Positions 1 through 64,000 of a stretch of 64,000 nt of DNA are shown piece after piece; positions within the stretch are counted from its first letter, which is position 1, and each line of letters opens with the position of its first letter. The DNA comes from an uncultured virus (IMG/VR IMGVR_UViG_3300005512_000007). Taxonomy: Duplodnaviria > Heunggongvirae > Uroviricota > Caudoviricetes. The translations under genes were made by a program, and so were the position numbers. Under the pieces are notes generated by a model. That model made no database searches, was not told where the DNA came from, and saw only the letters and a list, made by a program, of their open reading frames with translations. The stretch lies in the IMG/VR virus record IMGVR_UViG_3300005512_000007; one strand, written 5' to 3'.

Positions 1-1
1 A

Positions 2-151
2 TCTTCTACGAGCGCGGTCACATATCAACTTGCGGCTACTGGTAACTCCAGCAACGGAGTTATTTATGTGAATAGATCACAATTGGACACTGATGCCGGG
101 AATTACCCTAGGTCTGTTGCTACTTTGATTGCTATGGAGGTGGGGCCGTGA
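2..151 (+). CDS. 3' end of tail fibre/adhesin protein, paralog of 418..978 (partial, runs off the window)
   Basis: Frame 2 reads SSTSAVTYQL...YVNRS...TLIAMEVGP*, matching the C-terminus of 418..978 (TTSATTYNV...YVNRS...SLTALEVSA). Confidence 0.7.
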   Translation, partial: SSTSAVTYQLAATGNSSNGVIYVNRSQLDTDAGNYPRSVATLIAMEVGP

Positions 152-417
152 CTGATTACCCCGCTGTTTTGATAAAACTGTATCCTGATTGTCGATGGTC
201 GCTTCGTGGCGATACCTACGACGGCCTCACATGGTTCTCTGATACGCCGAAGCCCACCCAACAGGAGTTGGATGCGGCGTGGCCTGCCGTTCAACAAGCC
301 CAACAAGACGCTATTGCTGCCGAGGCTGCTGCTAAACAATCCGCTATCGACAAACTCGCGGCCCTCGGCCTTTCGGTAGATGAAATCCGGGCCGCATTTG
401 GTTTGGAGGATATCTAA
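148..417 (+). CDS. small fibre-associated (chaperone-like) protein
   Basis: Paralog of 975..1286 (DY.AVL...YPD..W.L.GDTYDGLTW.SD.PKPTQ.ELDAAWP); follows a fibre gene. Confidence 0.6.
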   Translation: MTDYPAVLIKLYPDCRWSLRGDTYDGLTWFSDTPKPTQQELDAAWPAVQQAQQDAIAAEAAAKQSAIDKLAALGLSVDEIRAAFGLEDI

Positions 418-978
418 ATGGCTTCTATTCTTCGTTTCGATAACTGGCAGAACTCTGATGGTACGTCTATTGCTACTACTGATGCTTCTGGGAATATCAG
501 TTTTGCTGGTGTAGGGGCAGGCAAGATTTTGCAGGTCGTCCAAACGGTAAAGACTGATGCGTCGTCCTTCTCTCAGAACACGCTGGTGACGGTGCTGAGT
601 GTCACCATCACGCCATCATCCGCAACCTCAAAAGTGCTTCTACTGGCTCATCTCACCGTGTCCGCGACGAGTGCGAATATGTGGGCGATCTTTGCGGGCG
701 GAAACGCTAACGATTACGTCGGCGACGCTGCCGGTTCTCGTTCTCGCCAAGCCACCCAACTATTACACGCGAATCCAGTAACTAATGGTGCTCAGTCTGC
801 CCCGATTATCTATCTTGATTCTCCGGCGACAACATCCGCCACGACGTACAACGTCAACCTTTACGTCCCGTCTGGTGGCTCGGAAACCGGATATGTGAAC
901 CGGAGCCCAGACGATGGCGATAGCGTTTTCCGTGGCCGATTCGCTTCGTCTCTTACTGCGCTGGAGGTTTCCGCATGA
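418..978 (+). CDS. tail fibre/adhesin beta-sandwich protein
   Basis: GKILQVVQTVKTD..., VTITPSSATSKVLL, YLDSPATTSATTY motifs typical of phage minor tail/adhesin proteins. Confidence 0.65.
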   Translation: MASILRFDNWQNSDGTSIATTDASGNISFAGVGAGKILQVVQTVKTDASSFSQNTLVTVLSVTITPSSATSKVLLLAHLTVSATSANMWAIFAGGNANDYVGDAAGSRSRQATQLLHANPVTNGAQSAPIIYLDSPATTSATTYNVNLYVPSGGSETGYVNRSPDDGDSVFRGRFASSLTALEVSA

Positions 979-1286
979 TCGATTACGCCGCCGTACTGAC
1001 CGCAAACTACCCCGACGCTTCATGGGTCCTTGACGGTGACACCTACGACGGCTTGACATGGCTGTCCGACAGCCCGAAGCCGACGCAGGCTGAGTTGGAT
1101 GCGGCATGGCCCCAAGTCCAATACCAACAACAACGGGCCGCAATAGAAACCCAACGTAGAAACGCCTACACCCAAGAAGCCGACCCCCTCTTCTTCTCAT
1201 ATCAGAGGGGCGAAGCCACAGAACAAGACTGGCTGGATGCGGTAGAATCTATACGAACCAGATTCCCCTACCCTGAGGCCCCCTAA
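975..1286 (+). CDS. tail fibre assembly chaperone-like protein
   Basis: RRNAY..EADPLFF...W...V..IR.RFPYP C-terminus; paralog of 148..417. Confidence 0.65.
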   Translation: MIDYAAVLTANYPDASWVLDGDTYDGLTWLSDSPKPTQAELDAAWPQVQYQQQRAAIETQRRNAYTQEADPLFFSYQRGEATEQDWLDAVESIRTRFPYPEAP

Positions 1287-2464
1287 TGGCAATCAACTTC
1301 CCTGACTCCCCATCGGTAGACGAAATCTACTCGGTAGGCGACAAGTCGTGGCTATGGAACGGCACCTACTGGGAAGTACAGGGGGCACCGTCGTCCACGT
1401 TCTCTGCTTCTGACACCGCCCCCGCTGACCCTGACCCCGGAGATATCTGGTACCGGTCAGATACATCTCAAACTCTCCTGTTCTATGACAACACGTGGGT
1501 TGAGATTGGCCACTCTGCGAACGTCCCCACGTTTTTCGCTGATAATGATGCCGATACGAAGATTCAGGTGGAGGAATCTGCCGATGAGGACACGATCCGG
1601 TTTGATACTGCTGGTTCGGAGCGGGTAACTATCGGCCCCTCTGGTGATGTTGTTGTGTATGAGACGTTGACGGTGAATGGTGGGGCGTCTGTTGGCGGGT
1701 CGGTTATTCCGACGGGTAATGAGACGTTGGATTTGGGTTCTGCTGAGTATCGGTTCCGTGACCTGTATTTGTCGGGTTCAAGTATTGATTTGGGTGGGGC
1801 GACGATTTCGTCAGATGGTACGAGTTTGACGATGCCCCCTATGGCTTCGCTGGAGGTTGGCAACACTAGTGTTTCGAACAATAAAATAACGGTTACTTCT
1901 GCTAATAATACGTCCGCTATTGTGGATATGTTGAGTGACAATACTGGGACAAAGGGTTTCCGGGTAAAGTATGAGGGCAACGGAAACTATTTCGCTATTG
2001 CTGATGTTGAATCTGGTGTAATTACTGATCATTTTACAATTGATTTTAACGGGCATGTCGCTCTGCCGAATCAACCAATATTTCTCGCATCACACAATAG
2101 TAGTTCACTAACAACTGGGACAATAATTTGGGGCAGTGTTCACTTCAATATTGGCAGTCACTACAATCCTAGTAACGGTAGATTTACCGCACCAGCAGGT
2201 GGCGTATACATGTTTTTGGCGTGGACACTGATAAATATGGCATCATCTGGTGAGGTTAGGTTTGAAACAAGGGTTAACGGCGGGGGTTCTGCTGGTCACA
2301 GACATATAGATCAGAAACCAGCAAACCAGTGGTACACAATTCGACAGTATGGGATGCTTAACTTAAACGCGGGGGATTACGTCACAATGCACATGGCGCA
2401 AAATCCGGGGACGCTATATGGCGACCCCGGTTATAACGGCTTCACAATGGCAAAACTTACGTAA
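1286..2464 (+). CDS. tail fibre/receptor-binding protein with C-terminal C1q-like domain
   Basis: MAINFPDSP N-module; FNIGSHYNPSNGRFTAPAGGVYMF and LNAGDYV C1q motifs. Confidence 0.75.
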   Translation: MAINFPDSPSVDEIYSVGDKSWLWNGTYWEVQGAPSSTFSASDTAPADPDPGDIWYRSDTSQTLLFYDNTWVEIGHSANVPTFFADNDADTKIQVEESADEDTIRFDTAGSERVTIGPSGDVVVYETLTVNGGASVGGSVIPTGNETLDLGSAEYRFRDLYLSGSSIDLGGATISSDGTSLTMPPMASLEVGNTSVSNNKITVTSANNTSAIVDMLSDNTGTKGFRVKYEGNGNYFAIADVESGVITDHFTIDFNGHVALPNQPIFLASHNSSSLTTGTIIWGSVHFNIGSHYNPSNGRFTAPAGGVYMFLAWTLINMASSGEVRFETRVNGGGSAGHRHIDQKPANQWYTIRQYGMLNLNAGDYVTMHMAQNPGTLYGDPGYNGFTMAKLT

Positions 2465-2470
2465 AGGATG

Positions 2471-2769
2471 AGCAATGGTAACATATACAATTACACTTAC
2501 GGATGCAGAAGATAAAGCGCTCCGATATGTGGCGCTAGATCCTCAGGATTGGATCGATAATGCAGTACACAACCGTTGCCGTCAAGCCATCGATCAGATC
2601 TACGCCGAAGAAGTCGAACGTATGACGAACGACCCCGACATCGACATCATCCCCGCCAACAAAGAACAGGTAGTCCTAGCCGCTGAGATTCAATCTGCGG
2701 CAGATCGGCACGCTGCGGCGGAGAGCGAGATGATCTAATGGCTATCGATTTCCCTGACTCCCCAACAGT
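2471..2769 (+). repeat. ~300 bp diverged direct repeat, copy 1 (copy 2 at 5209-5507)
   Basis: Direct DNA comparison; differences are mostly synonymous; covers the chaperone gene plus the next MAIDFPDSP start. Confidence 0.85.
2475..2738 (+). CDS. fibre-associated small protein (copy 1)
   Basis: Near-identical to 5213..5476; each copy follows a C1q-domain fibre. Confidence 0.65.
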   Translation: MVTYTITLTDAEDKALRYVALDPQDWIDNAVHNRCRQAIDQIYAEEVERMTNDPDIDIIPANKEQVVLAAEIQSAADRHAAAESEMI

Positions 2770-3766
2770 AGGTGACCAGTACACCACTAACGGTAAAACG
2801 TACCAGTGGGACGGCACCGTGTGGGGCGTGTACGGCACGTTCTCCCGCGACTTCACCGCCTCCGACACCGCCCCCCTCAACGTCGCAGACGGCCACATAT
2901 GGTATAGATCAGATCAGTCACAAACCCTGATCAGATATGACGGTACATGGGTAGAAGTTGGTTCTGCCGGAGGGTTTGATTCTTCTTCTACTAGTTTTCC
3001 TTCTTCGTTGGATTCTGCTACAGGGTTTGCTGCTGTTGAGGCGTTGCAGGCGAAGGTTGGTGTTGATGGTTCTGCTGTGACGACCAGTATTGATTATCAG
3101 TTGAATACTGGTTATCGGTATCATTCGACTGTCTATTTCACTTCGTCGGGGACGTTCACGAAGGCTTCGTATCCGTGGCTTCGAGCGATCCGTGTTCGAC
3201 TGGTTGGTGCGGGAGGCGGTTCCGGAGCAACTACCGCGACGCTAAACGCCACGGGCGATTCGTCCACTGCGGGCGGCGGCGGTGGCGGCGCTTACGCCGA
3301 ATCATTTATTAACGATATAGCATCACTCGCCTCTTCGGTGACCGTCACGGTCGGCACCGGCGTTTCGCAGTCCGCGGGCGGTTCGTCGTCGTTCGGAAGC
3401 GGCGAAGCCTACGAAGTAAGCGCCGGAGGTGGCGGAGCGGGACAAGTCGGCGTCAGTCTCACGACACCGTTTACCCGTGAAGGCGGCGACCGTGGAGTAA
3501 CCGGAACCGGCGATCTCGTCATACCGGGACAATCCGGCGGGAACGGCGTGATCCTTGTCGCCGCTTCGCAAGGTTACGCCGGTCTCGGCGGTGCCTCCCA
3601 TCTGTCCGGTACCCCGGTCCAAAGGGTCAACGGAGGCCTGAACGGTGACGACGGCGAGAACTACGGCGGCGGAGCAACTTCGCCGCTCGCCATCAATCAG
3701 TCAGGCGCGAGAAGTTCGGGAACTACCGGAGGAGATGGCATTGTTATCGTGGAGTTGTTTGCATGA
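2738..3766 (+). CDS. glycine-rich tail fibre/minor tail protein
   Basis: MAIDFPDSP N-module; FTSSGTF...VRLVGAGGGSG...GGGGGG...GGDGIVIVE Gly-rich domain. Confidence 0.75.
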   Translation: MAIDFPDSPTVGDQYTTNGKTYQWDGTVWGVYGTFSRDFTASDTAPLNVADGHIWYRSDQSQTLIRYDGTWVEVGSAGGFDSSSTSFPSSLDSATGFAAVEALQAKVGVDGSAVTTSIDYQLNTGYRYHSTVYFTSSGTFTKASYPWLRAIRVRLVGAGGGSGATTATLNATGDSSTAGGGGGGAYAESFINDIASLASSVTVTVGTGVSQSAGGSSSFGSGEAYEVSAGGGGAGQVGVSLTTPFTREGGDRGVTGTGDLVIPGQSGGNGVILVAASQGYAGLGGASHLSGTPVQRVNGGLNGDDGENYGGGATSPLAINQSGARSSGTTGGDGIVIVELFA

Positions 3767-3981
3767 AATACGCAGTAGTCAATAACAACGGCGAAGTCTT
3801 GAACGTCATCGTATGGGACGGTAAAGAACCGATCTCGACCGGAGAAGGGACGACGCTCGTCGAACTGCCGACGTTCGTTGATAGCGAAGGTGCGACGACG
3901 TATTGCGGCGGCTTCGGTTGGACATACAACGGCACTGATTGGATCGCACCGCCGCCCGCAGAGGAAGAGGAGTTGATCTGA
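3763..3981 (+). CDS. small fibre-associated protein
   Basis: MKYAVV..G.V.NVIVWDG...GWTYNGTDW, a type commonly found after Gly-rich fibre genes. Confidence 0.6.
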   Translation: MKYAVVNNNGEVLNVIVWDGKEPISTGEGTTLVELPTFVDSEGATTYCGGFGWTYNGTDWIAPPPAEEEELI

Positions 3982-5204
3982 TGGCAATTGACTTTCCAGA
4001 TAACCCATCAGTAAACGATACTTTTACTGCCGGGGGCAAAGTTTACCAATGGGATGGAACCGTATGGGAAATCTATGGTCCCAACGTGTCCCCCGGCACC
4101 TTCAAGATTGATGATGTCAACAACAGGGTCGGTATCAACAATGCGTCCCCCTCTCAAAATCTTGATGTCATCGGAAACACCCAACTTAGAGATGTGTTCA
4201 TTGATTCGGTTGCTAACTGGAACTATGGCCAGTTGCGGATCAGCCGTAACGCATCTAATACGGCGAATACGAAGATTGTGTCGGTTCTGTTAGACGGCGA
4301 TTCGCCAGATGACACGGACCTCTACTCAAATGCCAACGTGCTGTTGCGGACAGATTCTGCGCCGACGAGCGGTTCAACTTCTGCTGCATTGAACGCAGGC
4401 ATTGAGATCACCGCTCCGGATAGCGTGCGGTTTGGTACTAATGGCGGCGAGAAAATGCGCATTGATTCCAGCGGCAATGTTGGAATCAACACAACCCCCT
4501 CATACTGGCTTGACGTAAGAGACAATGACCTTGGGCAAACTTTAGGTGACTCATCTGATCACCTTCGTTTGTCTAGTCCTGTGGTTGGCAATACATCGAT
4601 GCTGTACGCATCCAACAAGCGGTTCGCTAATGGGACGGGCTGGCAAAACACAAGTTGGAGAATTCAACATAAAGTTGATAACACGGATATGGCTTTCGTG
4701 GAGTTCAACCCGGATGGTGCGGAACGGGGGATTTCTTTCGGTACCGACAATGTAGAACATGTTGTTATCGACAGCAATGGCCGTATGGCGGCTGCAAGCC
4801 AGCCATACTTCTATGCATATTTGAGTTCTAATATTTCGTTCGATTCCAATACCCAAAATACAACGGTTCCCTATAACACAACTAGCGCAAATGTTGGCAA
4901 CTGCTACAATACGTCTAACGGCTTATTTACTGCACCCGTTTCAGGAAGGTACGTTTTTACTGGAGGGATTTACAGTAATACTGCTTCTGTATCCATATCT
5001 CAGTTGTGGTTTGTTAGAAACGGCGGCAGAGTCGGTACGTTCTGCCTTGATGGTGGCAGTGGCCCCAATAGGCAGGGTACCGGCTACATCTATTTAGAGG
5101 CTAACGACACGGTTGGTGTGCACCCTTGGGCTGATGGGGCAGGAACAATAAACATCGTGGCCTCAACTTTTCACACCTACTGGTCTGGTTCTTTACTCGT
5201 TTAG
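3981..5204 (+). CDS. tail fibre/receptor-binding protein with C1q-like domain
   Basis: Start at the TGATG overlap (MAIDFPDNP); VGIN repeats; CYNTSNGLFTAPVSGRYVF. Confidence 0.75.
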   Translation: MAIDFPDNPSVNDTFTAGGKVYQWDGTVWEIYGPNVSPGTFKIDDVNNRVGINNASPSQNLDVIGNTQLRDVFIDSVANWNYGQLRISRNASNTANTKIVSVLLDGDSPDDTDLYSNANVLLRTDSAPTSGSTSAALNAGIEITAPDSVRFGTNGGEKMRIDSSGNVGINTTPSYWLDVRDNDLGQTLGDSSDHLRLSSPVVGNTSMLYASNKRFANGTGWQNTSWRIQHKVDNTDMAFVEFNPDGAERGISFGTDNVEHVVIDSNGRMAAASQPYFYAYLSSNISFDSNTQNTTVPYNTTSANVGNCYNTSNGLFTAPVSGRYVFTGGIYSNTASVSISQLWFVRNGGRVGTFCLDGGSGPNRQGTGYIYLEANDTVGVHPWADGAGTINIVASTFHTYWSGSLLV

Positions 5205-5212
5205 GAGAAGCA

Positions 5213-5476
5213 ATGGCAACTTACACAGTTACACTTACAGATGCAGAAGATAAAGCGCTTCGTTACGTAGCGGTAGATCCTCAGGATTGGATCGACAATG
5301 CTGTACATAACCGTTGTCGTCAAGCCATCGACCAAATCTACGCTGAAGAAGTCGGACGCATGACCGACGACCCCGACATCGACAGCATCCCCGCCAACAA
5401 AGAACAGGTCGTTCTAGACGCACAGATCCAGTCTGCTGCTGACCGCCAAGCCGCTGCGGAGAGCGAGATGCCATAA
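5213..5476 (+). CDS. fibre-associated small protein (copy 2)
   Basis: Near-identical to 2475..2738; AGGAGA RBS. Confidence 0.65.
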   Translation: MATYTVTLTDAEDKALRYVAVDPQDWIDNAVHNRCRQAIDQIYAEEVGRMTDDPDIDSIPANKEQVVLDAQIQSAADRQAAAESEMP

Positions 5477-5616
5477 TGGCTATCGACTTCCCTGACTCTC
5501 CAGCAGTCAATGATACCCATGCTTACATCGAGCGCACATGGAAGTACGACGGTACTGACTGGGTCGAAATCACCCCCGAACCAGCAGAGGAAATCACCCC
5601 CGAACCAGCAGAGTAG
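5476..5616 (+). CDS. 46-aa mini fibre module (N-terminal MAIDFPDSP module only)
   Basis: MAIDFPDSPAVNDTHAYIERTWKYDGTDWVEITPEPAEEITPEPAE*; TAATG overlap with the upstream gene. Confidence 0.55.
   Translation: MAIDFPDSPAVNDTHAYIERTWKYDGTDWVEITPEPAEEITPEPAE
5566..5613 (+). repeat. perfect 24-bp tandem duplication
   Basis: gaaatcacccccgaaccagcagag x2. Confidence 0.95.
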
Positions 5617-5654
5617 GTATACTAAATCACCCCGCACTACAACTGGAGGATTAC

Positions 5655-5792
5655 ATGAACGTCGATTTGAATGAAGTTATGAGAGAATTGGAGCAGCGCT
5701 ATCCACGTGAACTTACGATCTGCGTACAGGCTGTACAGATCAGGCTTCTTCAGGGGGCGCTAGAGGACCGAGAGGCTGAGGAAACCGACTAA
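5655..5792 (+). CDS. hypothetical 45-aa protein
   Basis: GGAGG RBS; TATACT -10-like box upstream; MNVDLNEVMRELEQRYP... Confidence 0.55.
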   Translation: MNVDLNEVMRELEQRYPRELTICVQAVQIRLLQGALEDREAEETD

Positions 5793-5863
5793 CCGCCCCA
5801 TATCTACATCCTCAGCCCTAACCAGTGCTACACTCGTAGAGAAACCCGATTCAAGGAGTACAA

Positions 5864-6109
5864 ATGGCTGCTAGCAAGAACACCACGAAGATCGCTGAGG
5901 TCCTCATTGAGGACGAGGCGGAGGCCCCGGCCCCCGCTCCTCAGCCCACTGTCGTGTCCCCCACGACCAAGAACGCCAAGATCAAGGGGACGTGGACCAT
6001 GTACTACGGTACTGGTAAGTGGGACTTCGTGGATGGTCATCGTTATGACCTTCCTCTTGACCTTTTCGAATACCTCAAGCGTTCTGGCAATATTTATGAC
6101 ACTTTGTGA
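5864..6109 (+). CDS. hypothetical virion-module protein
   Basis: AAGGAG RBS; TACACT -10 upstream; ends GNIYDTL*. Confidence 0.7.
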   Translation: MAASKNTTKIAEVLIEDEAEAPAPAPQPTVVSPTTKNAKIKGTWTMYYGTGKWDFVDGHRYDLPLDLFEYLKRSGNIYDTL

Positions 6110-6132
6110 AACATGTATGATACGCTGGTCTC

Positions 6133-6663
6133 ATGAAGACCTGTTGTACGTGCAAAGCGGATAAGCCACTGTCAGAGTTCGGTAAGAACAAACGCCAGAA
6201 AGACGGGCATCAACGACGCTGCTTAGAGTGCGCTCGTAAAGCCTCTGCTGAGTACTACCGCAACCACAAAGATCGCGCCACTGCCGCCACCCGTGATTGG
6301 GCTAGGCGCAATCCGGACAGAGTCAACGCCAATAGTAAGCGGTGGCGAGAAGCCAACCCAGAGAAGATGGCGCTCGCTCGCAAGAAGTCAAACGTACGCT
6401 TCTTTTACAACCTTACTCTTGAAGAGCACGAAAAGATGCTACAAAATGGTTGTCAAATTTGCGGGTCCCATGACCGTCTGCACGTAGACCACGATCATTC
6501 TTGTTGCGATGGCCGTTCTAAAGGATGCGGTAACTGTGTTCGTGGTATTCTCTGTTCAACATGCAACACTGGAATAGGTTTCTTGAGAGACGACCCGGAT
6601 CTTCTTAGGAAGGCCATCGCTTATCTTGAGGGCTACACCGGAGCACAGCACGACACTCTCTGA
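6133..6663 (+). mobile_element. Endonuclease VII-family homing endonuclease
   Basis: CQICG...LHVDHDH...VRGILCSTCNTGIG..RDD; N-terminal CxxC zinc module. Confidence 0.85.
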
Positions 6664-6678
6664 TAGAGGAGGGGCCGT

Positions 6679-8403
6679 ATGGCCTTCATTATTCCCAACG
6701 CCGTTGACACATCTAGCGGTGCCAAGTTTGAGAACCTAGATCAGGCTGAGCCGGATTCTCTTGACTTTGAGATCCTCGGTAACACGGGCCGATCTGGTGT
6801 TCTCTCGGGGTGCGAAGTCACGTCGATCTCGTCCAGCACGGCTGTTGCTGTGTCCTCGGGCACCATCGTTATCAACGGTGCGCCGTACAGCATCAGCGCC
6901 GCTGCCTCGTTGGCTATGCCGACGGCCCCCCTCGGTACTCGCTTTGATCTAGTCGTTGCCCGCGTCTCTAGCGGAGTCGCTTCTCTGTTCGTGGTTCAGG
7001 GCGATGATGACGACACGAATCCTGAGTACCCGAAGACTTCCAACACCATCGTTGGCACCTTCAGCCCCACTACCAACGTCAATCTTGATACCGATGTGGT
7101 GCTGGCGGCTATCTACCGGCAGGGGACGCAGGTCATCACCACGTCACGTATTGCCGACAAGCGTACGTTCCAGAGTTCAGCGATCTTCGACCAGAGCACG
7201 TCCGCCCCTGAGTCCGAGGTCAGCATCTCTGCTGTGGCAGATGCGGGGCGGTTGTTCTACCGCAAGGCCGCTCCCAGCGGTACGTCGTCGGGTGTCTACG
7301 TCAAGGGTATCTACGGTGAGTGGTATGAGTTGGCCCGTAACATCGGCCCCCACCTGCCTATCGGTGCCGTCGTAGCGTGGCCCTCCAAGGGATCGCTCCC
7401 ATCAGGATTCATTGAAGCCAACGGACAGAGCCTGCTGACTACTGATTACCCGGCCCTGTTCGCCGCATACGGCTACACCCACGGTGGCTCTGGCTCGTCG
7501 TTCAATGTTCCTAACCTGAACGGGAAGAGCCTCAAAGGCACTACGGATATCAACTTGGTCGGTACCCCAATAGGTAGCGACACTACAACTCTGGATATCG
7601 ATAATCTGCCCGCCCACAGCCACGGGCTGAACAACCATACCCACACGCTTTCACACACCCACTCCATTAACCATAGTCATACTGGTTCAGCATCGTCTGC
7701 GGGTAACCACCAGCATAGACATCAGGATGTTCAGCAGTTCAAATCAGGCAGTAACGCTGGTACTAATAGTGGTTTTGGTGCTAGAAGCATCGAGTACAGC
7801 AATACCGATCCTGCTGGGGCGCACAGCCATACGGTGAGTGTTGGTGCTCCTAGCCCAACTACGACCAGCAGCCAGTCAGCCACTACCACCAGCACTCCTA
7901 GTGCTGATTCTACAACTGAGACCGGTTCTACCCAATCATTTAGTAACGTCCCCGCATCTACGTATGTCCGCTGGATTATCCGATCCGCGCATGGTGTGGA
8001 GACCGACACGGTGGGTGGTACCTCGCTTCTTGATGAGGCTCTTGAAGAGACCGTGACTCTGGAACTGGTGGGATCGGGGTCGCTCCCCGCTAGTCAGGCT
8101 GGGGCGGCGGTGTTCCGTATGCCATATGGGGCGCTCCTTACTGAGGTCCGCGCTGGCCTGAACTCGGGTAGCAACGCCACCTCGGCTATCAGTATCGATA
8201 TCAACGAGTCCGGTAGCAGTATCCTCAGCACTCCGTTGACCATCGATGCTGGAGAGTCCAGTTCTACCTCGGCTGCTGCGGCGGCTGTCATATCAGACCC
8301 GGCCATCGCAGATGACGCACTGATCACAATTGATATCGATTCGGCAGACACAGGAGATAGCGGCCCCCTGACGGTGACCCTGTACTTCACTAGGGATGCC
8401 TGA
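6679..8403 (+). CDS. virion structural protein with internal tail-collar domain and HxH metal-binding fibre segment
   Basis: PIGAVVAW...LPSGFIEANGQ...YPALFAAYGYTHG...FNVPNL; NLPAHSH and further HxH motifs. Confidence 0.75.
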   Translation: MAFIIPNAVDTSSGAKFENLDQAEPDSLDFEILGNTGRSGVLSGCEVTSISSSTAVAVSSGTIVINGAPYSISAAASLAMPTAPLGTRFDLVVARVSSGVASLFVVQGDDDDTNPEYPKTSNTIVGTFSPTTNVNLDTDVVLAAIYRQGTQVITTSRIADKRTFQSSAIFDQSTSAPESEVSISAVADAGRLFYRKAAPSGTSSGVYVKGIYGEWYELARNIGPHLPIGAVVAWPSKGSLPSGFIEANGQSLLTTDYPALFAAYGYTHGGSGSSFNVPNLNGKSLKGTTDINLVGTPIGSDTTTLDIDNLPAHSHGLNNHTHTLSHTHSINHSHTGSASSAGNHQHRHQDVQQFKSGSNAGTNSGFGARSIEYSNTDPAGAHSHTVSVGAPSPTTTSSQSATTTSTPSADSTTETGSTQSFSNVPASTYVRWIIRSAHGVETDTVGGTSLLDEALEETVTLELVGSGSLPASQAGAAVFRMPYGALLTEVRAGLNSGSNATSAISIDINESGSSILSTPLTIDAGESSSTSAAAAAVISDPAIADDALITIDIDSADTGDSGPLTVTLYFTRDA

Positions 8404-9194
8404 TGGCTACTAAGGCTGAGATCGTTACTATTGCCCGCAACTATCTGCGGGACTTCAAGAAGCCGTTCCAGCAGACGTTCGTCCCCATGGGCATTACCTA
8501 TGATCTGGGTAAGCCCAACGTGGAGGCTGACACACTTTGGGTGGAGTATGTTCCGCAGGGTGGATCAACGTCCGCGTCAGTTGCGTACACGCTGGACGAC
8601 CGTAATGGTTTGATACGGCTTGGTAGTGCTTTGCCGAACAACGCCACGCTTATGGTCGACGGTTACTACTACGAATGGCTGCTGCCGTCGGATCTGGATT
8701 TCTACGCCGATATGGCTATCAATCTCAACACGCACAATCTCAAGGTGCCGTTGGCGAACATGGCCCCCGCCGTTGCGGATGTCATAGGTATTCATACCCT
8801 CGTTCAGGCGTTGTGGGGGCTGCTTTCTGAGTACAGCCGCGACATCGATGTAATTACATCCGAGTCCGTCCACATTCAGTCATCGCAGCGTTACCGCATG
8901 GTGTCCAGCCTGCTCGATTACTGGACCAACGAATACAACCGCCGTGCTCAGGCCCTCAACATCGGGCTGGAGCGTCTGGAGGTCGTCAATCTTCGCCGCG
9001 TCAGCCGCACCACCAACCGTTTGGTGCCGCTCTACAAGCCTCGTGAGGTTGGCGATTACGGCCCCATCGAACGTATTTACCCCGAGATCGATGACGGTGT
9101 TATTGATATCGAGGAGTTGCCGGACGATATCCGTGAAGAGGTTTACGTTGACGGTGAGCCGCCGACCGGGTACCTGTCGACTGGGTACTACTGA
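8403..9194 (+). CDS. putative head-tail connector/neck protein
   Basis: Position upstream of the sheath; coupled starts. Confidence 0.45.
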   Translation: MATKAEIVTIARNYLRDFKKPFQQTFVPMGITYDLGKPNVEADTLWVEYVPQGGSTSASVAYTLDDRNGLIRLGSALPNNATLMVDGYYYEWLLPSDLDFYADMAINLNTHNLKVPLANMAPAVADVIGIHTLVQALWGLLSEYSRDIDVITSESVHIQSSQRYRMVSSLLDYWTNEYNRRAQALNIGLERLEVVNLRRVSRTTNRLVPLYKPREVGDYGPIERIYPEIDDGVIDIEELPDDIREEVYVDGEPPTGYLSTGYY

Positions 9195-9718
9195 TGGACC
9201 CCCGCCGAGAACTGAGCCTGATCAACAAGCACGTTCGCAGGCGTAACCGCGAAGCCGGGGAAACCGTTATCTGGTACCAGTTTCAACCACTTCAGGGCGG
9301 GTATAGCGTTTACGACGACGTTTACGACGAGGGCGTCCCCGGGTCGGGTGGGCGTAACTATAAGCCCGCTATCACGATTCCTACCATCTATATAGAAGAG
9401 GTGGAAGACACGTACCGTGCTATTGAGGACGGTCGCCAGCCCACGCAGAATCTGCGTACGACGATCCTTTACAAGGATGCCGTTTCTTGTGGTCTGGAAG
9501 GCGCTGACGAATATAACGCCCACCTCAATGACGTGCTGGAATACGACGGTAGGTATTACAAGGTAAGCGACTATCGGGCTAGGGGCCGTATCCCTACGGA
9601 AGCGATCCTCGTGGTTCAGGCGTACGAGATCTTCTTGGATCAGGAGTTCCTGTTCGACAACGGCCCCCGAAATCCTCGTACTTCAAGCCTCCCTTGGCCT
9701 ACATCGTTTCCTAGTTAG
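9194..9718 (+). CDS. putative head closure/neck protein
   Basis: Position; beta-rich C-terminus (DVLEYDGRYYKV). Confidence 0.45.
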   Translation: MDPRRELSLINKHVRRRNREAGETVIWYQFQPLQGGYSVYDDVYDEGVPGSGGRNYKPAITIPTIYIEEVEDTYRAIEDGRQPTQNLRTTILYKDAVSCGLEGADEYNAHLNDVLEYDGRYYKVSDYRARGRIPTEAILVVQAYEIFLDQEFLFDNGPRNPRTSSLPWPTSFPS

Positions 9719-9796
9719 GTGTAGCATGGGGATGTAGCCGATGCGCGTTGGCTACGTGTTACCGCTTCAAAACGCCTAGAACCACGGAGGAAAGCC

Positions 9797-10198
9797 ATGG
9801 CGGCTTCTCAACCTGCTGCATCCTTTGGTTCTAGTAAGCCGTTTATATCGGGAGAGTTCTCTACCATCTCCGCCTCCGATGAGTTCTCGGACACCTTTAT
9901 CGACGTGCTCATGGACCACATCGACGATCTGATGGTCGAAGCCACCGCAGAGTTCCAAGACGAGGCGTTATCTGATCCTGATTGGAGCGTTTACGCTAGC
10001 GGTTTGGCAGTTGAGGCTGATGCCGGTGACATTCGTTTCTACTATTCGGGAGCGCAGGAAGATGAAGTGCTGGCGCTGGAGTTTGGTACTCCTGATCAGC
10101 CTCCGTCTCCCCTTATTCGCGCAACTGCTGCTAACAAGGCCCGAGACATAGCCAAGGAGTTGGGCACGAGGATTGCTGCGGAGGTGCCGATTGCCTAA
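9797..10198 (+). CDS. putative neck protein (HK97 gp10-like position)
   Basis: LEFGT...PP.PLIR motif; GGAGG RBS. Confidence 0.45.
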   Translation: MAASQPAASFGSSKPFISGEFSTISASDEFSDTFIDVLMDHIDDLMVEATAEFQDEALSDPDWSVYASGLAVEADAGDIRFYYSGAQEDEVLALEFGTPDQPPSPLIRATAANKARDIAKELGTRIAAEVPIA

Positions 10199-10913
10199 TC
10201 CCGGCTTTACACTCGCTGAAGACGCCGCGCTCAAGCAGCGACTTGCTAGTCTGTATGTATCCGATGATAGGGATATGCAGCGCCCCCTTCAGGTGTTCTT
10301 TAGGTACCCCGAAGCGGAGACTGAGAAGCACTACCCCTTTGCGACTATCGAATTATTGGATATCGCATACGCTCGTGATCGCCAAGAGTCTGAGCGCAGG
10401 TACTACTACACCAATGTCGCTGGTGCTTCCGCGCCCCCTCTTTACGTTTCTAATAACTCGTCTAGTCTGACCTACTTTCCTTCTGAAATGAACGCCGCTG
10501 ACATGCAGGAGTATTGGAGCGGGGACGAGACGTACCTTTACACAGACCAATTAGTGCCCGTCAACCTTATGTATCAGGTCAGCACTTATTGCCGGAGCCA
10601 GCGTCATGACAGGGAATTGACCGCTGCCCTGCTCCGTTACGTTTTCCCATTTCGACGGGGTTTCATTGAAATCCCCGAAGACGGCACCATTAGGCGCTGC
10701 GATATACTAGACTGGCGGTCAGCAGATTTGCTAGATCAAGAATCTGGCTATAAAAAGCGTATATTCCGCAAGGTCGTAACAGTACAAATCAATGCAGAGA
10801 TTCCGCAATCAGACTTGGTGTCTGTCAAGCGGGTCCTCTCGGTAAATGGCTCACTAGGTGACAACTACTCGGTTTCTGACGTTTTATCGACTTCTTTCTC
10901 GGAGGATTTCTAA
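10191..10913 (+). CDS. putative tail terminator/completion protein
   Basis: Immediately upstream of the sheath; YPFATIEL, NLMYQVSTY; likely TTG start after GGAGG. Confidence 0.5.
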   Translation: MPNPGFTLAEDAALKQRLASLYVSDDRDMQRPLQVFFRYPEAETEKHYPFATIELLDIAYARDRQESERRYYYTNVAGASAPPLYVSNNSSSLTYFPSEMNAADMQEYWSGDETYLYTDQLVPVNLMYQVSTYCRSQRHDRELTAALLRYVFPFRRGFIEIPEDGTIRRCDILDWRSADLLDQESGYKKRIFRKVVTVQINAEIPQSDLVSVKRVLSVNGSLGDNYSVSDVLSTSFSEDF

Positions 10914-12479
10914 ATGCCTACCTACTCAACTCCCGGTGTCTACGTCAATGAGGGCACCCTCGCCAGCCTGACCCCCTCCGTCGCTGGAGGCACCTCGGCT
11001 GTGTTCTTCGGTGCTGCGGAGCGCGGCCCCGAGACTGCGACCCTCATTACCGATTGGGCTACCTACAAGCGCACGTACGGTGATCTCAAGAACGCCTACG
11101 ACCTCGGCTACGCCGTCTACCATTTCTTCGCTAACGGTGGCCGAGCCTGCCACGTGGTTCGCGTTGTCGGAACCTACGACAGCGAGGGCGGTACCGCTGA
11201 TTCGGTGACCCCCGATGCGGCTTCTTCGCTGGACGTTCCTTACTACCCGAACGGCTCGGGGTCGGCTTCCGCCGCCCTCTTTGATGTCGAGGCTGTCAGC
11301 AACGGTACGTGGGGCAACAGCCTTACGGTCACCATTGCCGCCGGTCTGGTTGACACCACCGCTTCGGCCCACGGTACCTTCACCGTTGTCGTGAACCTCG
11401 GCGGTGTGGAGGTTGAGCGTTGGCCCGAGGTCACTCTCGATCCCGATGGCAACCGCTACGTTGCTACGGTCGTCAACACCTACAGCAAGTACATCAAGGT
11501 CAGCGGTGTCTCGACGACTTCTCCCAGCGCCAGCCTCGCGTGGATTACCGAGGTTGACAACATCGCCACCTTCTCTGGTGGTACTGAGGGAGTCGTTGGA
11601 CCGCAGGACTTCGCTGGTGCCGCTGACAAGGTTGACCCGATTCCGGGCAACCTGATCATGAACGCCGTCGGTCAGACCTCGACCACGGCGCTTACTCCGA
11701 TCATTAACAAGGCTGTGGCTCGTGGTGACTCGTTCGTCATCATCGACCCGGACAAGACCTCTGAGACGCTGAGCGATCTCCAGACGGTTGCGTCGAACTT
11801 CTCGGGTCTGTCGAACGGTGGCTACGCCGCCCACTACGCCCCGGCCCTCAAGATGGTTGATCCGGCTAAGACTGGTCCTGCCGCGATCCGCACCACCTAC
11901 CCGGGTGGCGCTATCGCCGGTTTGATGGTCCGCACTGAGGTTCAGCGCTCCGTCGCTAAGGCCCCCGCTGGATACAATGCTGATATCCGTGGCGCTCTTG
12001 GTCTCGCCGTTCCGCTGTCTGATACCGATATCGGGACGCTGTACGACGGTAACCCGTACGTCAACTCATTCAAGGCTGTGCCGGGAGCGGGAGTCGTGGT
12101 GTACGGTGCTCGCACGCTGGCCCGGGCTACCTCGGACAAGTTCATCCCGGTGCGCCGCACCCTGAACTATTTGAAGTACTCGCTCAAGCAGTTGACTGAC
12201 TTCGCTGTCTTTGAGCCTAACGATGCGAACCTGTGGGCGCGTATCAACGTCGTTGTTTCCGGCTTCCTCTCGGAGTTCTACCGCTCCGGCGGTCTGGTTG
12301 GGACCAACGCTTCGCAGGCTTTCTTCGTGGTCTGCGATTCCACCAACAACACCACGACGACTATCGATCAGGGCATCGTGAACGTCGAGGTCGGTGTGGC
12401 GCTTCAGTACCCCGCCGAGTTCATTGTTATCAACCTCAGCCAGTGGACCGGCGGCAACAACGCCGTCGAGTCTCTCTGA
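10914..12479 (+). CDS. contractile tail sheath protein
   Basis: MPTY.TPGVYV.E, FFANGG, KAPAG, YGARTL, VFEPND..LW, PAEFI. Confidence 0.95.
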   Translation: MPTYSTPGVYVNEGTLASLTPSVAGGTSAVFFGAAERGPETATLITDWATYKRTYGDLKNAYDLGYAVYHFFANGGRACHVVRVVGTYDSEGGTADSVTPDAASSLDVPYYPNGSGSASAALFDVEAVSNGTWGNSLTVTIAAGLVDTTASAHGTFTVVVNLGGVEVERWPEVTLDPDGNRYVATVVNTYSKYIKVSGVSTTSPSASLAWITEVDNIATFSGGTEGVVGPQDFAGAADKVDPIPGNLIMNAVGQTSTTALTPIINKAVARGDSFVIIDPDKTSETLSDLQTVASNFSGLSNGGYAAHYAPALKMVDPAKTGPAAIRTTYPGGAIAGLMVRTEVQRSVAKAPAGYNADIRGALGLAVPLSDTDIGTLYDGNPYVNSFKAVPGAGVVVYGARTLARATSDKFIPVRRTLNYLKYSLKQLTDFAVFEPNDANLWARINVVVSGFLSEFYRSGGLVGTNASQAFFVVCDSTNNTTTTIDQGIVNVEVGVALQYPAEFIVINLSQWTGGNNAVESL

Positions 12480-12500
12480 TAATCCAAGGAGTAATATCCC

Positions 12501-13130
12501 ATGGCACGAGCAGCAGCAACCGACCCGCTTAGGAACTTTAAGTTTCAGGTCATTATCCAGCCTGAGTCGGGTTCCCGCCTCAATGACCTCATCGGCGCAA
12601 GCCTCCCCAAGTTGGGGTTCTCGGTGGTCTCTGGTCTGACTGTCCAGAATGAGATGATTGCCTACCGCGAGGGCGGCATGAACACCCATCCGCATAAGAT
12701 GGTTGGACAGTCTGACTACGGCCCCGTCACCCTTACCAAGGGTGTCTTTGCCGATCAGGACGCCCTCTATAAGTGGCAGCAATTCATGCACTCGTGGGCG
12801 CAGGGTGGCCTTGAGGACGAGGGTTCACAGTCGGGCAGCAATGACTACCGATGCGACGTTGTCGTGACCGTCCACGATCATCCGGTGTCGGCGGGTTCCT
12901 ACGCCCAGCCGGGGCGTTCCGAGAGTGATCCCACCCCCGCTGGTGCGATTAAGTTAGGCTACAAGTTGTTCAACTGCTGGCCCGCTTCGTTCTCGATGGG
13001 AGACCTCAACGCTGGTGACTCTTCGATCCTGATTCAGCAGATCGTGCTGAACCACGAGGGGTTCGCTGTGCAGTGGGCCTCCTCGGCGGACGGCACGATT
13101 GACCTGTCCTCGGTCAGCAACATTTCGTAA
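12501..13130 (+). CDS. tail tube protein (T4 gp19-like)
   Basis: DPLRNFKF, GFS.VSGL, YREGG, VTLTKG, NCWP. Confidence 0.92.
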   Translation: MARAAATDPLRNFKFQVIIQPESGSRLNDLIGASLPKLGFSVVSGLTVQNEMIAYREGGMNTHPHKMVGQSDYGPVTLTKGVFADQDALYKWQQFMHSWAQGGLEDEGSQSGSNDYRCDVVVTVHDHPVSAGSYAQPGRSESDPTPAGAIKLGYKLFNCWPASFSMGDLNAGDSSILIQQIVLNHEGFAVQWASSADGTIDLSSVSNIS

Positions 13131-13160
13131 CATATTTATCCACACAATTAGGAGTACAAC

Positions 13161-13961
13161 ATGAGCGAGCAGGCTGAAGCCGCACGTATCAACGAGGCCA
13201 TCTCTGATCCGGTTCCTACCATGCCGGACGCCCCCAACACCGTCGTCGAACTTATGCGAGGTTTGTATGAGTCGAACGACGAGGGGGGCGTTTGGCATAC
13301 TGAAGCCGAGATCCGAGAACTCAATGGCGAAGACGAGGAGTACCTTGCTTCGATTGAGAACAAGAAGGGACTTATGTACTCTGAGTACATGAGTGCCCTG
13401 CTTAGTCGGGCAGTTCTCCGAGTCGGCGGTATTCCGGTCAACAACTCCACAAAGGTTGTGGATAAGTTGATTCTGGGAGACAGGGATTACCTGTACCTTC
13501 AGATTGTTCGGGCCACTTACGGTGACACCAGAATGATCAAGATCGCTTGCCCCCACTGCGGGGTTATCAACGATGTTGATTTGGAACTTGATAAGGATTT
13601 CCCGATTACGTATCCCGACTTCGATATCCGTGAGGGTATTAAGGTCGAAACTTCTAAGGGAAATATCATTCTTCGTCTGCCTAATGGTGAAGACACGGTT
13701 GCCGTCCAGAAGGATGCTAAGACGGATGCCGAACTCAACACCATGATGCTTGCGAGGTGCTCAGTATGGCCGGAGGGGCAGGCCCCCGAAAACCCGGTTC
13801 AGTGGGCGCGTTCGTTGAACTTGGCTGACCGTAAGAAGTTGGTCAATGCCCTTCTCTCCATTGAGATCGGGCCGAAGATGGGGGAGGTGGATACTCAGTG
13901 TGCAAGTTGCGGCGAAGACATGCCAATTCTGCTCGACTGGGTCTCCCTTTTACTCAGTTAG
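13161..13961 (+). CDS. tail assembly chaperone / T4 gp26-like protein
   Basis: RELNGEDEE, GDRDYL..IVRATYG, CPHC, CASC; lies between tube and tape measure. Confidence 0.75.
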   Translation: MSEQAEAARINEAISDPVPTMPDAPNTVVELMRGLYESNDEGGVWHTEAEIRELNGEDEEYLASIENKKGLMYSEYMSALLSRAVLRVGGIPVNNSTKVVDKLILGDRDYLYLQIVRATYGDTRMIKIACPHCGVINDVDLELDKDFPITYPDFDIREGIKVETSKGNIILRLPNGEDTVAVQKDAKTDAELNTMMLARCSVWPEGQAPENPVQWARSLNLADRKKLVNALLSIEIGPKMGEVDTQCASCGEDMPILLDWVSLLLS

Positions 13962-14094
13962 TCTAAAACTTTTATACTGGGAATACGAAACAATAGCCAC
14001 CGCATACAAAGGGTTTGGTCTACACGACATCAAATCAATGACCGTTCGCCAACGCGATTTCTGGTATCGTATGGCGAAATGGCGTAATCAGTAG
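13948..14094 (+). CDS. frameshift-accessed C-terminal extension of tail chaperone (gpT/gpE'-like)
   Basis: +1 frame LYWEYETIATAYKGFGLHDIKSMTVRQRDFWY; no convincing start or RBS of its own; overlaps the chaperone stop. Confidence 0.6.
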   Translation, partial: FYSVSLKLLYWEYETIATAYKGFGLHDIKSMTVRQRDFWYRMAKWRNQ

Positions 14095-14105
14095 CGGAGG
14101 CGTGC

Positions 14106-16874
14106 ATGGACACTCCTAAAGGACCCGAAGCACGGGTTGGAGAACAGGTTATTGGCGGCAACCATAGCCGCCTGCGCTCCGAAGTACGCGCCGGTCTCCG
14201 TATCGACACTGACCAGTTAGGCAAACTTAAGCAGCATCTCAAGGATGCCAAAGACCTAACTAAGCAGTGGCGCGAGGAGATGGAGAAACTCGCTAAGGCC
14301 GCTGGCAATGTTCAGGGGATCATGGCCGGTAGCGGCGGCGGCGGTGGCAACGCGGTTGAGCGAGGGTTTTCCAAGATCACTCCGGCGGCAGCGCCTGTAC
14401 AGGAAGCCGGGGATGCCGGTGGTGGGGGCGGTGCCGCAGGTGGTTTCCTGAACCGAGCAGGCGGAGGTGCTGGCCGAGCAGCGGGTGCCGCAGCCATCGC
14501 AAAAGCCATCGGTGAAACGCTTAGACCCCTTGTACAGAACATGGATGCCCGTATTGATAGGGGTATCAGTTACGCAACTTCTGCTGACAGGTTAAATGTT
14601 CTAACGCAGCAGATGACCGGCATGTCGCAAATGCAGGTCATGGAGAACATGCGCCGCCCCTTGACGAATTACCGTCTGGGAGAGAACGGCGTAAACGCCA
14701 TGATGCAGTTTCAGGCTGCGACGGGTGTAACTGCTAATGCCAATCTAGCCCGGTCTATCGAGGCCCTCCGAGTCTCGTCCGGCTTCAGCCGTAGCACTCA
14801 GGACATCCTCACCGAACAACAGCAACTCATGAATCCTGAGGTGGCTAACCGAATGTTGTTCATGGCGGGAGTTAACGCCTACAACATTGGTGGGGGCATG
14901 AGGGACCCCCTAGAGACCCGTCAGAACTTGGTCCGCCAACTCGGTCTGGATAATCCTGCTATTGCTCGTAGCGCTTTGCTTCCCGGCTCGGTGACTCGTG
15001 CCCGCATGGCTGACATGGGTCTTGGCGATGAAGCACAGACCGCCATCCTTCAGTACGCTCAACAGCAGATTCAGTTTAGAGAGAAGGGCGGTAAGGGCTT
15101 CTACGACCCCTCTGACCCCCGTCAGCGGCAGATGATGGGTATTGAGGACAACCTCGCCACCCAGCAGGAAGAGACTACTCGTGTACAGGGTGCTCGTGAA
15201 GAGAACTTCATGCGTCGCCAGATTGACAACATGGCCTCTCTGGAAAAGAGCAACCAGAAACTCATCGAGGCATTAGGCAGTCTTGAGGACAGACTCAGCG
15301 GGATTATCGGGGCACGTACCAGCACTCGCCCCTTCCAGCGTGCTGCCGCTTCTCTAAGTACTCCATTACTCGCGGCTGGTGGGGCGTTATCACTAGTTCC
15401 CGGTGGTGCCGCTTTCGGCGTTCCGATGATGATTACAGGTGGGTTGTTGGGCGCTTTAGGCGATCCCCCCAACCCAGAAGCGGAGGGTATGGGAACTCCC
15501 TCTGCGCAGCAAAACACCACCAGTTCAGCAAACGACGACACCACCATGGTTCCATATGGGTATGGGGGCAACCGCATATCCCTATCAGAACTTAAGACTA
15601 AGCCCGACTTCCAGAAGATCAAGCCACGTTTCCGTGACCGCTTGTTGCGGATGATGCGGGCTAACCCCAACGTCGGTATCGGTGGGGGCTACCGATCCCC
15701 CCAGTCGCAGGAGCAGATGTTCCGTAGCCGCTACCAGCCCACCACTGAGAAGACCGACATCTTCTGGGATGGCAAGTATTGGAAGCACGTCAGCGGCGCT
15801 CCAGCCGCCCCTCCCGGTAGGTCCATGCACGAAATCGGCCTCGCTGTGGACATGGTTGGTGACCTTGAGTGGATGAACGCCAATGCCGGACAGTTCGGCC
15901 TCAAGCACTTTGCTGGTGTCAATAACGAGCCGTGGCACGTTCAGCCTTCGGATCTCCCCAACTCCCGAGCAAAGTATGAGGGGCAGGGAGCGCCTTGGGG
16001 TACTGATGGCGCTTCTTCTGGCGCTGATTCGGGTACCGCTATTGAAGGTCACGCTGCTGAGGGGCACTCAGGGTCTGTTATAGCCTCTGGATCGACCATG
16101 ATCGGGGTAACTGGCAGATCTATTTCCGAAATGCTGGATGCTCACCGGGCAATGGGTCTCACGCGCATGTTGGCGGCTGGCAACACCGGAATGTATGCCA
16201 GTGGCCCCTCTGGGGCTTCATCTGGGGGAAGCCGCACCACGGCCCCCATGAACAACAGGCAACTTACCGGTGAAGAAGTTGCCCGGTATGCCTACAACGC
16301 TGGTTTCCGTGGAGATGATCTCGCAGCCGTTGTGGCTATTGCTAAGCGTGAGAGTGGGTGGCGCACTGGCGCTTACAACCCCAACCGCGCAACCCAAGAC
16401 GATTCCTACGGCCTGATGCAGATCAATATGCTCGGTCAGATGGGCGTTAATCGTTTGCGGCAGTTTGGTATCTCTAAGAACGAGGATCTGTACGATCCTG
16501 CTACCAATATGCGTGCTGCGTTCTCGCTGTATCAGGCTCGTGGCGGCTCGCTGCACGACTGGGGCGCATATAAGGGCGAATCGAATACCTACAATACCAA
16601 TGTCGACGAGGCGCTCCGAATCGTCAAGGATGCCGGACTGTACAGCGGCGACCCAATGATCGACGCTTCGTATGCCCCCAGCCGTGGGGGCGGTACTAAC
16701 GGACAGCAGTCACGTTCTACGACTACGCACATCACATCGTCGCCTACTATCAACGTGGCCCCCGTCATCAACTTCAACGGTGCCCCCGCAACGCCTGATC
16801 TGCGTAACATCGCCCACACAGTCAGCAAGATGATAAAGGAAGAAGTCGACATGCTTGATCTGAGGACTGCCTGA
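14106..16874 (+). CDS. tape measure protein with M15 peptidase and lytic transglycosylase domains
   Basis: Helical Q/A/M-rich N-half; GYRS..Q, APPGRSMHEIGLAVD, EPWH; AIAKRESG, DSYGLMQIN, LYDPATN. Confidence 0.88.
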   Translation: MDTPKGPEARVGEQVIGGNHSRLRSEVRAGLRIDTDQLGKLKQHLKDAKDLTKQWREEMEKLAKAAGNVQGIMAGSGGGGGNAVERGFSKITPAAAPVQEAGDAGGGGGAAGGFLNRAGGGAGRAAGAAAIAKAIGETLRPLVQNMDARIDRGISYATSADRLNVLTQQMTGMSQMQVMENMRRPLTNYRLGENGVNAMMQFQAATGVTANANLARSIEALRVSSGFSRSTQDILTEQQQLMNPEVANRMLFMAGVNAYNIGGGMRDPLETRQNLVRQLGLDNPAIARSALLPGSVTRARMADMGLGDEAQTAILQYAQQQIQFREKGGKGFYDPSDPRQRQMMGIEDNLATQQEETTRVQGAREENFMRRQIDNMASLEKSNQKLIEALGSLEDRLSGIIGARTSTRPFQRAAASLSTPLLAAGGALSLVPGGAAFGVPMMITGGLLGALGDPPNPEAEGMGTPSAQQNTTSSANDDTTMVPYGYGGNRISLSELKTKPDFQKIKPRFRDRLLRMMRANPNVGIGGGYRSPQSQEQMFRSRYQPTTEKTDIFWDGKYWKHVSGAPAAPPGRSMHEIGLAVDMVGDLEWMNANAGQFGLKHFAGVNNEPWHVQPSDLPNSRAKYEGQGAPWGTDGASSGADSGTAIEGHAAEGHSGSVIASGSTMIGVTGRSISEMLDAHRAMGLTRMLAAGNTGMYASGPSGASSGGSRTTAPMNNRQLTGEEVARYAYNAGFRGDDLAAVVAIAKRESGWRTGAYNPNRATQDDSYGLMQINMLGQMGVNRLRQFGISKNEDLYDPATNMRAAFSLYQARGGSLHDWGAYKGESNTYNTNVDEALRIVKDAGLYSGDPMIDASYAPSRGGGTNGQQSRSTTTHITSSPTINVAPVINFNGAPATPDLRNIAHTVSKMIKEEVDMLDLRTA

Positions 16875-18778
16875 TGTCTTACCGTACTAACCAGTGGTTT
16901 GGTCTGTCCAAGTCCGCCTCTGGTGAGAACCTTCGTTCCACCCGTTCCACTCGTGCTGGCTACGCGGTTAGCGGATCAGATAACGATAACTTTATATATC
17001 CCGACCGTGCCGTCCGCATTATGGATGGCGAAAAGGTCCATATCCTCAAGCGGGGGTATATCAGGTCTGTTGCCTTCGGTGATAACCGTGAGAACTTCCC
17101 CATCAACAAGTGCCAGTTCCAGTTCAACCCCTCGCAGATCGTGCAGTCTGTTCAACAGAACACGCAGGTTCTGAACTTCTTACAGCAGGACCCAGCCCAG
17201 TACGCACAGCCGATGTTCGGCAACGTGACGTTCTCCTTTGACCTCTTCTTCGACCGGAGTATGGAGATCAACAACTGGAAGCGCACGGATGAGATCGATC
17301 CCAATAACCCGTGGGAGAACTCCAGCCCCAGCAATATCGGCGTGTTGCACGACCTAAGCGCATTGTTCAAGGTTATTGGTGTGGGCGTGAACGAGTCCAT
17401 GGCCGAGTACCTCCAGCAGTCAGCCATTGCCGCGTATAACCAACAATTGGCTGAGGATTCGGAAAGCGCCGAGGATTACGACATGGGGGCGTTTACCACG
17501 AGCATTGAAGACTTGATGCAATACAACTTGGGTAACAGTGCCTTCCTCCTGCCGCTCCCCGTTCGGGTTGTCTTTTCCTCGCTGTACATCGTTGAGGGAC
17601 TGGTCAAGGACATCAACATCATGTTCTCTAAGTTCACTGCGTCCATGGTTCCCATGCAGTGCTCTGTGCAGGTGCTGTTTGAGGCCAAGTACATCGGATT
17701 CGCCAAGCAAGACACGTACTTCACGTATGCCCTACGCGCTCTGGAAGAACTTGAGCCAGAACAACCCACTAGGGATGAGTTGGCGGCGTATGGTCAGGCT
17801 CTGACTGACGACCTGACCAGCATCAGGATGTTGGTCACCTCTGGAGAGGGGGGTACCGCTGGAGACAACGGCGATAGGGATCGGAACTGGAATGACAACG
17901 AAGTGTCGATGGATCGCTTCGTCTCTAAAGACATTGGCGTTACCTCTGTCTCTAATAGGAACCTTGAAGACCTTGACTTCTTCGTCAAGGTGCTGTTCGA
18001 CGGCGAGCAGCAACATCGCCGTTTGTTAGCCCTTATGGAAGAGAACGGGCGCAACGTCTCGGTTGGGGTGTCTGGATCGGTGACCGGTTACAGGTATACC
18101 GATACGTTCAAAAACGCAAACTCTACGTTGTTTGCTAGGCTACGAGGAGCGGTGTCCGCCGCCCCCACTCCAGCGCTTCTGGAAAACGCCAACCCATTAC
18201 CGGGTAATGTTCGCGGAGTTTGCGAAGATCTATTTGACGCACTTTCATCCTCTACTACCACTTCCATTGGCGTTAGCGCTTACGAAGTTCTGCCGGACAG
18301 TGACGGAAATGACCGAGAATTCCGCACAGTAACCAAATTATTCCACCTCAACATTGGTGCAGACCACGTTAGAGAAGACGGAATTATTGAGGCTACAAAC
18401 GGTGAAGAGTGGCGGAGAATGGCTGACTGGGCCTGCACTAGCGACAAGCAACGTGGTGGTATTTCTGGCAGTGGACAAACTGATAAGTCCACCGGCCCGT
18501 CAGAGGATGACGAGGGGGCGCACCCCAATAACGACCTTTTCTACTTTGCTGTTCGCCTTCGCCTCACGGTGACGGTGAGTATCGATGGGCTTACCGAGCG
18601 CAAAACTGTCGAGGATTATTTAGTCCCCAACTATAAGGGCACTAACTTCCGGCTGATTAAGACTATGCGGTTTGACGGTTGGCCCAGCCCAGATGACCCA
18701 CTTCCTCCGGGGGATAACGGCAGTACTAACACTGGCGGCGGCGGTGGCGGTGGTGCAGTCGGACGATTGGCTCTCTAA
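16874..18778 (+). CDS. tail tube initiator/baseplate protein with long C-terminal extension
   Basis: FQFNPSQI, FSFDLFFDR, EGLV..I.I.FSKF...MVP. Confidence 0.65.
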   Translation: MSYRTNQWFGLSKSASGENLRSTRSTRAGYAVSGSDNDNFIYPDRAVRIMDGEKVHILKRGYIRSVAFGDNRENFPINKCQFQFNPSQIVQSVQQNTQVLNFLQQDPAQYAQPMFGNVTFSFDLFFDRSMEINNWKRTDEIDPNNPWENSSPSNIGVLHDLSALFKVIGVGVNESMAEYLQQSAIAAYNQQLAEDSESAEDYDMGAFTTSIEDLMQYNLGNSAFLLPLPVRVVFSSLYIVEGLVKDINIMFSKFTASMVPMQCSVQVLFEAKYIGFAKQDTYFTYALRALEELEPEQPTRDELAAYGQALTDDLTSIRMLVTSGEGGTAGDNGDRDRNWNDNEVSMDRFVSKDIGVTSVSNRNLEDLDFFVKVLFDGEQQHRRLLALMEENGRNVSVGVSGSVTGYRYTDTFKNANSTLFARLRGAVSAAPTPALLENANPLPGNVRGVCEDLFDALSSSTTTSIGVSAYEVLPDSDGNDREFRTVTKLFHLNIGADHVREDGIIEATNGEEWRRMADWACTSDKQRGGISGSGQTDKSTGPSEDDEGAHPNNDLFYFAVRLRLTVTVSIDGLTERKTVEDYLVPNYKGTNFRLIKTMRFDGWPSPDDPLPPGDNGSTNTGGGGGGGAVGRLAL

Positions 18779-18787
18779 GGATTCATT

Positions 18788-19030
18788 ATGGCTATTTACA
18801 GCGCAGTTTCTCGTTATCAACTCACTGACTCCGGGCAGGAAGCGGTTCGTGGTGACCTAAACGCTCCCAACTACACGCTGTACACCGTGCGCGAGGGTGA
18901 CACCTTTGAGTCCATTTCTGCCAGAATTCTCGGCACTACTGAGCGCTTCTGGGAGTTAGCGGATATGAATCCGCAGATCAAGTTTCCGTTAGATATCGAA
19001 GTTGGGACGGTACTTAGGATTCCGTTATGA
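18788..19030 (+). CDS. LysM / tail X-like baseplate protein
   Basis: YTVREGDTFESIS..LG...W.LAD.NP...GTVLRIP. Confidence 0.85.
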   Translation: MAIYSAVSRYQLTDSGQEAVRGDLNAPNYTLYTVREGDTFESISARILGTTERFWELADMNPQIKFPLDIEVGTVLRIPL

Positions 19031-20187
19031 TTCAGAAGAGTCCTTACGGACTATCGCCTGATTTAGAGATAACCATTGCCAATGTCGCAGTGGATTATTC
19101 GTCTATCAATAAAGTAGATCTGCATCTAGCGGAAAACCAGCACGATCTTCTCGTGTTTGATATCGCAGGTATTCCCCCTCGTGCGATCACGGACTACTAC
19201 AACAAGCCTGTTTATGCCAAGATCCACACAGGCGGCAACTTTTATCAGGAGTTCCACGGCTATGTTGAAGATGTCCGCCCCGCCTCCCGCACCGAGTTTG
19301 GGTTGATGAACAACAGCCCGTTCCAAGAGGCGAAGATCGTATGTCTAGGAGTGTCGTACATCATGCGTGGCGCAACCAGCAAGGTGTGGGCCAACTACCG
19401 CCTCAGCGATATCGCTAGGGAACTGTGTCAGAAATACGGCTTTAGTCTTGACGTTGCTGCCGACCCAGCAATCCACGAGTCGCTCCTTCAGACCAACGAG
19501 TCTGACTGGCAGTTCCTGTCAAGGTACGCACAGTTGCTTGGGTACAGCGTGAATGTCCATGGTACGCACATGCACATCTATGACCCGCATAAGGCATTGA
19601 GTCGTAGGACTTCATATCACGTGCTGAGCACTATGCGGAAGAAGACGAACAACAGCATCAGCCCTGCGCCCGGTCAGATCCTAGAGTTTGACGGATCGTT
19701 CTCTAAGCGCCATATCGATGGCGAATACAAGGAGAGCATCGTTACTGTGGTAAATCCTGATAACGGTATGTTCGACGTGAACTCCAGAACAGTCGCCCCC
19801 ACCAATAACGGTGTTCCTCGATTCCCCAACAGAGTCGCTGAGTACGTTGACAACTTTGAGGAGGCCGCTCGCCGCATCTCGGCAGTATCAAAGGAAAAGT
19901 ACGACTACTACGCAACGGCACGTGTGCTGGGGGTCGCTGGATGCGTCCCCGGCGGTATCGTCAGCGTGGATAACTACAACGCTGACTTTGACGGCTTCTG
20001 GTATGTGCGAAGCGTGAAGCACACCGTCCATACCAGCGCCTTTCACACGGAGTTAGAGTTGGCTAAGAACTTCAACTCGGAGTTGAACTTCACGAATACT
20101 GAGTCGTTCCGTACGCCCCCCAAGACGGTGTACTCAAACAAGAGTGGTTGGTTAGCGGAGAGCAAGGCAGTCAATGAGTACTCCTGA
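19027..20187 (+). CDS. baseplate hub (late control GPD-like)
   Basis: QTNESDWQFL.R.A...GY; FDGFWYVRSVKH. Confidence 0.85.
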   Translation: MIQKSPYGLSPDLEITIANVAVDYSSINKVDLHLAENQHDLLVFDIAGIPPRAITDYYNKPVYAKIHTGGNFYQEFHGYVEDVRPASRTEFGLMNNSPFQEAKIVCLGVSYIMRGATSKVWANYRLSDIARELCQKYGFSLDVAADPAIHESLLQTNESDWQFLSRYAQLLGYSVNVHGTHMHIYDPHKALSRRTSYHVLSTMRKKTNNSISPAPGQILEFDGSFSKRHIDGEYKESIVTVVNPDNGMFDVNSRTVAPTNNGVPRFPNRVAEYVDNFEEAARRISAVSKEKYDYYATARVLGVAGCVPGGIVSVDNYNADFDGFWYVRSVKHTVHTSAFHTELELAKNFNSELNFTNTESFRTPPKTVYSNKSGWLAESKAVNEYS

Positions 20188-22084
20188 CTTTGAACTACAT
20201 CGAGCGATAGTCCACTGGTCGGACCCCACGACTGGATTTGCTCAGGTCCGTGTACCCACGCTGTTGGGGGCCGAGAACGTCGTCTACATCCCGAACACCG
20301 GGCTGACCGAGAGTGGCGGTGTGTGGAACGTCCCAGCAGAGGGCACCTCGACATTCATTGCTGTGTCCCATGATCGAACACAGTTTCTCTGGTTGACAGC
20401 CCTCGGCGCTGGTGGGGGCGGTGCCGCAGGAGTTCCCGCCGCCACAGGTGAGCCGATGGGGCACCAAGAGCGTACTGATAGTGCAGTTTCATTTAATGAC
20501 AGCACTCGTACCTTCTCGATACAACCGGTAGGCGACTCCTACACCGTGTGGTGTAAGGGCACTAAATACGATAAAACCGAGTTAGAGACAGTCACAGTGC
20601 CTGACTCTACGGACCTGTACTACATCTACTTCGATCCTGACGGGGCGCTACAGTACCGCACGGGCTACTTTGTCTGGGACGAGGACTGCCCAACCGCGTA
20701 CGTTTACTGGAACGCCACTACCCAGAAGGCCGAGTTCTTTGCTGACGAGCGCCATGGCATTGTCCTTGACTGGCAGACCCACGAATACCTGCACCGGACG
20801 CGGGGTGCCGCTATTGCTAACGGGTTTGATCTAAACCCAACCAAGTTCGTCATTGATGGCGATGGCTCTATAGACGAACACTGCTATTGGGGCATGTATG
20901 GCACTGGCAGCACCATAGGTACGTTCTTTGACGAGGATCTTCAGGTAGATATCATTGGCTCTGCTACGCCTACGGCGAACACGTGGGAGCAGTTCCTAGA
21001 AGCCCCCGCTAAAATCCCGGTGTTCTACAAGGAAAGTTATGGGTGGGTAAAGAATACCGCTACGAACTTCCCCTTCAAGTCTGGCCCCAATCGCCCCTAC
21101 TACAACTCAATTGGTGATCTGAGTTACCTCACAGAGATCGATACCAATAAGTTCGGTATTGCATGGATCGTTGCTACGAATAACCTCAACGATCCGGTAC
21201 TAGCAATCATGGGCCAAGATCAGTATGGCAACATCGGTGAAGCAGAGGCCGCTGACTGGAATTCCCTAGACCTTACCGATCTTCCCATCGTAGAAATGCG
21301 CCCCCTCTATAAGTACGTGTTCCAAACGAAGGATACGTATACCAATAGCGTTAAGGCGGCTCTACGAGGGCTGTACGACATTCGTAGGATAGAGTCCTCA
21401 GCAGGAGCACCCTCGGCAGCAGAGTCATTAGCCGCTGCTATACAGAACCTACTAGTTCCTGCCGGTACTGTTTCAGCGACTATTCGTACCACCGCTGACA
21501 CGGGCTGGTTGATGCTTGATGGTAGTTCTGTTGCATCAGCAGCCAGTTTGTATCCATCGTTGTGGGAAGTGTCCCCTGCTTCTTGGAAGTCTGGAACAAC
21601 GCTTACTCTCCCCAATATGACTAACAGGACTCTAGAGGGTTCCGGTGCTACTGCTCTTGGTGTACTGGGCGGGTCGAACTCGGTCAGTCTTGCTACAGCA
21701 AATCTCCCAGCGCACAGCCACTCAATCAACCACGGTCACGCTGACGACTTTACAGCAAACCAAAGTCAGCACAGACACTCCGTTGATCCGCCTAGCACCA
21801 CTACATCGACTCATTCAGACGGGACTAACTATCTGTATGAAGTGGGCGGCGGTGCATACGATTTCGGCGGCGGTGGGTCTGTTGAAGGCCAGTTCGTTAC
21901 TATTAGTTCCCATAGTCACACTGTCAATATTCCGGCGTTCAACTCGGGCTACACAGATCCGGCCATCACCATTAGCGGTGGTGTCACTAATCACACCGGT
22001 AACTCGGGTAACACCGGTTCTGGGACGAGCGTGGACGTGACGAACGCTCACTTAGCGGTGAACTTCCAAATTAAGGCTCACTAA
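20174..22084 (+). CDS. baseplate spike (gpV OB-fold) fused to fibre/collar domains
   Basis: RAIV...DP...QVRVP.L.G...VPAEG N-terminus; GWLMLDGS, LPAHSH, VNFQIK C-terminus. Confidence 0.7.
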   Translation: MSTPDFELHRAIVHWSDPTTGFAQVRVPTLLGAENVVYIPNTGLTESGGVWNVPAEGTSTFIAVSHDRTQFLWLTALGAGGGGAAGVPAATGEPMGHQERTDSAVSFNDSTRTFSIQPVGDSYTVWCKGTKYDKTELETVTVPDSTDLYYIYFDPDGALQYRTGYFVWDEDCPTAYVYWNATTQKAEFFADERHGIVLDWQTHEYLHRTRGAAIANGFDLNPTKFVIDGDGSIDEHCYWGMYGTGSTIGTFFDEDLQVDIIGSATPTANTWEQFLEAPAKIPVFYKESYGWVKNTATNFPFKSGPNRPYYNSIGDLSYLTEIDTNKFGIAWIVATNNLNDPVLAIMGQDQYGNIGEAEAADWNSLDLTDLPIVEMRPLYKYVFQTKDTYTNSVKAALRGLYDIRRIESSAGAPSAAESLAAAIQNLLVPAGTVSATIRTTADTGWLMLDGSSVASAASLYPSLWEVSPASWKSGTTLTLPNMTNRTLEGSGATALGVLGGSNSVSLATANLPAHSHSINHGHADDFTANQSQHRHSVDPPSTTTSTHSDGTNYLYEVGGGAYDFGGGGSVEGQFVTISSHSHTVNIPAFNSGYTDPAITISGGVTNHTGNSGNTGSGTSVDVTNAHLAVNFQIKAH

Positions 22085-22091
22085 GGGGTGC

Positions 22092-22122
22092 TTGACATCG
22101 TTTCGTAACATTGTGGTACACT
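22092..22122 (+). promoter_or_regulatory. sigma-A-type promoter
   Basis: TTGACA-19-TACACT with TGTGG extended -10. Confidence 0.55.
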
Positions 22123-22155
22123 CCTTGTAGGAGACATCAACGAGGAGGTACCCCA

Positions 22156-22728
22156 ATGCGTCGTCTTCTTTCCCTTACCCTTGCGGCGGTTACTCTTGTT
22201 ACCGCGTCACTGGTCCAGACAGCGGCCAGCGTAGGAATTCCTGAGGAGTTCATCCCACCCCATAACTGGGAACTCCCCGCAGACCCGCCGCCCACTCCTG
22301 TGCGCTCTATTCAGATCTCCAGCATCCGCCCCGAGCCGGTGTGGGCAGATGAGCGGCGAGAGCCACTGCCCCCGCCCCGTGTCAAGTCGTGGAGCCGCCA
22401 TAACCCTGACTGGCGTTGTGACGAGTGGATGCCCCTAGCCCGCGAGGTGGGGTGGGCCGAGGAGCAACTGCCCAAGTTGTCCTACACGATCTACCGTGAG
22501 ACACGTTGCCGCCCCGACCAGCACAATCCCGACGACCCTATGGGGGGTAGCAACGGCCTGACACAGATCAACCAGTTCTGGTGTAAGCCGACTCGGTACT
22601 GGCCGGGGGGCTGGCTCCAGACCCACGGCATCCTTGACCACTGCGACGAACTGTATGATCCCAGAATCTCCCTAACAGCGTCACTTGCTTTGTGGGAGAA
22701 CTCTGGTTGGACTCCTTGGTTCCCCTAA
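22156..22728 (+). CDS. secreted lysozyme-like/transglycosylase protein
   Basis: Signal peptide; Pro-rich linker; IYRETRC, GSNGLTQIN, LYDPRI, GWTPW. Confidence 0.7.
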   Translation: MRRLLSLTLAAVTLVTASLVQTAASVGIPEEFIPPHNWELPADPPPTPVRSIQISSIRPEPVWADERREPLPPPRVKSWSRHNPDWRCDEWMPLAREVGWAEEQLPKLSYTIYRETRCRPDQHNPDDPMGGSNGLTQINQFWCKPTRYWPGGWLQTHGILDHCDELYDPRISLTASLALWENSGWTPWFP

Positions 22729-22759
22729 ATATCGTATAATGGTCTCCTGAGGAGGCCGT

Positions 22760-24259
22760 ATGCGGCGTTTCAGGATTACCTATTTACCAGCATTGATATG
22801 GGTGTTTTCCCTGATCATGCCGTCGACCGCCCAAGCGGCCTCGTATACCGTCACTCAAGAGTCTGAGTGGGTGTTCACTGTTTCACAGACAGAGTTGGTG
22901 TACATCTACGGCAACAGCAATAGGGGTTGTAACGAGCCGGGGACGGACCCGTACCTTTGGCTATACAACTCAGACGGGGCACTGGTAACCCAGAACGATG
23001 ACGGCAACCACAACTCAGTAGATCAGTGCGTATCTTCTAAAATTGTCACTGAGTTACAGCCCGGGACGTATACGATATTGGCAGGATATTGTTGTAGTAT
23101 CCGAGGTCTGGGCGTTAACCCTTACGGTAATGGCGCTTCTTATGAACTGATCATCCAGAATTACGAATTGAGCACGGAATGGCCGACTACAAGCACTTCC
23201 ACGACAACCACCACATCGTCCACAACGACAACGACAGTTGTCACGACGACCACGTCCACTACTACGTCCACTACTACGTCCGTACCGACGACGACGACTA
23301 CATCCACGACACTGCCCCCGACGACGACGGTTACAACGAATACGACGAGTACGACGATCCCGCCGACTACGAGCACCTCATCACCGGCTACGACGACGGT
23401 ACCACCCACCACAACGACTACTGCACCGCCTACGACGACCACCACGACGGTATTACCGTCCACGACGACAACGGTCGCCCCTACGTCGTCTCTCGCTCCT
23501 GCCCCATCCACGACACCCACCACGTCCTACGTGCCCCCGCCTCAGCCAGTAGCACCCCCGCCCCCACCTCAGCCGGTAGTGACGACTCCTCCCGTAACGA
23601 CGACCTCTTCAACAACTTCTACGACGAGTTCAACGTCCACTACAACCACGACAACGACCCCCACAACGTCGTTGCCGCCATCGACCACGTCAACACCACC
23701 GACTACGACAACCTCCGTCCCCGCGAGCACGACCACGCTAGTAACTACTACGACATCGCCTCCGACTACATCTACCCTCCCCCCGACGACTACTACGACC
23801 ACGTTGCTCGCCACTACTACGACGGAGCCGACACCCACCTCTTCAGTACCAAGCACAACTACGACTGATTCGGCCTCGGTCTCGGCACAAGAAGCCAAGA
23901 CATCGGCTATCATTGCTAGGGTAAGCAATCAAGAACTTGCCGAATCCGTGGCTGAAGTACTCAGCACAGGTGGCGAAATAACCGTAGATGCGGTTCAAGA
24001 TCTGGTCAACAACGAAGAGTTTGAGAGTCTTGACGAGGAGACCCTAGAGGTCATCAGCGAGGCTCTATCTGCCGCTCCAGACGAGGTCAAAGAAGAGTTT
24101 GAGGCAGAAGTCAACGTATTCTCTGGGAACTTCGATAACTACATACCTTCTGGCTCTAAGATTAGCGTCGAAGATCGAAGGGTTGTAGTTGCCGTAACGG
24201 CCACTATTTCGGCGTCCGTAGCCGCCCCCGCCTCTGGAGGTGGCAGAAGGAGACGCTGA
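22760..24259 (+). CDS. mucin-like Thr/Pro-rich membrane-anchored surface protein
   Basis: Signal peptide; DPYLWLY...QNDDG (PPC-like) domain; ~240 aa T/P/S stalk; acidic helical domain; hydrophobic tail then RRRR. Confidence 0.7.
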   Translation: MRRFRITYLPALIWVFSLIMPSTAQAASYTVTQESEWVFTVSQTELVYIYGNSNRGCNEPGTDPYLWLYNSDGALVTQNDDGNHNSVDQCVSSKIVTELQPGTYTILAGYCCSIRGLGVNPYGNGASYELIIQNYELSTEWPTTSTSTTTTTSSTTTTTVVTTTTSTTTSTTTSVPTTTTTSTTLPPTTTVTTNTTSTTIPPTTSTSSPATTTVPPTTTTTAPPTTTTTTVLPSTTTTVAPTSSLAPAPSTTPTTSYVPPPQPVAPPPPPQPVVTTPPVTTTSSTTSTTSSTSTTTTTTTPTTSLPPSTTSTPPTTTTSVPASTTTLVTTTTSPPTTSTLPPTTTTTTLLATTTTEPTPTSSVPSTTTTDSASVSAQEAKTSAIIARVSNQELAESVAEVLSTGGEITVDAVQDLVNNEEFESLDEETLEVISEALSAAPDEVKEEFEAEVNVFSGNFDNYIPSGSKISVEDRRVVVAVTATISASVAAPASGGGRRRR

Positions 24260-24435
24260 TGTTCAAGCGCCTATTTAGAGAGGGCCACTCCCTCATCTGG
24301 ACCGTTTCGGGGACGGGTTTAGTGCTAATCACCCTGTCGGGGGACGTACTGAAGTACGCCCTGTGGATTAGCGTTTTATCCCTCATCGCCCACCTCGCAG
24401 GGTTTATACTCATGAAGGATGATGGAGATGACTAA
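24259..24435 (+). CDS. small two-TM membrane protein
   Basis: MFKRLFREGHSLIWTVSGTGLVLITLSG...; TGATG coupling. Confidence 0.6.
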   Translation: MFKRLFREGHSLIWTVSGTGLVLITLSGDVLKYALWISVLSLIAHLAGFILMKDDGDD

Positions 24436-24688
24436 AAAGACTGCCAGCATGGTCAAGGACGTGGCTTTACGTATGTTTGCTACGTTTACCGCCTCTGCCC
24501 TGAGCATTATCTCCGGTGCCGCCATTATTGGTGACATTGAGATGCACAAGGCCGCTTTGCTGGCCGGATTCGTGGCCGTCGCTCAGGTTGCCGAGAAACT
24601 GGCACGTGCCAGCATGGACGGCGAACTTACCAAGGAAGAGATTGACGAGGCTTTTCTCGGTGCCCGCATCAAGCGGGAAACCGACTAA
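24428..24688 (+). CDS. holin-like membrane protein
   Basis: Two hydrophobic segments; DG.LT.EEID.AF. Confidence 0.55.
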   Translation: MTKKTASMVKDVALRMFATFTASALSIISGAAIIGDIEMHKAALLAGFVAVAQVAEKLARASMDGELTKEEIDEAFLGARIKRETD

Positions 24689-24745
24689 CCCAGCCATATC
24701 TGTGCTAGGGTTATACCCGTAATAACCCCTATCGGAGGTATTCAT

Positions 24746-24967
24746 ATGTTTGATCCCAAGTTCCTCAAGGATGCCGGTGAGCGTGCGGTTTCGACTGTTG
24801 CTCAGACGTTCGTTGCCCTCGTCGGCACCGACGCTATGGACATCCTGTCGGTGAACATTGCTGACGCCGTCAAGGCCGCTATCGCTGCCGGTGTCCTCTC
24901 GTTCGTGAAGTCGTTTGCCGCCAGCAAGGTTGGCGACAAGTCGGCTTCGGCTGTGCGTCTGGGCTGA
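24746..24967 (+). CDS. holin (r1t-like)
   Basis: F.KDAGERAV.T.AQ...; directly upstream of the endolysin. Confidence 0.8.
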   Translation: MFDPKFLKDAGERAVSTVAQTFVALVGTDAMDILSVNIADAVKAAIAAGVLSFVKSFAASKVGDKSASAVRLG

Positions 24968-24969
24968 TC

Positions 24970-25941
24970 ATGGGCCGTCCGTATACCGGATTTGACGTTG
25001 TTGCTGGAGGTAAGAGGGCAGGCTTTGAGACCTTTATTGATCTCTTAGAAGCCCACTTTGGCCTGTGGAATAACGGGACCTTCGGCGTACGTAAGAAGAG
25101 GGGGAAATCGTCTTACTCCGTCCATGCGACGGGCAGGGCGGGGGACCTTAGTTGGCGAGGCGCACCATATCGCGGCCCCGGCAACTATGAAGCCGCCTGT
25201 AAGATGATGGACTTCCTTGCCGCTAATGCGGACGCTCTCTTCGTTGAGGCCATCTTCGATTACTACCCTGCGCCCCACGGTCGTGGTTGGAAGTGTGACC
25301 GGGCTGACTGGCAGGTGTACAGCAAGCCTGCCTTCTCCGGTGCGCCCGGAGGAGACTGGGTCCATGTCGAGGTCAGCAATGACAAGGCAGACGACCCCCA
25401 GTACTACATCGACACCATGAAGCGTCTTCTGGGTGAACCGCCTAAGGCTGTTGCCCCGGCTCCCGCCAAGAAGACTCCCTCCGCTCCCCCCGGAAAGAAG
25501 CCATGGCTTCAGGTCGGGTCTAAGGGCGCGGCTGTCAAGAAGGTGCAGGAACTTGTCGGTGCTGAGCCTGTGGACGGTGATTACGGTCGCAAGACCGAGG
25601 CCGCTGTCAAGGCGTATCAGGCTGAGCACGACCTCCATGTCGATGGCATCTGGGGTCCCGGCTCTGATAAGCACGCTAAGAACTGCACTTGTAAGCCCGC
25701 TGAGCCTGCCCCCGAGCCGGTTGCGTCCACCAAGATCGGTACTAAGGCTGAGTTCCCCGGCAACATGCAGAGGGGTAGCCGTGGTGAGCACGTCAAGCAG
25801 GTCCAGTCCAAGGTCGGCGCTACGCCGGACGGTTGGTTCGGCCCCGCCACCGAGCGTCGTGTCAAGGAGTGGCAGAAGGCTAATGGTCTTACGGTTGACG
25901 GCGTAGTCGGCCCCAAGACCTTTGCCGCTATGTTTGGCTGA
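24970..25941 (+). CDS. endolysin: Zn-peptidase-like domain plus two peptidoglycan-binding domains
   Basis: SVHATGRAGD, WVHVE; DG.YG.KT..AVKAYQ..L.VDGI.GP repeats. Confidence 0.85.
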   Translation: MGRPYTGFDVVAGGKRAGFETFIDLLEAHFGLWNNGTFGVRKKRGKSSYSVHATGRAGDLSWRGAPYRGPGNYEAACKMMDFLAANADALFVEAIFDYYPAPHGRGWKCDRADWQVYSKPAFSGAPGGDWVHVEVSNDKADDPQYYIDTMKRLLGEPPKAVAPAPAKKTPSAPPGKKPWLQVGSKGAAVKKVQELVGAEPVDGDYGRKTEAAVKAYQAEHDLHVDGIWGPGSDKHAKNCTCKPAEPAPEPVASTKIGTKAEFPGNMQRGSRGEHVKQVQSKVGATPDGWFGPATERRVKEWQKANGLTVDGVVGPKTFAAMFG

Positions 25942-25949
25942 GGTAGCAG

Positions 25950-26336
25950 ATGAAGAACATAGCCGTACCATTTAGGTTTACGGGCGGGCGCGTGGCTGCG
26001 ACCACTGACCCCGACACTGTTGCTCGGCAAAAGATCATTGATGTGCTGACCACCGCCCCCTCAGAGCGGTTTGGTCTACCTAACTATGGTGCTGGTCTTT
26101 ATTCGCTACTGTTTGAACCAATAGACGAATTGGTAGAAGCCGACTTCAAGATGGATGCTATGATGGAACTGCGCGACCGTGTGTCTGGAGTTACCATCCA
26201 CGACATCCGTATCAAGCAGAATCAAATAGACGAAAGCACTGCGGACATCTACGTTTACTATTCGTTGCCACTAAGCCCAGCACAGACGTTTTCTTTTACC
26301 ATTACTAACACCTTGACGGAAGAGAGTCCGCTCTAA
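25950..26336 (+). CDS. baseplate wedge gp25/GPW
   Basis: VL.T...ER..LP.YG.GL..LLFEP. Confidence 0.88.
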   Translation: MKNIAVPFRFTGGRVAATTDPDTVARQKIIDVLTTAPSERFGLPNYGAGLYSLLFEPIDELVEADFKMDAMMELRDRVSGVTIHDIRIKQNQIDESTADIYVYYSLPLSPAQTFSFTITNTLTEESPL

Positions 26337-27814
26337 TGGCATTTGATTACTCCAGCCGCGATTACAGCACCATCAAGGCTGACTTGTTAGCCCGTGCTGC
26401 CCGTATCGCCCCCGAGTGGACTGACCGTAATCCCTCAGACTTTGGAATGGTGCTAGTTGATCTCTGGGCAAGCATGGGGGATGTTCTCCATTATTACGTG
26501 GACCGTGCCGCTGGAGAATCTGTACTTCCCACTGCTACTCAGCGTGAGTCTGTACTGGCCTTTGCAAACCTGTTTGATTACGTTCCTAATGGCCGTACGA
26601 GCGCTCAGGGTACAGTATCGCTGACTAACAGCGGTGCTACTGATATCACGCTTCCTAAGTACACCCGCTTTATCGCTCGTAGTGATAACGCCACATATCA
26701 GGCGTACAGCCTTGATGGGGCGACGATTGCCGCTGGTGCTACTGCCGTCGTCAACCTTGCAGAGGGTTTTATCGTGAACTCCCCTGCGGAGACGCTCACC
26801 AACTCCTCTTCTGGTCGGAGTTCTCAGCGGTACACCCTGAGCAACGCCAATGTGGTCCGCAGTTCGCTGGTTATCACCGTGTACGAAGACGGGGTTACCC
26901 CGACCGCCTACCGGCGAGTTGATCGCCTCTCTAACGCAGTTGCGGGAGACCGAGTGTTCTCAGTCCGCACCACGGCTACGGGTGCTACCGAGGTTGTCTT
27001 TGGTACCGAGGTTCGTGGATTCATCCCCCCGACCGGGGCTGTCATCACGGCTATTTACGCCTACTCCAGCGGAGTTGCTGGAAATCTCCCTGCCAATAGC
27101 GTCACGGCTTTCCGAGACTCAACTCCCGCCGGTCTGGTTATCGCTTCCTCTTCAGCATTTACTGGCGGTGTCAACGAGGAACCGATTACTTCTCTCAAGA
27201 ATTCCATTCCGTCCCTCACCTCGGCTCAGAACCGTGCAGTTACGGCTAACGACTTCATCAACCTCGCTCTTGGTATCGACGGTATATCGAAGGCCGCTGT
27301 TGAGTACACCCCCAATCCCGCTGGTGGCGCTTCTGCCGGTAACGCCAGCGTGACGGTGTATCCACAGGTGAACAGGGCAGGCGACTACCTGACGACGGGT
27401 GATACTTCTCAGACTGTCAGTGCCGACACGCAGTCGGCTGTTGTCTCGCTGATCCAGCCCCGCGCACTTCTTGGGGTTGACGTGGTCAGCGCCACCAGCA
27501 TTACGTGGACCCCCATCAACCTCACCGTCACTGCGTACCTGTCTGACAACGTGGTGGCGCTGTACGCCAAGCGGGATATCGAAGATGCCATCGATGCGCT
27601 CTTTGACTTCGATGCCGTGTCGTTTGGTCAGACGATGTCGCTGGGCCAGTTCTACCGCTCTATCCAGAACGTGTTCGGTGTGGATTACGCCGTCATCAGC
27701 CTCTTTGACGATGATGGCTCTGCGGTGGAAACTTCCATCACTGTTGACCCGCTAAGTCTTCCTAAGAAAGGAACGGTGGTCGTTACCGTCGCTGGCGGGA
27801 TCACCAGTACCTGA
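26336..27814 (+). CDS. baseplate J-like wedge protein
   Basis: DYSSRDY..I..L...PEWTD..SDFG; G..GN; RAVT..DF. Confidence 0.9.
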   Translation: MAFDYSSRDYSTIKADLLARAARIAPEWTDRNPSDFGMVLVDLWASMGDVLHYYVDRAAGESVLPTATQRESVLAFANLFDYVPNGRTSAQGTVSLTNSGATDITLPKYTRFIARSDNATYQAYSLDGATIAAGATAVVNLAEGFIVNSPAETLTNSSSGRSSQRYTLSNANVVRSSLVITVYEDGVTPTAYRRVDRLSNAVAGDRVFSVRTTATGATEVVFGTEVRGFIPPTGAVITAIYAYSSGVAGNLPANSVTAFRDSTPAGLVIASSSAFTGGVNEEPITSLKNSIPSLTSAQNRAVTANDFINLALGIDGISKAAVEYTPNPAGGASAGNASVTVYPQVNRAGDYLTTGDTSQTVSADTQSAVVSLIQPRALLGVDVVSATSITWTPINLTVTAYLSDNVVALYAKRDIEDAIDALFDFDAVSFGQTMSLGQFYRSIQNVFGVDYAVISLFDDDGSAVETSITVDPLSLPKKGTVVVTVAGGITST

Positions 27815-29754
27815 TGGCACGGGTATCATTTACTCTTCGCAAGACCGGTATTGACCGGGGTTCTTACGCACGCTATGACATCGATGTCTTCAACACGGCG
27901 GCGTCCGCTGGTAATGCGGCCTCGGCTGGTACATGGGTTGTCGACGACGACGCAGGTTCCAGAGACATTGACACGGCTCTCCGCTCTGACAACTATCAGA
28001 TTCCCCCTAACGAGTTTGTTGAGAGTTTCCTTGAGGCCACGGCTGTTGCTTACGGCGTGGTCAGCGTGGATTGGGGAGCAAACCTGCCTAGTGAAGCACT
28101 GGGTTCTATTCCCATCGCTACTAGCGTGATTCTGGTCTACTCTTCCGCTGGACCCCCCGCAACTGTTTCTTCTGGAGATGTTCTTGCCGAGTCGTCCACG
28201 GACTTTGCTTACGAGCACACCGGCTTGGAAGGTGGGCGCTGGGCTTATTACACGCTGTTCATCAAATACGAGTCGACAACGGCTGATCCGTACTACGAGC
28301 CTGTTGCCTCGGTTGAAGTGCTAGTGCCTTATAACTACGGATCTACCGCTCTTCTGTGGCGCAGGGTTCCGCAGTACTACCGAGAGGCAGACACCCGCAT
28401 TGGTGACTACATCGACCCCACGTCGGAGTTTGCCACCACTGAACTGGGTGGGCTACCGGTGGGCAACAAGGTCGGCCCCCTGTACCGCTTCCTGTCCATC
28501 TTCGGATTTGAGATGGACCGAGTTCGCACCATTATTGACTACTTGATGATTTCTAAGGACCCGGCAGAGGCCAATAGCGAAACGCTTGATGCCGTGGCAA
28601 ACACTGTCGGTTTAGGCTTCTCATCCAACATCATCAACACTGAGCGGCTCAGGGCCATACTCGATGATATCGGTTACCTACGGCGTGGTAAGGGCACCGT
28701 AGACGGCGTCGCCAACTATGGACGTGCCTTCTCTGGTTCCGAGATCGAGGTTGATCAACTGAACCGCGAGATCAAGTTCTACGCTCAACGGGTCAACTAC
28801 ATCACTGATCCGCTGGATGCTACGGGGCTGGTGACGCACCGCCCCGCTCATGAGGTCGAGGCCGTACGGCCCCGCTATAACCGAGGGTCATATGATCCCA
28901 CGACGTACGTTGCTGGGAACTCCGCCACGTACCCGTCCAAGGGCAGTGATGAGTCCTACGTTCCGGGGATGTACTGGACCGCTGCGTCGGCCACGACGTT
29001 TGAGGGAATCCCAGTTGGAGTTGGGGATTACATCGTTGCGTATGACGATGGGGGGTCCACCGCCTTCGCCGTGCATGGCAATGACTTTGCCGCCACCAAC
29101 TACAGCGCATACACGACCTACAGCGTTGCTGATGCTGATTACACCCCCAATAGTTCCGGGGCATCTGTTGGTGTGACCCACGTCATGTTCCACATTGACT
29201 GCCCGATTCCGGTGAAAGAGGCCGACAGCGTGGCCTTCTCAGTACACAGCACCATTGGTACGAGCGGCCTGAAGTGGGTGCGCCTTGTCGATGAGTCGGG
29301 GAACATCATCGGATGGTCTGACGGAGTTACCCGCGCTGGAGATTCGCCCGCCGCTGAGGCGATTGCCGCCGAAAACCTCGATGGGGAATGGACGATTGCC
29401 TTTATCGAGTTCCTTGTCGATATGAGCGCCATATCGGTATACCAGTTGAAGTACCTGCTGGCTGAGCGGAATCGTCTGGGAGAGTACTTCGACGGATCGT
29501 TCACACGTGGTGGCTGGATTCTCGACCCCGCCGGTAACAGCACCAGCGATTACCGCTGGTCCAGCGAAGGTAGCAACAACGGAAACGCCTATGAGTCGAT
29601 CTCGGTCTACTCTGAGGATTATCGCCGTACTCGCTCCCTGCTGGATTCGTACTTCAGGCAGTCTCTGCCGGTCACGGTGTCGGAGTACTACACCTTTACG
29701 GCCTTCGATGCCATCCCCGGCATGGATGCCATCGACACGTACTTGACGCCCTAG
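27814..29754 (+). CDS. baseplate wedge/tail protein I-like
   Basis: L.RFL.IFGFE.D; KGT..G; follows baseplate J. Confidence 0.7.
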   Translation: MARVSFTLRKTGIDRGSYARYDIDVFNTAASAGNAASAGTWVVDDDAGSRDIDTALRSDNYQIPPNEFVESFLEATAVAYGVVSVDWGANLPSEALGSIPIATSVILVYSSAGPPATVSSGDVLAESSTDFAYEHTGLEGGRWAYYTLFIKYESTTADPYYEPVASVEVLVPYNYGSTALLWRRVPQYYREADTRIGDYIDPTSEFATTELGGLPVGNKVGPLYRFLSIFGFEMDRVRTIIDYLMISKDPAEANSETLDAVANTVGLGFSSNIINTERLRAILDDIGYLRRGKGTVDGVANYGRAFSGSEIEVDQLNREIKFYAQRVNYITDPLDATGLVTHRPAHEVEAVRPRYNRGSYDPTTYVAGNSATYPSKGSDESYVPGMYWTAASATTFEGIPVGVGDYIVAYDDGGSTAFAVHGNDFAATNYSAYTTYSVADADYTPNSSGASVGVTHVMFHIDCPIPVKEADSVAFSVHSTIGTSGLKWVRLVDESGNIIGWSDGVTRAGDSPAAEAIAAENLDGEWTIAFIEFLVDMSAISVYQLKYLLAERNRLGEYFDGSFTRGGWILDPAGNSTSDYRWSSEGSNNGNAYESISVYSEDYRRTRSLLDSYFRQSLPVTVSEYYTFTAFDAIPGMDAIDTYLTP

Positions 29755-29802
29755 TAACTAGGCTGGTACAGTTCCTCCTCCCAACGAGCCAGAGGAGAGA
29801 AG

Positions 29803-30624
29803 ATGGCTACCCACATCATCATGGGCACCGGCCCGTGTCCAGAAGAGGCAGTAACGGAGGCGCTCCGAGATGCCCTGACCGACGGCGACACCGTTGCTGT
29901 TGCGTGGTCCGGTTCCCCCGTGCCCGAGTCCCTCGGAGCCGTGTACGACTACATTCTCGACCACAACATTGACTTCGTGCTGTTCTACACCGATGAGCAG
30001 AAGGTCCACAGCGACTTCCGTGAGGCCGACCACGGCATCGTTCAGAAAGTCCGCAACCCCAACGCCAGCCTGATGAAGGCCCTCGATGGCAACGTCCTAT
30101 TCCTCTGGAACGACGAGGAGGAGGATCTCATCAACTTCGTGTTCGACACCGAACCCGATGCCAAGGTGCTTGAGTTGAGCAACGGTCTTGCCCCCATCAG
30201 TATCGCTGAGAACATTCCCGAGGTCGAGATTCCTGCCCCCGTGGTTGAGGAAGAGGAAGACGATTACTCCTACACCCGTGAGGAGTTGGAGACCGCCACG
30301 GCTTACGTCGTGAAGAGGTACGGGGAGCGCATGGGGTGCGAGGCCAAGACGAAGGCTGGCATCATTGCGGAACTGTTCCCTGAGGACGATGCCCCTGTTA
30401 CGGAAGAGGCCCCTGCGATACTCCCCGTCGCAGAAGAACCGGCACCCCCCAAGGAGTCTTCTGCTGAGTTAGATTCGGTCATTGAGTCGGGCCTTTTGGC
30501 TGGGTTGGATTCCGTCATTGCGTCCTTCTTCGACCACGCCCCTGAGACCCCCGATACTGCCATGGCTCGTCTCAAGTTGCACGAGGCTCGTATCTGGGTG
30601 ACCCGAGTCATTGAGGGTCGTTGA
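29803..30624 (+). CDS. acidic multidomain hypothetical protein
   Basis: GAGGAG RBS; TACAGT -10; HeH-like segment; C-terminal helical hairpin. Confidence 0.65.
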   Translation: MATHIIMGTGPCPEEAVTEALRDALTDGDTVAVAWSGSPVPESLGAVYDYILDHNIDFVLFYTDEQKVHSDFREADHGIVQKVRNPNASLMKALDGNVLFLWNDEEEDLINFVFDTEPDAKVLELSNGLAPISIAENIPEVEIPAPVVEEEEDDYSYTREELETATAYVVKRYGERMGCEAKTKAGIIAELFPEDDAPVTEEAPAILPVAEEPAPPKESSAELDSVIESGLLAGLDSVIASFFDHAPETPDTAMARLKLHEARIWVTRVIEGR

Positions 30625-30650
30625 CAGACCGCTAGTACCAGTGATACCCT
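30621..30650 (+). promoter_or_regulatory. sigma-A-type promoter of the replication operon
   Basis: TTGACA-18-TACCCT with TG extended -10. Confidence 0.65.
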
Positions 30651-30732
30651 GCGGGGGCACCTCTTGGGGTGTCTCCTCAGGTATGGGACGAGCGGCCTCT
30701 TCGGGGGCCGCTCGTCTCGTCTAAGGAGAGAG

Positions 30733-31446
30733 ATGCCTACATTCGGAGCCGACCCAGACATCCCCGAGAAAGATTGGGAAATGAGCGTTTCGACATCCCG
30801 TTACGTCAGCCGCCCCGTACGAGAGTTGACGAACTACTTCGCCTACCACAAGGACATGCGAATGAGCCAGAGGTGTGACGAGGACGACAAAGTCAGACTC
30901 AACATACTGTTCTCCCGCAGGCTGAAGCAGGGCTTCTCCGCAGAGAGTATCAAGGCGACTATCGACAAGTTCTTCCAGTCCCCCGAGGGGCAGACCGCTT
31001 ATCCTGCCCCGCTGTTCTGTACCAATGACGTACAGGCCACGCTGGTGGAGGGCGTAGAGATGCGTGCCAACGACAACGTATTACAGTGGCTGGTGGATGG
31101 TATGCCCAATAACGACGACCTCTTTGAGGATTCCAGAGAGGTCCGTAAGGCTGTTCTATTGACCTGTGACGAGGCCCTATTCAGGTACCCCACTGTGGTC
31201 GCAGAGATCCTGCGAGGCGATTCCAGAGAGTTCCATACCCGTCTCAACGCTCTGGAAGGGCTGATCCTGTGGAACCTTGGTGAAGAGCACGACGTGGATG
31301 CCCTCCACCGAGACCTCGGAAGGGTGATGCTCCCCAAGGTCTTGACTACGAAGAAGCGTTCACCTAAGATGCTCGCCTCCCGTAAGCCTACCGTGCAGTT
31401 AGCCGTCGCATCAGAGACCGTCAAGAAAAGGCAGGAAGACTGGTGA
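30733..31446 (+). CDS. hypothetical protein, possible replication initiator
   Basis: AAGGAG RBS before ATG 30733; directly upstream of the DnaC-like gene. Confidence 0.55.
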   Translation: MPTFGADPDIPEKDWEMSVSTSRYVSRPVRELTNYFAYHKDMRMSQRCDEDDKVRLNILFSRRLKQGFSAESIKATIDKFFQSPEGQTAYPAPLFCTNDVQATLVEGVEMRANDNVLQWLVDGMPNNDDLFEDSREVRKAVLLTCDEALFRYPTVVAEILRGDSREFHTRLNALEGLILWNLGEEHDVDALHRDLGRVMLPKVLTTKKRSPKMLASRKPTVQLAVASETVKKRQEDW

Positions 31447-32009
31447 ATTACTCAACGCCTCTGGAATGGAAGAGCGAAGCGTGGTGGCGCAACCGCTCGA
31501 CCGAGGAGCGCTTGTTCCATCTCCACATCCCCAAACGTATCCGTGAGAACATGGCTGACTGGGATGCCATCGACATCGGCCCCGACACCAACCTATTCCT
31601 ACAGGGACCATCGGGTTCTGGTAAGTCGCTCATCGCCGCCCGCACCCTGACGAAGGTCATCAAGAACCACAAGGTGTCAGGGCGGTGGGTTGAGGCCGAT
31701 GACTACATTGAGATGATCAAGGACTCGTTCGACAACGACGGCCTGCTCCCTGAGATGTACTCGTCCCCTCACGTGGTCAAGTATGTCAAGGGTGTGTTCG
31801 ACGTGGTGGTCATCGACGGGTTAGGAGAGGAACGTCTGACCGAGTTTGCCAGTCACGAACTGGGAAGCCTCATCCGCAAGCGCTACGACAAGCAGAAGGC
31901 GACGATCATCACGTCACGCCTGTCGCTACAGGACATCAAGAACCGCTACGGGAGCCGTCTGGCTAACCCTCTGGCTGACTTCGATCTTGAGGTAGCCCGT
32001 GGAAGGTAA
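31443..32009 (+). CDS. dnaC: DnaC/IstB-like ATPase (helicase loader)
   Basis: GPSGSGKS Walker A; VVVIDGLGEE; RKRYD; TIITS. Confidence 0.8.
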   Translation: MNYSTPLEWKSEAWWRNRSTEERLFHLHIPKRIRENMADWDAIDIGPDTNLFLQGPSGSGKSLIAARTLTKVIKNHKVSGRWVEADDYIEMIKDSFDNDGLLPEMYSSPHVVKYVKGVFDVVVIDGLGEERLTEFASHELGSLIRKRYDKQKATIITSRLSLQDIKNRYGSRLANPLADFDLEVARGR

Positions 32010-32451
32010 CGACATCGCCCCCACCACCCACAAGCACATCGCTTGCTGGTTTGAGGACCTCATCATCACTCGCATGGAGGAGCCTGTGAAGCGCCGGTTC
32101 TTCCAGCGTGAGAAAGAGGTAACAGAAGAAGAGTGGGTCAGGGCAGAGGTGCGGAAGTGGAAGATCAACGAGATGCCACTCAAGTCTCTCCACCACATGG
32201 TGAACCACCTCAACCTCGGGGTGGAGGTGTACACCTACATGGAGGATGAACTCGCAGATGCCGCCACTCACTGGCTGGCACGCAAGGGCATCTCCGTCAC
32301 GGTCTACGCCTACAACGACCTCAACGATCTGCGGGACGACTTCAAGTACAACCGCGACGTACACACACTGTTCACGCCGTACGAGGATGACGCCGCCATG
32401 CTGGGTATGCGTGCTACTGTCACCAGACCCGATGGGACGTTTGGTATCTGA
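31999..32451 (+). CDS. hypothetical protein (possible degenerate HAD fold)
   Basis: Coupled ORF; phage-like codon usage. Confidence 0.6.
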   Translation: MEGNDIAPTTHKHIACWFEDLIITRMEEPVKRRFFQREKEVTEEEWVRAEVRKWKINEMPLKSLHHMVNHLNLGVEVYTYMEDELADAATHWLARKGISVTVYAYNDLNDLRDDFKYNRDVHTLFTPYEDDAAMLGMRATVTRPDGTFGI

Positions 32452-33701
32452 TGGCATCTATTGAGCACCTCGTAATCAGCAAGATCATTGAGGAGCAGTC
32501 GCTACACGAGGCTGTTCGCTCCGGCATCAAGCCGGTCTACTTCGCCAACGAGTGGGAGAAGGTGTACCAGTGGGTGCTGGATTACAACAACCAGCACGGG
32601 GCCGTCCCCTCCGAGCGAGCCTTCCACGTCGCCTACGGTGACATTGACATCGAGGACACGGGTGCTGAGACGTTCAGCGGCCTCTTCGACGAACTGCTCA
32701 ATGCGTACCGCTCTCGCACCGTCATTGCGGCGGTGTCGGATGCTATGGGGCCACTCGACAAGGACGACGTGTCCGAGGCCATGGCGATCCTGTCCAAGGG
32801 TCTCCAGTCAGCCAGCGCTGATACGGCACGGCTCCGAGACTTCAACATCATCGAGAACTGGGAAGCCCGCTTTGAGCGCTACAAGGAAATGCGTGATACC
32901 CCTAACGCTTTGCGTGGTATCCCCACCGGCTTCTCTGGGTTGGATCGCATCACTCACGGACTTCGCCCCCAGCAGTTCGTCGTCATGGTGGGCGAGCCGA
33001 AGCGAGGCAAGTCGCTGTTTGAGTTGATCATGGCTAACGCCTGCCACCGACACGGCCTGCGCCCCATGTTCATCTCCTTTGAGATGTCCGTAGCCGAGCA
33101 GGAGTCACGCTACGACGCACTCAACGCCAAGGTTCCCTATGACCGCATCCTCAGCGGCCAGTTGTCTGAGGCTGAGATGGAGCGCATCCGCAAGTCCATG
33201 GTTCTCAGCAAGAACATGCAACCGTTCATCATGTCTGAGGACAGCAGTAGCCTGACCACGGTCAGCGCCATTGCCGCCAAGATTCAGGAGTACCAGCCCG
33301 ACGCTGTGTACATCGACGGCATGTACCTCATGGACGACGAGCACGGGGAGCCAAAGGGCAGTCCGCAGGCTCTGACCAACATCACCCGGGGTACGAAGCG
33401 CCTCGCTCAGCGGTTTGATATTCCTATCGTCGGAACGTCGCAGGTGCTATCTTGGAAACTCAACAACAAACGCACCCGAGCGATCACGGCGGACTCGATT
33501 GGCTACACATCATCTTTTGTGCAGGACTCTGACTTGGTACTGGGCGTTGAACGCAATCCAGACCTCGACGACCAAGCCATTATCCGGGTGGTAGAGGCTC
33601 GTACAGCGGGCCACGCAGAAGTCCATGTCAAGTGGGACTGGCAGACCATGGAATTCTCCGAAATTGATGAAATAGACGAAATTGATCCATCTTTCGATTA
33701 A
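32451..33701 (+). CDS. dnaB: DnaB-like replicative helicase
   Basis: GIPTGF..LD, GEPKRGKS, SFEMS, IDG.YLM, QDSD. Confidence 0.92.
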   Translation: MASIEHLVISKIIEEQSLHEAVRSGIKPVYFANEWEKVYQWVLDYNNQHGAVPSERAFHVAYGDIDIEDTGAETFSGLFDELLNAYRSRTVIAAVSDAMGPLDKDDVSEAMAILSKGLQSASADTARLRDFNIIENWEARFERYKEMRDTPNALRGIPTGFSGLDRITHGLRPQQFVVMVGEPKRGKSLFELIMANACHRHGLRPMFISFEMSVAEQESRYDALNAKVPYDRILSGQLSEAEMERIRKSMVLSKNMQPFIMSEDSSSLTTVSAIAAKIQEYQPDAVYIDGMYLMDDEHGEPKGSPQALTNITRGTKRLAQRFDIPIVGTSQVLSWKLNNKRTRAITADSIGYTSSFVQDSDLVLGVERNPDLDDQAIIRVVEARTAGHAEVHVKWDWQTMEFSEIDEIDEIDPSFD

Positions 33702-33711
33702 GGTTAATCCC

Positions 33712-34176
33712 ATGACAACATGTGCTTTTGATGGATGCGAGAGAACCTCTACTAGGAAGGCGCTGTGCGATGGTCACTACCGGCAGAAGCACACGAGAGG
33801 AGAAGAACTGCGCCCCCTTCTGCTGGATGAGTCTTTTGAGGTAAGATTGAAACGTCTTATTACGGTCGACAGCGCCACAGGATGCTGGAACACTAAAGCA
33901 CCTAGGGCACACATGTCGTGGAAGGGACGAGTAGACATTGTCTACAGACACGTTTACCGAGAGATGGTGGGTCCGCTGATCCGAGGTACTAGGTATGACC
34001 GTGGCGAATCTGTCGATCACTTGTGCCTCAACGAGCATTGCGTCAACCCCGACCACCTACAGAAGGTGACGGCGAGAGAGAATACCAAACGTATGCACGC
34101 CCATACAGCCCTTCGGGCACGCATCTCAAGACTGGAATCCCAGATTCGGGAACTTGGACAGGAGCCAGTAAGTTGA
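33712..34176 (+). mobile_element. HNH homing endonuclease
   Basis: CAFDGC..LCDGHY; GCW; VDHLCLNEHCVNPDHLQKVT..EN. Confidence 0.85.
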
Positions 34177-34193
34177 CCCCTCATTCGACTGAG

Positions 34194-34400
34194 ATGGACA
34201 TCGTGGAACGCTTGCGCGACGTTATAGAAATGTCGTGGGATGGAGAAGAAGTGACTGATCCACTGTGCGAAGAAGCCGCCGCCGAGATCGAACGGTTGCG
34301 TGCCGTCGTGACCCGGCAAGGGATGAAACCCATGGTCGCATACAGCGAAGAAGCAGGAATGTACGACAACCAACTCTCACAGGAGGCCCGCCGTGGATGA
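34194..34400 (+). CDS. small hypothetical protein (DIVERLR/EAA.EIERLR type)
   Basis: MDIVERLR...EAAAEIERLR. Confidence 0.6.
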   Translation: MDIVERLRDVIEMSWDGEEVTDPLCEEAAAEIERLRAVVTRQGMKPMVAYSEEAGMYDNQLSQEARRG

Positions 34401-34656
34401 CATCGTGGATCGGTTGGAGTGGTGCGCCATCAGCACCCCCGAGATTCATCTGCTCAGGGAGGCCGCTCAGTACATCCGCAAATTGAGGGAGGAACTGGCA
34501 GAGGCAATGGACGACCGCATCTTTGTGGTAGACGAGAACGATAACGAGATCGCAGTCATTGAGGGCAATAACGCTGAACTCGTAAGGCGGGCGGCTCTGA
34601 CTGAGTTCATCACTAACAGTGTGTTGGAGAAAGCACGTGAGCAACAGGAGCAGTGA
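34393..34656 (+). CDS. small hypothetical protein, paralog of 34194
   Basis: MDDIVDRLE...EAAQYIRKLR; AGGAGG RBS. Confidence 0.6.
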   Translation: MDDIVDRLEWCAISTPEIHLLREAAQYIRKLREELAEAMDDRIFVVDENDNEIAVIEGNNAELVRRAALTEFITNSVLEKAREQQEQ

Positions 34657-35545
34657 CCTCGTTGAGGTTCTTTCGGGCCTCGGTGTTGAGATCAACAAGA
34701 TTCAGAGCGACGAGATCAACGGAAGGTGCCCCGTACACCACCGGATCAAGGGCCGGGAGAGCACTCGCTACTCGTGGTACCTCAACTGCGATACTGGTCT
34801 GTGGTTCTGCTTCTCCTGCGGTGGTCGGGGCAACCTGTCCATGCTCATCAGCGAACTGACCAATGACCCGTCCGCTTTGTGGAGCATCCAGTCGCACCTC
34901 ATCACCTCCGGTCTTCAGCGGCTGACTGAGAGCGAGCAGGAGGTCAGGCAGACGTACACCCCCATCGACTGGGGCCAGTACAGCAAGTTTCGCCCCCTGC
35001 CAATCCGTATGCGGGAACTTCGCAGGCTCGATGAGGAAGTGACTGCCCGTTACGGTATCCGATGGGATACCAATAACAAGAGCGTGGTTATCCCCATCGT
35101 GTCCCCCGTCGGAGAGTTGTGGGGGTGGCAGTTGAAGAAGACTGGGTGGGTCCGCAACCACCCGGAAGGCGTGCATAAGGGCGACACCCTGTTCGGCATC
35201 GAGCGTGCCCACGCGGAGACCGCGTTGCTTCTGGAGTCGCCTTTGGACGTGGTGCGATTCCATAGCGTGTATGGGAAGCCTGATATCTCTGCCGTCGCCT
35301 CCTTCGGGGCCAATGTTTCGGAGCAGCAGATCCGGCTGCTGACTGATCGCTTTGATGGTCTGATCATTGCGCTCGACAACGACCCCACTGGTCGCATGGA
35401 AACCAAGCGTCTCCGTGATCGTCTCCCCTCCTTCCGTAACGGTACTAAGTACTGGAGGTACGAGACCGACGACAAGGACCTCGGGGCCATGTCGGACCAC
35501 ACGATCCTCCACGGCGTACGACAGGTAACCGCCGTATATGTTTAG
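34637..35545 (+). CDS. DNA primase (CHC2 zinc finger + TOPRIM)
   Basis: CPVH...CFSC; LESPLD; ALDND..G; KDLG. Confidence 0.88.
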   Translation: MSNRSSDLVEVLSGLGVEINKIQSDEINGRCPVHHRIKGRESTRYSWYLNCDTGLWFCFSCGGRGNLSMLISELTNDPSALWSIQSHLITSGLQRLTESEQEVRQTYTPIDWGQYSKFRPLPIRMRELRRLDEEVTARYGIRWDTNNKSVVIPIVSPVGELWGWQLKKTGWVRNHPEGVHKGDTLFGIERAHAETALLLESPLDVVRFHSVYGKPDISAVASFGANVSEQQIRLLTDRFDGLIIALDNDPTGRMETKRLRDRLPSFRNGTKYWRYETDDKDLGAMSDHTILHGVRQVTAVYV

Positions 35546-37076
35546 GGGCACACTGTGGCCGTACCAGCAGGAAGCCGTAGAGCGCATGGTCGACAGGGGC
35601 CAGATGTTGCTGGGTATGGTTATGGGTGCTGGCAAGACCCCCACCACACTGGGGGCTATCGAGCAACTCCATAGCGAGGGCGAGGTGGACCGCTGTCTTG
35701 TTGTTGTCCCCGCCTCCCTCAAGTTCCAGTGGCTAAGAGAGATCAGCAAGTTCACTGACGCTAAAGCCACCGTGATCGACGGCCCCAAGAACAAGCGTGA
35801 TGTTCAATGGCGTATGTCCATCAATAGCCGCTACGTCATCGTCAATGCTGAGACACTGGCTAATGATGTGAATCGCATCGGTACCATCCAAGCCGTAGTT
35901 ATCGACGAGAGCACGATGATCAAGAACCGGTCAGCCAAGCGCTCCCGCCTGCTCAAGAAGATCGGGAAGACTGTGCCATACCGCTATGCCCTGACAGGTC
36001 AGCCCATTGAGAACCGCCCCGAGGAACTCTTCAGCATCATGGAGTTCGTGGACAGAGACGTGCTCGGGGACTTCAAGATGTTTGACCGGACATTTATCGT
36101 GCGTGATAACTGGGGCAAACCCACCCGATATCGCAACCTCGACAAGATGCACAAGACGATGCAGGAGTGCATGGTCCGCAAGACCCGGGACGATATCAAG
36201 GATCAGTTGCCGGATATCATCCACCAGACTGTCCCGGTCACCTTCGACGCCGGTGGTGCGGCGGCTTACAGACGCATCGCCAATGACCTATTAGCGAAGA
36301 TATCGGAGGCTATGGGTAAGGGTAAGGGGGGCTTCAACCTATGGGCGCACTACAACGGAGGAGACGGCGATGAGACACAGGGACAGGTTATGTCTCGCCT
36401 TACCGTGCTTCGGATGCTTTGCGACAACCATCTTCTGGTACGCAAGTCCGCCACCGATTTCAAGGACCCCAATACGCCGAAGGGCAGTGAGTACGCATAT
36501 GACATCGTTCATCGGGGATGGCTGGAAGGCGTAACGAAGACCCCCAAGTTGGACGCGGTCGTGGAGTACATCACCGAAGTACTCGATCAGGACAATAACA
36601 ACAAGGTCGTGTTGTTTTCCTTTTTCAAAGAGAACTTGCGTCTGATACAGCACGCTATGGCCCCCATAACGGACAGCGTTTTGTTTATGGGAGGCATGTC
36701 TGCCGAGGAGCGGGACGCATCGAAGCAGCGGTTTGCTGACGATCCCAAGTGCCGACTGTTCCTGTCATCGGATGCTGGTGGCTACGGAGTGGACCTACCT
36801 ATGGCGAACTACCTCATCTCCTACGACCTGCCGTGGTCTAGCGGTAAGTTGGAACAGCGGGAGGCTCGCATCATTCGCCTGTCCTCTGAGTTCCCCCACG
36901 TAACTATCGCCACCTTCGTCATGCAGGGGAGCATCGAAGAGCGTCAGTACGACATGCTCCAGATGAAGCGCTCGGTCAACGAGGCGTTCATCGACGGCAA
37001 GCACCTCAACAAAGAAGGAAGTATGGAATTGACCCTTGACACGCTCAGTGGTTTTCTGCGAGACTCCTCCCTATGA
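35538..37076 (+). CDS. SNF2-family helicase
   Basis: MGAGKT, DES, LTGQPIEN, GGYGVDL, QREARIIR. Confidence 0.92.
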   Translation: MFRGTLWPYQQEAVERMVDRGQMLLGMVMGAGKTPTTLGAIEQLHSEGEVDRCLVVVPASLKFQWLREISKFTDAKATVIDGPKNKRDVQWRMSINSRYVIVNAETLANDVNRIGTIQAVVIDESTMIKNRSAKRSRLLKKIGKTVPYRYALTGQPIENRPEELFSIMEFVDRDVLGDFKMFDRTFIVRDNWGKPTRYRNLDKMHKTMQECMVRKTRDDIKDQLPDIIHQTVPVTFDAGGAAAYRRIANDLLAKISEAMGKGKGGFNLWAHYNGGDGDETQGQVMSRLTVLRMLCDNHLLVRKSATDFKDPNTPKGSEYAYDIVHRGWLEGVTKTPKLDAVVEYITEVLDQDNNNKVVLFSFFKENLRLIQHAMAPITDSVLFMGGMSAEERDASKQRFADDPKCRLFLSSDAGGYGVDLPMANYLISYDLPWSSGKLEQREARIIRLSSEFPHVTIATFVMQGSIEERQYDMLQMKRSVNEAFIDGKHLNKEGSMELTLDTLSGFLRDSSL

Positions 37077-37492
37077 GCGAACTAGAACGCATTACCGAGG
37101 AGTACATGAGCCACCTGCGCCACGTGGAGGCCCTCAACAAGATCGTGGCTGAGTATAAGAAGCAACTATCTGAGGCCGTGGATGCCGAGGGCGAGGAGGA
37201 CGATAAGGGCCACAAGTGGCTCCAGATCGGCCCCTTCATGCTCCAGAAGCAGAGGCGACAGGGCAACAAGTCCCTCAACATCGAGGCCGCTGAGGAGTGG
37301 GCTAAGGAGCGAGGAATCTGGGAGAAGGTCAGCGACGAGATCAGGGTCCTGAACGAGGATGCCCTCATGGCCTACGTCTACGACCACCGGGACGAGGCTG
37401 GCATCGAGGATGAGGTCCAGAACCTTTACAAAGAGGCACCAGTTTCTTACGCCTTCATGAAACCGGTCGAGGAAGCAACTTACGACTACTGA
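37073..37492 (+). CDS. hypothetical protein
   Basis: Coupled ORF; coiled-coil N-terminus. Confidence 0.65.
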   Translation: MSELERITEEYMSHLRHVEALNKIVAEYKKQLSEAVDAEGEEDDKGHKWLQIGPFMLQKQRRQGNKSLNIEAAEEWAKERGIWEKVSDEIRVLNEDALMAYVYDHRDEAGIEDEVQNLYKEAPVSYAFMKPVEEATYDY

Positions 37493-37544
37493 GGGTGTGC
37501 TAAGTTCGTCTCTCCACACCCCCTAAGACGGAAGGACACAAGTC

Positions 37545-37691
37545 ATGGCAATTGCTATCCCCAAAGACGCCAGCCCCCAGCAGGTCTACACGGTTCTCGG
37601 ACATCTCGTTGACGTACACGAGCAGGCCGGGATTGAAACCATCTCCGTCAAGGGACTGAAAGAATGGCTCAACCAAAAGAAGACCAAGTAG
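37545..37691 (+). CDS. hypothetical 48-aa protein
   Basis: GAAGGA RBS; TAAGTT -10 upstream. Confidence 0.5.
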   Translation: MAIAIPKDASPQQVYTVLGHLVDVHEQAGIETISVKGLKEWLNQKKTK

Positions 37692-37816
37692 TCCGAAAGA
37701 TTCGCCCATTCAAGTGGGAGATCATGGTAGTAAAAGGTAAAGTGATCTACTACTTCTACGGTCTTACCTACAAAAGCGCGTGCAAACAGCGGGATAATTA
37801 CTTCAATAGTCTCTGA
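37664..37816 (+). CDS. hypothetical 50-aa protein
   Basis: MAQPKEDQVVRKIRPFKWEIMVVKG...; fills the gap. Confidence 0.4.
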   Translation: MAQPKEDQVVRKIRPFKWEIMVVKGKVIYYFYGLTYKSACKQRDNYFNSL

Positions 37817-37837
37817 ACAACACAAGGAGTAGCACAA

Positions 37838-38026
37838 ATGGCTGTCTATGAGGATGACCTCAACATCATTATCTCTTGGCTCAAGTCCAAGAACTGTGGC
37901 ATCTGGGCACAGTGGGACATCAGCGACCCCGACGAGGTCGTGCTCGCCGCTGAATGGATTCGTGGTGTCATGGCTGGTCTGAGTGAGTACTCGGATTGGT
38001 ATCAGAGCACGAAGGTTGCTGGATGA
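37838..38026 (+). CDS. hypothetical protein
   Basis: AAGGAG RBS. Confidence 0.6.
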   Translation: MAVYEDDLNIIISWLKSKNCGIWAQWDISDPDEVVLAAEWIRGVMAGLSEYSDWYQSTKVAG

Positions 38027-38487
38027 GCACAGACCCTTTGGATTACTTCAACGCACTCACCAGCAAGCGTGAGCAGGATGACGACGGCCCCGACTACCCC
38101 GGCAATGTCGCACCAAGAAATCGTGGAGGGGGCGTTGACAGCGCCACACATGAGTGGCTAAACTCCCTCCGTTCCTATGAGTATCTGGTGAACGGTATGG
38201 CTCGCCGGTTCTACACGGTGGGTGCCTTGGCATCCGCACTGAACCGCAAGCCTGTCACCATTCGCTCGTGGGAAGCGAAAGGCTGGATTCCTCCAGCATC
38301 ATTCCGCACCCCAGCGCCAAAGTCGGAACAGATTCCGGGTAAGGCGGTGAAGGGACGGCGTCTCTACAGCGAGGCACAGATCGTGTTTCTCGTAGAGGCG
38401 GCAATGGCATATGCTATCGACGACCCCGACAGTCCTGACTGGAAGGGTTTCCGAAAGCACATTGCCGACAATTACCCAACGACATGA
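38023..38487 (+). CDS. MerR-like HTH DNA-binding protein
   Basis: YTVGALA.AL.RKPVTIRSWE.KG.IP...GRRLYS. Confidence 0.75.
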   Translation: MSTDPLDYFNALTSKREQDDDGPDYPGNVAPRNRGGGVDSATHEWLNSLRSYEYLVNGMARRFYTVGALASALNRKPVTIRSWEAKGWIPPASFRTPAPKSEQIPGKAVKGRRLYSEAQIVFLVEAAMAYAIDDPDSPDWKGFRKHIADNYPTT

Positions 38488-38502
38488 GAAAGAGTTAGAG
38501 CC

Positions 38503-39165
38503 ATGGGACGTTTTGACGACGATACCGAAGACACGGGTGGGAGCATTGCTACCGCCCCCGACATCGACCGCACCGAGGCCCGTAGGGTCATCAAGCGGGG
38601 ATGGGGCAACGTGGAGCAGACCAAGCAGGCTGACTCCCCCTACGCCCAGCGCCTGAAGATTGACGACAAGCCCGTCATCATCAAGTTCTTGGAGGACGAG
38701 CCGTACACCTCGTACCGCCAGCACTGGATCGAGCGGCAGGGCCAGAAGTCCTTCACGTGCATCGCTGACATGCACCCCAAGGGCTGCCCGCTGTGTGACG
38801 CAGGTCACAGGCCGTCTGCCCGCTTCGCCTTCAACGTCGCTCTGCTGAGCGAGGACGGCGACACCACGATCAAGTCCTATGAGGTTGGCCCCCGGGTCAT
38901 CGACAGCCTCAAGAACTTCCATCAGGACCCCCGTCAGGGACCGCTCCCGAAGCACTACTGGGCGATCAGCCGTTCCGGTAAGGGACCGACCTCGCAGACC
39001 AACCACCAGATGGTGCGTGACCGGGATCTGGAGGAGGAGTGGAACATCACTCCCCTGACCGAGGATGGTCTGGAGCAGATCAAGAAGCAGGCGTACGATG
39101 CCAGCATCGTGCCCATCCCCAACCGGGAGACTCTCGTCGGCATTGCCGCCGAAGAGATGGAGTGA
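38503..39165 (+). CDS. single-stranded DNA-binding protein (gp32-like)
   Basis: IIKFL, QHW, C..GCPLC zinc motif, SRSGKG; directly before the polymerase. Confidence 0.75.
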   Translation: MGRFDDDTEDTGGSIATAPDIDRTEARRVIKRGWGNVEQTKQADSPYAQRLKIDDKPVIIKFLEDEPYTSYRQHWIERQGQKSFTCIADMHPKGCPLCDAGHRPSARFAFNVALLSEDGDTTIKSYEVGPRVIDSLKNFHQDPRQGPLPKHYWAISRSGKGPTSQTNHQMVRDRDLEEEWNITPLTEDGLEQIKKQAYDASIVPIPNRETLVGIAAEEME

Positions 39166-39174
39166 CCCCACTCC

Positions 39175-41268
39175 ATGTCATCCCCTGTGACGGGACGGCG
39201 GGGGCCAAGTGCCCCCGCCGTTCTCTCTCCTGAACAACTTCCCGAGATTGTCAGGGCCGTACAGGCAGAGGGCATCTTCTCTTTCGACGTAGAGACACGT
39301 GGCAACATCGAACGCCACGCAGAGGTCATGGACCTCGTCGAAGCAGAGTGGAAGTCCAAGTCAGACAGCCTGAAGTCCACGCACCCCACTGTCGTCCAGC
39401 GGTCTCGACAGGCCATTGAGGACAAGTGGCGTGGCAACGTTGCCCTCGACACTCTCCGCAACGAGGTCTTCTGGATCGGCATCGCCACCAAGGGACAGTC
39501 GTGGGCTATCCCTATGGGCCACCCCAACGGCGAGGTACTGGTCCCAGAGCAACGTGGTGACGGCTCGACCATTCCGCCTCCCGGTTATCGGGCGGTCCTC
39601 TCCAGCGGTAAGGAGAGCATGGCGAGGGCGAAGTACTACATCCCCGCTACGTTCACCGATCCCCCCGAGCAGATGACGCAGGAGACTGTCTTCTCTGCTC
39701 TGGAGCCGCTGTTCATGAGCGAGGACATCGTCAAGGTCAACCAGAACATCAAGTTCGACTGTAAGTCCGTGGCGAAGTACTACGGGGGCGAACTGCCTAA
39801 GGGTAGGTACATCGACACGCAGGTGCTCATGCACATCGTCGATGAGAACCTGCCGAGTTACCGGTTGGTCTCTATCCTCGACAAGGTCTTCAACTTCGAC
39901 CCGTACCACAGGGACGGCAAGATCGGTAAGACCATCACTACTGAGCCGTTCAGCAAGGCGTGCCGGTATGTCCACTACGACGCCCGCTGGGCGTGGCTGG
40001 TTTACACCCGCCTGTATAGGAAGATCGCCGCAGTACCGACGCTTATGGACGTGCTTCACCTCGATATCGACGTGCTATCAGTGCTCGCACAGATGGAGAT
40101 GAACGGTATTCAGGTCAACAAGCGGGAATTGACCCGGCTGGGCAAGTCGCTCGATCTCGACCTGAACAACAAGGTGGCCGACATCTCTCAGTACGCCCCC
40201 GTGGGGTTCAACCCAGACTCCAACGTCCACAAGTCCCACCTACTCTTCGACAAGAAGCGTGAGGGAGGGCTGGGGCTGAAGCCGAAGAAGACGACCAGCA
40301 GTGGCAAGCCCAGCGTGGACGAGGACTCTCTGAAGTCGCTACAGGGACAGCACCCCGTGGTGGACATGCTCATGGAGTACGCCGAACTCAAGAAGATGAA
40401 GTCAACATACGTTGACGGCTTGCTTCCCCTGCTCCACAAGGGCCGACTGCACCCACAGTTCCACCTCCACCGCACGGTTACCTCCCGTCTGTCTGCGAGC
40501 GACCCCAACCTTCAGAACATCCCCCGGGATGGCAGGGTGCGGAGCCTGTTCGTGGCAGAGGAGAACAACAGTCTGATCGTGGCTGACTACAGCCAGATCG
40601 AGATGCGGATCATGGCGATGTATTCGCAGGACCCCAAACTGCTCCACATCTTCGCAGAGAACATCGACGTGCACGCCGGTACGGCCAGCGTCATTCTCGG
40701 CAAGCCCCCGGAAGAGATCGACAGCGAAGAGCGCAACATCTATGGCAAGGTCCCCAACTTCCTTATGGGATATGGGGGTGGTCCTAAGCGGCTGGTTGAG
40801 GCTACTGGGGGCAAACTTTCCATGGAGGATGCGAAGCAGGTCGTCGAGAACTACAACTCGGGCTACGCCCAACTGACGGAATGGAAGACCCGCACTATCG
40901 CTAAGGCTCGGCGTATCGGATACGTGGAGACTATGAAGGGTCGCCGTCGTCGTGTGCCCGACCTGAACTCTGACGACTTCGCTTCTAAGGCTCGCTCTGA
41001 GAGGCAGGCGATCAACGCCATCATTCAGGGTACGGCCTCCGAAATCTGTAAGGAAGCCATGGTGCGGGTTCACCGGACTCTTGACTATCCGAAGTGCCGG
41101 ATGCTCGTACAGGTACACGACGAATTAGTGGTATCCGTCCCCATCGAAGAGATCCCTAAGTGGGAACCTGCACTAGAGCAGGCAATGGGGAATGGTAAGG
41201 TAATTATGGGCGTTTCTTTGGAAGTAGAAGCGCATCACGCACAGTCATGGTCAGAAGCGAAAGGCTGA
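39175..41268 (+). CDS. polA: family A DNA polymerase (3'-5' exonuclease + polymerase)
   Basis: FDVET, NIKFD, RLSASDPNLQNIP, ADYSQIEMR, K..NF..YG, QVHDE. Confidence 0.95.
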   Translation: MSSPVTGRRGPSAPAVLSPEQLPEIVRAVQAEGIFSFDVETRGNIERHAEVMDLVEAEWKSKSDSLKSTHPTVVQRSRQAIEDKWRGNVALDTLRNEVFWIGIATKGQSWAIPMGHPNGEVLVPEQRGDGSTIPPPGYRAVLSSGKESMARAKYYIPATFTDPPEQMTQETVFSALEPLFMSEDIVKVNQNIKFDCKSVAKYYGGELPKGRYIDTQVLMHIVDENLPSYRLVSILDKVFNFDPYHRDGKIGKTITTEPFSKACRYVHYDARWAWLVYTRLYRKIAAVPTLMDVLHLDIDVLSVLAQMEMNGIQVNKRELTRLGKSLDLDLNNKVADISQYAPVGFNPDSNVHKSHLLFDKKREGGLGLKPKKTTSSGKPSVDEDSLKSLQGQHPVVDMLMEYAELKKMKSTYVDGLLPLLHKGRLHPQFHLHRTVTSRLSASDPNLQNIPRDGRVRSLFVAEENNSLIVADYSQIEMRIMAMYSQDPKLLHIFAENIDVHAGTASVILGKPPEEIDSEERNIYGKVPNFLMGYGGGPKRLVEATGGKLSMEDAKQVVENYNSGYAQLTEWKTRTIAKARRIGYVETMKGRRRRVPDLNSDDFASKARSERQAINAIIQGTASEICKEAMVRVHRTLDYPKCRMLVQVHDELVVSVPIEEIPKWEPALEQAMGNGKVIMGVSLEVEAHHAQSWSEAKG
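39193..39223 (+). terminator. GC hairpin after ssb, inside the polA 5' end
   Basis: GGACGGCGGGGGC-CAAGT-GCCCCCGCCGTTC followed by a pyrimidine tract. Confidence 0.55.
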
Positions 41269-41269
41269 T

Positions 41270-41719
41270 ATGGACGAGCAAGAAAGACGCCAATTCCAAC
41301 GCAATTTCTATTTGAAGTTGTCGCCCATTGACGGGCATGAGATTGCGGAGGAGCAGGGCGGGTTCGTTGCCCCATCTGATGAGTCAGCCGAGGCTGAGAT
41401 CCGTGACACTCTCAAGTTGTGGCTGACCTTACAGCAGGGTCAGGCTGGGGAGATCATCGCCAACAGCGCTTGGTGGATGACCCAGTACATGGACCCTGAG
41501 AAGCGATTGGCGGCTACTGATGGGGTGGTCTACCTCGACCGCCTTACGTCGTTTGCGGTCGCTGTCATGGGCCAGTTACTGGATGCCGGAGTCATCGAAC
41601 TCAAAGAGGTCCCCGAGATTCCTGACATCTTACTCTCTACTGAGGACCTACTCAGCCCAGAGAATCTTGACATGCTGAAGAACCTAGAGTCATTATGGGA
41701 GGATGACGGTGAGCAATAA
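41270..41719 (+). CDS. hypothetical protein
   Basis: Coupled ORF. Confidence 0.65.
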   Translation: MDEQERRQFQRNFYLKLSPIDGHEIAEEQGGFVAPSDESAEAEIRDTLKLWLTLQQGQAGEIIANSAWWMTQYMDPEKRLAATDGVVYLDRLTSFAVAVMGQLLDAGVIELKEVPEIPDILLSTEDLLSPENLDMLKNLESLWEDDGEQ

Positions 41720-42155
41720 TGCTTCTTGGTGGGCCAACAAGTTGGGAACCCAACAGCCTCAGTATGGGCTAACGGTCCCAGCACAGCGGGCACCTCAGCC
41801 CGTTCAGCAGACGGTCCAACCACAGCAGGTACAGCAAGTACAGCAGGCTGTCCAGCCCGATATGTCTGGCGTGCCGCTGAATCAGGGAGAGCGTCAGCAT
41901 ACGCTTGATCCCAACCGAGACCCCAACGCCGAGGTCAGCATGGGTGAGGCCATGCGCCTGTGGCGTGGTGGAGAGGCGCACCGCATGGAGGGCAACATGG
42001 CATGTCCCGATTGCGGTAGCACTACCGGCTACACTGCCTACTCCGGTCGAGCCGCTGGCTCGGCTCGGGTAAATGGGCAACAGCCTCGCCCACACTGCTT
42101 TGAGTGTGGGTACAACGGCAACTTCTCGCAAGGGATGGAGTCAAACTGGGCATAG
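41709..42155 (+). CDS. Q-rich zinc-ribbon protein
   Basis: CPDCGS...CFECGY. Confidence 0.65.
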   Translation: MSNNASWWANKLGTQQPQYGLTVPAQRAPQPVQQTVQPQQVQQVQQAVQPDMSGVPLNQGERQHTLDPNRDPNAEVSMGEAMRLWRGGEAHRMEGNMACPDCGSTTGYTAYSGRAAGSARVNGQQPRPHCFECGYNGNFSQGMESNWA

Positions 42156-42165
42156 AAGGAATAGC

Positions 42166-43218
42166 GTGAAAGACAAACTGGCACTAATCGAAGAACTAGC
42201 AGCGGAGATCAACAAGAAATATGGCGAAGAAATCCTCATCAAAGGGAGTGCCGCGAAGGCGGAGGTTCCCCATGTCTCCACTGGTGTCCTCGCCTACGAC
42301 CTCGCTCTCGGAGGAGGCTGGGCCGCAAATCAGTGGAACGAAATCGTCGGAGAAGAGTCCTCAGGTAAGACGGCTATCGCTTACCGGACTATTGCGGCGA
42401 ATCAGCAAAGGGACCCGGAATGGCTAGCCCTCTGGGTTGCCGCTGAAGAGTACGTCCCCGACTACGCCGCATCCTTCGGCGTGGACCTTGAGCGCCTGTG
42501 GGTCGTCGAGACCAATGAGATGGAGTCGGCACTGGAACTGGTGCTGAAGGCCGTCGAGAACCGTGCGGTTGATTGCGTGGTCATCGACTCCCTGCCTGCT
42601 CTCGTTACTGAGACCGAGGTCAACAAGTCCATGGACGAGGCTTCCGTGGCTACGGGGGCGCAGATCCTCAGTCGCTTCTTCAAGAAGTGCGCTAAGGCAC
42701 AGCGTCGCTCTATGACTGCCGATGACCGTCCCTGCACCCTGATCGCTATCAACCAGTGGCGAGACAAGATCGGTGTCATGTACGGCGATCCCCGTACCAC
42801 CCCCGGTGGTAAGGCCAAGAACTACTACTACTTCACCCGTGTCGAGGTGAGGCGTGATGAGTGGATATCAGAGGGGTCGAAGTTGGACACTCGGGTGGGC
42901 CAAACCATCAAGATGCGGGTCATGAAGAACAAGACCTACCGCCCCCAGCAGATCGCTCAGGCTGACTTCTACTTTGCCGATACCTACGGATTCCGTAAGG
43001 GTGAGTTTGATACGGTAAAGGACATCGTCAACGTGGCGCTGGCTCTGGAGTTGTTTGAGGGCCGCTACAAGTTTGAGGGTGAGCGCATCGCTAGCAAGAA
43101 GGAGGAACTGTATGACATCGTTCGTCAGGACCTTGGCTTGCAGGCTCGCCTTCGTGATGCGGCAACCACGGCTGTGCTGGGAGATTCGACAGGGGAAGAA
43201 GTACATGAGCAGGTATGA
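42166..43218 (+). CDS. recA: RecA-like recombinase
   Basis: DLALGGG, GEESSGKT, VIDSL, INQWRDKIGVMYGDPRTTPGG, KNKT. Confidence 0.95.
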   Translation: MKDKLALIEELAAEINKKYGEEILIKGSAAKAEVPHVSTGVLAYDLALGGGWAANQWNEIVGEESSGKTAIAYRTIAANQQRDPEWLALWVAAEEYVPDYAASFGVDLERLWVVETNEMESALELVLKAVENRAVDCVVIDSLPALVTETEVNKSMDEASVATGAQILSRFFKKCAKAQRRSMTADDRPCTLIAINQWRDKIGVMYGDPRTTPGGKAKNYYYFTRVEVRRDEWISEGSKLDTRVGQTIKMRVMKNKTYRPQQIAQADFYFADTYGFRKGEFDTVKDIVNVALALELFEGRYKFEGERIASKKEELYDIVRQDLGLQARLRDAATTAVLGDSTGEEVHEQV

Positions 43219-43477
43219 GCACCCCTCGCAATGGGACAACTACCGTAAGCCCAAGAAAGATCCGTGGTCGAAGGCCCTGAAGAGGCCGTATGACCGTGAG
43301 GATGAGGGGCTGTTGGAAGTATCCAAGACTACTATCAAGCACGTCCACGAACTTGAGATGATCAAGTCACTTCTGACTGCCATCATGAACACGCTTGATG
43401 AGCAGAAAGAGTTGATGGAGGACCACTCGGAAATGCTCGACGACCTCATGTATGCCCTGTACAAAGATGAGGAGTGA
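43205..43477 (+). CDS. hypothetical protein
   Basis: Coupled ORF. Confidence 0.55.
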   Translation: MSRYEHPSQWDNYRKPKKDPWSKALKRPYDREDEGLLEVSKTTIKHVHELEMIKSLLTAIMNTLDEQKELMEDHSEMLDDLMYALYKDEE

Positions 43478-43790
43478 GTCGCAGAAGCGGTCTAAGAAGC
43501 AAGAAGAGCGTACGGCTAAGTCATACAACGGCTCCCGTAATGTCATGTCGGGAGCAGGGTGGGTCCGCAAAGCGGATGTCCGCACCGAGGAGTTCATGAT
43601 TGAGAACAAACTCAAGATGGACCCCGATGCTAAGTCGTACAGCATCAAGGCCGTTGATATGCGTGATCTTGTCAAGCGTGCTCGCTTAGAGGGGCGCATC
43701 CCACTGCTACAGATTGACTTGGCAGGGCACCGTTACGTAGTGTTGCCAGAGGACGATTTCTTGGACATATGTGGAGTAGATGATGACTGA
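43467..43790 (+). CDS. Holliday junction resolvase-like PD-(D/E)XK nuclease
   Basis: QEERTAK...SGAGW..KADV...IENK. Confidence 0.75.
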   Translation: MRSESQKRSKKQEERTAKSYNGSRNVMSGAGWVRKADVRTEEFMIENKLKMDPDAKSYSIKAVDMRDLVKRARLEGRIPLLQIDLAGHRYVVLPEDDFLDICGVDDD

Positions 43791-44673
43791 CCAGCCGTGG
43801 TACATGAAGAACTACAAGGAGCAGTTCAGCGCTAAGAGCAACCAGCGCCTGCTCCCGAAGATCGAAGCCGCATTGGCTATCGAGCAGGCTGAGCGCAACG
43901 CCAAGCGTGACACGGTCCACCTGCACCCCAGCGAAATGTCGAAGGACAACTGGTGCGTGCGCTCCTCGTACTACAAGATCACTGGTGTAGACGAGAGTGA
44001 CAGCAGGTCCTTCAACCTCAAGAGCATGAACATCTTTGCCGAGGGCCACAACATCCACGACAAGTGGCAGAGGTGGATGTGGAAGGCAGGGGGCCTCGTC
44101 GGCAACTGGAAGTGCTCGATCTGCTCGCACAAGTGGGAGGACACATCCCCTGAGCGGTGCCCCACGTGCCTGACTGAGGATATCCGCTACGCCGAGGTGC
44201 CTATCGAGGACCCTCGCCACCGCATCATTGGGCACGCCGATGGCATCTGGGAGGACGCCGAAGGCAAGGCGGTCATCGAGATCAAGTCCGTCGGCCTCGG
44301 CACTATCCGCTGGGATGCTCCGAAGTTGTACGAGGGTTACGCTAGTGGTGATCTGTCGCTGGACGAGTTGTGGAAGCGGATCAAGCGTCCCCTCACCACC
44401 CATCGCCGTCAGGTCAACCTGTATATGCACAGCCTTGGTATCGATAAGGCTGTCGTTATCTACGAGTGGAAGCCGTCTCAGGATGTCAAAGAGTTCCAAC
44501 TGAACTTCGAGCCTGAGTTGGTCGAGCCGATGCTGGAGGGGGCTAAGCAGGTCATCGACGCTCTCGACGACAATTTGGTGCCCATCCGTCCCGACTTCGC
44601 CACGCACAAGTCATGTGCGGCATGTCGTTTCTGTAGTTACAAGACCCACTGTTGGAGTAGTGATAATGGCTGA
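43780..44673 (+). CDS. Cas4-like exonuclease with zinc-ribbon insertion
   Basis: HPS..WC; GHADG; IEIKS; QVNLYM; CRFC..KTHC. Confidence 0.8.
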   Translation: MMTDQPWYMKNYKEQFSAKSNQRLLPKIEAALAIEQAERNAKRDTVHLHPSEMSKDNWCVRSSYYKITGVDESDSRSFNLKSMNIFAEGHNIHDKWQRWMWKAGGLVGNWKCSICSHKWEDTSPERCPTCLTEDIRYAEVPIEDPRHRIIGHADGIWEDAEGKAVIEIKSVGLGTIRWDAPKLYEGYASGDLSLDELWKRIKRPLTTHRRQVNLYMHSLGIDKAVVIYEWKPSQDVKEFQLNFEPELVEPMLEGAKQVIDALDDNLVPIRPDFATHKSCAACRFCSYKTHCWSSDNG

Positions 44674-44956
44674 GATAGTACAAACCGACGCATACGGCAT
44701 CGCCCCGCTGGGCGCTAGCCGCCCTCGTAAGGTCATCAACTCTGATGCCCGTGAACGCAGGTACCGCAAGGCTATGGCCCTCAAAGAGGACTTAGGTCTG
44801 ACTAAGGAGGAGCGGTACAGCCTCGCACAGATGATCCCCGGTGTTGACAAGGACTACGGTGGGTCGTGGAAGGAACTGGATACTGATCAGTTGCATGATC
44901 TGATCACCATGATGGAGGGGTACATATGGATCACGCACATGATGATGCAGAGGTAG
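44666..44956 (+). CDS. hypothetical protein
   Basis: GGAG RBS; coupled. Confidence 0.6.
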   Translation: MAEIVQTDAYGIAPLGASRPRKVINSDARERRYRKAMALKEDLGLTKEERYSLAQMIPGVDKDYGGSWKELDTDQLHDLITMMEGYIWITHMMMQR

Positions 44957-45141
44957 TGTGCCCCGACTCGGGGTCTGCCGGTGTGCTTCCTAAATACGTT
45001 ATTCTTAGGTGCTGTAGGGATTGGCCCATACAGATAGAAGCGGTTTACGACCGTGGAGGTACGTGCGGACTGTGCGGAGAATCACCGGAATTGATAATGA
45101 AGGAGTACCAGAGTGGGAAATCGTCAGAAAGCCAAGATTAA
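44956..45141 (+). CDS. small Cys-rich protein
   Basis: CC...CGLCG; start uncertain. Confidence 0.45.
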   Translation: MCPDSGSAGVLPKYVILRCCRDWPIQIEAVYDRGGTCGLCGESPELIMKEYQSGKSSESQD

Positions 45142-45145
45142 TTAG
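45113..45145 (+). pseudogene. orphaned 5' stub of the resolvase gene (MGNRQKAKIN*)
   Basis: AAGGAG RBS + GTG; homologous to MGNKMKARG at 45647. Confidence 0.65.
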
Positions 45146-45199
45146 ACGTATATTGCGATTTATCGCTCTCAAACTTCATAGGTTTGATAATATGTCCAT

Positions 45200-45640
45200 A
45201 TGACATCTATACATCCCCTTATGGGTACCAAGAGTAACGCTCAGACAACTGACCGTACTTCTCACTTTATTGGCATGATCGGAGAGGCCGACCTAATTAG
45301 GTGGGCGGCTCATCATGGGTATCATGTGTACAAAGGTTTTGATGGGCACACACCCGCTGACTACATCCTTGATATGGATGGGGAATTGTTCCGGCTTGAG
45401 GCAAAGCGCATTGAGTCAGTACAGCACCTGCACAACAACTACTACTACGTAACGGTTACCCACCTACGCACGGATTCGTTTGACTACATCTTCGTGTCCA
45501 CAGAACAGGGCTGTTACCTGATACCATCTAGTGAGTGCCCGAAGTCCACACTATCTATCAAGGTAGAAGGCGACGAGTACGAACGGAACATAACTAGGTC
45601 CGGTAAATACGAGAAGTACAAAGTGGAAATGCCGAGGTGA
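45200..45640 (+). mobile_element. PD-(D/E)XK homing-endonuclease-like gene
   Basis: G.IGE...GY.V...AD.I...RLEAK...FDYIF..CYLIP. Confidence 0.7.
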
Positions 45641-45646
45641 TTACTT

Positions 45647-46015
45647 ATGGGAAACAAGATGAAAGCACGGGGAACGGCGTTTGAGACACTCGTTGTCAAG
45701 TATCTTCGTCCCCGTGGGTTCAAGAAGGCTTATCGTCCTGCTACTTCAGGGTCTTATGACAGTGGTGATATCAACGGTATCCGTAGCGCTAATCGTCAGG
45801 CGATTATTCAGTGTAAGAACCAGCGGAAGTTTGAACTCTCTGGATGGCTCGATGACACAGTATCGCAGGCACAGCAGGAAGCAGTCGGGGGGAACGCTCT
45901 CCCAGTTCTGGTAGTAAAGCGCCCCGGAGTGGGTGAAAAGAACCTCGGAGATACCTATGCGATTCTTCGCTTAGAGGACCTTTCTGCCCTCCTCAAGGAG
46001 GCTGGGTACAACTAA
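45647..46015 (+). CDS. Holliday junction resolvase (Hjc-like)
   Basis: K.RGT.FE..VV.YL...D.GDI.G...IQCKN. Confidence 0.8.
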   Translation: MGNKMKARGTAFETLVVKYLRPRGFKKAYRPATSGSYDSGDINGIRSANRQAIIQCKNQRKFELSGWLDDTVSQAQQEAVGGNALPVLVVKRPGVGEKNLGDTYAILRLEDLSALLKEAGYN

Positions 46016-46058
46016 TATACTGCCACAGGGTACATAACGGTTTAGAAAGAGGTAACCC

Positions 46059-46334
46059 ATGGCAGAGCAAGAAGACGTTATCAAGGTGTCCGGGTCTAGT
46101 AACCCGTCATCTGTTGGGTCGATTCTGGCCCGCGCTATCGTCGCAGGTCAGGCCCCTAAAATGCGGGCTATCGGTGCGTCGGCAGTGAATCAAGCCTCCA
46201 AGGCGTGCGCTATCGCTAGGGGTTTCGTCGCCCCTCGTGGTATCGACCTGACCTTCATCATCGGATTCGATGACATTCAAGGCGATTCAGGCGAAACTAT
46301 CTCGTCTATGACGTGGAAACCGGTCGCACGCTGA
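46059..46334 (+). CDS. spoVS: stage V sporulation protein S (Alba-like)
   Basis: IKVS..S.P.SV...RAIGASAVNQA.KA.AIARGFVAP.GIDL...F. Confidence 0.9.
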   Translation: MAEQEDVIKVSGSSNPSSVGSILARAIVAGQAPKMRAIGASAVNQASKACAIARGFVAPRGIDLTFIIGFDDIQGDSGETISSMTWKPVAR

Positions 46335-46355
46335 CCTTTGTGTTACCATAGCGCT

Positions 46356-46499
46356 ATGGAAAACAAGAGGTACAAGAACGTGTTTCGGCTTCCGAGTGGG
46401 CGAGAGATTCCCTCGGCTATCGACCCCGTTACTGGCGAAGGACCCGTAAGAGTTCGCACGCAGGCAGAGGTGTCAGATGGCAAGGAAGAAAAACACTAA
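46356..46499 (+). CDS. leaderless hypothetical 47-aa protein
   Basis: TACCAT 6 nt before ATG. Confidence 0.5.
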   Translation: MENKRYKNVFRLPSGREIPSAIDPVTGEGPVRVRTQAEVSDGKEEKH

Positions 46500-47400
46500 T
46501 CCCCCCACCCAGTACTCTGTGACTACGGAGTCTGGGCCAAAGCCCGTTCGACCGAAGACTGGTTGGTCTGCCCCTGCTCAAGAAGAGGCGGCACCTTCTA
46601 AACTTCCTCTGACCGTCGAGGGGCGGTTCCCTTCCTCTGATATCACCCCGCCCGACCAGCGCAGACCGTTCCTTGAAAAGTCTCGTACTGTGCCTATGCC
46701 CATTACGGCTGGGCATGAAACTGTAACTGCCGAACTCAATAAGCAGATGGATTTGGTTGGCTCTGTTATGAATCCTTATCCAGCCTCGGTGTCGGCTCCT
46801 AAGGATAAATCAGGCAAGGTTAGGACGGTTCGGCTTGGTGAGGGGCTTCGGCAAGGCGAAGGTCCCGACTCCCCTGCATCCAAGATGTTGCGCTCACTTC
46901 ATGGTATTGCTACCCCGGCTGGTCTTACTGGTAAGGGCGGTCCCGGCAGTGTTGGAGTGTTCCGAGGAAACGAGCAAGGGGCGTACGTTGCTGGCCTTCA
47001 GGAGCGCACCGAAGAGGTCACTAGAGGCATGATGCGAGACCTGCCCAGCGGCGCACCTCCCAAGAGGGGCAAGAATAAGATGCCAAAGATGCCGCTCGGG
47101 TCCTCGATTCCAGATGATCCAGCCGCTACTGCTCGTCGAGCCGAAACCCGGACTTCCAGAGTGGCTCGCACCGTCCCGGGTACTGAGATTCCTACTGCGC
47201 TCAATCTTGTGGGTGGTCAGGGGCCGGTCAAGGCCAACCCGAGACTGGTTGCTGAGGGTAAGGAAGAGATGCGCCAGAAGGAGATCAAGAACCGTGCTCG
47301 CCGTAAGGATACGGGGGCTAAGAAGTCGGCTCCTCTCCGTGACCGTCAGCAGAAGCAGATGAAGAAGGCCGCTGTAGAGCGTGGACCGGGGGCATACTGA
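46477..47400 (+). CDS. basic Pro/Gly-rich disordered protein
   Basis: GAGG RBS; K/R/P/G-rich. Confidence 0.65.
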   Translation: MARKKNTNPPTQYSVTTESGPKPVRPKTGWSAPAQEEAAPSKLPLTVEGRFPSSDITPPDQRRPFLEKSRTVPMPITAGHETVTAELNKQMDLVGSVMNPYPASVSAPKDKSGKVRTVRLGEGLRQGEGPDSPASKMLRSLHGIATPAGLTGKGGPGSVGVFRGNEQGAYVAGLQERTEEVTRGMMRDLPSGAPPKRGKNKMPKMPLGSSIPDDPAATARRAETRTSRVARTVPGTEIPTALNLVGGQGPVKANPRLVAEGKEEMRQKEIKNRARRKDTGAKKSAPLRDRQQKQMKKAAVERGPGAY

Positions 47401-47645
47401 TGGCTAGCCCCGGCAAGTCCTACCCAGACCGCTCTCGTGATGAGCGTCGTCTGCCAGCAAGGCCCCCGGGTTCTGCTCCCAACGAACTTCGTCCCGTTAG
47501 AGAGCAGGGTCCAACCCTCAGCCCTGAGCAGGTTGCTCGGCTGGAGGAACTCGACGCCATGGATGCGCTGATGCGTGATACTGGCGGTAGTAGCCCCATA
47601 TCACAGGTGAGTGACTATCTGATACGGCGTGATAGGCGCTTCTAA
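47400..47645 (+). CDS. hypothetical protein
   Basis: TGATG coupling. Confidence 0.55.
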   Translation: MASPGKSYPDRSRDERRLPARPPGSAPNELRPVREQGPTLSPEQVARLEELDAMDALMRDTGGSSPISQVSDYLIRRDRRF

Positions 47646-47650
47646 GGTCT

Positions 47651-47788
47651 ATGAATAACACCCCAGACACCGAGCAGGAGCCTCTTGAGGAGGACAAACT
47701 GCTCAACAAAGTACCTAACAAATACCGGGATCTATACGACTCGGATGACTTTGAGAAGTTCTCAAAGGGGAAGGATTGGGACTGGTGA
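47651..47788 (+). CDS. hypothetical 45-aa protein
   Basis: MNNTPDTEQEPLEED...KDWDW*; tiles the operon. Confidence 0.45.
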   Translation: MNNTPDTEQEPLEEDKLLNKVPNKYRDLYDSDDFEKFSKGKDWDW

Positions 47789-47949
47789 TTATCCAACGCC
47801 CACCCAACCGATACATAGCCGAACGAGAGAGGCAAGAGCGTGCTACACAGGCTGCTGAAGGGCCTCGCCCTATTTCTACGATTGGTGGGGGCCGTGGTGG
47901 TTCTCTCATGGCTTTCACACAGGCCACTAGCACAGCAAACGGAAGGTAA
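47785..47949 (+). CDS. hypothetical 54-aa protein
   Basis: GTGA overlap; tiles the operon. Confidence 0.45.
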   Translation: MIIQRPPNRYIAERERQERATQAAEGPRPISTIGGGRGGSLMAFTQATSTANGR

Positions 47950-47954
47950 CTGAT

Positions 47955-48299
47955 ATGGCCGCAAAGGATGCTTTAGGTCAACAGTGGTCTAAGGGCTCAG
48001 ACCTAATGTCACGGCAACTAGACAACCTGTTCAACCTAGACAACCCCGAAGACAACGAAGCACTCGCAGACTACGGCGATAAAGGTATGCTCCCTGACTA
48101 CGAGCAAAAGAGCAATAGATATACCAAAAAGGAAAAGAGTAATCTTTCCACTAAGAATAACTTGCCTCCGAGTAAGCCCCAACCGGGACTACAGAGGGGC
48201 GAGTTTGGGCGCAATAACGAACCGGCACCCATTCCCGGTAACGCTATTAGGACTCCGTTTATGGATCAAATATTGTCGGGGTTTCGTGAAGAGAAATGA
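47955..48299 (+). CDS. hypothetical protein
   Basis: GGAAGG RBS. Confidence 0.6.
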   Translation: MAAKDALGQQWSKGSDLMSRQLDNLFNLDNPEDNEALADYGDKGMLPDYEQKSNRYTKKEKSNLSTKNNLPPSKPQPGLQRGEFGRNNEPAPIPGNAIRTPFMDQILSGFREEK

Positions 48300-48787
48300 A
48301 CCAGCAGACCTTTAGCAACTGGGCCGGGGGGTATGACCCAGCCGGGGGAGAGACGATGCCCGTCCTCGGCCCCGCTCCGGTCTTCCGTGATGCTAAAGAT
48401 CAGCGCCTCGCCGCCTTCGGTGCTACGCCTGATACCCAATATCCCGATGGATATCTGGGGACTATGGATAGCAATAGGCGGCAGGATAAGTTGCTTAGCG
48501 CCGTCAAGCGGCAGAACCACCGCTCATACAGCCGTGGTGTCCATAAGGGCGAGCGAGTCAACCCCGGCGATTACCTGTGGCCTGAGGAGTTCAACCCTAT
48601 GACTGGCTTAGAACTTCAGGCTGTAGGGCAGAAGTTCGCACCTCCCGGTGCTGAGCCGATCAGGCTCACCAATGATGGAAAGGCTGGCCCCCGAGGTATC
48701 CCCCGAGGGTTAGACCGCCCCCAGCAAGAACAAATAGACGTGCAGAGGCAGTCAATGCTGAAGCGCTTGGTACCAAACTGGAGATAA
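48296..48787 (+). CDS. hypothetical protein
   Basis: ATGA overlap; YPDGYLG, RGVHKGER. Confidence 0.65.
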   Translation: MNQQTFSNWAGGYDPAGGETMPVLGPAPVFRDAKDQRLAAFGATPDTQYPDGYLGTMDSNRRQDKLLSAVKRQNHRSYSRGVHKGERVNPGDYLWPEEFNPMTGLELQAVGQKFAPPGAEPIRLTNDGKAGPRGIPRGLDRPQQEQIDVQRQSMLKRLVPNWR

Positions 48788-48790
48788 GAC

Positions 48791-48985
48791 ATGCCGTGGA
48801 CCGCATCCGACGCTAGTAAGCACACCAAGAAGGCCGATACTGCCGCCGAAAAGCGCCAGTGGGCTAAGGTGGCAAATGCTACCCTGAAGAAGACCGGTAA
48901 TGAGGGGCGGGCTGTCCGCACCGCTAATGCCGCAGTGGGGGGCGCTAAGAAGAGCGTCGCCAAGAAACGTGGAGGAAAGAAGTAA
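48791..48985 (+). CDS. ChaB-like small basic protein
   Basis: MPWT..DA..H.K...RQWA.VAN..L...EG.A...AN. Confidence 0.55.
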   Translation: MPWTASDASKHTKKADTAAEKRQWAKVANATLKKTGNEGRAVRTANAAVGGAKKSVAKKRGGKK

Positions 48986-49191
48986 TGAGACGCCCCATTA
49001 GGTCCATCCACGGACGCATCGCACAGAACATGCGTGATGCTCGGGCCAATATCGGGGAAAGCATTGCCGTCCAGAAGGCGGCTACGGCAGAATACAAGAA
49101 GAAGGAAGCCGCACAGGCCGCAGAGGATCAGGCTAAAGTCATACCGTGGAACGAAGTGCTCGCCAACCCTGAACGATTCAAGGACAGATAG
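48985..49191 (+). CDS. hypothetical protein
   Basis: TAATG coupling. Confidence 0.55.
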   Translation: MRRPIRSIHGRIAQNMRDARANIGESIAVQKAATAEYKKKEAAQAAEDQAKVIPWNEVLANPERFKDR

Positions 49192-49199
49192 GAAGAACG

Positions 49200-49484
49200 A
49201 TGGCTAAGGATATGAGCCAATATGGTTCGCAGTTATTCAACATGATGGCTGACGCTCACCGTGCTCAGTACGGGGACGTACGTAATCACCGTGATCAGCC
49301 GGTTGCCCAGAAGCCGCACCGTCGCTACATGGATGAGCGCAGTGTTGCTCAGGCTCGCATGGACTACGAGGTGGGCGAGATGGAGGCCCGTGAGGCTGAG
49401 CAGGCAGGCAATGACAGCGCCTACAACTCTTACGAGGACAACAGCACTGACCATTACGACGACTACCCGGAAGGGAACGACTGA
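49200..49484 (+). CDS. hypothetical protein
   Basis: AGGA RBS. Confidence 0.6.
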   Translation: MAKDMSQYGSQLFNMMADAHRAQYGDVRNHRDQPVAQKPHRRYMDERSVAQARMDYEVGEMEAREAEQAGNDSAYNSYEDNSTDHYDDYPEGND

Positions 49485-49795
49485 TGGATGAGGCTAATCC
49501 GCAGGGGATGCCCCGCCCCCGTATCAAGACTACTCATAAGGGTTACTCTGACGAGCCAACTCCCAGTAGGAACCGACCCATGATTCCTATCCACAACAAG
49601 GCCAAGCAGCGCCCCATGATCGCTGTTGGGGAAGGTAACGATCCTAAGGGTATGGAGCGCCCGGATATTCCCACTTACGGTCAGGCTGGCGGTGCTCCCT
49701 ATGATCAGGCTAGTGATCCTGATGATTTCGCACCCTTTAAGAAGGGTGAGCGCTTCGATGGCCCCCCGGGAGCCGGTAAGTACACGGCATTTTAA
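49484..49795 (+). CDS. Pro-rich hypothetical protein
   Basis: TGATG coupling; internal (N/D)P.GM.RP and RPMI repeats. Confidence 0.6.
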   Translation: MDEANPQGMPRPRIKTTHKGYSDEPTPSRNRPMIPIHNKAKQRPMIAVGEGNDPKGMERPDIPTYGQAGGAPYDQASDPDDFAPFKKGERFDGPPGAGKYTAF

Positions 49796-50094
49796 TGGCT
49801 GGCCCGTGGCAAACCCGTAGCGAGTATCTGGTCGATCTCGCTCTTGAAGGCGCACTTGCCGCTACTCCTGAGGAGTTGCGTGAGATGCGCCCGGTTGCCG
49901 CGCCCCAAAACCCCTTTCCAGAGCGCCGAGGCTTCGCTAAGCAGGTATGGGATATCTATGAGGTCATGAATATCGACCGCTATACCCCCTCATACCGCTC
50001 TTGGGTGTCTGGTATGCCCGTTATGCCCAGTGTCATGAGTGACCAGTCGTGGTCTGGTACTGCTCGTAATGCTATGAGTGAAGGGACTTGGTGA
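49795..50094 (+). CDS. hypothetical protein
   Basis: TAATG coupling. Confidence 0.6.
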   Translation: MAGPWQTRSEYLVDLALEGALAATPEELREMRPVAAPQNPFPERRGFAKQVWDIYEVMNIDRYTPSYRSWVSGMPVMPSVMSDQSWSGTARNAMSEGTW

Positions 50095-50324
50095 TGGCTG
50101 CTAGAGAAGACGTTTCTTCGTACATCGCCCGTTCTAACGCTCGTGTTACACAGGGTTTCTTAGGGGGCGACCCCCGTGTTGGTAGCGCTGAGCGAGAGGC
50201 TTTTCGTCTACACCGAGGTGATTCCACGTCATATATTCACGCATCGGATGTGCCCACTGAGACTAGGTTGGCCTTCTACAACACACGTAATCTGACACGA
50301 CCTAATTGGGCAGGTGGTGAATAA
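50088..50324 (+). CDS. hypothetical protein
   Basis: Coupled; ends RPNWAGGE. Confidence 0.55.
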   Translation: MVMAAREDVSSYIARSNARVTQGFLGGDPRVGSAEREAFRLHRGDSTSYIHASDVPTETRLAFYNTRNLTRPNWAGGE

Positions 50325-50623
50325 TGGAACCGCAGGGACCGTACACGCAAGCACTGACCGACGCCCCGGTAAACCCGGAGCGAGAGTTTGCTCGTCAAAT
50401 GTCTGACGGGGGATATGCCGGGGGTATCGCCGGTTCTCAGGGGCGCTCATTTGCACGGGATGCCTACGAGTCCGGCGGGGCTTTTGATAATACTCTGCGC
50501 CAGCGCCAGCGTGCTGAGGAAGAACTCAACTTGAGTAGCAAGATCGTTGGGAGCCGCAATATGAGCCGCCCCAACTGGGCACGTATGCAGATCACTCCAC
50601 CTGCCAGCATTGGAGGTGAGTGA
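50324..50623 (+). CDS. hypothetical protein
   Basis: Coupled; RPNWA...GGE end shared with the previous gene. Confidence 0.6.
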   Translation: MEPQGPYTQALTDAPVNPEREFARQMSDGGYAGGIAGSQGRSFARDAYESGGAFDNTLRQRQRAEEELNLSSKIVGSRNMSRPNWARMQITPPASIGGE

Positions 50624-51483
50624 TGGAAGACCCGATTGAAGGACGTGGTGGTCAACGTGACTGGGGTGGCGACACTAGCGCTCTTGGCGGTTATGGCTCC
50701 GCTGGTCTGTTCTCACGCCGTCGGCAGATGGAGCGCACCACTGGTGGCTCATTCCTAAACCTCGCAGAGTCTCCTCGTGCTAGTGCTACCGGAGGCTACG
50801 TGCGTATGCCCGGGGTTGGCCCTGCTCCGGTTATCCGTGATGTTGAGTTCGGTAAGAGCATGGCCCCGTCTGGTCCCACTGCTACGGCTAGCGGTGTGGC
50901 TCCCAACTTCTACGGCCCCGGACCTCGTGAGCAGGTTCCTACTGGGCGTACGGCCCGTTCCATGACCACGCTGGCTGGGCTTATCCCACTGCTCAAGCGT
51001 GATAAGCAGGAGGCTGAGCCTGAGGCTCCCGTTGAGGTGCCCCGACCGCAGTTGGCTCTTCCCTCGGCTGGTCGACCCATGGGTACCGGTGAGGAAGGTC
51101 CGTTGGCTATCGGCCCTGCGCCTGCGCCTTATGGAGCGCTTCCTCGTGGAGGTAGGACTAAGAGTAAGAGCCAACTCGCCGTCATTCCTCAGGACGAGAC
51201 TCCGTGGGACCCCACTATGACCGCACCGATTCGCACGGGGGGCACCATGCGAGGCACCCCTGCGTTGCCGTCGGCAGTCGAGGGTCCTCGACCAGTCTCG
51301 GCTCCTCCTTCTGGGGCCATCTTTGCCACCTCTCGCCGTCGTGGGCGCTCGACGGTTGGTACCGAATCAGAACCCCGTGAGATGCCTGAGACCTTTGAAT
51401 ACCCGTACGCAAAGCCTCCCATCAAAAACCGGAAGCGTAAGAACCGCCCCGGACCCGGGCAGTTCAGCCTCGGATTAGACTAA
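50620..51483 (+). CDS. Pro/Gly/Arg-rich disordered protein
   Basis: GGAGG RBS; recurring ALP motifs. Confidence 0.6.
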   Translation: MMEDPIEGRGGQRDWGGDTSALGGYGSAGLFSRRRQMERTTGGSFLNLAESPRASATGGYVRMPGVGPAPVIRDVEFGKSMAPSGPTATASGVAPNFYGPGPREQVPTGRTARSMTTLAGLIPLLKRDKQEAEPEAPVEVPRPQLALPSAGRPMGTGEEGPLAIGPAPAPYGALPRGGRTKSKSQLAVIPQDETPWDPTMTAPIRTGGTMRGTPALPSAVEGPRPVSAPPSGAIFATSRRRGRSTVGTESEPREMPETFEYPYAKPPIKNRKRKNRPGPGQFSLGLD

Positions 51484-51514
51484 TCGAACCCCCTAAATAG
51501 GCTAGGATACCGCT

Positions 51515-51736
51515 ATGGCAGTAAATGAATCTCGCAGTCTGAATCAGGATCTTCGTGAGGGGATCACTGACGGCATGGTCAAGAAGCCGAACCCTGACCG
51601 GGGCGGCTTCCCCAATGACAACGCCGATGCTGGCTCGGTTCGGGCCACCCTGAGTGAGGAACTGTACGACACGGTTCCGGGCGCTAACCCCATGCAGGGT
51701 TACCACGCCGCTCGGTTGACTGAGCCTCCCCGCTGA
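51515..51736 (+). CDS. leaderless hypothetical protein
   Basis: TAGGAT 6 nt before ATG. Confidence 0.6.
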   Translation: MAVNESRSLNQDLREGITDGMVKKPNPDRGGFPNDNADAGSVRATLSEELYDTVPGANPMQGYHAARLTEPPR

Positions 51737-51788
51737 CAGCACCATTCCGTAGTAGCATGTAGCCGTTACGGCTACCAAGGAGTATCAA

Positions 51789-52268
51789 ATGGCACGTCTC
51801 TTGATCTGCAATACCTGTAAGACGGTCGATAAGTTGCCTAACTACGCAACTGAGAATGACCCCGAGGCTAAGCATGACCATCACCTGCGTGATGCCATCG
51901 ACCTGCACATGCGGAAGTTCGGTGGCCCCCCTGATCGTCATAAGGCCAACCTCTTCAGCATCGACGACGCTGAGTTGGAACTCATTGACGAGACACGCCT
52001 TCAGCAGGCCGTCCACGACGGTCGCCTTGAGGCGTTCCTGAAGGAAGAGCGTGAGCAGTACAAGACTGACGCTCTGGGGTGCTACAACCTCCACAACAGG
52101 CCCACTGTGGGCGCTGGGTACGGATCGGGGTGCCCTGACTACCGTGACAAGAGCCGTGCTATCGGGCGTACTGCCGGTCTGCCCCCCGAGGAGTGGAACT
52201 ACCTCTGCGACTTCTGCCCGTACCACTCGTACGTGGAGCACCAACTCAACAAGAAGCGCAAGTTCTGA
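51789..52268 (+). CDS. Cys/His-rich (zinc-binding) protein
   Basis: CNTC, C..H, CPDY, CDFC; AAGGAG RBS. Confidence 0.7.
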   Translation: MARLLICNTCKTVDKLPNYATENDPEAKHDHHLRDAIDLHMRKFGGPPDRHKANLFSIDDAELELIDETRLQQAVHDGRLEAFLKEEREQYKTDALGCYNLHNRPTVGAGYGSGCPDYRDKSRAIGRTAGLPPEEWNYLCDFCPYHSYVEHQLNKKRKF

Positions 52269-52468
52269 TGAACGCCACCACGCAGAAGGCGCTGAACACC
52301 GCCCTGCTGGTGGGGTGTATCTACGAAATCATTGCTCTCGTGTCCCACGCAGTCCCCACGATCACTCGCCTTCTACGCATACTGGGTTCTAAGCCCTTTG
52401 GTAAGGCGCTGGTATGGATGTGGTGTGGCTACATCTCGTGGCACTTCTTGGAGCCTTTGGACTCGTGA
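52268..52468 (+). CDS. small membrane protein
   Basis: YEI.AL...PTIT...W.GY.SWHF. Confidence 0.6.
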   Translation: MNATTQKALNTALLVGCIYEIIALVSHAVPTITRLLRILGSKPFGKALVWMWCGYISWHFLEPLDS

Positions 52469-52941
52469 TGCTTACACAGGAACGTCTGAAAGAGTTGCTG
52501 GAATACGATCCCGAAACGGGCGTGTTCGTGTGGTTGCAGACGACTAGTAACCGAGTCAAGGTGGGCTCAGTTGCTGGGTGTAGGCGTAGGGATGGCTACC
52601 TATTGATCAGGCTGGACGGCAAGTTGTATCTAGGACACCGTCTTGCATGGCTGTACGTCCACGGTGAGTGGCCCGCCAACGTGATTGACCACATTGACCA
52701 GAACAAGTCCAACAACGCCATCAGCAACCTACGGGACACCAGCATGGCGGTCAACGGCCTCAACAAGGACAAGCCTCGCCGCCATAACACGACGGGCTTC
52801 ATGGGAGTGTCTAAGCGTAAGGACAGGTTCTTAGCGCAGGTCAGCAGAAAGCGAGGGCTTACCAAACTATTTGATACGCCCGAAGAAGCGCACGAGTGGT
52901 ATCTGGCTACTAAAGCCACCCTACTTGAGGAGTTACTCTAA
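52468..52941 (+). mobile_element. HNH homing endonuclease with AP2-like C-terminus
   Basis: LTQERLKELLEYDPETGVF, HRLAWLY..G.WP..IDHID.NK.NN.I.NLR, NTTG..GV, F.T.EEA. Confidence 0.88.
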
Positions 52942-53417
52942 TCATACTTTTCAACTTCGACGTACTGGCTCGCCCCAATGCTGAACTGGGGGCGAGGGTC
53001 CCCGATCCAGAAGGCGTGTACCTCTGGCGTGCCCTGCACGAAGCCTCAGTGGGTCGCTTGGGCGTGCTCTACAGCGGTGATCCAGACATCGTGATGTTTG
53101 AGAACTGGATGAAGATCAACCAGATCAAGGCCATCATGTACGACACCACTGGAACAACGGAACCTAAAGTGTGTGCCGAAAAGGCAGCAGCAATCTTGAC
53201 TGCTTCCGGCGGCAGAAGTATGTACTTCGATACCAACCCTGAGGTGATATCGCATACATACAGTATGGGTACGCCTTCCCTACTGGTATGTCAGCCGTAT
53301 GTGGTGCGCCCTGAGTGGTCTACTGAAAAGCCCATGAAAGGCTGGGATGTCCTGACCGAGGAGATCGACCGGCAAGCCATTGCTCGTGCCGAGAAGAAGT
53401 GGGGGGACTTCACGTGA
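52941..53417 (+). CDS. HAD-like protein with no canonical start at its apparent N-terminus
   Basis: Open frame IILFNFDVLARP... begins at ATC 52941 after GAGGAG; first GTG only at 53016. Confidence 0.5.
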   Translation: MILFNFDVLARPNAELGARVPDPEGVYLWRALHEASVGRLGVLYSGDPDIVMFENWMKINQIKAIMYDTTGTTEPKVCAEKAAAILTASGGRSMYFDTNPEVISHTYSMGTPSLLVCQPYVVRPEWSTEKPMKGWDVLTEEIDRQAIARAEKKWGDFT

Positions 53418-54847
53418 GAATCATTCTGTCCGGGGGCGAGAAGGGTACCTACCGCAACATCCTGACCTCTATTGGGGTACCTTCGATAGCCCTCAATATC
53501 ACTCAGTTCAACGTCCCCAAGACCAAAGAGATCGACCTCAAGGAACTTCTAGGCGGGGCGTCCATCACCGTCTACACCTCGGATGGAGACGAGGACGTGG
53601 ACAAGTTCGACGACTTCATCCGCACCCACGCTGACAGCATCGACATTGTTATCGGGCGACCCGACTACAACGGGGAGTGGCTGGGAGCCAAGTACGTGCC
53701 CCTGTGGAACGACGACAAGGACCCCGAGCGCCTCGCCTTCTTATGCCAAAAGTATGGTCGGGTAGCAATAAGTGATAGAGCCATAACGGGCAAAACACTG
53801 CCTCGTATCAAGCAACTTCAACAGCGCTGGGGGGCCTCCCTTATCGGCATTACCAGCAAGGTCGATACCATCGAATCAGTGGACTGGGAGGCGGTCGTCG
53901 TTTCCTCTTGGACCAGCGTTGTCCGGTACGGTGAGACCCAGATATGGGACGGTCATGGACTGCGTCGATATCCTGCTCAGAAGAAGGATTCAGCCAGAAG
54001 GAAGCACCGCAATGACATCGTTCGTCTCAATGTGGACTACGAGGCGGTACTGGAAGACGACGTTACAGAACTGGCGAAGTTAGCAGTCAAGTCGTGGCTC
54101 TCGTGGGAGATGCACACCTTCAATGCTGGGGCCTACCACCCTCCAGCGGACGACGACGAGGCCGAGTTCGATAGCAATACAGAGGGGTCAGATAGCAACT
54201 ATGACCCCCAAAAAGTAAGTGGCCCAAATCCGGTTTCTACCCCCCCTGCTATTACTACCGACCCCCCTCTGACCCGGCACGAAAATGACCGAAAGTTGCT
54301 ACCGGTTATCGGCATCGAGAGAGCAATAGCGAAGAGCACTTTCACCACCCCTGACGGCGAGGAAATCGAGGAAGATCAAGGGGTTGCGGTCAACGTGGTG
54401 CGCCACGACGGGTCTGGAATCCGCAACTGCAATAGTTGCTATCTCGCACCCCGATGCCCCGGGTTTCAGGAACATGCAGAATGTGCGTACAAGATTCCCG
54501 TAGAACTGAGGACGAAAGATCAGTTACAGGCCGTGCTCACTGCCATGTTGGAGATGCAGTCAGCGCGGGTTCTCTTCGCCCGCTTTGCTGAAGAACTAGA
54601 GGGTCAGGGGCTTGATCCTGCGGTATCAGCAGAGATGGATAGGCTATTCAAACTCACGAAAGAGTTCAAAGATATTGAAGACTCACGTGATCTGGTTCGC
54701 TTTGAGATGGAAGCACGGGGAAGTGCTGGAGTTCTCTCAAGAATCTTTGGTGAGAAGGCGGCGAACAAAGCAAATGAGTTATCTCGTCCCATATCGGCAG
54801 AAGAGTTAGATATGACCATCCTCGACGCACAAATCGTCGATGAGTAA
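53414..54847 (+). CDS. degenerate TGT-fold-like protein fused to a Cys4 cluster and helical domain
   Basis: YVPLW, Y.RVAIS, SSW....RYG pattern; CNSC..CP..C. Confidence 0.5.
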   Translation: MRIILSGGEKGTYRNILTSIGVPSIALNITQFNVPKTKEIDLKELLGGASITVYTSDGDEDVDKFDDFIRTHADSIDIVIGRPDYNGEWLGAKYVPLWNDDKDPERLAFLCQKYGRVAISDRAITGKTLPRIKQLQQRWGASLIGITSKVDTIESVDWEAVVVSSWTSVVRYGETQIWDGHGLRRYPAQKKDSARRKHRNDIVRLNVDYEAVLEDDVTELAKLAVKSWLSWEMHTFNAGAYHPPADDDEAEFDSNTEGSDSNYDPQKVSGPNPVSTPPAITTDPPLTRHENDRKLLPVIGIERAIAKSTFTTPDGEEIEEDQGVAVNVVRHDGSGIRNCNSCYLAPRCPGFQEHAECAYKIPVELRTKDQLQAVLTAMLEMQSARVLFARFAEELEGQGLDPAVSAEMDRLFKLTKEFKDIEDSRDLVRFEMEARGSAGVLSRIFGEKAANKANELSRPISAEELDMTILDAQIVDE

Positions 54848-54860
54848 CATATGAAATGAT

Positions 54861-55181
54861 ATGGCAAACAAGATCGTAAAGAACAACCGCTCGCAGGTTC
54901 TGGCTGAGGCCGACGAACTCATCAACGGGGACCGGAACAACCAGTACGGCGAACCCACTGATGACTTCCGTAAGACTGCCGACCTGTGGTCCGTCTACCT
55001 CACCTCGGTGGCGAAGGCCCCCGTCACACTGCTTCCGCATGACGTGGCAGTGATGATGATGATGCTCAAGGTCAGTCGTATCGCTTGGTCTCCGAACAAG
55101 CGTGACAACTGGACTGACCTCGCTGGGTATGCCGCATGTGGGTGGGACTGCGTCGTGGCCGAGTCCCTCAATGACGACTAA
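54861..55181 (+). CDS. DUF6378-like helical nucleotide pyrophosphatase-type protein
   Basis: L.EA..LI.GDR..YG.P...F...A.LWS.YL...DVA.MM..LK..R...DNW.D.AGYA. Confidence 0.75.
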   Translation: MANKIVKNNRSQVLAEADELINGDRNNQYGEPTDDFRKTADLWSVYLTSVAKAPVTLLPHDVAVMMMMLKVSRIAWSPNKRDNWTDLAGYAACGWDCVVAESLNDD

Positions 55182-55539
55182 GCGCTGGGCTGACGACGCT
55201 CTCTGCGCTGGCTACCACAGCGAGATGTGGTATCCGCCCCTCTTCAAGGAGGAGCGGACTGCCCCCGAGGCTCAGTATTACGATCTAGGCAAGTTGATCT
55301 GCGAGCATTGCCCTATCCAGCAAGAGTGCGCCGAGCGTGGAGCCGACGAGGAGTACGGCATGTGGGGCGGTCTTACGCCTAAAGAGCGGAGGCTCAATAG
55401 ACCTCGGCCCACGAAGACGTACCTGCCGTTGGATAAGATCAAGGTGCTTCCAAAGGCCGATCCAGACGTGCCTCTATTCGTCCCCGAACTGAGGCTGGAG
55501 GTCCGTAAGCATTTGAAGCGACGGCCACGGAAGAAGTAG
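55171..55539 (+). CDS. whiB: WhiB-family Fe-S transcription factor
   Basis: 4 Cys (C, CxxC, C) and GMWGG.T..ERR. Confidence 0.85.
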   Translation: MTTKRWADDALCAGYHSEMWYPPLFKEERTAPEAQYYDLGKLICEHCPIQQECAERGADEEYGMWGGLTPKERRLNRPRPTKTYLPLDKIKVLPKADPDVPLFVPELRLEVRKHLKRRPRKK

Positions 55540-55572
55540 TATCAAAAGGTCCACCCGTACAAGAGGAGCACA

Positions 55573-55866
55573 ATGAGCGAAGAACTATTCGACCACTACG
55601 ACAAGGTCTCTGACCAGTACGCACTGCCGATGCTGTTACATCCCGAGAAGGATGTGCGCTGGAGGTCGGAAGCCGAATGTCGTAATCACCCCGAGGTCGA
55701 CTTCTTCTACGGTCCCACTGCCCCTGCTATCGCCATCTGCCAGACCTGCTCAGTCAGTGAGGAGTGTCTGAACTTCGCCGTCGACAACGAGATCTACTAC
55801 GGGGTCTACGGTGGGCTGTCCGGTAAGGACCGCAGGTGGTGGCCCACCCAGCAGGAGCCATCATGA
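55573..55866 (+). CDS. whiB: WhiB-family Fe-S transcription factor
   Basis: W...A.C, CQTC..C, GVYGGLS..DRR. Confidence 0.85.
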   Translation: MSEELFDHYDKVSDQYALPMLLHPEKDVRWRSEAECRNHPEVDFFYGPTAPAIAICQTCSVSEECLNFAVDNEIYYGVYGGLSGKDRRWWPTQQEPS

Positions 55867-56936
55867 TCATCGGTGTCGCCAGTGCGGACTACCTCCGTGC
55901 TGATCGTTCCCCCGACGGGGTAGAGAAGTGGGGCGGTGCTGGCTGGGCACGACTGGGTCAGTACATCCCCTACTTCCGTGAGGCTGGTCACGAGGTCTAC
56001 GTGGGCACGCTGTGGCAGAGGGACGGCAAGTTGGCCGTGGAGCAGGCAGACGGCTCGATGGAGTTCCCCGACGTGATCCTGCTACAGCGCATCATGCACG
56101 ACAAGGTCGATCAGTCGATCAAGTTCGGGCAGGAGCACGGACAGATCGTTATCAACGACCTCGATGACTGGTACTGGGGGCTGGACCCGAGCAACGAGGC
56201 GTTCAAGGCATCGCACCCCAAGTACAACCAGATCGAGAACACGCTCTTCTACGCCAAGAACATGCAGGCATCGGACCTGATCACCACCAGCACCCCGTAT
56301 CTGGCGCAGAGGCTGAAGGAGAAGTTCAAGAGGGACCCCATTATCCTGCCGAACTGTATTGACGTGGAGCGGTTCTCTCCCGTCGATCAGGACGTAGACG
56401 TACCCACAGTGGGCTGGGTCGGCTCCACGTCGCACCGCTCAGGAGACATCGAGACGTTGCGTGGAGTCTTTGAGAGGTTCCTGCGTGACGGTCAGATCAA
56501 GATGTACCACGGGGGCGACGCTGAGACCTCGCCATCGTTCGCCAGCGTCATCGGACTAGATGATGAGTTGGTGGAGCGGTCCCCGAGAAAGACCACCGAC
56601 GAGTACCCGCAGTTGTTGACGATGCAGATCGGCATGGTGCCACTGCGTGATACCCCCTTCAATATGGCTAAGAGCGCTATCAAAGGCTTAGAGTATGCGG
56701 CTTCGGGGATTCCGTTCATCGCTGCCGCGCTGCCGAGTTACCGGGAGATCCACGATTTGTGGGGCGGCGGTTTCATGTTGGCTAAGCGACCTATGGACTG
56801 GGTAAAGGCCACTAAGAAACTGCTCGATAAGTCACTTCGTATCGAACTTCAGCAGTCTCTGTTGGAGAGTGCTAAACAGCACGACATCCGCCACGGAGCG
56901 AAGGCATGGCTGGACCTACTGGAAGGGTTGGCGTAA
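55863..56936 (+). CDS. GT-B glycosyltransferase
   Basis: DLDD, LPN.ID, VGWVGS..H..D, PL...FN..KS.IK.LEYAA.GIP. Confidence 0.85.
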   Translation: MIIGVASADYLRADRSPDGVEKWGGAGWARLGQYIPYFREAGHEVYVGTLWQRDGKLAVEQADGSMEFPDVILLQRIMHDKVDQSIKFGQEHGQIVINDLDDWYWGLDPSNEAFKASHPKYNQIENTLFYAKNMQASDLITTSTPYLAQRLKEKFKRDPIILPNCIDVERFSPVDQDVDVPTVGWVGSTSHRSGDIETLRGVFERFLRDGQIKMYHGGDAETSPSFASVIGLDDELVERSPRKTTDEYPQLLTMQIGMVPLRDTPFNMAKSAIKGLEYAASGIPFIAAALPSYREIHDLWGGGFMLAKRPMDWVKATKKLLDKSLRIELQQSLLESAKQHDIRHGAKAWLDLLEGLA

Positions 56937-56998
56937 TGGAACTTCTGCTGTGGCTGGCGCTCACCATCGTCATCATGATCCTGCTCAAGACACGATGA
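56936..56998 (+). CDS. 20-aa single-TM peptide
   Basis: MELLLWLALTIVIMILLKTR*; coupled on both sides (TAATG, ATGA). Confidence 0.5.
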   Translation: MELLLWLALTIVIMILLKTR

Positions 56999-57732
56999 GA
57001 GTGCTACTCGTAGGCGACACCCACGGTGATCGCCAGTTCGTATCCAACGTGAACCGGCTCGCCAAGACTCAGCGAGCGCAGTACGTCATCCAGTTGGGGG
57101 ACTTCGGCTACTCCTTCCCTGAGGCTGTGCTGACCTCGATCAGGACGTGGCTCGATGCTGACGAGCGCCGTAAGTGGCTGTGGCTCGACGGGAATCACGA
57201 CCAGCATGACTACATCCGCTCTGAGATATGCAAGGGCAAGCACCCCAAGAAGCCGGTGGCCCACTTCCACGACCGCATGTACTACTGCCCCCGTGGGAGC
57301 ACGTTACGTATCGGTAAGAAGAAGGTGCTGTTCCTTGGGGGTGCTGTCAGCGTGGACAAGGCTCGTCGCACGCAGGGCGAGAACTGGTGGCCTCAGGAGT
57401 CGATCAACACTGCCGACGTGTACCGAGCAATAGACAACGGCAAGGGAGCCGACGTGCTCCTGAGCCACGACTGTCCTGACACACTCGATATCAGGCGCTG
57501 GCTTCGCTCCAACGGATACAAGAACGACCGTGACTCACAGCAGAACCGTATGGCTATCAGAGCAGTCGTTGATGAACTCGATATCCCCGAGGTGTACCAC
57601 GGGCACTACCACCACCGGTACACCGCTCACTACGGCAACACGCTGGTCGAGGGTCTGGGTGCTAACTACGCACGGGGCGAGCACTCGCCCAAGGCGACGC
57701 TCGATCACAACTGCCTGCTACTGGACTGGTAA
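56995..57732 (+). CDS. metallophosphoesterase
   Basis: GDTHG, GDFG, GNHD, SHDCP, HGHYH. Confidence 0.9.
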   Translation: MRVLLVGDTHGDRQFVSNVNRLAKTQRAQYVIQLGDFGYSFPEAVLTSIRTWLDADERRKWLWLDGNHDQHDYIRSEICKGKHPKKPVAHFHDRMYYCPRGSTLRIGKKKVLFLGGAVSVDKARRTQGENWWPQESINTADVYRAIDNGKGADVLLSHDCPDTLDIRRWLRSNGYKNDRDSQQNRMAIRAVVDELDIPEVYHGHYHHRYTAHYGNTLVEGLGANYARGEHSPKATLDHNCLLLDW

Positions 57733-57739
57733 CGCAGAA

Positions 57740-57763
57740 GAGCAGGGGCCGAAGCCCCTGCTC
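57740..57763. terminator. terminator hairpin at the strand convergence point
   Basis: GAGCAGGGGC-CGAA-GCCCCTGCTC (UUCG loop on the minus strand). Confidence 0.8.
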
Positions 57764-57823
57764 AACTACTGCTACTTCCGTTGGGTCTGTCCAGACACCA
57801 CTCCAGACAGTGGGAGTAACCCC

Positions 57824-58315
57824 TCAGGAGGTGGCGACCACGGGCCAGATGTACTCCAAGTATTTGAGAGCACTATCCAGTTTCTTTTGATCTTTCAGCC
57901 ACTTCTCCAGATGGCCTAGCGAGGGGTTGCACGTTCCGCATAACAGCCCTCGCACTTTACCTGTGTCGTGGCAATGGTCGATGTGGAAGGAGAGCGAGTC
58001 TACTTCCTCGGTGCATATGGCGCATATGCCATTTGCTTTCTTCACCAACTCCTCGTACTCGTCCCTGCTCAAACCGTATTTGCGAAGACGCTCGGCAAGC
58101 CGTCGTTTAGCAACCCACTCTGGGTCTTCTCGCTTCACTGCCATGTACTTACGTTGTTTTTCCTTACCGTCCACTTGGTAGCGAATGGCCTGCTTATCGG
58201 AGTCGTAAGTTTTCCTGCTGTACGCATTACGGCAGGCTTTACATTGCCCTGCTCTACGCATTTCTTGCGATGGCTTGTCTTGGTTGCATTGGTTACATCT
58301 CATACGGCCAAACAT
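57824..58315 (-). mobile_element. Endonuclease VII-family homing endonuclease
   Basis: KYGLS..EY, CAIC, HIDHCHDTGKVRGLLCGTCN. Confidence 0.88.
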
Positions 58316-58328
58316 ACACTAATGGTAT

Positions 58329-58797
58329 TTACTTATGGCCCACAAATGGCCCCCAAACGTAATCCAAACCGAGTGGGGTGTCGGGCCAGATCGGCCCGTA
58401 GAACTCGGGGTCCTTGCGGATGAGGTTGGACCGGTGCGAGATCATGATGTCGTTGAGGAACGACGGAGGAGTGGGGTCGTCGCCGTAATGGGTGTGCATC
58501 TCCAACACGCCACGGAAGCGCTCCTGTAGCGAGTCCTGATACCCACGGCGCTTCCACTCAGCGCAACAACGGAACCCGTAGTGGGCGAGGGATGCGATGC
58601 GCCCCTCCCACATGCGAGTGGCTGGGTGGTTGACCCACCCCTTGTGCTCCTTGGGGTTGCCGTCGTTGTCTACGCCACGGAGGACGTTGAGAATCTGCCA
58701 CGCTTCTACACGTTGCTTGCCGAGGTCAGAGACGCCGGTAATCCAGTGACAGGAAACCGGCGTACAGGTCAGTACCTTCTGGTGCGAAGGTCTGCAT
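58329..58797 (-). CDS. pyrimidine-dimer DNA glycosylase-like (MSMEG_6728 family), interrupted by a 7-nt insert (pseudogene or recoded)
   Basis: MQTF...LDYRRL / GKQRVEA.QIL, GWVNHPA.RMW, EW.RRGY.D, SHRSNL.RKDP.FY; stop TGA at 58728-58726. Confidence 0.8.
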
Positions 58798-58811
58798 ATT
58801 TGACCACCTCC

Positions 58812-59300
58812 TTATGGTATGTCATTGGGGTCGCCCCCTAGTTGTCTGATGTGATCTTCCAATAGTTCTATGCGCCTTGTCAAGTATCTTGCGAACCTGA
58901 GCCGACGCATGTTCTCATACTGCGATACCGCTTCTAAGTGCTCAGGATTACAGCACTTGGTATTTCGGCATAGGTGATCTACTTGGTCACCTTCTTGCAG
59001 TGGGGCTACATAGTGTTCGTATGCCCAGCGATGAGCCATGTATTTCCTACCCCCGTGCCACAGTTGACCGTAGCCCCTACCTTGGTCCGCTCCTTTACCT
59101 GAGCCTCTACCGTTGGCGGTAAATACCCAGCACCCATCGTCCTGTTTGACAATGGAGCGTAGGAACCTCTCCTCAGCGGTCTCGTGAGTCCTGATGGGAG
59201 TTAGGTCGTGACCTCTCGACTGTTGCGCCCAGTGACTGTTACACAGCCCCTTAGCGCAGTGAGGCTTTTCACAGCCGGGGAATGAGCATTGCTTGTTCAT
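58812..59300 (-). mobile_element. HNH homing endonuclease
   Basis: CSFPGC..GLCNSH; GCW; GYG; AHR; VDHLCRN..CCNPEHLEAV...EN. Confidence 0.88.
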
Positions 59301-59361
59301 GTCGGTACCTCCTCTACGAGGCTACCACACGATGGGTAGGTTTGTAGAGGAATGATACCTG

Positions 59362-59415
59362 TTAGTGGTGGAATCCAAGGTCGAGGTCTGTGCCCTCGGG
59401 GACGAATGTCTGCAT
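59362..59415 (-). pseudogene. orphaned 5' stub of the glycosylase (MQTFVPEGTDLDLGFHH*)
   Basis: AGGAG RBS; 12 of the first 15 residues match the ORF starting at 58797. Confidence 0.85.
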
Positions 59416-59476
59416 GGTGTGCTCCTGTTGGTATGGGTGGTGTGAATGGTTTGCCGGATTTGGGGTGCGCCCTATT

Positions 59477-59605
59477 TCAATCTTGTAGTTCCATCTTCAC
59501 TCCACCGCCCGTGTGCTTGGAACACGTAGGTGGATGTGTTGGTTTGACGTAGACAGTGATGGTCTGTCCACACCTGTTGCATTTGTACGTTGAGCCTTTC
59601 GACAT
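59477..59605 (-). CDS. small zinc-ribbon protein
   Basis: CNRC...CSKH; GGAGG RBS. Confidence 0.55.
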   Translation of the reverse strand: MSKGSTYKCNRCGQTITVYVKPTHPPTCSKHTGGGVKMELQD

Positions 59606-59639
59606 GGTTCCTCCCTTCTCGACGTACGAAGGTAGCAGA

Positions 59640-59933
59640 TCAGTCGAGATCAAAGATGATCTCCTCGGTAGCGAGGTCGCCCCCGTCCTCAAAGACGAGG
59701 CTGAACCCGATGCGGTTGAGATCTCTGGCGACGTTGTAGATGCCGTTGACCCAGAGCAGGACCGTCTCATCGAACTCCATGAGTTGGTCAGAGGGATCGT
59801 CCCAGTTCGGGTTGAAGTCAGACCCGACCACGATGTTGGTCGGAGTCACATCGTCGTTGATCTGGTTACGCACCACGACGGTGATGAACTGGATGAAACC
59901 CTCGGGGACACGTATGACACCGATATCAAACAC
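59640..59933 (-). CDS. acidic hypothetical protein
   Basis: GTG start overlapping the upstream gene end. Confidence 0.5.
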   Translation of the reverse strand: MFDIGVIRVPEGFIQFITVVVRNQINDDVTPTNIVVGSDFNPNWDDPSDQLMEFDETVLLWVNGIYNVARDLNRIGFSLVFEDGGDLATEEIIFDLD

Positions 59934-60159
59934 GCCTCTTACCTTTCTTGTCTGTACTGAAGTCGAATCCATTCCGCTTCAGCATCGCCCTGAAGTTCTT
60001 CCATGACCGGTACGAGCCGGTCAATGGCGAGAACACGCAGTGCCCATCTGGAGCCTGCCACTTGACGTGGTTGCTCCTCGTCACCGTGACAGTCCAGCCC
60101 CTCTTACGGGCCTTCTTGGCGATCTTCTCCATGTCCTTGTTGTTCATGCCGATAGCCAT
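59926..60159 (-). CDS. HicA-like mRNA interferase fold protein
   Basis: K.I.K.A.K.GW.V..T.SNH.K...P.G...S.R...N....L. Confidence 0.6.
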   Translation of the reverse strand: MAIGMNNKDMEKIAKKARKRGWTVTVTRSNHVKWQAPDGHCVFSPLTGSYRSWKNFRAMLKRNGFDFSTDKKGKRRV

Positions 60160-60169
60160 TTGATACTCC

Positions 60170-60349
60170 TCATTTCTTCTTGGCGTAGTACTCAGGGTCA
60201 CGGAGCCAGCGTTCCGCCTGCTGGAGATACTTGGGGATGTCCTTCTTGATCTCCCTCCGTACTCGGGGACCGGTTTGGTAGAGGATGATGAGGCATCCCA
60301 TGTAGACGAGCGCCATCGAGGCAAAGAAGATAAACGTCCCTGTACTCAT
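60170..60349 (-). CDS. small membrane protein
   Basis: N-terminal TM segment; GGAG RBS. Confidence 0.55.
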   Translation of the reverse strand: MSTGTFIFFASMALVYMGCLIILYQTGPRVRREIKKDIPKYLQQAERWLRDPEYYAKKK

Positions 60350-60555
60350 CGGCTCCACTCCTTCTCGGCCTCGTGGGAGCACCGCACGAGGGCGTTGCTT
60401 AGGTTGCGGTAGTGATAGTGCTCCAGTACCGAACCGTCGGTGCGGTCAATGCGACGCACCCAGTAGTTGTTCTGGCCTCTCCTCCATGCGTCGAGCAGGA
60501 CGATGAAGGCTGAATACCGGCCTTTGACTCGGGCTACTTCGTGGACATTCCTCAC
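60346..60555 (-). CDS. hypothetical protein
   Basis: 4-bp overlaps on both sides. Confidence 0.55.
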   Translation of the reverse strand: MRNVHEVARVKGRYSAFIVLLDAWRRGQNNYWVRRIDRTDGSVLEHYHYRNLSNALVRCSHEAEKEWSR

Positions 60556-60851
60556 TGATCGTCACCGCTCTTCCACTGCTCGATGATGGCCTCCACTGCG
60601 TCCTCGTAGCGGTACGTATCCATGTAGCGCTTCTTGTCATAGCCGTGGATATGAGCCTCGTCGTCGAGGGCATCGAGTTGCCTGCGGAGGTCGTCACGCA
60701 TCTGGAAGTAGCGCTCACGCTCGCTCTCCCACTCTGCCTCGTGCTGGTCGAGGTCACCGCACTCCTCGTACCACGAGACGGCCTCGTCCCATTCTCCAAT
60801 GCGGTCTGCTTCTCTGTCGGCCATGCGGTCGTTGATGCTGTCGTAGTTCAT
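60552..60851 (-). CDS. acidic hypothetical protein
   Basis: GAAGGA RBS. Confidence 0.6.
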   Translation of the reverse strand: MNYDSINDRMADREADRIGEWDEAVSWYEECGDLDQHEAEWESERERYFQMRDDLRRQLDALDDEAHIHGYDKKRYMDTYRYEDAVEAIIEQWKSGDDQ

Positions 60852-60852
60852 G

Positions 60853-61086
60853 TCACTTTCCTTCCATCCAGATGAGTGCCTTATTCATACTTGCTTTGTC
60901 GTGTGGGGTCAAGTCACTTCTCAGCAACTCGATCTCCTTGGTGTCGAGGTTGAGCCTGAAGATGATGTACTGGTCTCGGTACACCGAGATGTACCCAGAC
61001 AGGTCGAGGTGGGCGTACCACGAGCCAGCCTTAGCCTCGCCGTGGACGTATGCCTTCTCTATGAGGTCGCTCAGGTTGGCTTTCAT
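60853..61086 (-). CDS. hypothetical protein
   Basis: Preceded by the boundary motif. Confidence 0.65.
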   Translation of the reverse strand: MKANLSDLIEKAYVHGEAKAGSWYAHLDLSGYISVYRDQYIIFRLNLDTKEIELLRSDLTPHDKASMNKALIWMEGK

Positions 61087-61087
61087 A

Positions 61088-61303
61088 TCAGTTGTCCTCC
61101 CACGGGTACTTGCCGTTTTCGTAGCCGTTGATTCTGTCGTACTCGTTGACCTTCTGCTGAAATGCGAGTCGGCTTTGAGGTGTCCAACTCAGCAGAGTAG
61201 GAAAGTCATCAGGCAACGGTTTGCCGTTTATGTCTCGTCTGTTGTGCTTGAACGTCTTTGGCAGTTTGCCCCAGCGCTCCTTCGCAACTTGCTCCGCATC
61301 CAT
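61088..61303 (-). CDS. hypothetical protein
   Basis: Boundary motif at both ends. Confidence 0.65.
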   Translation of the reverse strand: MDAEQVAKERWGKLPKTFKHNRRDINGKPLPDDFPTLLSWTPQSRLAFQQKVNEYDRINGYENGKYPWEDN

Positions 61304-61304
61304 G

Positions 61305-61571
61305 TCAGTTGTCCTCCTTCTGTGCGAACCGAATCACGGTCGTCTCTCGCCACTGCCAGTTCTCGTCAGAGACGGAGTGAGCGCATGAGTCGCAGACGGG
61401 GGTGGCGACGATCTGATCACTCTTGAGAGGTGACTTGTCGTCGTACGCCTCTACCCTGAGGCCGACGGCTTCTGTTTGTGTGCCTTCTCGCATGTCGCAA
61501 AGGGCACACGTGATGCCCCTGCTCCATTCGGCCCACGCATAGTCGCCCGAGTACTCAAATGTGTCTTTCAT
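61305..61571 (-). CDS. Cys-containing hypothetical protein
   Basis: CALC...CDSC; boundary motif. Confidence 0.65.
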   Translation of the reverse strand: MKDTFEYSGDYAWAEWSRGITCALCDMREGTQTEAVGLRVEAYDDKSPLKSDQIVATPVCDSCAHSVSDENWQWRETTVIRFAQKEDN

Positions 61572-61572
61572 A

Positions 61573-61911
61573 TCAGTTGTTCTCCTTGTTGTTTTCTTGC
61601 TGAAGTTCGTTGATGTAGTTCTCTAACTCTGAGAGGCGCTCCCTCAGGTGGGCGTAGTAGTTCCTCATGTACCCCCTGCTGTAATGCAGGTCGCACGTGC
61701 CTTGGGCCTTCACCCACCTGCTACACCCGTCGTGCGAGCACTCTTCGTGGTCACGCTTGGGCAGGGGGGACAGTGGTTTCTTTCTGCTGAGTTGTTTCTG
61801 GTGTGACTGACACAAGCCGTTTCCATTGTGAAGCCTGTTACAACCCTTGTACTCGCACAGTCTCTGACCGTGCTCGTTGTACACCCCTGAATCGGGCCTT
61901 ACCCCTTTCAT
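61573..61911 (-). CDS. two CxxxGC..C..H zinc-finger modules plus coiled coil, no nuclease core
   Basis: Same N- and C-terminal modules as the HNHs at 33712 and 58812. Confidence 0.65.
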   Translation of the reverse strand: MKGVRPDSGVYNEHGQRLCEYKGCNRLHNGNGLCQSHQKQLSRKKPLSPLPKRDHEECSHDGCSRWVKAQGTCDLHYSRGYMRNYYAHLRERLSELENYINELQQENNKENN

Positions 61912-62852
61912 GTCAGTCCGGCAATCCGCTTGTCGATCCGGTTGTCGATCCGGTCGAACACCTCGGCCATGAGGATCACGGCCTTGTCCCAGTCGTTCTT
62001 CACTTCCGTGTAGATCTCCAGCATCTGATCAACCGGATACCCCCGAATACCGTGGTTCACGTGTTCGATGCGCCTGTCAAGGTTGGACAGCAGTTCGACC
62101 ACTTTGGCCGTGACGAACTCGTCGTACTTATTGGGCATCAACTCGCCGGTCTTGAGGTGGCACTCGGCGTACTCGGAGGCAAGGTGACCAAGCGCTTCCC
62201 ATTCCTTCGCCTGCTCCACCGTTGCGTTGTGCTCGATGTAATAGGACACATCGTACAAGCCGGAGCGATTCCATTCGATGAGTTCGTCGGCCACCTGATC
62301 CAGCGTTGCGTGCTTCGCCTTGAGTAACTCGATGATTTTGTCGAGGTGGTACTGAGAGCGAAGTCGATCTTCCACCTTGGCGAGTCGCTTGATCTGATCG
62401 AAATCGAAACCCAACGAGATCCAGTACGGCCACACGGAGCCGGTCTGCTCCCTGTGGTCAATCGCCAGTGCGAGGATTTCCTCGTTGTTATCGGCGTTGG
62501 GGTCAATCCGATCACGGAGATTGCCTTCTCGGGCAAAGTCAGACCAATAGAAACAATCCTCAAACGAGAACCCTGCGTCGAACCACGGGGTCACGTCGTC
62601 AGGGTCTTTCCCCATTTGATTCACCCATGCTCGGTAGTTCCACGAGATTGCGCCGTGCATCTCCCAGAACTGAGCGGTTTCGACGGGCACATTGAGGCTT
62701 GCCCAATCGTCTGCGAAACGGGAGTACCAATCAGATTCGATGTAGGGCTTCGCTTGGTCGTACGTAGCGCCTGCGTCGATGAAGGGTTTTGCGATGTCAC
62801 GCTTTACGCCGTGTACCTCACGCCAGTGCTTGAGGGTTGCTCTGTCTGCCAT
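61908..62852 (-). CDS. helical repeat protein
   Basis: Recurring W..xG(F/A)...A..W units. Confidence 0.65.
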   Translation of the reverse strand: MADRATLKHWREVHGVKRDIAKPFIDAGATYDQAKPYIESDWYSRFADDWASLNVPVETAQFWEMHGAISWNYRAWVNQMGKDPDDVTPWFDAGFSFEDCFYWSDFAREGNLRDRIDPNADNNEEILALAIDHREQTGSVWPYWISLGFDFDQIKRLAKVEDRLRSQYHLDKIIELLKAKHATLDQVADELIEWNRSGLYDVSYYIEHNATVEQAKEWEALGHLASEYAECHLKTGELMPNKYDEFVTAKVVELLSNLDRRIEHVNHGIRGYPVDQMLEIYTEVKNDWDKAVILMAEVFDRIDNRIDKRIAGLT

Positions 62853-62853
62853 G

Positions 62854-62958
62854 TCAGTTGTCCTCCTGATCTTCCTTGTTGAGTTCGTAGAGCGTGTCGA
62901 TTACCACGAGGGCCATGAAGCCCCCGAAGGCGAGTGCGTACCAGATGAAGCCGGTCAT
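62854..62958 (-). CDS. 34-aa membrane peptide
   Basis: MTGFIWYALAFGGFMALVVIDTLYELNKEDQEDN*. Confidence 0.55.
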   Translation of the reverse strand: MTGFIWYALAFGGFMALVVIDTLYELNKEDQEDN

Positions 62959-63536
62959 GACTCCACCCCCGTACGGGACGAGCGTGCCTGATAGACAGCG
63001 CCGTTGTGCATGGTGTCCTGTAGGTCCATTGCGTAGGTCCAGTAGCGGTCGTGCCAGTCGGCCTCCGCATCCATGTCGTCGAACCCACCGTCGGGGTATC
63101 GGGGCGAGTCGGGCATCTCACCGATCTCGAAACTGTGATCGTGGACGAACGTGCCCCCGTTGGTGACGGCCATAGCCCCTACGAAGTCCATACCCAACTC
63201 TCGGTAGGACGAGATGAACATGAGGTTCGGGAACTGTCGGGAGACCTCCGCCCAGAACGACGTGTTGAGCGGTGCCCACGCACTGTCATAGGTGTATGAG
63301 AGGGTGCATACCCCGTCATCCTCGATGTTTGCGTCCCACTCGACGTCGTTGATCCACTTGGTGCCCCAGTTCTCGGAGCGCCAGTTGTACCAGTTCTCGC
63401 CCACGTCCGAAGGCTCGGGGCGCAGGAGGGTGAAGTCGATGGACTCGTAGTCGTTGGCGCTGATGGCATCGACGAAGCGGTCAGCCTCGTCGGCTGGCCC
63501 GATCACGTCGAGCCTGTTGTGGCAGATGTTTGGCAT
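62955..63536 (-). CDS. DUF1281/YubB ferredoxin-like domain protein
   Basis: MPN.C.N.L...WYNWR..NWGTKW...YDSAWAP. Confidence 0.75.
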   Translation of the reverse strand: MPNICHNRLDVIGPADEADRFVDAISANDYESIDFTLLRPEPSDVGENWYNWRSENWGTKWINDVEWDANIEDDGVCTLSYTYDSAWAPLNTSFWAEVSRQFPNLMFISSYRELGMDFVGAMAVTNGGTFVHDHSFEIGEMPDSPRYPDGGFDDMDAEADWHDRYWTYAMDLQDTMHNGAVYQARSSRTGVES

Positions 63537-63537
63537 G

Positions 63538-63900
63538 TCAGTTGCTCTCTTTCGTGTATGGGATGGTGTTGCGGTCGGGATGGTCTTCCCAGATCTCGTC
63601 GGCTCGCACTTCGTACTGAAGCATGACCGAGCAGGCTTCGCAGGCGTTGAGGACCTCTTCACCGGGGTGGTTGTCGAGGTAGTAACGGATGCGCTGGTGG
63701 CTCGGCACGAGCATGTAGTTCCGGTGGAACTCTTGGTACTCGGGAGTCTCCTCGCAGGAGCACTCGGGTCGAATACGGGCGATGTAGTCGTGGAGGTTCT
63801 TGGCGACCGCTCGCCACATCTCGGCCTCGATGTTCTCGGGACCCAAGAGCCACTGCTCGGTCTCTCGCTTGCGGTTGATGTCGTAGGCTTCCATGCCCAT
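63538..63900 (-). CDS. hypothetical protein
   Basis: Boundary motif with GAGGAG RBS. Confidence 0.65.
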   Translation of the reverse strand: MGMEAYDINRKRETEQWLLGPENIEAEMWRAVAKNLHDYIARIRPECSCEETPEYQEFHRNYMLVPSHQRIRYYLDNHPGEEVLNACEACSVMLQYEVRADEIWEDHPDRNTIPYTKESN

Positions 63901-63939
63901 GTCAGTTGTTCTCCTCAGGTGGTATGGGTTGTACTGCTA

Positions 63940-63968
63940 TTTGTAATCGAGGGGTGTGACAATGTCAA
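63940..63968 (-). promoter_or_regulatory. sigma-A-type promoter of the leftward arm
   Basis: TTGACA-17-TACAAA (imperfect -10). Confidence 0.55.
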
Positions 63969-64000
63969 GAGACTTCTTCGACGCAGTCCTCTAGCAGGTT

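Follow-up and report, generated by a model that had tools for sequence, protein, structure and literature searches.

Free-standing homing endonucleases of T-even phages comprise the Seg and Mob families, and I-Ssp6803I is an intron-encoded PD-(D/E)XK homing endonuclease. To our knowledge, the T-even Seg and Mob genes lie between intact genes, without a duplicated and displaced gene terminus. For free-standing phage endonucleases, the accessible part of PMC10448857 describes "intronless homing" with co-conversion of flanking markers. Fungal mitochondria hold mORF "gene hybrids", described in the accessible part of PMC3630166 for Allomyces macrogynus atp6 and for atp6, atp9, cox2 and nad3 of Glomus sp. 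The MobA insert of phage T4 encodes HomR, a homologous replacement of the target segment that is 67-81% identical (bioRxiv 10.1101/2022.08.31.505936, accessible part).

The 64,000-nucleotide stretch of uncultured phage DNA analysed here, hereafter the window, contains cassettes that are best read as the phage counterpart of the fungal hybrids, related to the T4 MobA/gene 60 element. As in the hybrids set out in that part of PMC3630166, the endonuclease ORF is found close to a gene's 3' end, the gene body reads in phase into a diverged C-terminal copy of foreign origin, and the native C-terminus, nearly identical to that of close relatives, is displaced downstream. The differences are again largely synonymous, and in some cases the nuclease ORF and the native end share a reading frame. 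Here the host is a phage rather than an organelle, the nucleases are HNH, EndoVII and PD-(D/E)XK rather than LAGLIDADG and GIY-YIG, and the duplicated pieces measure 14-51 nt rather than roughly 50-280 nt. Unlike the fungal cases in that part of the source, 5' ends are used too, the cassette bringing a ribosome-binding site and start codon. As in the T4 element described in that part of the preprint, a phage ORF harbours an HNH cassette with neither intron nor intein, the cassette codes for a replacement of the target segment, and it is missing from near-identical relatives. MobA, in the same account, splits its gene midway into two proteins and deletes the parental segment, leaving no stub, whereas here the gene stays one ORF and the parental end is retained. 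For the 50-nt translational bypass that MobA also carries, the only counterpart here, and a speculative one, would be a 7-nt gap at site 5. The T-even endonucleases, as far as they are described, share a position between or beside genes without an intron, a patchy distribution among relatives and co-conversion of flanking donor sequence.

Six endonuclease genes adjoin gene ends

Six intact endonuclease ORFs were identified at gene boundaries using Pfam: two EndoVII, three HNH and one I-Ssp6803I-like PD-(D/E)XK. They are numbered by site: a tail-region gene (1), DnaB (2), a resolvase start (3), the 3' and 5' ends of a DenV-like gene (4 and 5) and a GTGA overlap (6). An initial annotation had placed all six at host gene ends, both 5' and 3' and with three nuclease families, and had reported a duplicated terminus at five. 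Its coordinates and peptides were all correct on rechecking, the placement and the range of ends and families were borne out, and the five duplications were seen; the sixth nuclease has a minimal version too. We infer both the activity and the targets of the six predicted nucleases from sequence.

Uncultured relatives without the nuclease were found for all six sites. At sites 1, 2, 4 and 5 these empty alleles carry stub-type sequence and not the patch, as that annotation's reading required. Stubs and empty alleles are collinear and match at 14/15 (site 1; L029, L030 and L033), 18/21 (site 2; L002), 35/36 (site 4; L050) and 51/51 nt (site 5; both L050 and L051). The corresponding values for the patches are 12/15, 16/21, 11/18 and 33/51. 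A tract of foreign sequence adjoins each nuclease gene on one flank only. This patch is a burst of 30-90 nt, mostly synonymous and AT-richer, with 7-17 mismatches in every 30 nt; on the stub side, sites 1, 4 and 5 have 0 mismatches over the initial 60 nt. Each host ORF meets a stop codon before the nuclease gene, Rfam gave 0 matches, and no intron was detected. Both EndoVII genes take their stop codon from the stub, and nuclease 6 and relatives of nuclease 3 take their start codon from it.

The terminal matches were compared with a positional control on 86 non-nuclease genes of the window. None of these reached 5/7 matches (0/86), against 6/7 at sites 2 and 5. At sites 1 and 3 the value is only 4/7, which 6-7 of the 86 control genes attain as well. 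A blind all-against-all 8-mer test placed only site 5 (7/8) above the null, in which 53 genes reach 4-6 of 8. Three of the five peptide matches (sites 1, 3 and 4) are thus within chance on the window alone. This, and the probable origin of the window as a metagenome assembly, would fit chance similarity of short peptides or an artefact joining strain variants. We consider that explanation negligible, as the stubs are collinear with alleles of independent contigs at up to 51/51 identity, the site-1 structure recurs in three contigs from other samples, and a complete nuclease ORF lies between each repeat pair. The relatives' alleles, rather than window statistics, settle the reality of the duplications, and the duplicated-terminus observation across the window is confirmed.

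The working copies are AT-richer in codons at sites 1, 2, 4 and 5 but not 3, bearing out the claim made earlier for DnaB and DTL. Patch GC lies below that of the native counterpart at 4/5 sites. GC3 is 0.53-0.68 in the nuclease genes versus 0.62-0.76 in the host genes, and the low GC3 of the patches matches that of the nuclease genes. The 5' patch of the DenV-like gene is about as far from the native allele (33/51) as are natural alleles of a diverged lineage (33-36/51). Because this patch diverges like a natural allele and the patches resemble the nuclease genes in GC3, a foreign donor allele explains them. The patches had been called "recoded"; they do differ from the native allele, but purposeful recoding is not needed.

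A tail-region gene and nuclease 1

Host gene 1 (5864..6109, + strand; 81 aa, no family) ends in YDTL and a stop codon. Its mismatches to the empty allele of L033 are concentrated at 6064-6106, and its last ~45 nt (6064-6109, +) form the foreign patch; in the 15 nt compared above, both differing codons are synonymous. A mini-ORF of seven codons, MYDTLVS* (6113..6136, +), follows, its stop overlapping the nuclease start (ATGA); it repeats the host terminus a third time, in a different spelling. EndoVII nuclease 1 (6133..6663, +), a predicted homing endonuclease (Pfam PF02945, E 4.6e-16; PHROG endonuclease VII), has as its last 14 nt (6650-6663, DTL and stop) the native stub of host gene 1, in frame.

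Six loci span the junction. The nuclease is present in L027, L028 and L034, which also have the mini-ORF, and in none of L029, L030 and L033. Among the three nuclease-bearing relatives the upstream patch variants differ, and the last-codon change and the stub are common to all; this variation reads as a trace of repeated conversion. Nuclease 1 is 87% identical between the window and L027, versus 98% and 92% for the flanks. Greater divergence than the flanks points to long residence at this site and against a recent spread.

The apparent age of nuclease 1 would also fit an ancestral nuclease-bearing state, the "empty" relatives having lost the gene by recombination between the terminus copies, and direct repeats around each nuclease gene could in principle mediate such deletion. 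After loss by this route, however, the empty allele would still contain whatever part of the patch tract extends past the repeat. Such a remnant is present in none of 16 close DnaB relatives, nor in L033, L030, L050 or L051, and the empty alleles span lineages up to 26% diverged. Ancestry followed by loss is therefore very improbable.

DnaB and nuclease 2

The DnaB-like helicase gene (32451..33701, +; Pfam DnaB_C) carries a patch in its last ~50 nt (33653-33701, +), where mismatches to L001 are concentrated (33653-33700). All 5 differing codons among its last 7 are synonymous. HNH_3 nuclease 2 (33712..34176, +; Pfam HNH_3 / zf-His_Me_endon), a predicted homing endonuclease, was found in 0/26 DnaB loci, 16 close relatives included. 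The stub VDPSFD* (34172..34192, +) comprises the native-type last 6 codons and stop, with 1 difference to the allele of L014-L016 and 3 to that of L001. The insertion of 701 bp also includes gpX' (34194..34400, +; 68 aa), which lies behind the stub, falls in no Pfam or PHROG family and opens with MDIVERL, a native-type start; it is a diverged version of the small gene after DnaB. In the backbone's own gpX (34393..34656, +), GTG-GAT takes the place of the ATG at the insertion's right-hand junction. From 34399 onward, past the stub and gpX', the right flank shows 1 mismatch per 30 nt.

Since the stub is nearest to the allele of another sub-lineage and a diverged gpX' lies behind it, the stub arrived with the cassette and is not the backbone's own end. 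The reading of the stub as the displaced host end thus does not hold here. The stub region, 36 nt long, scarcely differs from the conserved DnaB/gpX junction, so the target of nuclease 2 cannot be that junction alone.

The resolvase start and nuclease 3

The site-3 stub (45113..45145, +) contains a Shine-Dalgarno sequence, GTG and 7 codons (GNRQKAK) of a resolvase-type start, then 2 codons and a stop. It matches the L040 and L045 alleles at 6/7 residues; 0/4,949 random 170-nt window pieces reached 5/7. Nuclease 3 (45200..45640, +), a predicted homing endonuclease, falls just above the cut-off of Pfam PF11645 (26.7 bits versus 26.1), and D54, E67 and K69 are invariant in 8 sequences. The best Foldseek match of its structural model is I-Ssp6803I (PDB 2OST; E 6e-5, TM 0.51), on a model of modest confidence (mean pLDDT 56), and nuclease 3 keeps a D...ExK motif. 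Unlike I-Ssp6803I, to which it is only 22% identical, nuclease 3 is free-standing.

The resolvase-like gene (45647..46015, +; PHROG 244) begins with a divergent patch of ~30 nt (45647-45677, +), with 10 mismatches to L037 in 45652-45677 and 4 in the next 90 nt. The nearest relative's allele matches the stub at 16/24 and the patch at 15/24. The duplication is real but older, and either copy may be native. The nuclease is present at 0/11 close loci. Four further loci have a nuclease-3 homologue directly 5' of a resolvase homologue, and 3/4 carry a stub of their own resolvase start (e.g. TTPEKAKGS / TTPEKARGS). Their nucleases are 46-65% identical to that of the window and their resolvases only 29-36%.

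A GTGA overlap and nuclease 6

HNH_3 nuclease 6 (52468..52941, +; Pfam HNH_3, E 3.7e-14), a predicted homing endonuclease, interrupts the GTGA at which the stop of one gene overlaps the start of the next, and its reading frame continues from the native GTG (52465) of the downstream gene. It is in 0/3 records holding the region (G003, G004 and G005). The gene on its 3' side (52941..53417, +) is open from ATC 52941, the putative start codon, behind GAGGAG (52927-52932). It reads MILFNFD..., the native N-terminus, with a three-codon patch.

Both ends of a DenV-like gene

The DenV-like (Pyr_excise) glycosylase gene (58329..58797, - strand) is patched at both ends (5', 58797-58704; 3', 58370-58329), and its intact L050 homologue matches Pfam PF03013 (E 5.5e-17). 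At the 3' end, EndoVII nuclease 4 (57824..58315, -; Pfam PF02945, E 7.5e-21), a predicted homing endonuclease, terminates in 36 nt (57859-57824, LEYIWPVVATS*) that are the native DenV-like stub, in frame. Among the phage homologues listed, 24/25 stop aligning at residue 153-154 of its 163. At the 5' end, HNH_3 nuclease 5 (58812..59300, -; Pfam HNH_3, E 1.3e-12), likewise predicted to home, is 35% identical to nuclease 2. The stub on its far side (59362..59415, -) holds native codons 1-17, then TAA. Neither nuclease is in L050 or L051, nor in the more distant L052, L053 and L056.

A 7-nt insertion (58728-58722) without counterpart in 80/80 homologues, all uninterrupted there, breaks the DenV-like frame after codon 23. 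The site-5 cassette therefore left no intact gene. The claim that genes are repaired at the DNA level without splicing agrees with the lack of a detected intron but fails for this gene.

That junction scar also suits a passive origin, in which sloppy, partly illegitimate recombination moved nuclease genes with donor flank, the patch has no immunity role and the nucleases may no longer home. The same can be said of the 5' patch, no more diverged from native than a natural allele, of the whole diverged neighbour gene that came along at site 2, and of nuclease 1, more diverged than its own flanks. Yet all six nuclease ORFs are intact with family motifs kept, and the design recurs at six sites and in 3/4 other phages for the PD-(D/E)XK family. 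Within 21 nt the DnaB patch shows 4-5 changes, whereas 16 natural alleles show only 0-2 there relative to that of L001, despite gene bodies up to 26.5% different. Even if it is a scar, the patch preserves an unbroken ORF. A purely passive origin is unlikely, though the most credible of the alternatives.

Discussion

We favour the reading that the set consists of free-standing homing endonuclease cassettes carrying a replacement gene terminus, with a probability of about 0.8. On this reading, phage genes were invaded within a few codons of their start or end by cassettes that combine a nuclease gene with a foreign version of the displaced terminus; cassettes at 5' ends also supply a ribosome-binding site and start codon of their own. 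The patch and the body of the invaded gene form one open frame, which makes an intron or intein unnecessary, and the native-type terminus remains beyond the nuclease gene as a dead stub. Spread probably occurs by double-strand-break repair, with the gene body as one homology arm and the stub and downstream DNA as the other. The duplication may have arisen in a recipient that was cut within the gene end and copied a nuclease gene lying just outside that gene in a diverged donor, the side without homology being closed by an illegitimate or microhomology join. Divergence between stub and patch would remove the target site and hinder deletion by repeat recombination. Single-protein scans of IMG/VR found no close homologues of nucleases 2, 3 and 5 at other sites, so direct support for mobility as a unit comes from sites 1 and 3 only.

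The interpretation first proposed for these genes is, as a whole, partly supported. Beyond MobA, no description of such terminus-replacing cassettes in phages was found in the literature searched. The design is known from fungal mitochondria and has hardly been described in phages: a foreign, differently spelled copy of the displaced end would let the invaded gene stay readable without splicing.

Six endonuclease genes at gene ends

The 64-kb window holds most of a tailed phage genome, with sheath, tube, baseplate, lysis, DnaB, primase, SNF2 helicase, PolA and RecA genes and a GC content of 55.7%. Two WhiB-family genes suggest an actinobacterial host. No close relative was recovered by a near-identity DNA search of cultured phages, and the best DnaB matches among these are only ~32% identical. 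Many uncultured relatives are present in IMG/VR. No tRNA genes were found in the window.

Six nuclease genes were assigned with Pfam and PHROGs and are numbered here by insertion site. EndoVII-type nuclease 1 (6133–6663, + strand) lies at the 3′ end of an 81-aa gene, HNH_3 nuclease 2 (33712–34176, +) at the 3′ end of the DnaB gene, and PDDEXK_5 nuclease 3 (45200–45640, +) at the start of a resolvase-like gene. EndoVII-type nuclease 4, or EndoVII-2 (58315–57824, −), and HNH_3 nuclease 5 (59300–58812, −) occupy the 3′ and 5′ ends of a DenV-like gene, and HNH_3 nuclease 6 (52468–52941, +) occupies a stop/start overlap. All six ORFs have recognised homing-endonuclease folds and lie outside introns and inteins. 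The two EndoVII genes are paralogous (37% identity over 101 residues), as are two of the HNH genes (35% over 162 residues). GC3 is 0.53–0.68 in the nuclease genes versus 0.62–0.76 in five large host genes. An intron or intein was ruled out by the absence of any Rfam match in the window, where neither a group I nor a group II intron is recognisable, and by the host ORF stop codons that precede each nuclease gene.

Nuclease 3 probably belongs to the I-Ssp6803I-like PD-(D/E)XK homing endonucleases (PF11645) on the basis of profile, D...ExK motif and fold, although the margins are thin. The PF11645 match scores 26.7 bits, narrowly above the cut-off of 26.1, and D54...E67-x-K69 is invariant in an alignment of eight sequences. 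The top Foldseek match is I-Ssp6803I (2OST; E 6e-5, TM 0.51), obtained with a modest model of mean pLDDT 56. A PDB sequence search with nuclease 3 gave no meaningful match and a cultured-phage search gave weak partial matches only. Single-protein scans of IMG/VR for relatives of nucleases 5, 3 and 2 gave distant matches or none, and brief inspection of the EndoVII region of Gordonia phage Clown yielded nothing informative.

Empty alleles carry stub-type gene ends at four sites

The initial annotation proposed that each endonuclease travels in a cassette with a recoded, cleavage-resistant copy of the gene end that it invades. In this scheme the diverged end joined to the gene body is a patch, and the native-type end displaced beyond the nuclease gene is a stub. 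Its coordinates and peptides are all correct. Within the window, the peptide matches between stub and patch exceed chance at sites 2 and 5 (6/7) and do not at sites 1 and 3 (4/7, as in 6–7 controls). A positional control on 86 non-nuclease genes never reached 5/7. In a noisier, blind all-against-all test, 53 genes gave a null of 4–6/8, which only site 5 surpassed (7/8). Window-only chance tests are too weak at sites 1, 3 and 4.

Related genomes were more informative. Empty alleles, that is the same locus without the nuclease gene, were found for 6/6 sites, and nuclease-bearing relatives for site 1 only. As predicted, the empty alleles carry stub-type sequence at site 1 (stub 6650–6663, 14/15 nt), site 2 (34172–34192, 18/21 against relative L002), site 4 (35/36) and site 5 (59415–59365 followed by TAA, 51/51). 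The arrangement also occurs, as claimed, at both 5′ and 3′ ends and with three nuclease folds (HNH, EndoVII and PD-(D/E)XK). The stub-and-patch finding is real and well supported by the natural empty alleles.

The two sides of each nuclease gene differ. On the native-type side the first 60 nt contain no mismatches at sites 1, 4 and 5, and the right-hand flank of site 2 has 1 mismatch per 30 nt beyond the stub and an extra small gene. The patch side shows a foreign burst of 7–17 mismatches per 30 nt over 30–90 nt. These one-sided bursts, together with variants among the nuclease-bearing genomes of site 1, have the form of a co-converted donor tract beside the nuclease gene. Patch GC is below that of the native counterpart at 4/5 sites. 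Cassettes at 3′ ends are ordered as codons, stop, a 10–23 nt spacer and the nuclease gene; those at 5′ ends as nuclease gene, Shine-Dalgarno sequence, start codon and codons. Empty alleles might instead have arisen from occupied ones, by recombination between the repeated ends that deleted the nuclease gene. This was rejected because the part of the patch beyond the repeat is missing from every empty allele.

Cassettes at 3′ ends

Ten loci related to site 1 were found, six of which span the junction. Nuclease 1 is present in three (L027, L028 and L034) and missing from three (L029, L030 and L033). In the empty alleles, the final four codons of the 81-aa gene and its stop lead directly into the ribosome-binding site of the tail-fibre gene. 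The working copy in the window (6095–6109) matches the empty allele at 12/15 nt, both differing codons being synonymous, and the differences are concentrated at 6064–6106. The nuclease 1 ORF runs in frame into the stub and ends on the native stop codon. Among L027, L028 and L034 the upstream patch variants differ, and the last-codon change and the stub are common to all three. Such variant tracts are what would be left by repeated gene conversion with variable tract length. Between the window and L027, nuclease 1 is 87% identical and the flanks are 98% and 92% identical; since the nuclease has diverged more than its flanks, its association with site 1 is not recent.

A seven-codon mini-ORF (6113–6136) lies between the patch and nuclease 1 and spells the host terminus in a third way (NMYDTL vs NIYDTL). 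It bridges the host stop and the start of nuclease 1, overlapping the latter, and L027, L028 and L034 have it too. Possible explanations are a remnant from a previous round of insertion and a coupling leader.

Nuclease 2 is absent from 26/26 related DnaB loci, 16 of which are close relatives with DnaB 81–99% identical. Comparison with L001, which is 97.7% identical upstream and 96.4% downstream, reveals an insertion of 701 bp in the window (33698–34398). The patch matches L002 at 16/21 nt; all five differing codons are synonymous and AT-richer, and the divergent tract is 33653–33701. Behind the stub and still inside the insertion is gpX′ (34194–34400), a diverged 68-aa copy of the small gene usually found after DnaB. 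In gpX (34393–34656), the copy native to the backbone, the start codon is a new GTG. By sequence the stub is nearest to a different sub-lineage's allele, with 1 difference from L014–L016 and 3 from L001. This affinity and the position of gpX′ behind the stub indicate that both travelled in with the cassette, which thus brought along a whole foreign neighbour gene besides the stub.

Over the last 21 nt of DnaB, the 16 close relatives are within 0–2 nt of the L001 allele, with gene bodies up to 26.5% divergent from L001. The patch is 4–5 nt from every natural allele. High DNA conservation also covers the start of the next gene (window 34172–34210; approximately 4231–4269 in L001–L022). It is plausible that the conserved DnaB end and next-gene start reflect a nuclease target or a translational-coupling constraint.

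Both ends of the DenV-like gene

Relatives L050 and L051 are 89–95% identical to the window in this region and lack both nuclease genes. Their intact DenV-like gene belongs to the Pyr_excise family (E 5.5e-17). At site 4, the EndoVII-2 ORF continues in frame through the 11 native codons that close this gene, whose body now has a different tail. Among the phage homologues of EndoVII-2 listed, the alignment ends at residue 153–154 of 163 in 24/25, consistent with the C-terminal end of EndoVII-2 being a captured native stub.

At site 5, the patch behind the HNH gene matches the empty allele at 33/51 nt, with 7 synonymous and 5 non-synonymous differences in 17 codons. Its distance from the native allele is about that of natural alleles in diverged lineages. 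No second duplicated gene start was seen among 80 DenV loci, only 37 of which contain the motif used. The stub side, otherwise native, has a second divergent tract relative to L050 (59425–59575, −), which opens 10 nt upstream of the DenV-like start. It has 42 mismatches or gaps in 150 nt, distributed as 11, 15, 6, 6 and 4 per 30-nt bin.

A 7-nt insertion (58728–58722) puts the patched DenV-like gene out of frame after codon 23, in a motif that is uninterrupted in 80/80 homologues. A metagenome scan with nuclease 5 returned one contig and distant homologues in unrelated contexts. The contig, L140 (5,486 nt), equals window 61800–56315 at 100% identity and has the only other copy of the frameshifted gene that was found. 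As this identity points to the same population or source, L140 provides no independent check of the frameshift.

The sequence around the insertion reads CTC-TGA-C-CTC-GGC (58731–58719, −). Because identical Leu codons surround the stop, the family sequence RRLGKQ would be regained exactly if ribosomes hopped +7. Folding predicts a GC-rich hairpin of 8 bp immediately upstream, with a fold z-score of only −1.1 from one independent sequence. The insertion may be a scar from the junction, the gene then being dead, or a small bypass of the T4 gene 60 kind. RF2-type +1 frameshifting is a further known mechanism. At CTC-TGA-C it is unlikely: an upstream Shine-Dalgarno-like element is absent and re-pairing would be poor.

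Cassettes at the resolvase-like gene and in a gene overlap

Nuclease 3 is absent from 11/11 close loci, and in L037–L039 the resolvase start is overlapped by the stop of the upstream gene. The stub consists of AAGGAG, a GTG at 45113 and GNRQKAK, with 6/7 residues matching family alleles; 5/7 was not reached by any of 4,949 170-nt pieces drawn at random from the window. At the DNA level, stub and patch match the nearest relative's allele about equally, at 16/24 and 15/24 nt, respectively, so either copy may be the native one. The patch comprises the first ~30 nt of the gene, with 10 mismatches at 45652–45677 followed by 4 over the next 90 nt.

A profile scan identified four further loci with a nuclease 3 homologue (L148:1977–2773, L149:1977–2746, L150:1952–2724 and L151:2001–2745), all directly upstream of a resolvase homologue. 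In three of the four, the resolvase start of that phage is copied at the nuclease start or immediately ahead of it. The nuclease ORFs of L148 and L149 open with the resolvase's own first codons, and the pair in L149 (TTPEKAKGS/TTPEKARGS) differs synonymously at 6/11 codons. Compared with the window, the nucleases are 46–65% identical and the resolvases only 29–36%. The nuclease 3 family appears to track the resolvase gene start across distant phages, and this constant position suggests that cassettes transfer between them.

The region upstream of the resolvase gene (44954–45200; compare approximately 2100–2500 in L040–L047) is a variable spot, where some relatives have nothing and others have either one small zinc-ribbon-like ORF or a pair of additional ORFs. 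The conserved N-terminal LMGTKSNA of nuclease 3 (45218–45241) resembles the resolvase start MGNKMKA at 5/8 residues, a score that the blind test also reaches by chance; the stretch might be a stub captured even earlier.

Five records were searched for site 6, and nuclease 6 is absent from all three that hold the region. It interrupts a GTGA at which the stop of one gene overlaps the start of the next, and its ORF extends from the native GTG, so that the following gene has lost its GTG start. That gene is open from ATC at 52941, eight bases behind GAGGAG (region 52927–52949). We infer that this ATC is the start codon, from which the product would read MILFNFD..., the native N-terminus. The first 25 residues are conserved with relatives. 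Site 6 is apparently a three-codon version of the stub-and-patch design.

Comparison with known systems

Free-standing homing endonucleases, which home without introns, are matched here in their recognised folds, in presence or absence at the same locus and in the flanking donor tract. In fungal mitochondrial mORF gene hybrids, the native terminus is displaced past the nuclease ORF at 3′ ends (PMC3630166). Like these hybrids, the phage cassettes combine an in-phase foreign terminus with a displaced native end near-identical to that of relatives, at sites 1, 2 and 4 (3′) and site 5 (5′). The fungal nucleases are mitochondrial and of the LAGLIDADG or GIY-YIG type, whereas those described here are HNH, EndoVII and PD-(D/E)XK enzymes of a tailed phage. 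By analogy, the cassettes are mORF-like in the way they work, without being members of that group.

The T4 MobA/gene 60 element carries an insert-encoded homologous replacement, HomR (67–81% identical); the gene is split, the parental piece is deleted and bypass is required (bioRxiv 10.1101/2022.08.31.505936). The diverged, insert-borne replacement is shared, the phage patches being 65–80% identical to native sequence. Unlike the gene 60 case described there, the host genes here stay single ORFs and the parental ends are kept as stubs. Set against the gene 60 take-off and landing codons, site 5 offers CTC-TGA-C-CTC with the same −1.1 fold z-score, as a single sequence to which L140 is identical.

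Displaced gene termini do not appear in the accessible parts of a phage homing endonuclease survey (PMC10448857) or of a Xanthomonas phage comparison (PMC2248197). A search of the full-text literature, which covered papers other than subscription-only ones, found no description of the stub-and-patch design in phages. The cassettes take a phenomenon known from organelles into phages and broaden it to include 5′ ends and three nuclease folds.

Proposed mechanism and significance

Spread of the cassettes would occur through double-strand-break repair, with the gene body on one side and the stub plus downstream DNA on the other as homology arms. They would originate when a diverged donor with a nuclease gene just outside the gene is copied into a recipient cut within the gene end, and an illegitimate join would close the side that lacks homology. 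TGGAG microhomology at the EndoVII-2/stub junction fits such an origin, as do site 5 with its 7-nt scar and site 2 with its additional gene.

Our broadest reading, to which we assign a probability of roughly 0.35, is that terminus-replacement cassettes add a third general route to introns and inteins, one that lets homing endonucleases with several different folds enter phage genes at their conserved initial or final codons. Synonymous respelling of the carried terminus would be selected because it would confer immunity to the cassette's own nuclease and protect against deletion between repeats. In its boldest form, this reading has ribosomes on the patched DenV-like gene, where CUC codons match across a 7-nt gap around UGA, make a miniature gene-60-like hop that is part of the cassette.

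Because natural empty alleles exist for every site, targets and immunity are directly testable. The stub ends are predicted to be likely cleavage or insertion points and could provide new site-specific nucleases. Short stubs and mini-ORFs next to nuclease genes are relics rather than genes, and gene termini adjoining nuclease genes may be foreign, which can confuse phylogenies as well as maps of recombination. The usual view is that a homing endonuclease spares its host gene only by residing in an intron, an intein or an intergenic site. This one phage presents six cases of another solution, in which the element supplies a spare gene end.

Follow-up and report, generated by a model that had tools for sequence, protein, structure and literature searches.

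Parts of one glycosylase gene and two endonuclease genes are interleaved between positions 57824 and 59415 of the window, by which the whole analysed stretch of 64,000 nucleotides is meant, and all are encoded on the minus strand (Table 1). The order described in an earlier note, made from the sequence alone, was recovered throughout: a gene-start stub, an HNH gene, a new ribosome-binding site and start, a gene body ending in LDYVWGPFVGHK and a stop codon, and an EndoVII gene whose product ends in LEYIWPVVATS. The two nucleases are also different from each other, as that note had held, one matching the Pfam family HNH_3 and the other PF02945 (EndoVII family). Its reading of the new start and the body as a single ORF, however, does not stand, as frame 0 stops at TGA 58728-58726 after 23 codons (MQTFAPEGTDLYAGFLSLDYRRL and stop). 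The TAA that closes the stub (59364-59362) is contributed by the inserted element, and the HNH gene is preceded by its own Shine-Dalgarno sequence, GAGGAGG, at 59314-59308. The Shine-Dalgarno sequence of the replacement 5' end, GGAGG (58811-58807), abuts the HNH stop codon and is followed by the new ATG at 58797. No ATG, GTG or TTG occurs in the +1 frame of the glycosylase body before 58613. At the other end of the locus, the last 10 codons and the stop codon of the EndoVII ORF are the displaced glycosylase end, read in frame. A promoter scan of 57600-59800 returned no sigma-70-like sites, and the three terminator-like matches in the same scan all lie on the opposite strand.

Table 1. Features of the interrupted glycosylase locus, in the order in which they are read on the minus strand
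Feature	Position	Strand	Basis or detail
Stub with the original ribosome-binding site, start and first 17 codons, MQTFVPEGTDLDLGFHH	59362..59415	minus	ATG at 59415; TAA 59364-59362
Leader of the HNH element	59301..59364	minus	Contains the stop codon of the stub and a Shine-Dalgarno sequence for the HNH gene
HNH_3 / His-Me finger endonuclease gene, 162 aa, intact; putative free-standing homing endonuclease	58812..59300	minus	Pfam HNH_3
Replacement 5' end accompanying the HNH gene (5' patch)	58704..58811	minus	Shine-Dalgarno GGAGG, new ATG, foreign-type coding sequence
Perfect 8-bp inverted repeat, ACGCCGGT, 16 nt, ACCGGCGT	58732..58763	minus	Ends directly 5' of the CUC UGA site
7-nt insertion, placeable from 58731-58725 to 58728-58722, within CUC UGA C CUC	58722..58731	minus	Alignment to L003
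Glycosylase body in the +1 frame, LGKQRVEAWQIL... to the stop	58329..58724	minus	Pfam Pyr_excise
Replacement 3' end accompanying the EndoVII gene (3' patch), LDYVWGPFVGHK, stop TAA 58331-58329	58329..58366	minus	52.6% identity to L003
EndoVII-family (DHHRN / His-Me finger) endonuclease gene, 163 aa	57824..58315	minus	PF02945
Displaced original glycosylase 3' end, (L)EYIWPVVATS and stop	57824..57858	minus	Now the C-terminal tail of the EndoVII ORF

An uninterrupted gene of 152 codons, matching Pyr_excise, is encoded at the equivalent position in seven close phage contigs (L003, L004 and L170-L174), which serve here as empty alleles. The product of the L003 allele scores 113.4 bits against NF038085 (cutoff 100), spanning profile positions 1-148 of 149, and 62.3 bits against Pyr_excise, and the read-through product of the window gene matches Pyr_excise only from residue 22. 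The target is a predicted pyrimidine-dimer DNA glycosylase gene of the Pyr_excise / NCBIfam MSMEG_6728 family, with a role in UV-damage repair. A PDB sequence search with the glycosylase returned nothing, and there is no PHROGs family for it at E <= 1e-5.

Comparison with the empty alleles reveals a mosaic of resident and foreign sequence. The stub (59415-59365) agrees at 51/51 nt with the start of the intact gene in all seven contigs, and similarity to L003 stops exactly at 59365; the leader that follows has no counterpart in the empty alleles and no L003 match across the stretch. The EndoVII tail, likewise, equals L003 4359-4393 at 35/35 nt and is found in all seven empty loci, with similarity of the right flank to L003 beginning at 57858. 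Both are closer to the empty-allele termini than are the corresponding patches, the reverse of the outcome that the earlier note had named as refuting, with the 5' patch sharing only 33/51 nt (64.7%) with L003 over 58797-58747 and 74.5% over 58746-58700, and the 3' patch 20/38 nt. The last difference between the 5' patch and L003 falls at 58704. The resident-type core between the patches (58699-58367) differs from L003 at 14 of 333 nt (95.8% identity, and 99% over 58699-58600) and is level with the flanks, which show 91-99% identity aside from one 78% bin adjoining the stub. Both flanks are syntenic with those of the empty alleles, at 92.5% and 95.5% identity. The base composition is similarly partitioned, with GC contents of 52.6% for the HNH gene, 50.3% for the EndoVII gene and 47.4% for the 3' patch against 62.8% for the core. 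The claim that both original termini have been displaced and replaced is borne out, since stub and tail are identical to the ends of the empty alleles, the patches are foreign, the flanks are syntenic and the nucleases are missing from the other glycosylase loci examined. No donor of either patch was found among the sampled alleles; the best of them agrees with the 5' patch at 51/69 nt, hardly more than the 48/69 of the resident type. The 3' patch resembles a real allele end, as the natural allele P0216, with an overall identity of 84%, terminates in LPYVWGPFS; DNA of a P0216-type allele (WGPFS end) was not among the fetched loci.

The resemblance of the stub and the tail to empty-allele ends is far beyond chance. 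On both sides of each element lies a copy of a short target stretch, an arrangement which could also be produced by transposase-like target-site duplication, if not by fortuitous resemblance. The copies, however, differ from each other (33/51 and about 20/38 nt), unlike target-site duplications; each pair consists of one copy that matches the empty alleles at 100% and one of foreign type, and no transposase is present. Identities of 51/51 and 35/35 nt are impossible by chance. Both explanations are rejected on these identity counts, and virtually no credence attaches to either.

The product of the HNH ORF matches Pfam HNH_3 at 47.6 bits (cutoff 24.8; 1.3e-12) and zf-His_Me_endon at 26.6 bits, slightly below its 27-bit cutoff, as well as PHROG HNH endonuclease families. 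It retains 30/30 invariant columns in an alignment of 20 sequences (A3), and its closest relatives are 68-76% identical. A single-protein IMG/VR scan with it yielded two loci with distant relatives only, and a PDB sequence search with the protein returned nothing. Among 11 near-full-length IMG/VR relatives of the HNH gene, eight (L090-L095, L098 and L113) are followed on the same strand by a Pyr_excise gene; they represent six distinct sequences, and the upstream genes differ between several of them. The other three (L096, L097 and L099; two distinct sequences) have no glycosylase nearby. Judged by these gene neighbourhoods, the HNH lineage is tied to the Pyr_excise gene family across different genomes. 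Locus L090 also has the arrangement seen at the 5' end of the interrupted gene, with a stub MVNTFVTSDSVVECAKALDYR, the HNH gene and a new start MVNTFITSSSVTECAKNLDRL in that order, and its stub ends four codons from the position at which the window stub ends. Its two copies of the gene start have 39/63 nt and 15/21 aa in common. The L090 stub can accordingly be regarded as an independent second case of the arrangement; no stub was found at the DNA level beside the other HNH-adjacent glycosylase genes. The positions at which the two stubs end point to the conserved LD-RRLGKQRVE coding stretch as the probable target of the HNH nuclease.

The product of the EndoVII ORF matches PF02945 at 74.3 bits (cutoff 23.6; 7.5e-21) over residues 77-154 of 163, and D113, H114, H116, R122 and N130 are all invariant in the family alignment (A2). 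A CxxC...CxxC region precedes the nuclease motif, which is C-terminal. Family members end at the invariant Y152 and L153, followed by 0-7 variable residues, and in the window the YL is followed by the glycosylase's own EYIWPVVATS. Matches to relatives in cultured phages similarly end at residue 153-154, with one row reaching residue 161. The best relative of the EndoVII gene is 41% identical, and a single-protein IMG/VR scan yielded five loci with distant relatives only (L085-L089), none of which is near a glycosylase gene. The link between this lineage and the glycosylase target is a single case. A second EndoVII-family gene is encoded elsewhere in the window, at 6133-6663.

True resolvases are included in PF02945 (Fang et al. 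2018, PMC6083498), and the EndoVII-type gene might on that account be of use to the phage, for instance in resolving Holliday junctions, and have been acquired at this spot by chance illegitimate recombination rather than as a selfish element. The gene has no visible Shine-Dalgarno sequence of its own and, among the fetched relatives of its lineage, no other glycosylase-adjacent case was found, both of which are compatible with such an origin. The gene is, however, missing at this locus in all close phage relatives, the window already encodes the second member of the family noted above, and the replacement of the gene end makes sense only through break repair in the glycosylase gene. In the part of the literature consulted, the placement of the motif behind the CxxC...CxxC region is the arrangement of the endonuclease clade, not of the resolvase clade (PMC6083498). 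Acquisition as a useful gene is considered very unlikely on this evidence.

The HNH gene is optional, being absent from the seven empty alleles despite flanks of 92-95% identity. Neither nuclease lies beside the glycosylase gene in any of 80 IMG/VR glycosylase loci, and among 80 metagenome loci the nucleases adjoin it only in L175, which equals the window at 100% over 6466 nt and is possibly not an independent assembly. The series of alleles with zero, one or two elements that the earlier note had envisaged is represented by its first and last members, the former in the seven empty contigs and the latter in the window and L175, while alleles with exactly one element were not found among the 160 glycosylase loci. 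A megablast search with the locus against 50,697 phage records gave no match, tblastn recovered distant glycosylases only (<=45% identical), and the region of the locus is not included in the nearest virus record (G001), a fragment of 40 kb.

The lack of one-element alleles among the 160 loci is what would be expected had a single foreign cassette, comprising the HNH gene, a whole foreign glycosylase gene and the EndoVII gene, replaced the middle of the resident gene, and P0216 resembles both patches as a protein, starting with MQTFAPEGTDL and ending with YVWGPFS. Such a cassette would have brought in its own core, whereas the 333-nt core is as close to the empty allele as are the flanks, with its 100-nt stretch at 99%, and the patches reach 53-75%. 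The GC content of the core is likewise set apart from the 50-53% of the nuclease genes, and the two nucleases differ in family, relatives and context. A single event is highly improbable in view of this mosaic. The locus was very probably formed by the independent invasion of one glycosylase gene by two unrelated, free-standing homing-endonuclease genes, each of which arrived with a replacement gene end.

A course of events can be proposed for these two invasions, in which cleavage, the target sites, the repair pathway and immunity are deduced from the arrangement of the sequence. The HNH_3 gene lies after codon 17 and came with a ribosome-binding site of its own and a foreign version of about the first 30 codons, and the EndoVII-type gene lies 10 codons before the stop and came with a foreign version of the last ~12 codons and its own stop codon. 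During mixed infection each nuclease would cut the glycosylase gene of a phage that does not encode that nuclease, and repair of the break would copy from the carrier phage. On the side internal to the glycosylase gene, homologous repair would leave a short conversion tract, which is the patch, while on the outer side, where the phages have no common homology, illegitimate end joining would complete the repair. For the EndoVII element this join falls on a TGGAG microhomology shared by its conserved YL(E) codons and the LEY codons of the gene. Such one-sided homing would leave the original gene end in place as a stub, and the carrier, whose patch departs from the resident sequence at the target, would be protected from its own nuclease. 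One-sided homing with illegitimate junctions at microhomology has been described for T4 (PMC2988022), and homing endonucleases with a C-terminal EndoVII motif are also known (PMC6083498).

The 5' patch of the window carries a 7-nt insertion relative to the empty allele (DNA alignment A1), which generates the in-frame TGA and shifts the rest of the gene into the +1 frame from 58724. The 3' patch and the core share one reading frame, but this insertion places the 5' patch in another, so that patching does not keep an intact ORF here under standard decoding. Decoding of the TGA as an amino acid is rejected, as the frame would still be wrong. Among the alleles examined the insertion was seen only in the window and the identical L175, and it is absent from all six distinct HNH-adjacent glycosylase genes and from 103 loci with uninterrupted ORFs; all 14 other sequences in alignment A4 show a 2-residue gap at this point. 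It sits in the stretch of the patch coding for the nearly invariant LDYRRLGKQRVE, where synonymous recoding is limited, six codons from the end of the window stub and two from that of the L090 stub. A copy of CTGACCT occurs 43 nt upstream, at 58772, a coincidence with a chance of about 1% for a given 7-mer and of up to about 5% when all four equivalent placements are counted. Under ordinary decoding the insertion inactivates the gene, and it most likely breaks up the HNH target. It is probably a lesion, for instance a scar of end joining or an insertion copied from a template, or the mark of a pseudogene. Recoding in some form is a minority reading, and an assembly artefact is rather less probable.

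A more elaborate form of recoding would make the insertion a working part of the HNH element, as a miniature bypass or immunity cassette that breaks the nuclease target in an unrecodable stretch while a hop from CUC (Leu23) to CUC restores the protein. The take-off codon CUC (58731-58729) is directly followed by the stop codon UGA (58728-58726) and C, and it matches the landing codon CUC (58724-58722). Skipping exactly 7 nt restores the invariant LGKQRVE spacing of the 14 other aligned sequences, and the peptide made by the hop would equal the empty-allele reading there; a plain +1 shift at CUC UGA C, unlike the hop, would add two residues. The perfect 8-bp stem-loop ends just before the take-off codon and is not formed by the aligned stretch of L003 (as read from alignment A1), and the 58800-58690 fold has an MFE of -38.2 kcal/mol (z = -2.59), with 1/200 shuffles as stable. 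With the insertion left out of account, no more than 4/36 nt across the LDYRRLGKQRVE stretch distinguish the patch from the resident sequence, and the site lies close to both stub ends. In T4, MobA is not blocked by substitutions alone and is blocked by the bypass insert, according to the sections consulted of Manning and Atkins (bioRxiv 2022.08.31.505936). Against these points stand the occurrence of the insertion, among the alleles examined, in the window and L175 only, the lack of a 50-nt gap, take-off stem-loop or internal Shine-Dalgarno sequence of the gene 60 kind, and the post hoc choice of the supporting features. The CUC-to-UCU re-pairing that a simple +1 shift would entail is also, by reasoning, poor. 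The upstream copy of CTGACCT suggests a templated repair insertion, and a scar fits equally well. Short hops across stop codons are, moreover, not known to be efficient. A working cassette is thus unlikely, and the insertion is better considered a repair lesion.

The carriage of a spare gene end by a nuclease gene is a design known from fungal mitochondria and from the WHO elements of yeasts. Gene hybrids made by mobile endonuclease ORFs (mORFs) occur in atp6, atp9, cox2 and nad3 of Glomus sp., atp9 of Rhizopus and cox2 of Mortierella (Beaudet et al. 2013, PMC3630166), and in atp6 of Allomyces macrogynus, as cited therein. As in the hybrids covered in that account, an endonuclease ORF is placed within the terminal codons of the gene and is accompanied by a foreign, more diverged version of the gene end that adjoins the gene in frame, and the native end persists beyond the ORF in a form nearly identical to that of close relatives (PMC3630166). 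At both ends of the window gene the native terminus beyond the nuclease ORF is closer to the relatives than is the inserted one; the joining of the inserted terminus to the core in frame, to give a whole hybrid gene, does not extend to the 5' end. The fungal mORFs, as there described, are mitochondrial, encode LAGLIDADG or GIY-YIG nucleases and replace the C-terminus only, whereas the window is of phage origin and carries nucleases of the HNH_3 and EndoVII types (PMC3630166). Unlike those mORFs, furthermore, one window element supplies a new 5' end, complete with a ribosome-binding site and a start codon, and both ends of the gene are struck.

FBA1 is the homing target of the WHO elements found in the yeasts Torulaspora and Lachancea (Coughlan et al. 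2020, PMC7282813). Like the window elements, they are described as replacing the end of the target gene on integration without splicing, in their case the 3' end, and the cut is repaired by gene conversion or NHEJ, which agrees with the interpretation of the 7-nt insertion as a repair scar (PMC7282813). They differ, in the portion of that work consulted, in being nuclear yeast elements with intein-like nucleases that act on the 3' end only and form clusters by repeated homing (PMC7282813).

Several features are shared with the intronless homing of T-even phages, as reviewed by Edgell, Gibb and Belfort (2010, PMC2988022), including an optional HNH gene beside or inside the conserved gene that it targets, co-conversion of the flanks, microhomology junctions where only one side is homologous, and promoter-less nuclease cassettes that use host transcripts. 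The insertions of mobA (gene 60/39) and mobE (nrdA) of T4 are presented there as splitting the gene into two polypeptides, with no terminus duplicated or replaced, unlike the window locus (PMC2988022). The 7-nt insertion has parallels in the T4 MobA / gene 60 system, in which an HNH homing endonuclease is likewise accompanied by an insertion in a highly conserved coding stretch near the nick site, with matched take-off and landing codons and a stop codon right after take-off (Manning and Atkins, bioRxiv 2022.08.31.505936). In comparison with gene 60 as outlined in that preprint, the gap in the window is 7 nt rather than 50 nt, and there is no take-off stem-loop, internal Shine-Dalgarno sequence or known nascent-peptide signal. 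In contrast to the MobA cassette, the window insertion is conserved in no examined relative, and the resemblance is one of logic only. That the 7-nt 'mini-bypass' should represent a second, independent and far simpler arrival at the MobA / gene 60 solution, in an actinobacterial-type myovirus, is unlikely.

The EndoVII-type nuclease agrees with F-CphI and the DHHRN family, as characterised in the consulted part of Fang et al. (2018, PMC6083498), in its conserved D, H, H, R and N, its C-terminal motif and its encoding by a free-standing gene adjoining the presumed target. F-CphI targets psbA and immunity is conferred by an intron, while in the window immunity would come from the replaced gene end; the two are compared here by description (PMC6083498).

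No phage version of the design, no homing endonuclease in Pyr_excise or denV-type genes and no phage gene with both termini replaced was found to be described in open-access papers and bioRxiv. The locus suggests that homing-endonuclease genes can settle in coding sequence without an intron or intein by carrying a spare gene end, and the exact empty alleles prove every junction to the base. As two unrelated nuclease families show the same design on one 152-codon gene, the design would follow generally from one-sided break repair rather than being specific to a family. The recurrence of the HNH lineage beside Pyr_excise genes also provides a nuclease-target pair that is open to test. The insertion, if a lesion, would illustrate the cost of such invasions, with a repair gene killed at the nuclease target, and, if decoded, would constitute a new, minimal form of translational bypassing linked to a mobile element.

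Small ORFs beside homing endonuclease genes in the 'HEG islands' of ICP1-like phages are likewise recognised as fragments of full-length genes nearby (Barth, Dunham and Seed 2023, PMC10055350), although no nuclease-borne terminus that rebuilds a gene, and no gene struck at both ends, is described in the consulted text of that study. For the annotation of phage genomes, short 'hypothetical' ORFs beside nuclease genes may be stubs of the neighbouring gene, and nuclease ORFs may borrow their tail from the target gene.

The genes for two different endonucleases, of the HNH_3/His-Me finger and EndoVII families, flank a Pyr_excise glycosylase gene on the minus strand at 57824-59415 (see table), and all three genes match their Pfam families well over the curated cutoffs. 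Loci were collected from IMG/VR with the glycosylase body as query (best 80 of 122 confirmed loci taken) and from metagenome contigs with A4, an alignment of glycosylase proteins (best 80 of 436). An uninterrupted 152-codon gene, reading MQTFVPEGTDLDLGFHHLDYRRLGKQRVE...PLGLEYIWPVVATS before its stop, is found in seven of these loci (L003, L004 and L170-L174), which are not all independent: L003/L170 and L004/L172 are each one contig present in two collections, and several are identical over 600 nt surrounding the gene. This intact allele matches Pyr_excise from profile position 1 and NCBIfam MSMEG_6728_fam across profile positions 1-148 of 149 (113.4 bits; cutoff 100). The stub, the displaced original 5' end, is identical to the start of the intact gene (51/51 nt), and the EndoVII ORF closes with 35 nt identical to that gene's end (35/35 nt), while the patches now occupying the gene's ends are 52.6-74.5% identical. 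L003 3935-3985 and 4359-4372 each occur twice in the window, since the blastn blocks overlap there. The observation in the earlier note, that both termini of one glycosylase gene have been displaced and replaced by two different endonucleases, is thus confirmed, and its reading as a gene rebuilt at both ends is supported. All the pieces it described are present, but the new start does not open an ORF that includes the body, as a TGA intervenes and the body lies in the +1 frame. The EndoVII-family gene begins 13 nt beyond the glycosylase end. The HNH ORF is in frame with the glycosylase body (58812-58329, minus strand), only the HNH TAA and a start-less open stretch lying between them, which is probably a coincidence.

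Features of the rebuilt glycosylase locus and their identity to the intact allele of L003
Feature	Window coordinates	Strand	Basis	Identity to L003
Stub ORF, 17 codons, MQTFVPEGTDLDLGFHH	ATG 59415, TAA 59364-59362	-	sequence reading	
Leader with GAGGAGG, 64 nt	between stub ORF and HNH gene	-	sequence reading	
HNH_3/His-Me finger gene, 162 codons	59300-58812	-	Pfam	
GGAGG (abutting HNH stop) and new ATG, opening MQTFAPEGTDLYAGFLSLDYRRL	ATG 58797; closed by TGA 58728-58726	-		
Pyr_excise glycosylase remainder, +1 frame, ending LDYVWGPFVGHK and stop	from 58724 to 58329	-	Pfam	
EndoVII-family gene, 163 codons, C-terminus ...ALKYLEYIWPVVATS and stop	58315-57824	-	Pfam	
Block matching L003 3148-3985	60214-59365		blastn	92.5%
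Block matching L003 3935-4372	58797-58353		blastn	89.4%
Block matching L003 4359-6216	57858-56000		blastn	95.5%
Rebuilt gene	58797-58747			64.7%
Rebuilt gene (7-nt insertion included)	58746-58700			74.5%
Rebuilt gene	58699-58600			99%
Rebuilt gene	58599-58500			96%
Rebuilt gene	58499-58440			90%
Rebuilt gene	58439-58367			95.9%
Rebuilt gene	58366-58329			52.6%

The flanks are 91-99% identical to L003 in 200-nt bins, except for one 78% bin immediately upstream of the stub. As the identity of the core (58699-58367) matches that of the flanks while the ends diverge, the core is resident sequence and the gene is foreign only at its two ends. Replacement of the entire gene by a single cassette is argued against by this resident-type core, and the base composition agrees (GC of 62.8% in the core, 52.6% in the HNH gene, 50.3% in the EndoVII gene and 47.4% in the 3' patch; GC3 of 78.8% in the body frame). 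The 3' patch resembles the end of a natural allele, P0216 (84% identical overall), which terminates in LPYVWGPFS. Further upstream, ~340 nt of the window (60552-60214) and ~190 nt of L003 (2956-3148) are unalignable between two well-conserved blocks and form a small replaced segment.

Relatives of the HNH protein in the protein collection are up to 76% identical, and one carries the source name 'homing endonuclease'. Among the best 80 of 595 loci in an HNH profile scan of IMG/VR, 11 contain near-full-length matches (36-46% identical). A Pyr_excise gene lies downstream on the same strand in eight of these (L090-L095, L098 and L113; six distinct sequences), starting 5 to 91 nt from the HNH match end in L090, L091, L095 and L098, and ~0.85-1 kb downstream, beyond three small ORFs, in L092/L113 and L093/L094. 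No Pyr_excise gene occurs near the HNH gene in L096, L097 and L099. The genes upstream of the HNH gene vary among several glycosylase-linked loci, and the glycosylase was absent from all other 76 loci in the same neighbourhood scan. In L090, a stub (MVNTFVTSDSVVECAKALDYR) continuing into unrelated codons is followed by the HNH gene and a new start (MVNTFITSSSVTECAKNLDRLRLGKQRVE), the two gene-start copies having 39/63 nt and 15/21 residues in common; judging from its sequence, this locus is an independent repeat of the stub-HNH-new start architecture. The stub ends after the LDYR codons in L090 and just before LDYRRL in the window, and LGKQRVE is invariant in A4. Since both breakpoints fall there, we infer that the HNH target would be the start of the most conserved stretch of the glycosylase. 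The glycosylase directly downstream of the HNH relative in L098 (2968-3459) has RLNKNALEG in place of the RLGKQRVE that is invariant among the close relatives in A4, and may either have escaped the nuclease by changing its protein sequence or be degraded. P0300 (102 aa), an L176-type allele whose family match covers ~72 residues before unrelated sequence, appears to be a further interrupted or frameshifted natural allele.

The 5' patch contains seven extra bases within CGT CTC TGA CCT CGG relative to L003 (DNA alignment A1) and to all 14 other A4 proteins, giving an immediate TGA. They lie six codons beyond the window's stub end, in the part of the gene that codes for LDYRRLGKQRVE; apart from them, patch and resident sequence differ there at only 4/36 nt. 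As no ATG, GTG or TTG occurs in the body frame ahead of 58613, ordinary decoding would stop after 23 residues, and a restart downstream could at best produce 94 residues, without the N-terminal third. A second CTGACCT copy 43 nt upstream (for a given 7-mer the chance within 100 nt is ~1.2%, rising to at most ~5% when the four equivalent placements are counted) hints at templated repair insertion. The insertion is most probably a lesion at or near the HNH target, which would also render the site uncuttable. It may instead be a decoded feature, with peptidyl-tRNA hopping off the first CUC of CUC UGA C CUC and landing on the second; this would give exactly the reading of the empty allele, and a perfect 8-bp stem-loop (z = -2.59), which on the A1 reading is not formed by the aligned L003 stretch, ends directly ahead of the first CUC. 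In T4, the gene 60 insert is described as protecting from MobA, whereas base changes close to where this enzyme nicks gave no protection (bioRxiv 2022.08.31.505936). However, the insertion is private to the window sequence and occurs in none of the six distinct HNH-adjacent glycosylase genes, and no other gene 60 feature is present. The choice between scar and decoded feature is potentially the more interesting question.

The closest relative of the EndoVII-type protein in the protein collection is 41% identical. D113, H114, H116, R122 and N130 are invariant in the family alignment (A2), as are the C-terminal Y152 L153, after which family members have 0-7 variable residues; in the window, YL is followed by the final ten residues of the glycosylase itself. 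Matches with relatives from cultured phages end at residue 153-154, with the single exception of row H56 (to residue 161). The junction falls within the Leu153 codon (TAC T/TG GAG, slash at the junction), and identity to L003 starts at 57858. As YL is followed by E in four of the 14 relatives, a TGGAG microhomology between the YL(E) codons and the target LEY codons is a plausible joining point. The nuclease motif is C-terminal and preceded by a CxxC...CxxC region, an arrangement assigned to the endonuclease rather than the resolvase clade (Fang et al., PMC6083498). ATG 58315 or 58303 is preferred as the start, since the gene caller's Met19 in the protein collection (145 aa) loses the first CxxC.

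In tblastn searches with both nucleases, neither adjoined the glycosylase in the best 80 of 122 IMG/VR loci, two of which have distant HNH-like matches ~3 kb off on the opposite strand. L175, 100% identical to the window across 6466 nt, is the only locus with both among the best 80 of 436 metagenome loci; L174 has an HNH-like match (30% identical) 2 kb upstream, and L230 a 23-residue match at the contig edge. Of the 160 loci, 103 contain an uninterrupted [MV]QTF ORF by regular expression; the other 57 comprise L175 and loci with different start residues or contig-end truncations. Of the alleles to be sought according to the earlier note, those with zero (among them the seven close loci) and two elements (the window and the identical L175) were recovered, while none with exactly one was found among these 160 loci (best 80 of 122 and best 80 of 436).

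The design is that of the fungal mitochondrial mORF 'gene hybrids', outlined as nuclease ORFs with a foreign C-terminal gene segment, in which the native C-terminus remains and is closest to relatives, the ORF being in phase in some cases (PMC3630166). Replacement of the FBA1 3' end by yeast WHO elements (PMC7282813), one-sided homing in T4 with illegitimate junctions at microhomology (PMC2988022) and 'HEG islands' with fragments of neighbouring genes in ICP1-like phages (PMC10055350) have also been described. The window locus is a form of this known nuclease-borne gene-end replacement. Searches of the open-access and bioRxiv literature yielded no account of a phage gene with both of its ends rebuilt, none of a replacement 5' end that brings its own start, and none of a homing endonuclease located in a Pyr_excise gene.

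At least five homing-endonuclease-family genes are encoded in the 64 kb. A second HNH gene (33682-34176, plus strand), 35% identical to the studied one over its full length, overlaps the end of a DnaB-like helicase gene (32451-33701). The helicase terminates in ...EIDEIDPSFD, another frame just beyond the HNH stop reads ...VDPSFD (34100-34200), and the last 50 helicase residues match 34118-34189 (tblastn, E = 7e-4); by sequence, the helicase gene seems to be a further case in which the original 3' end was displaced and a substitute came with the nuclease gene. A second EndoVII-family gene (6133-6663, plus strand), 37% identical to the studied one across 101 residues, lies among tail-fibre genes, and a further HNH_3 gene is located at 52414-52941 (plus strand). 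The presence of a WhiB gene in this phage, a myovirus, suggests an actinobacterial host.
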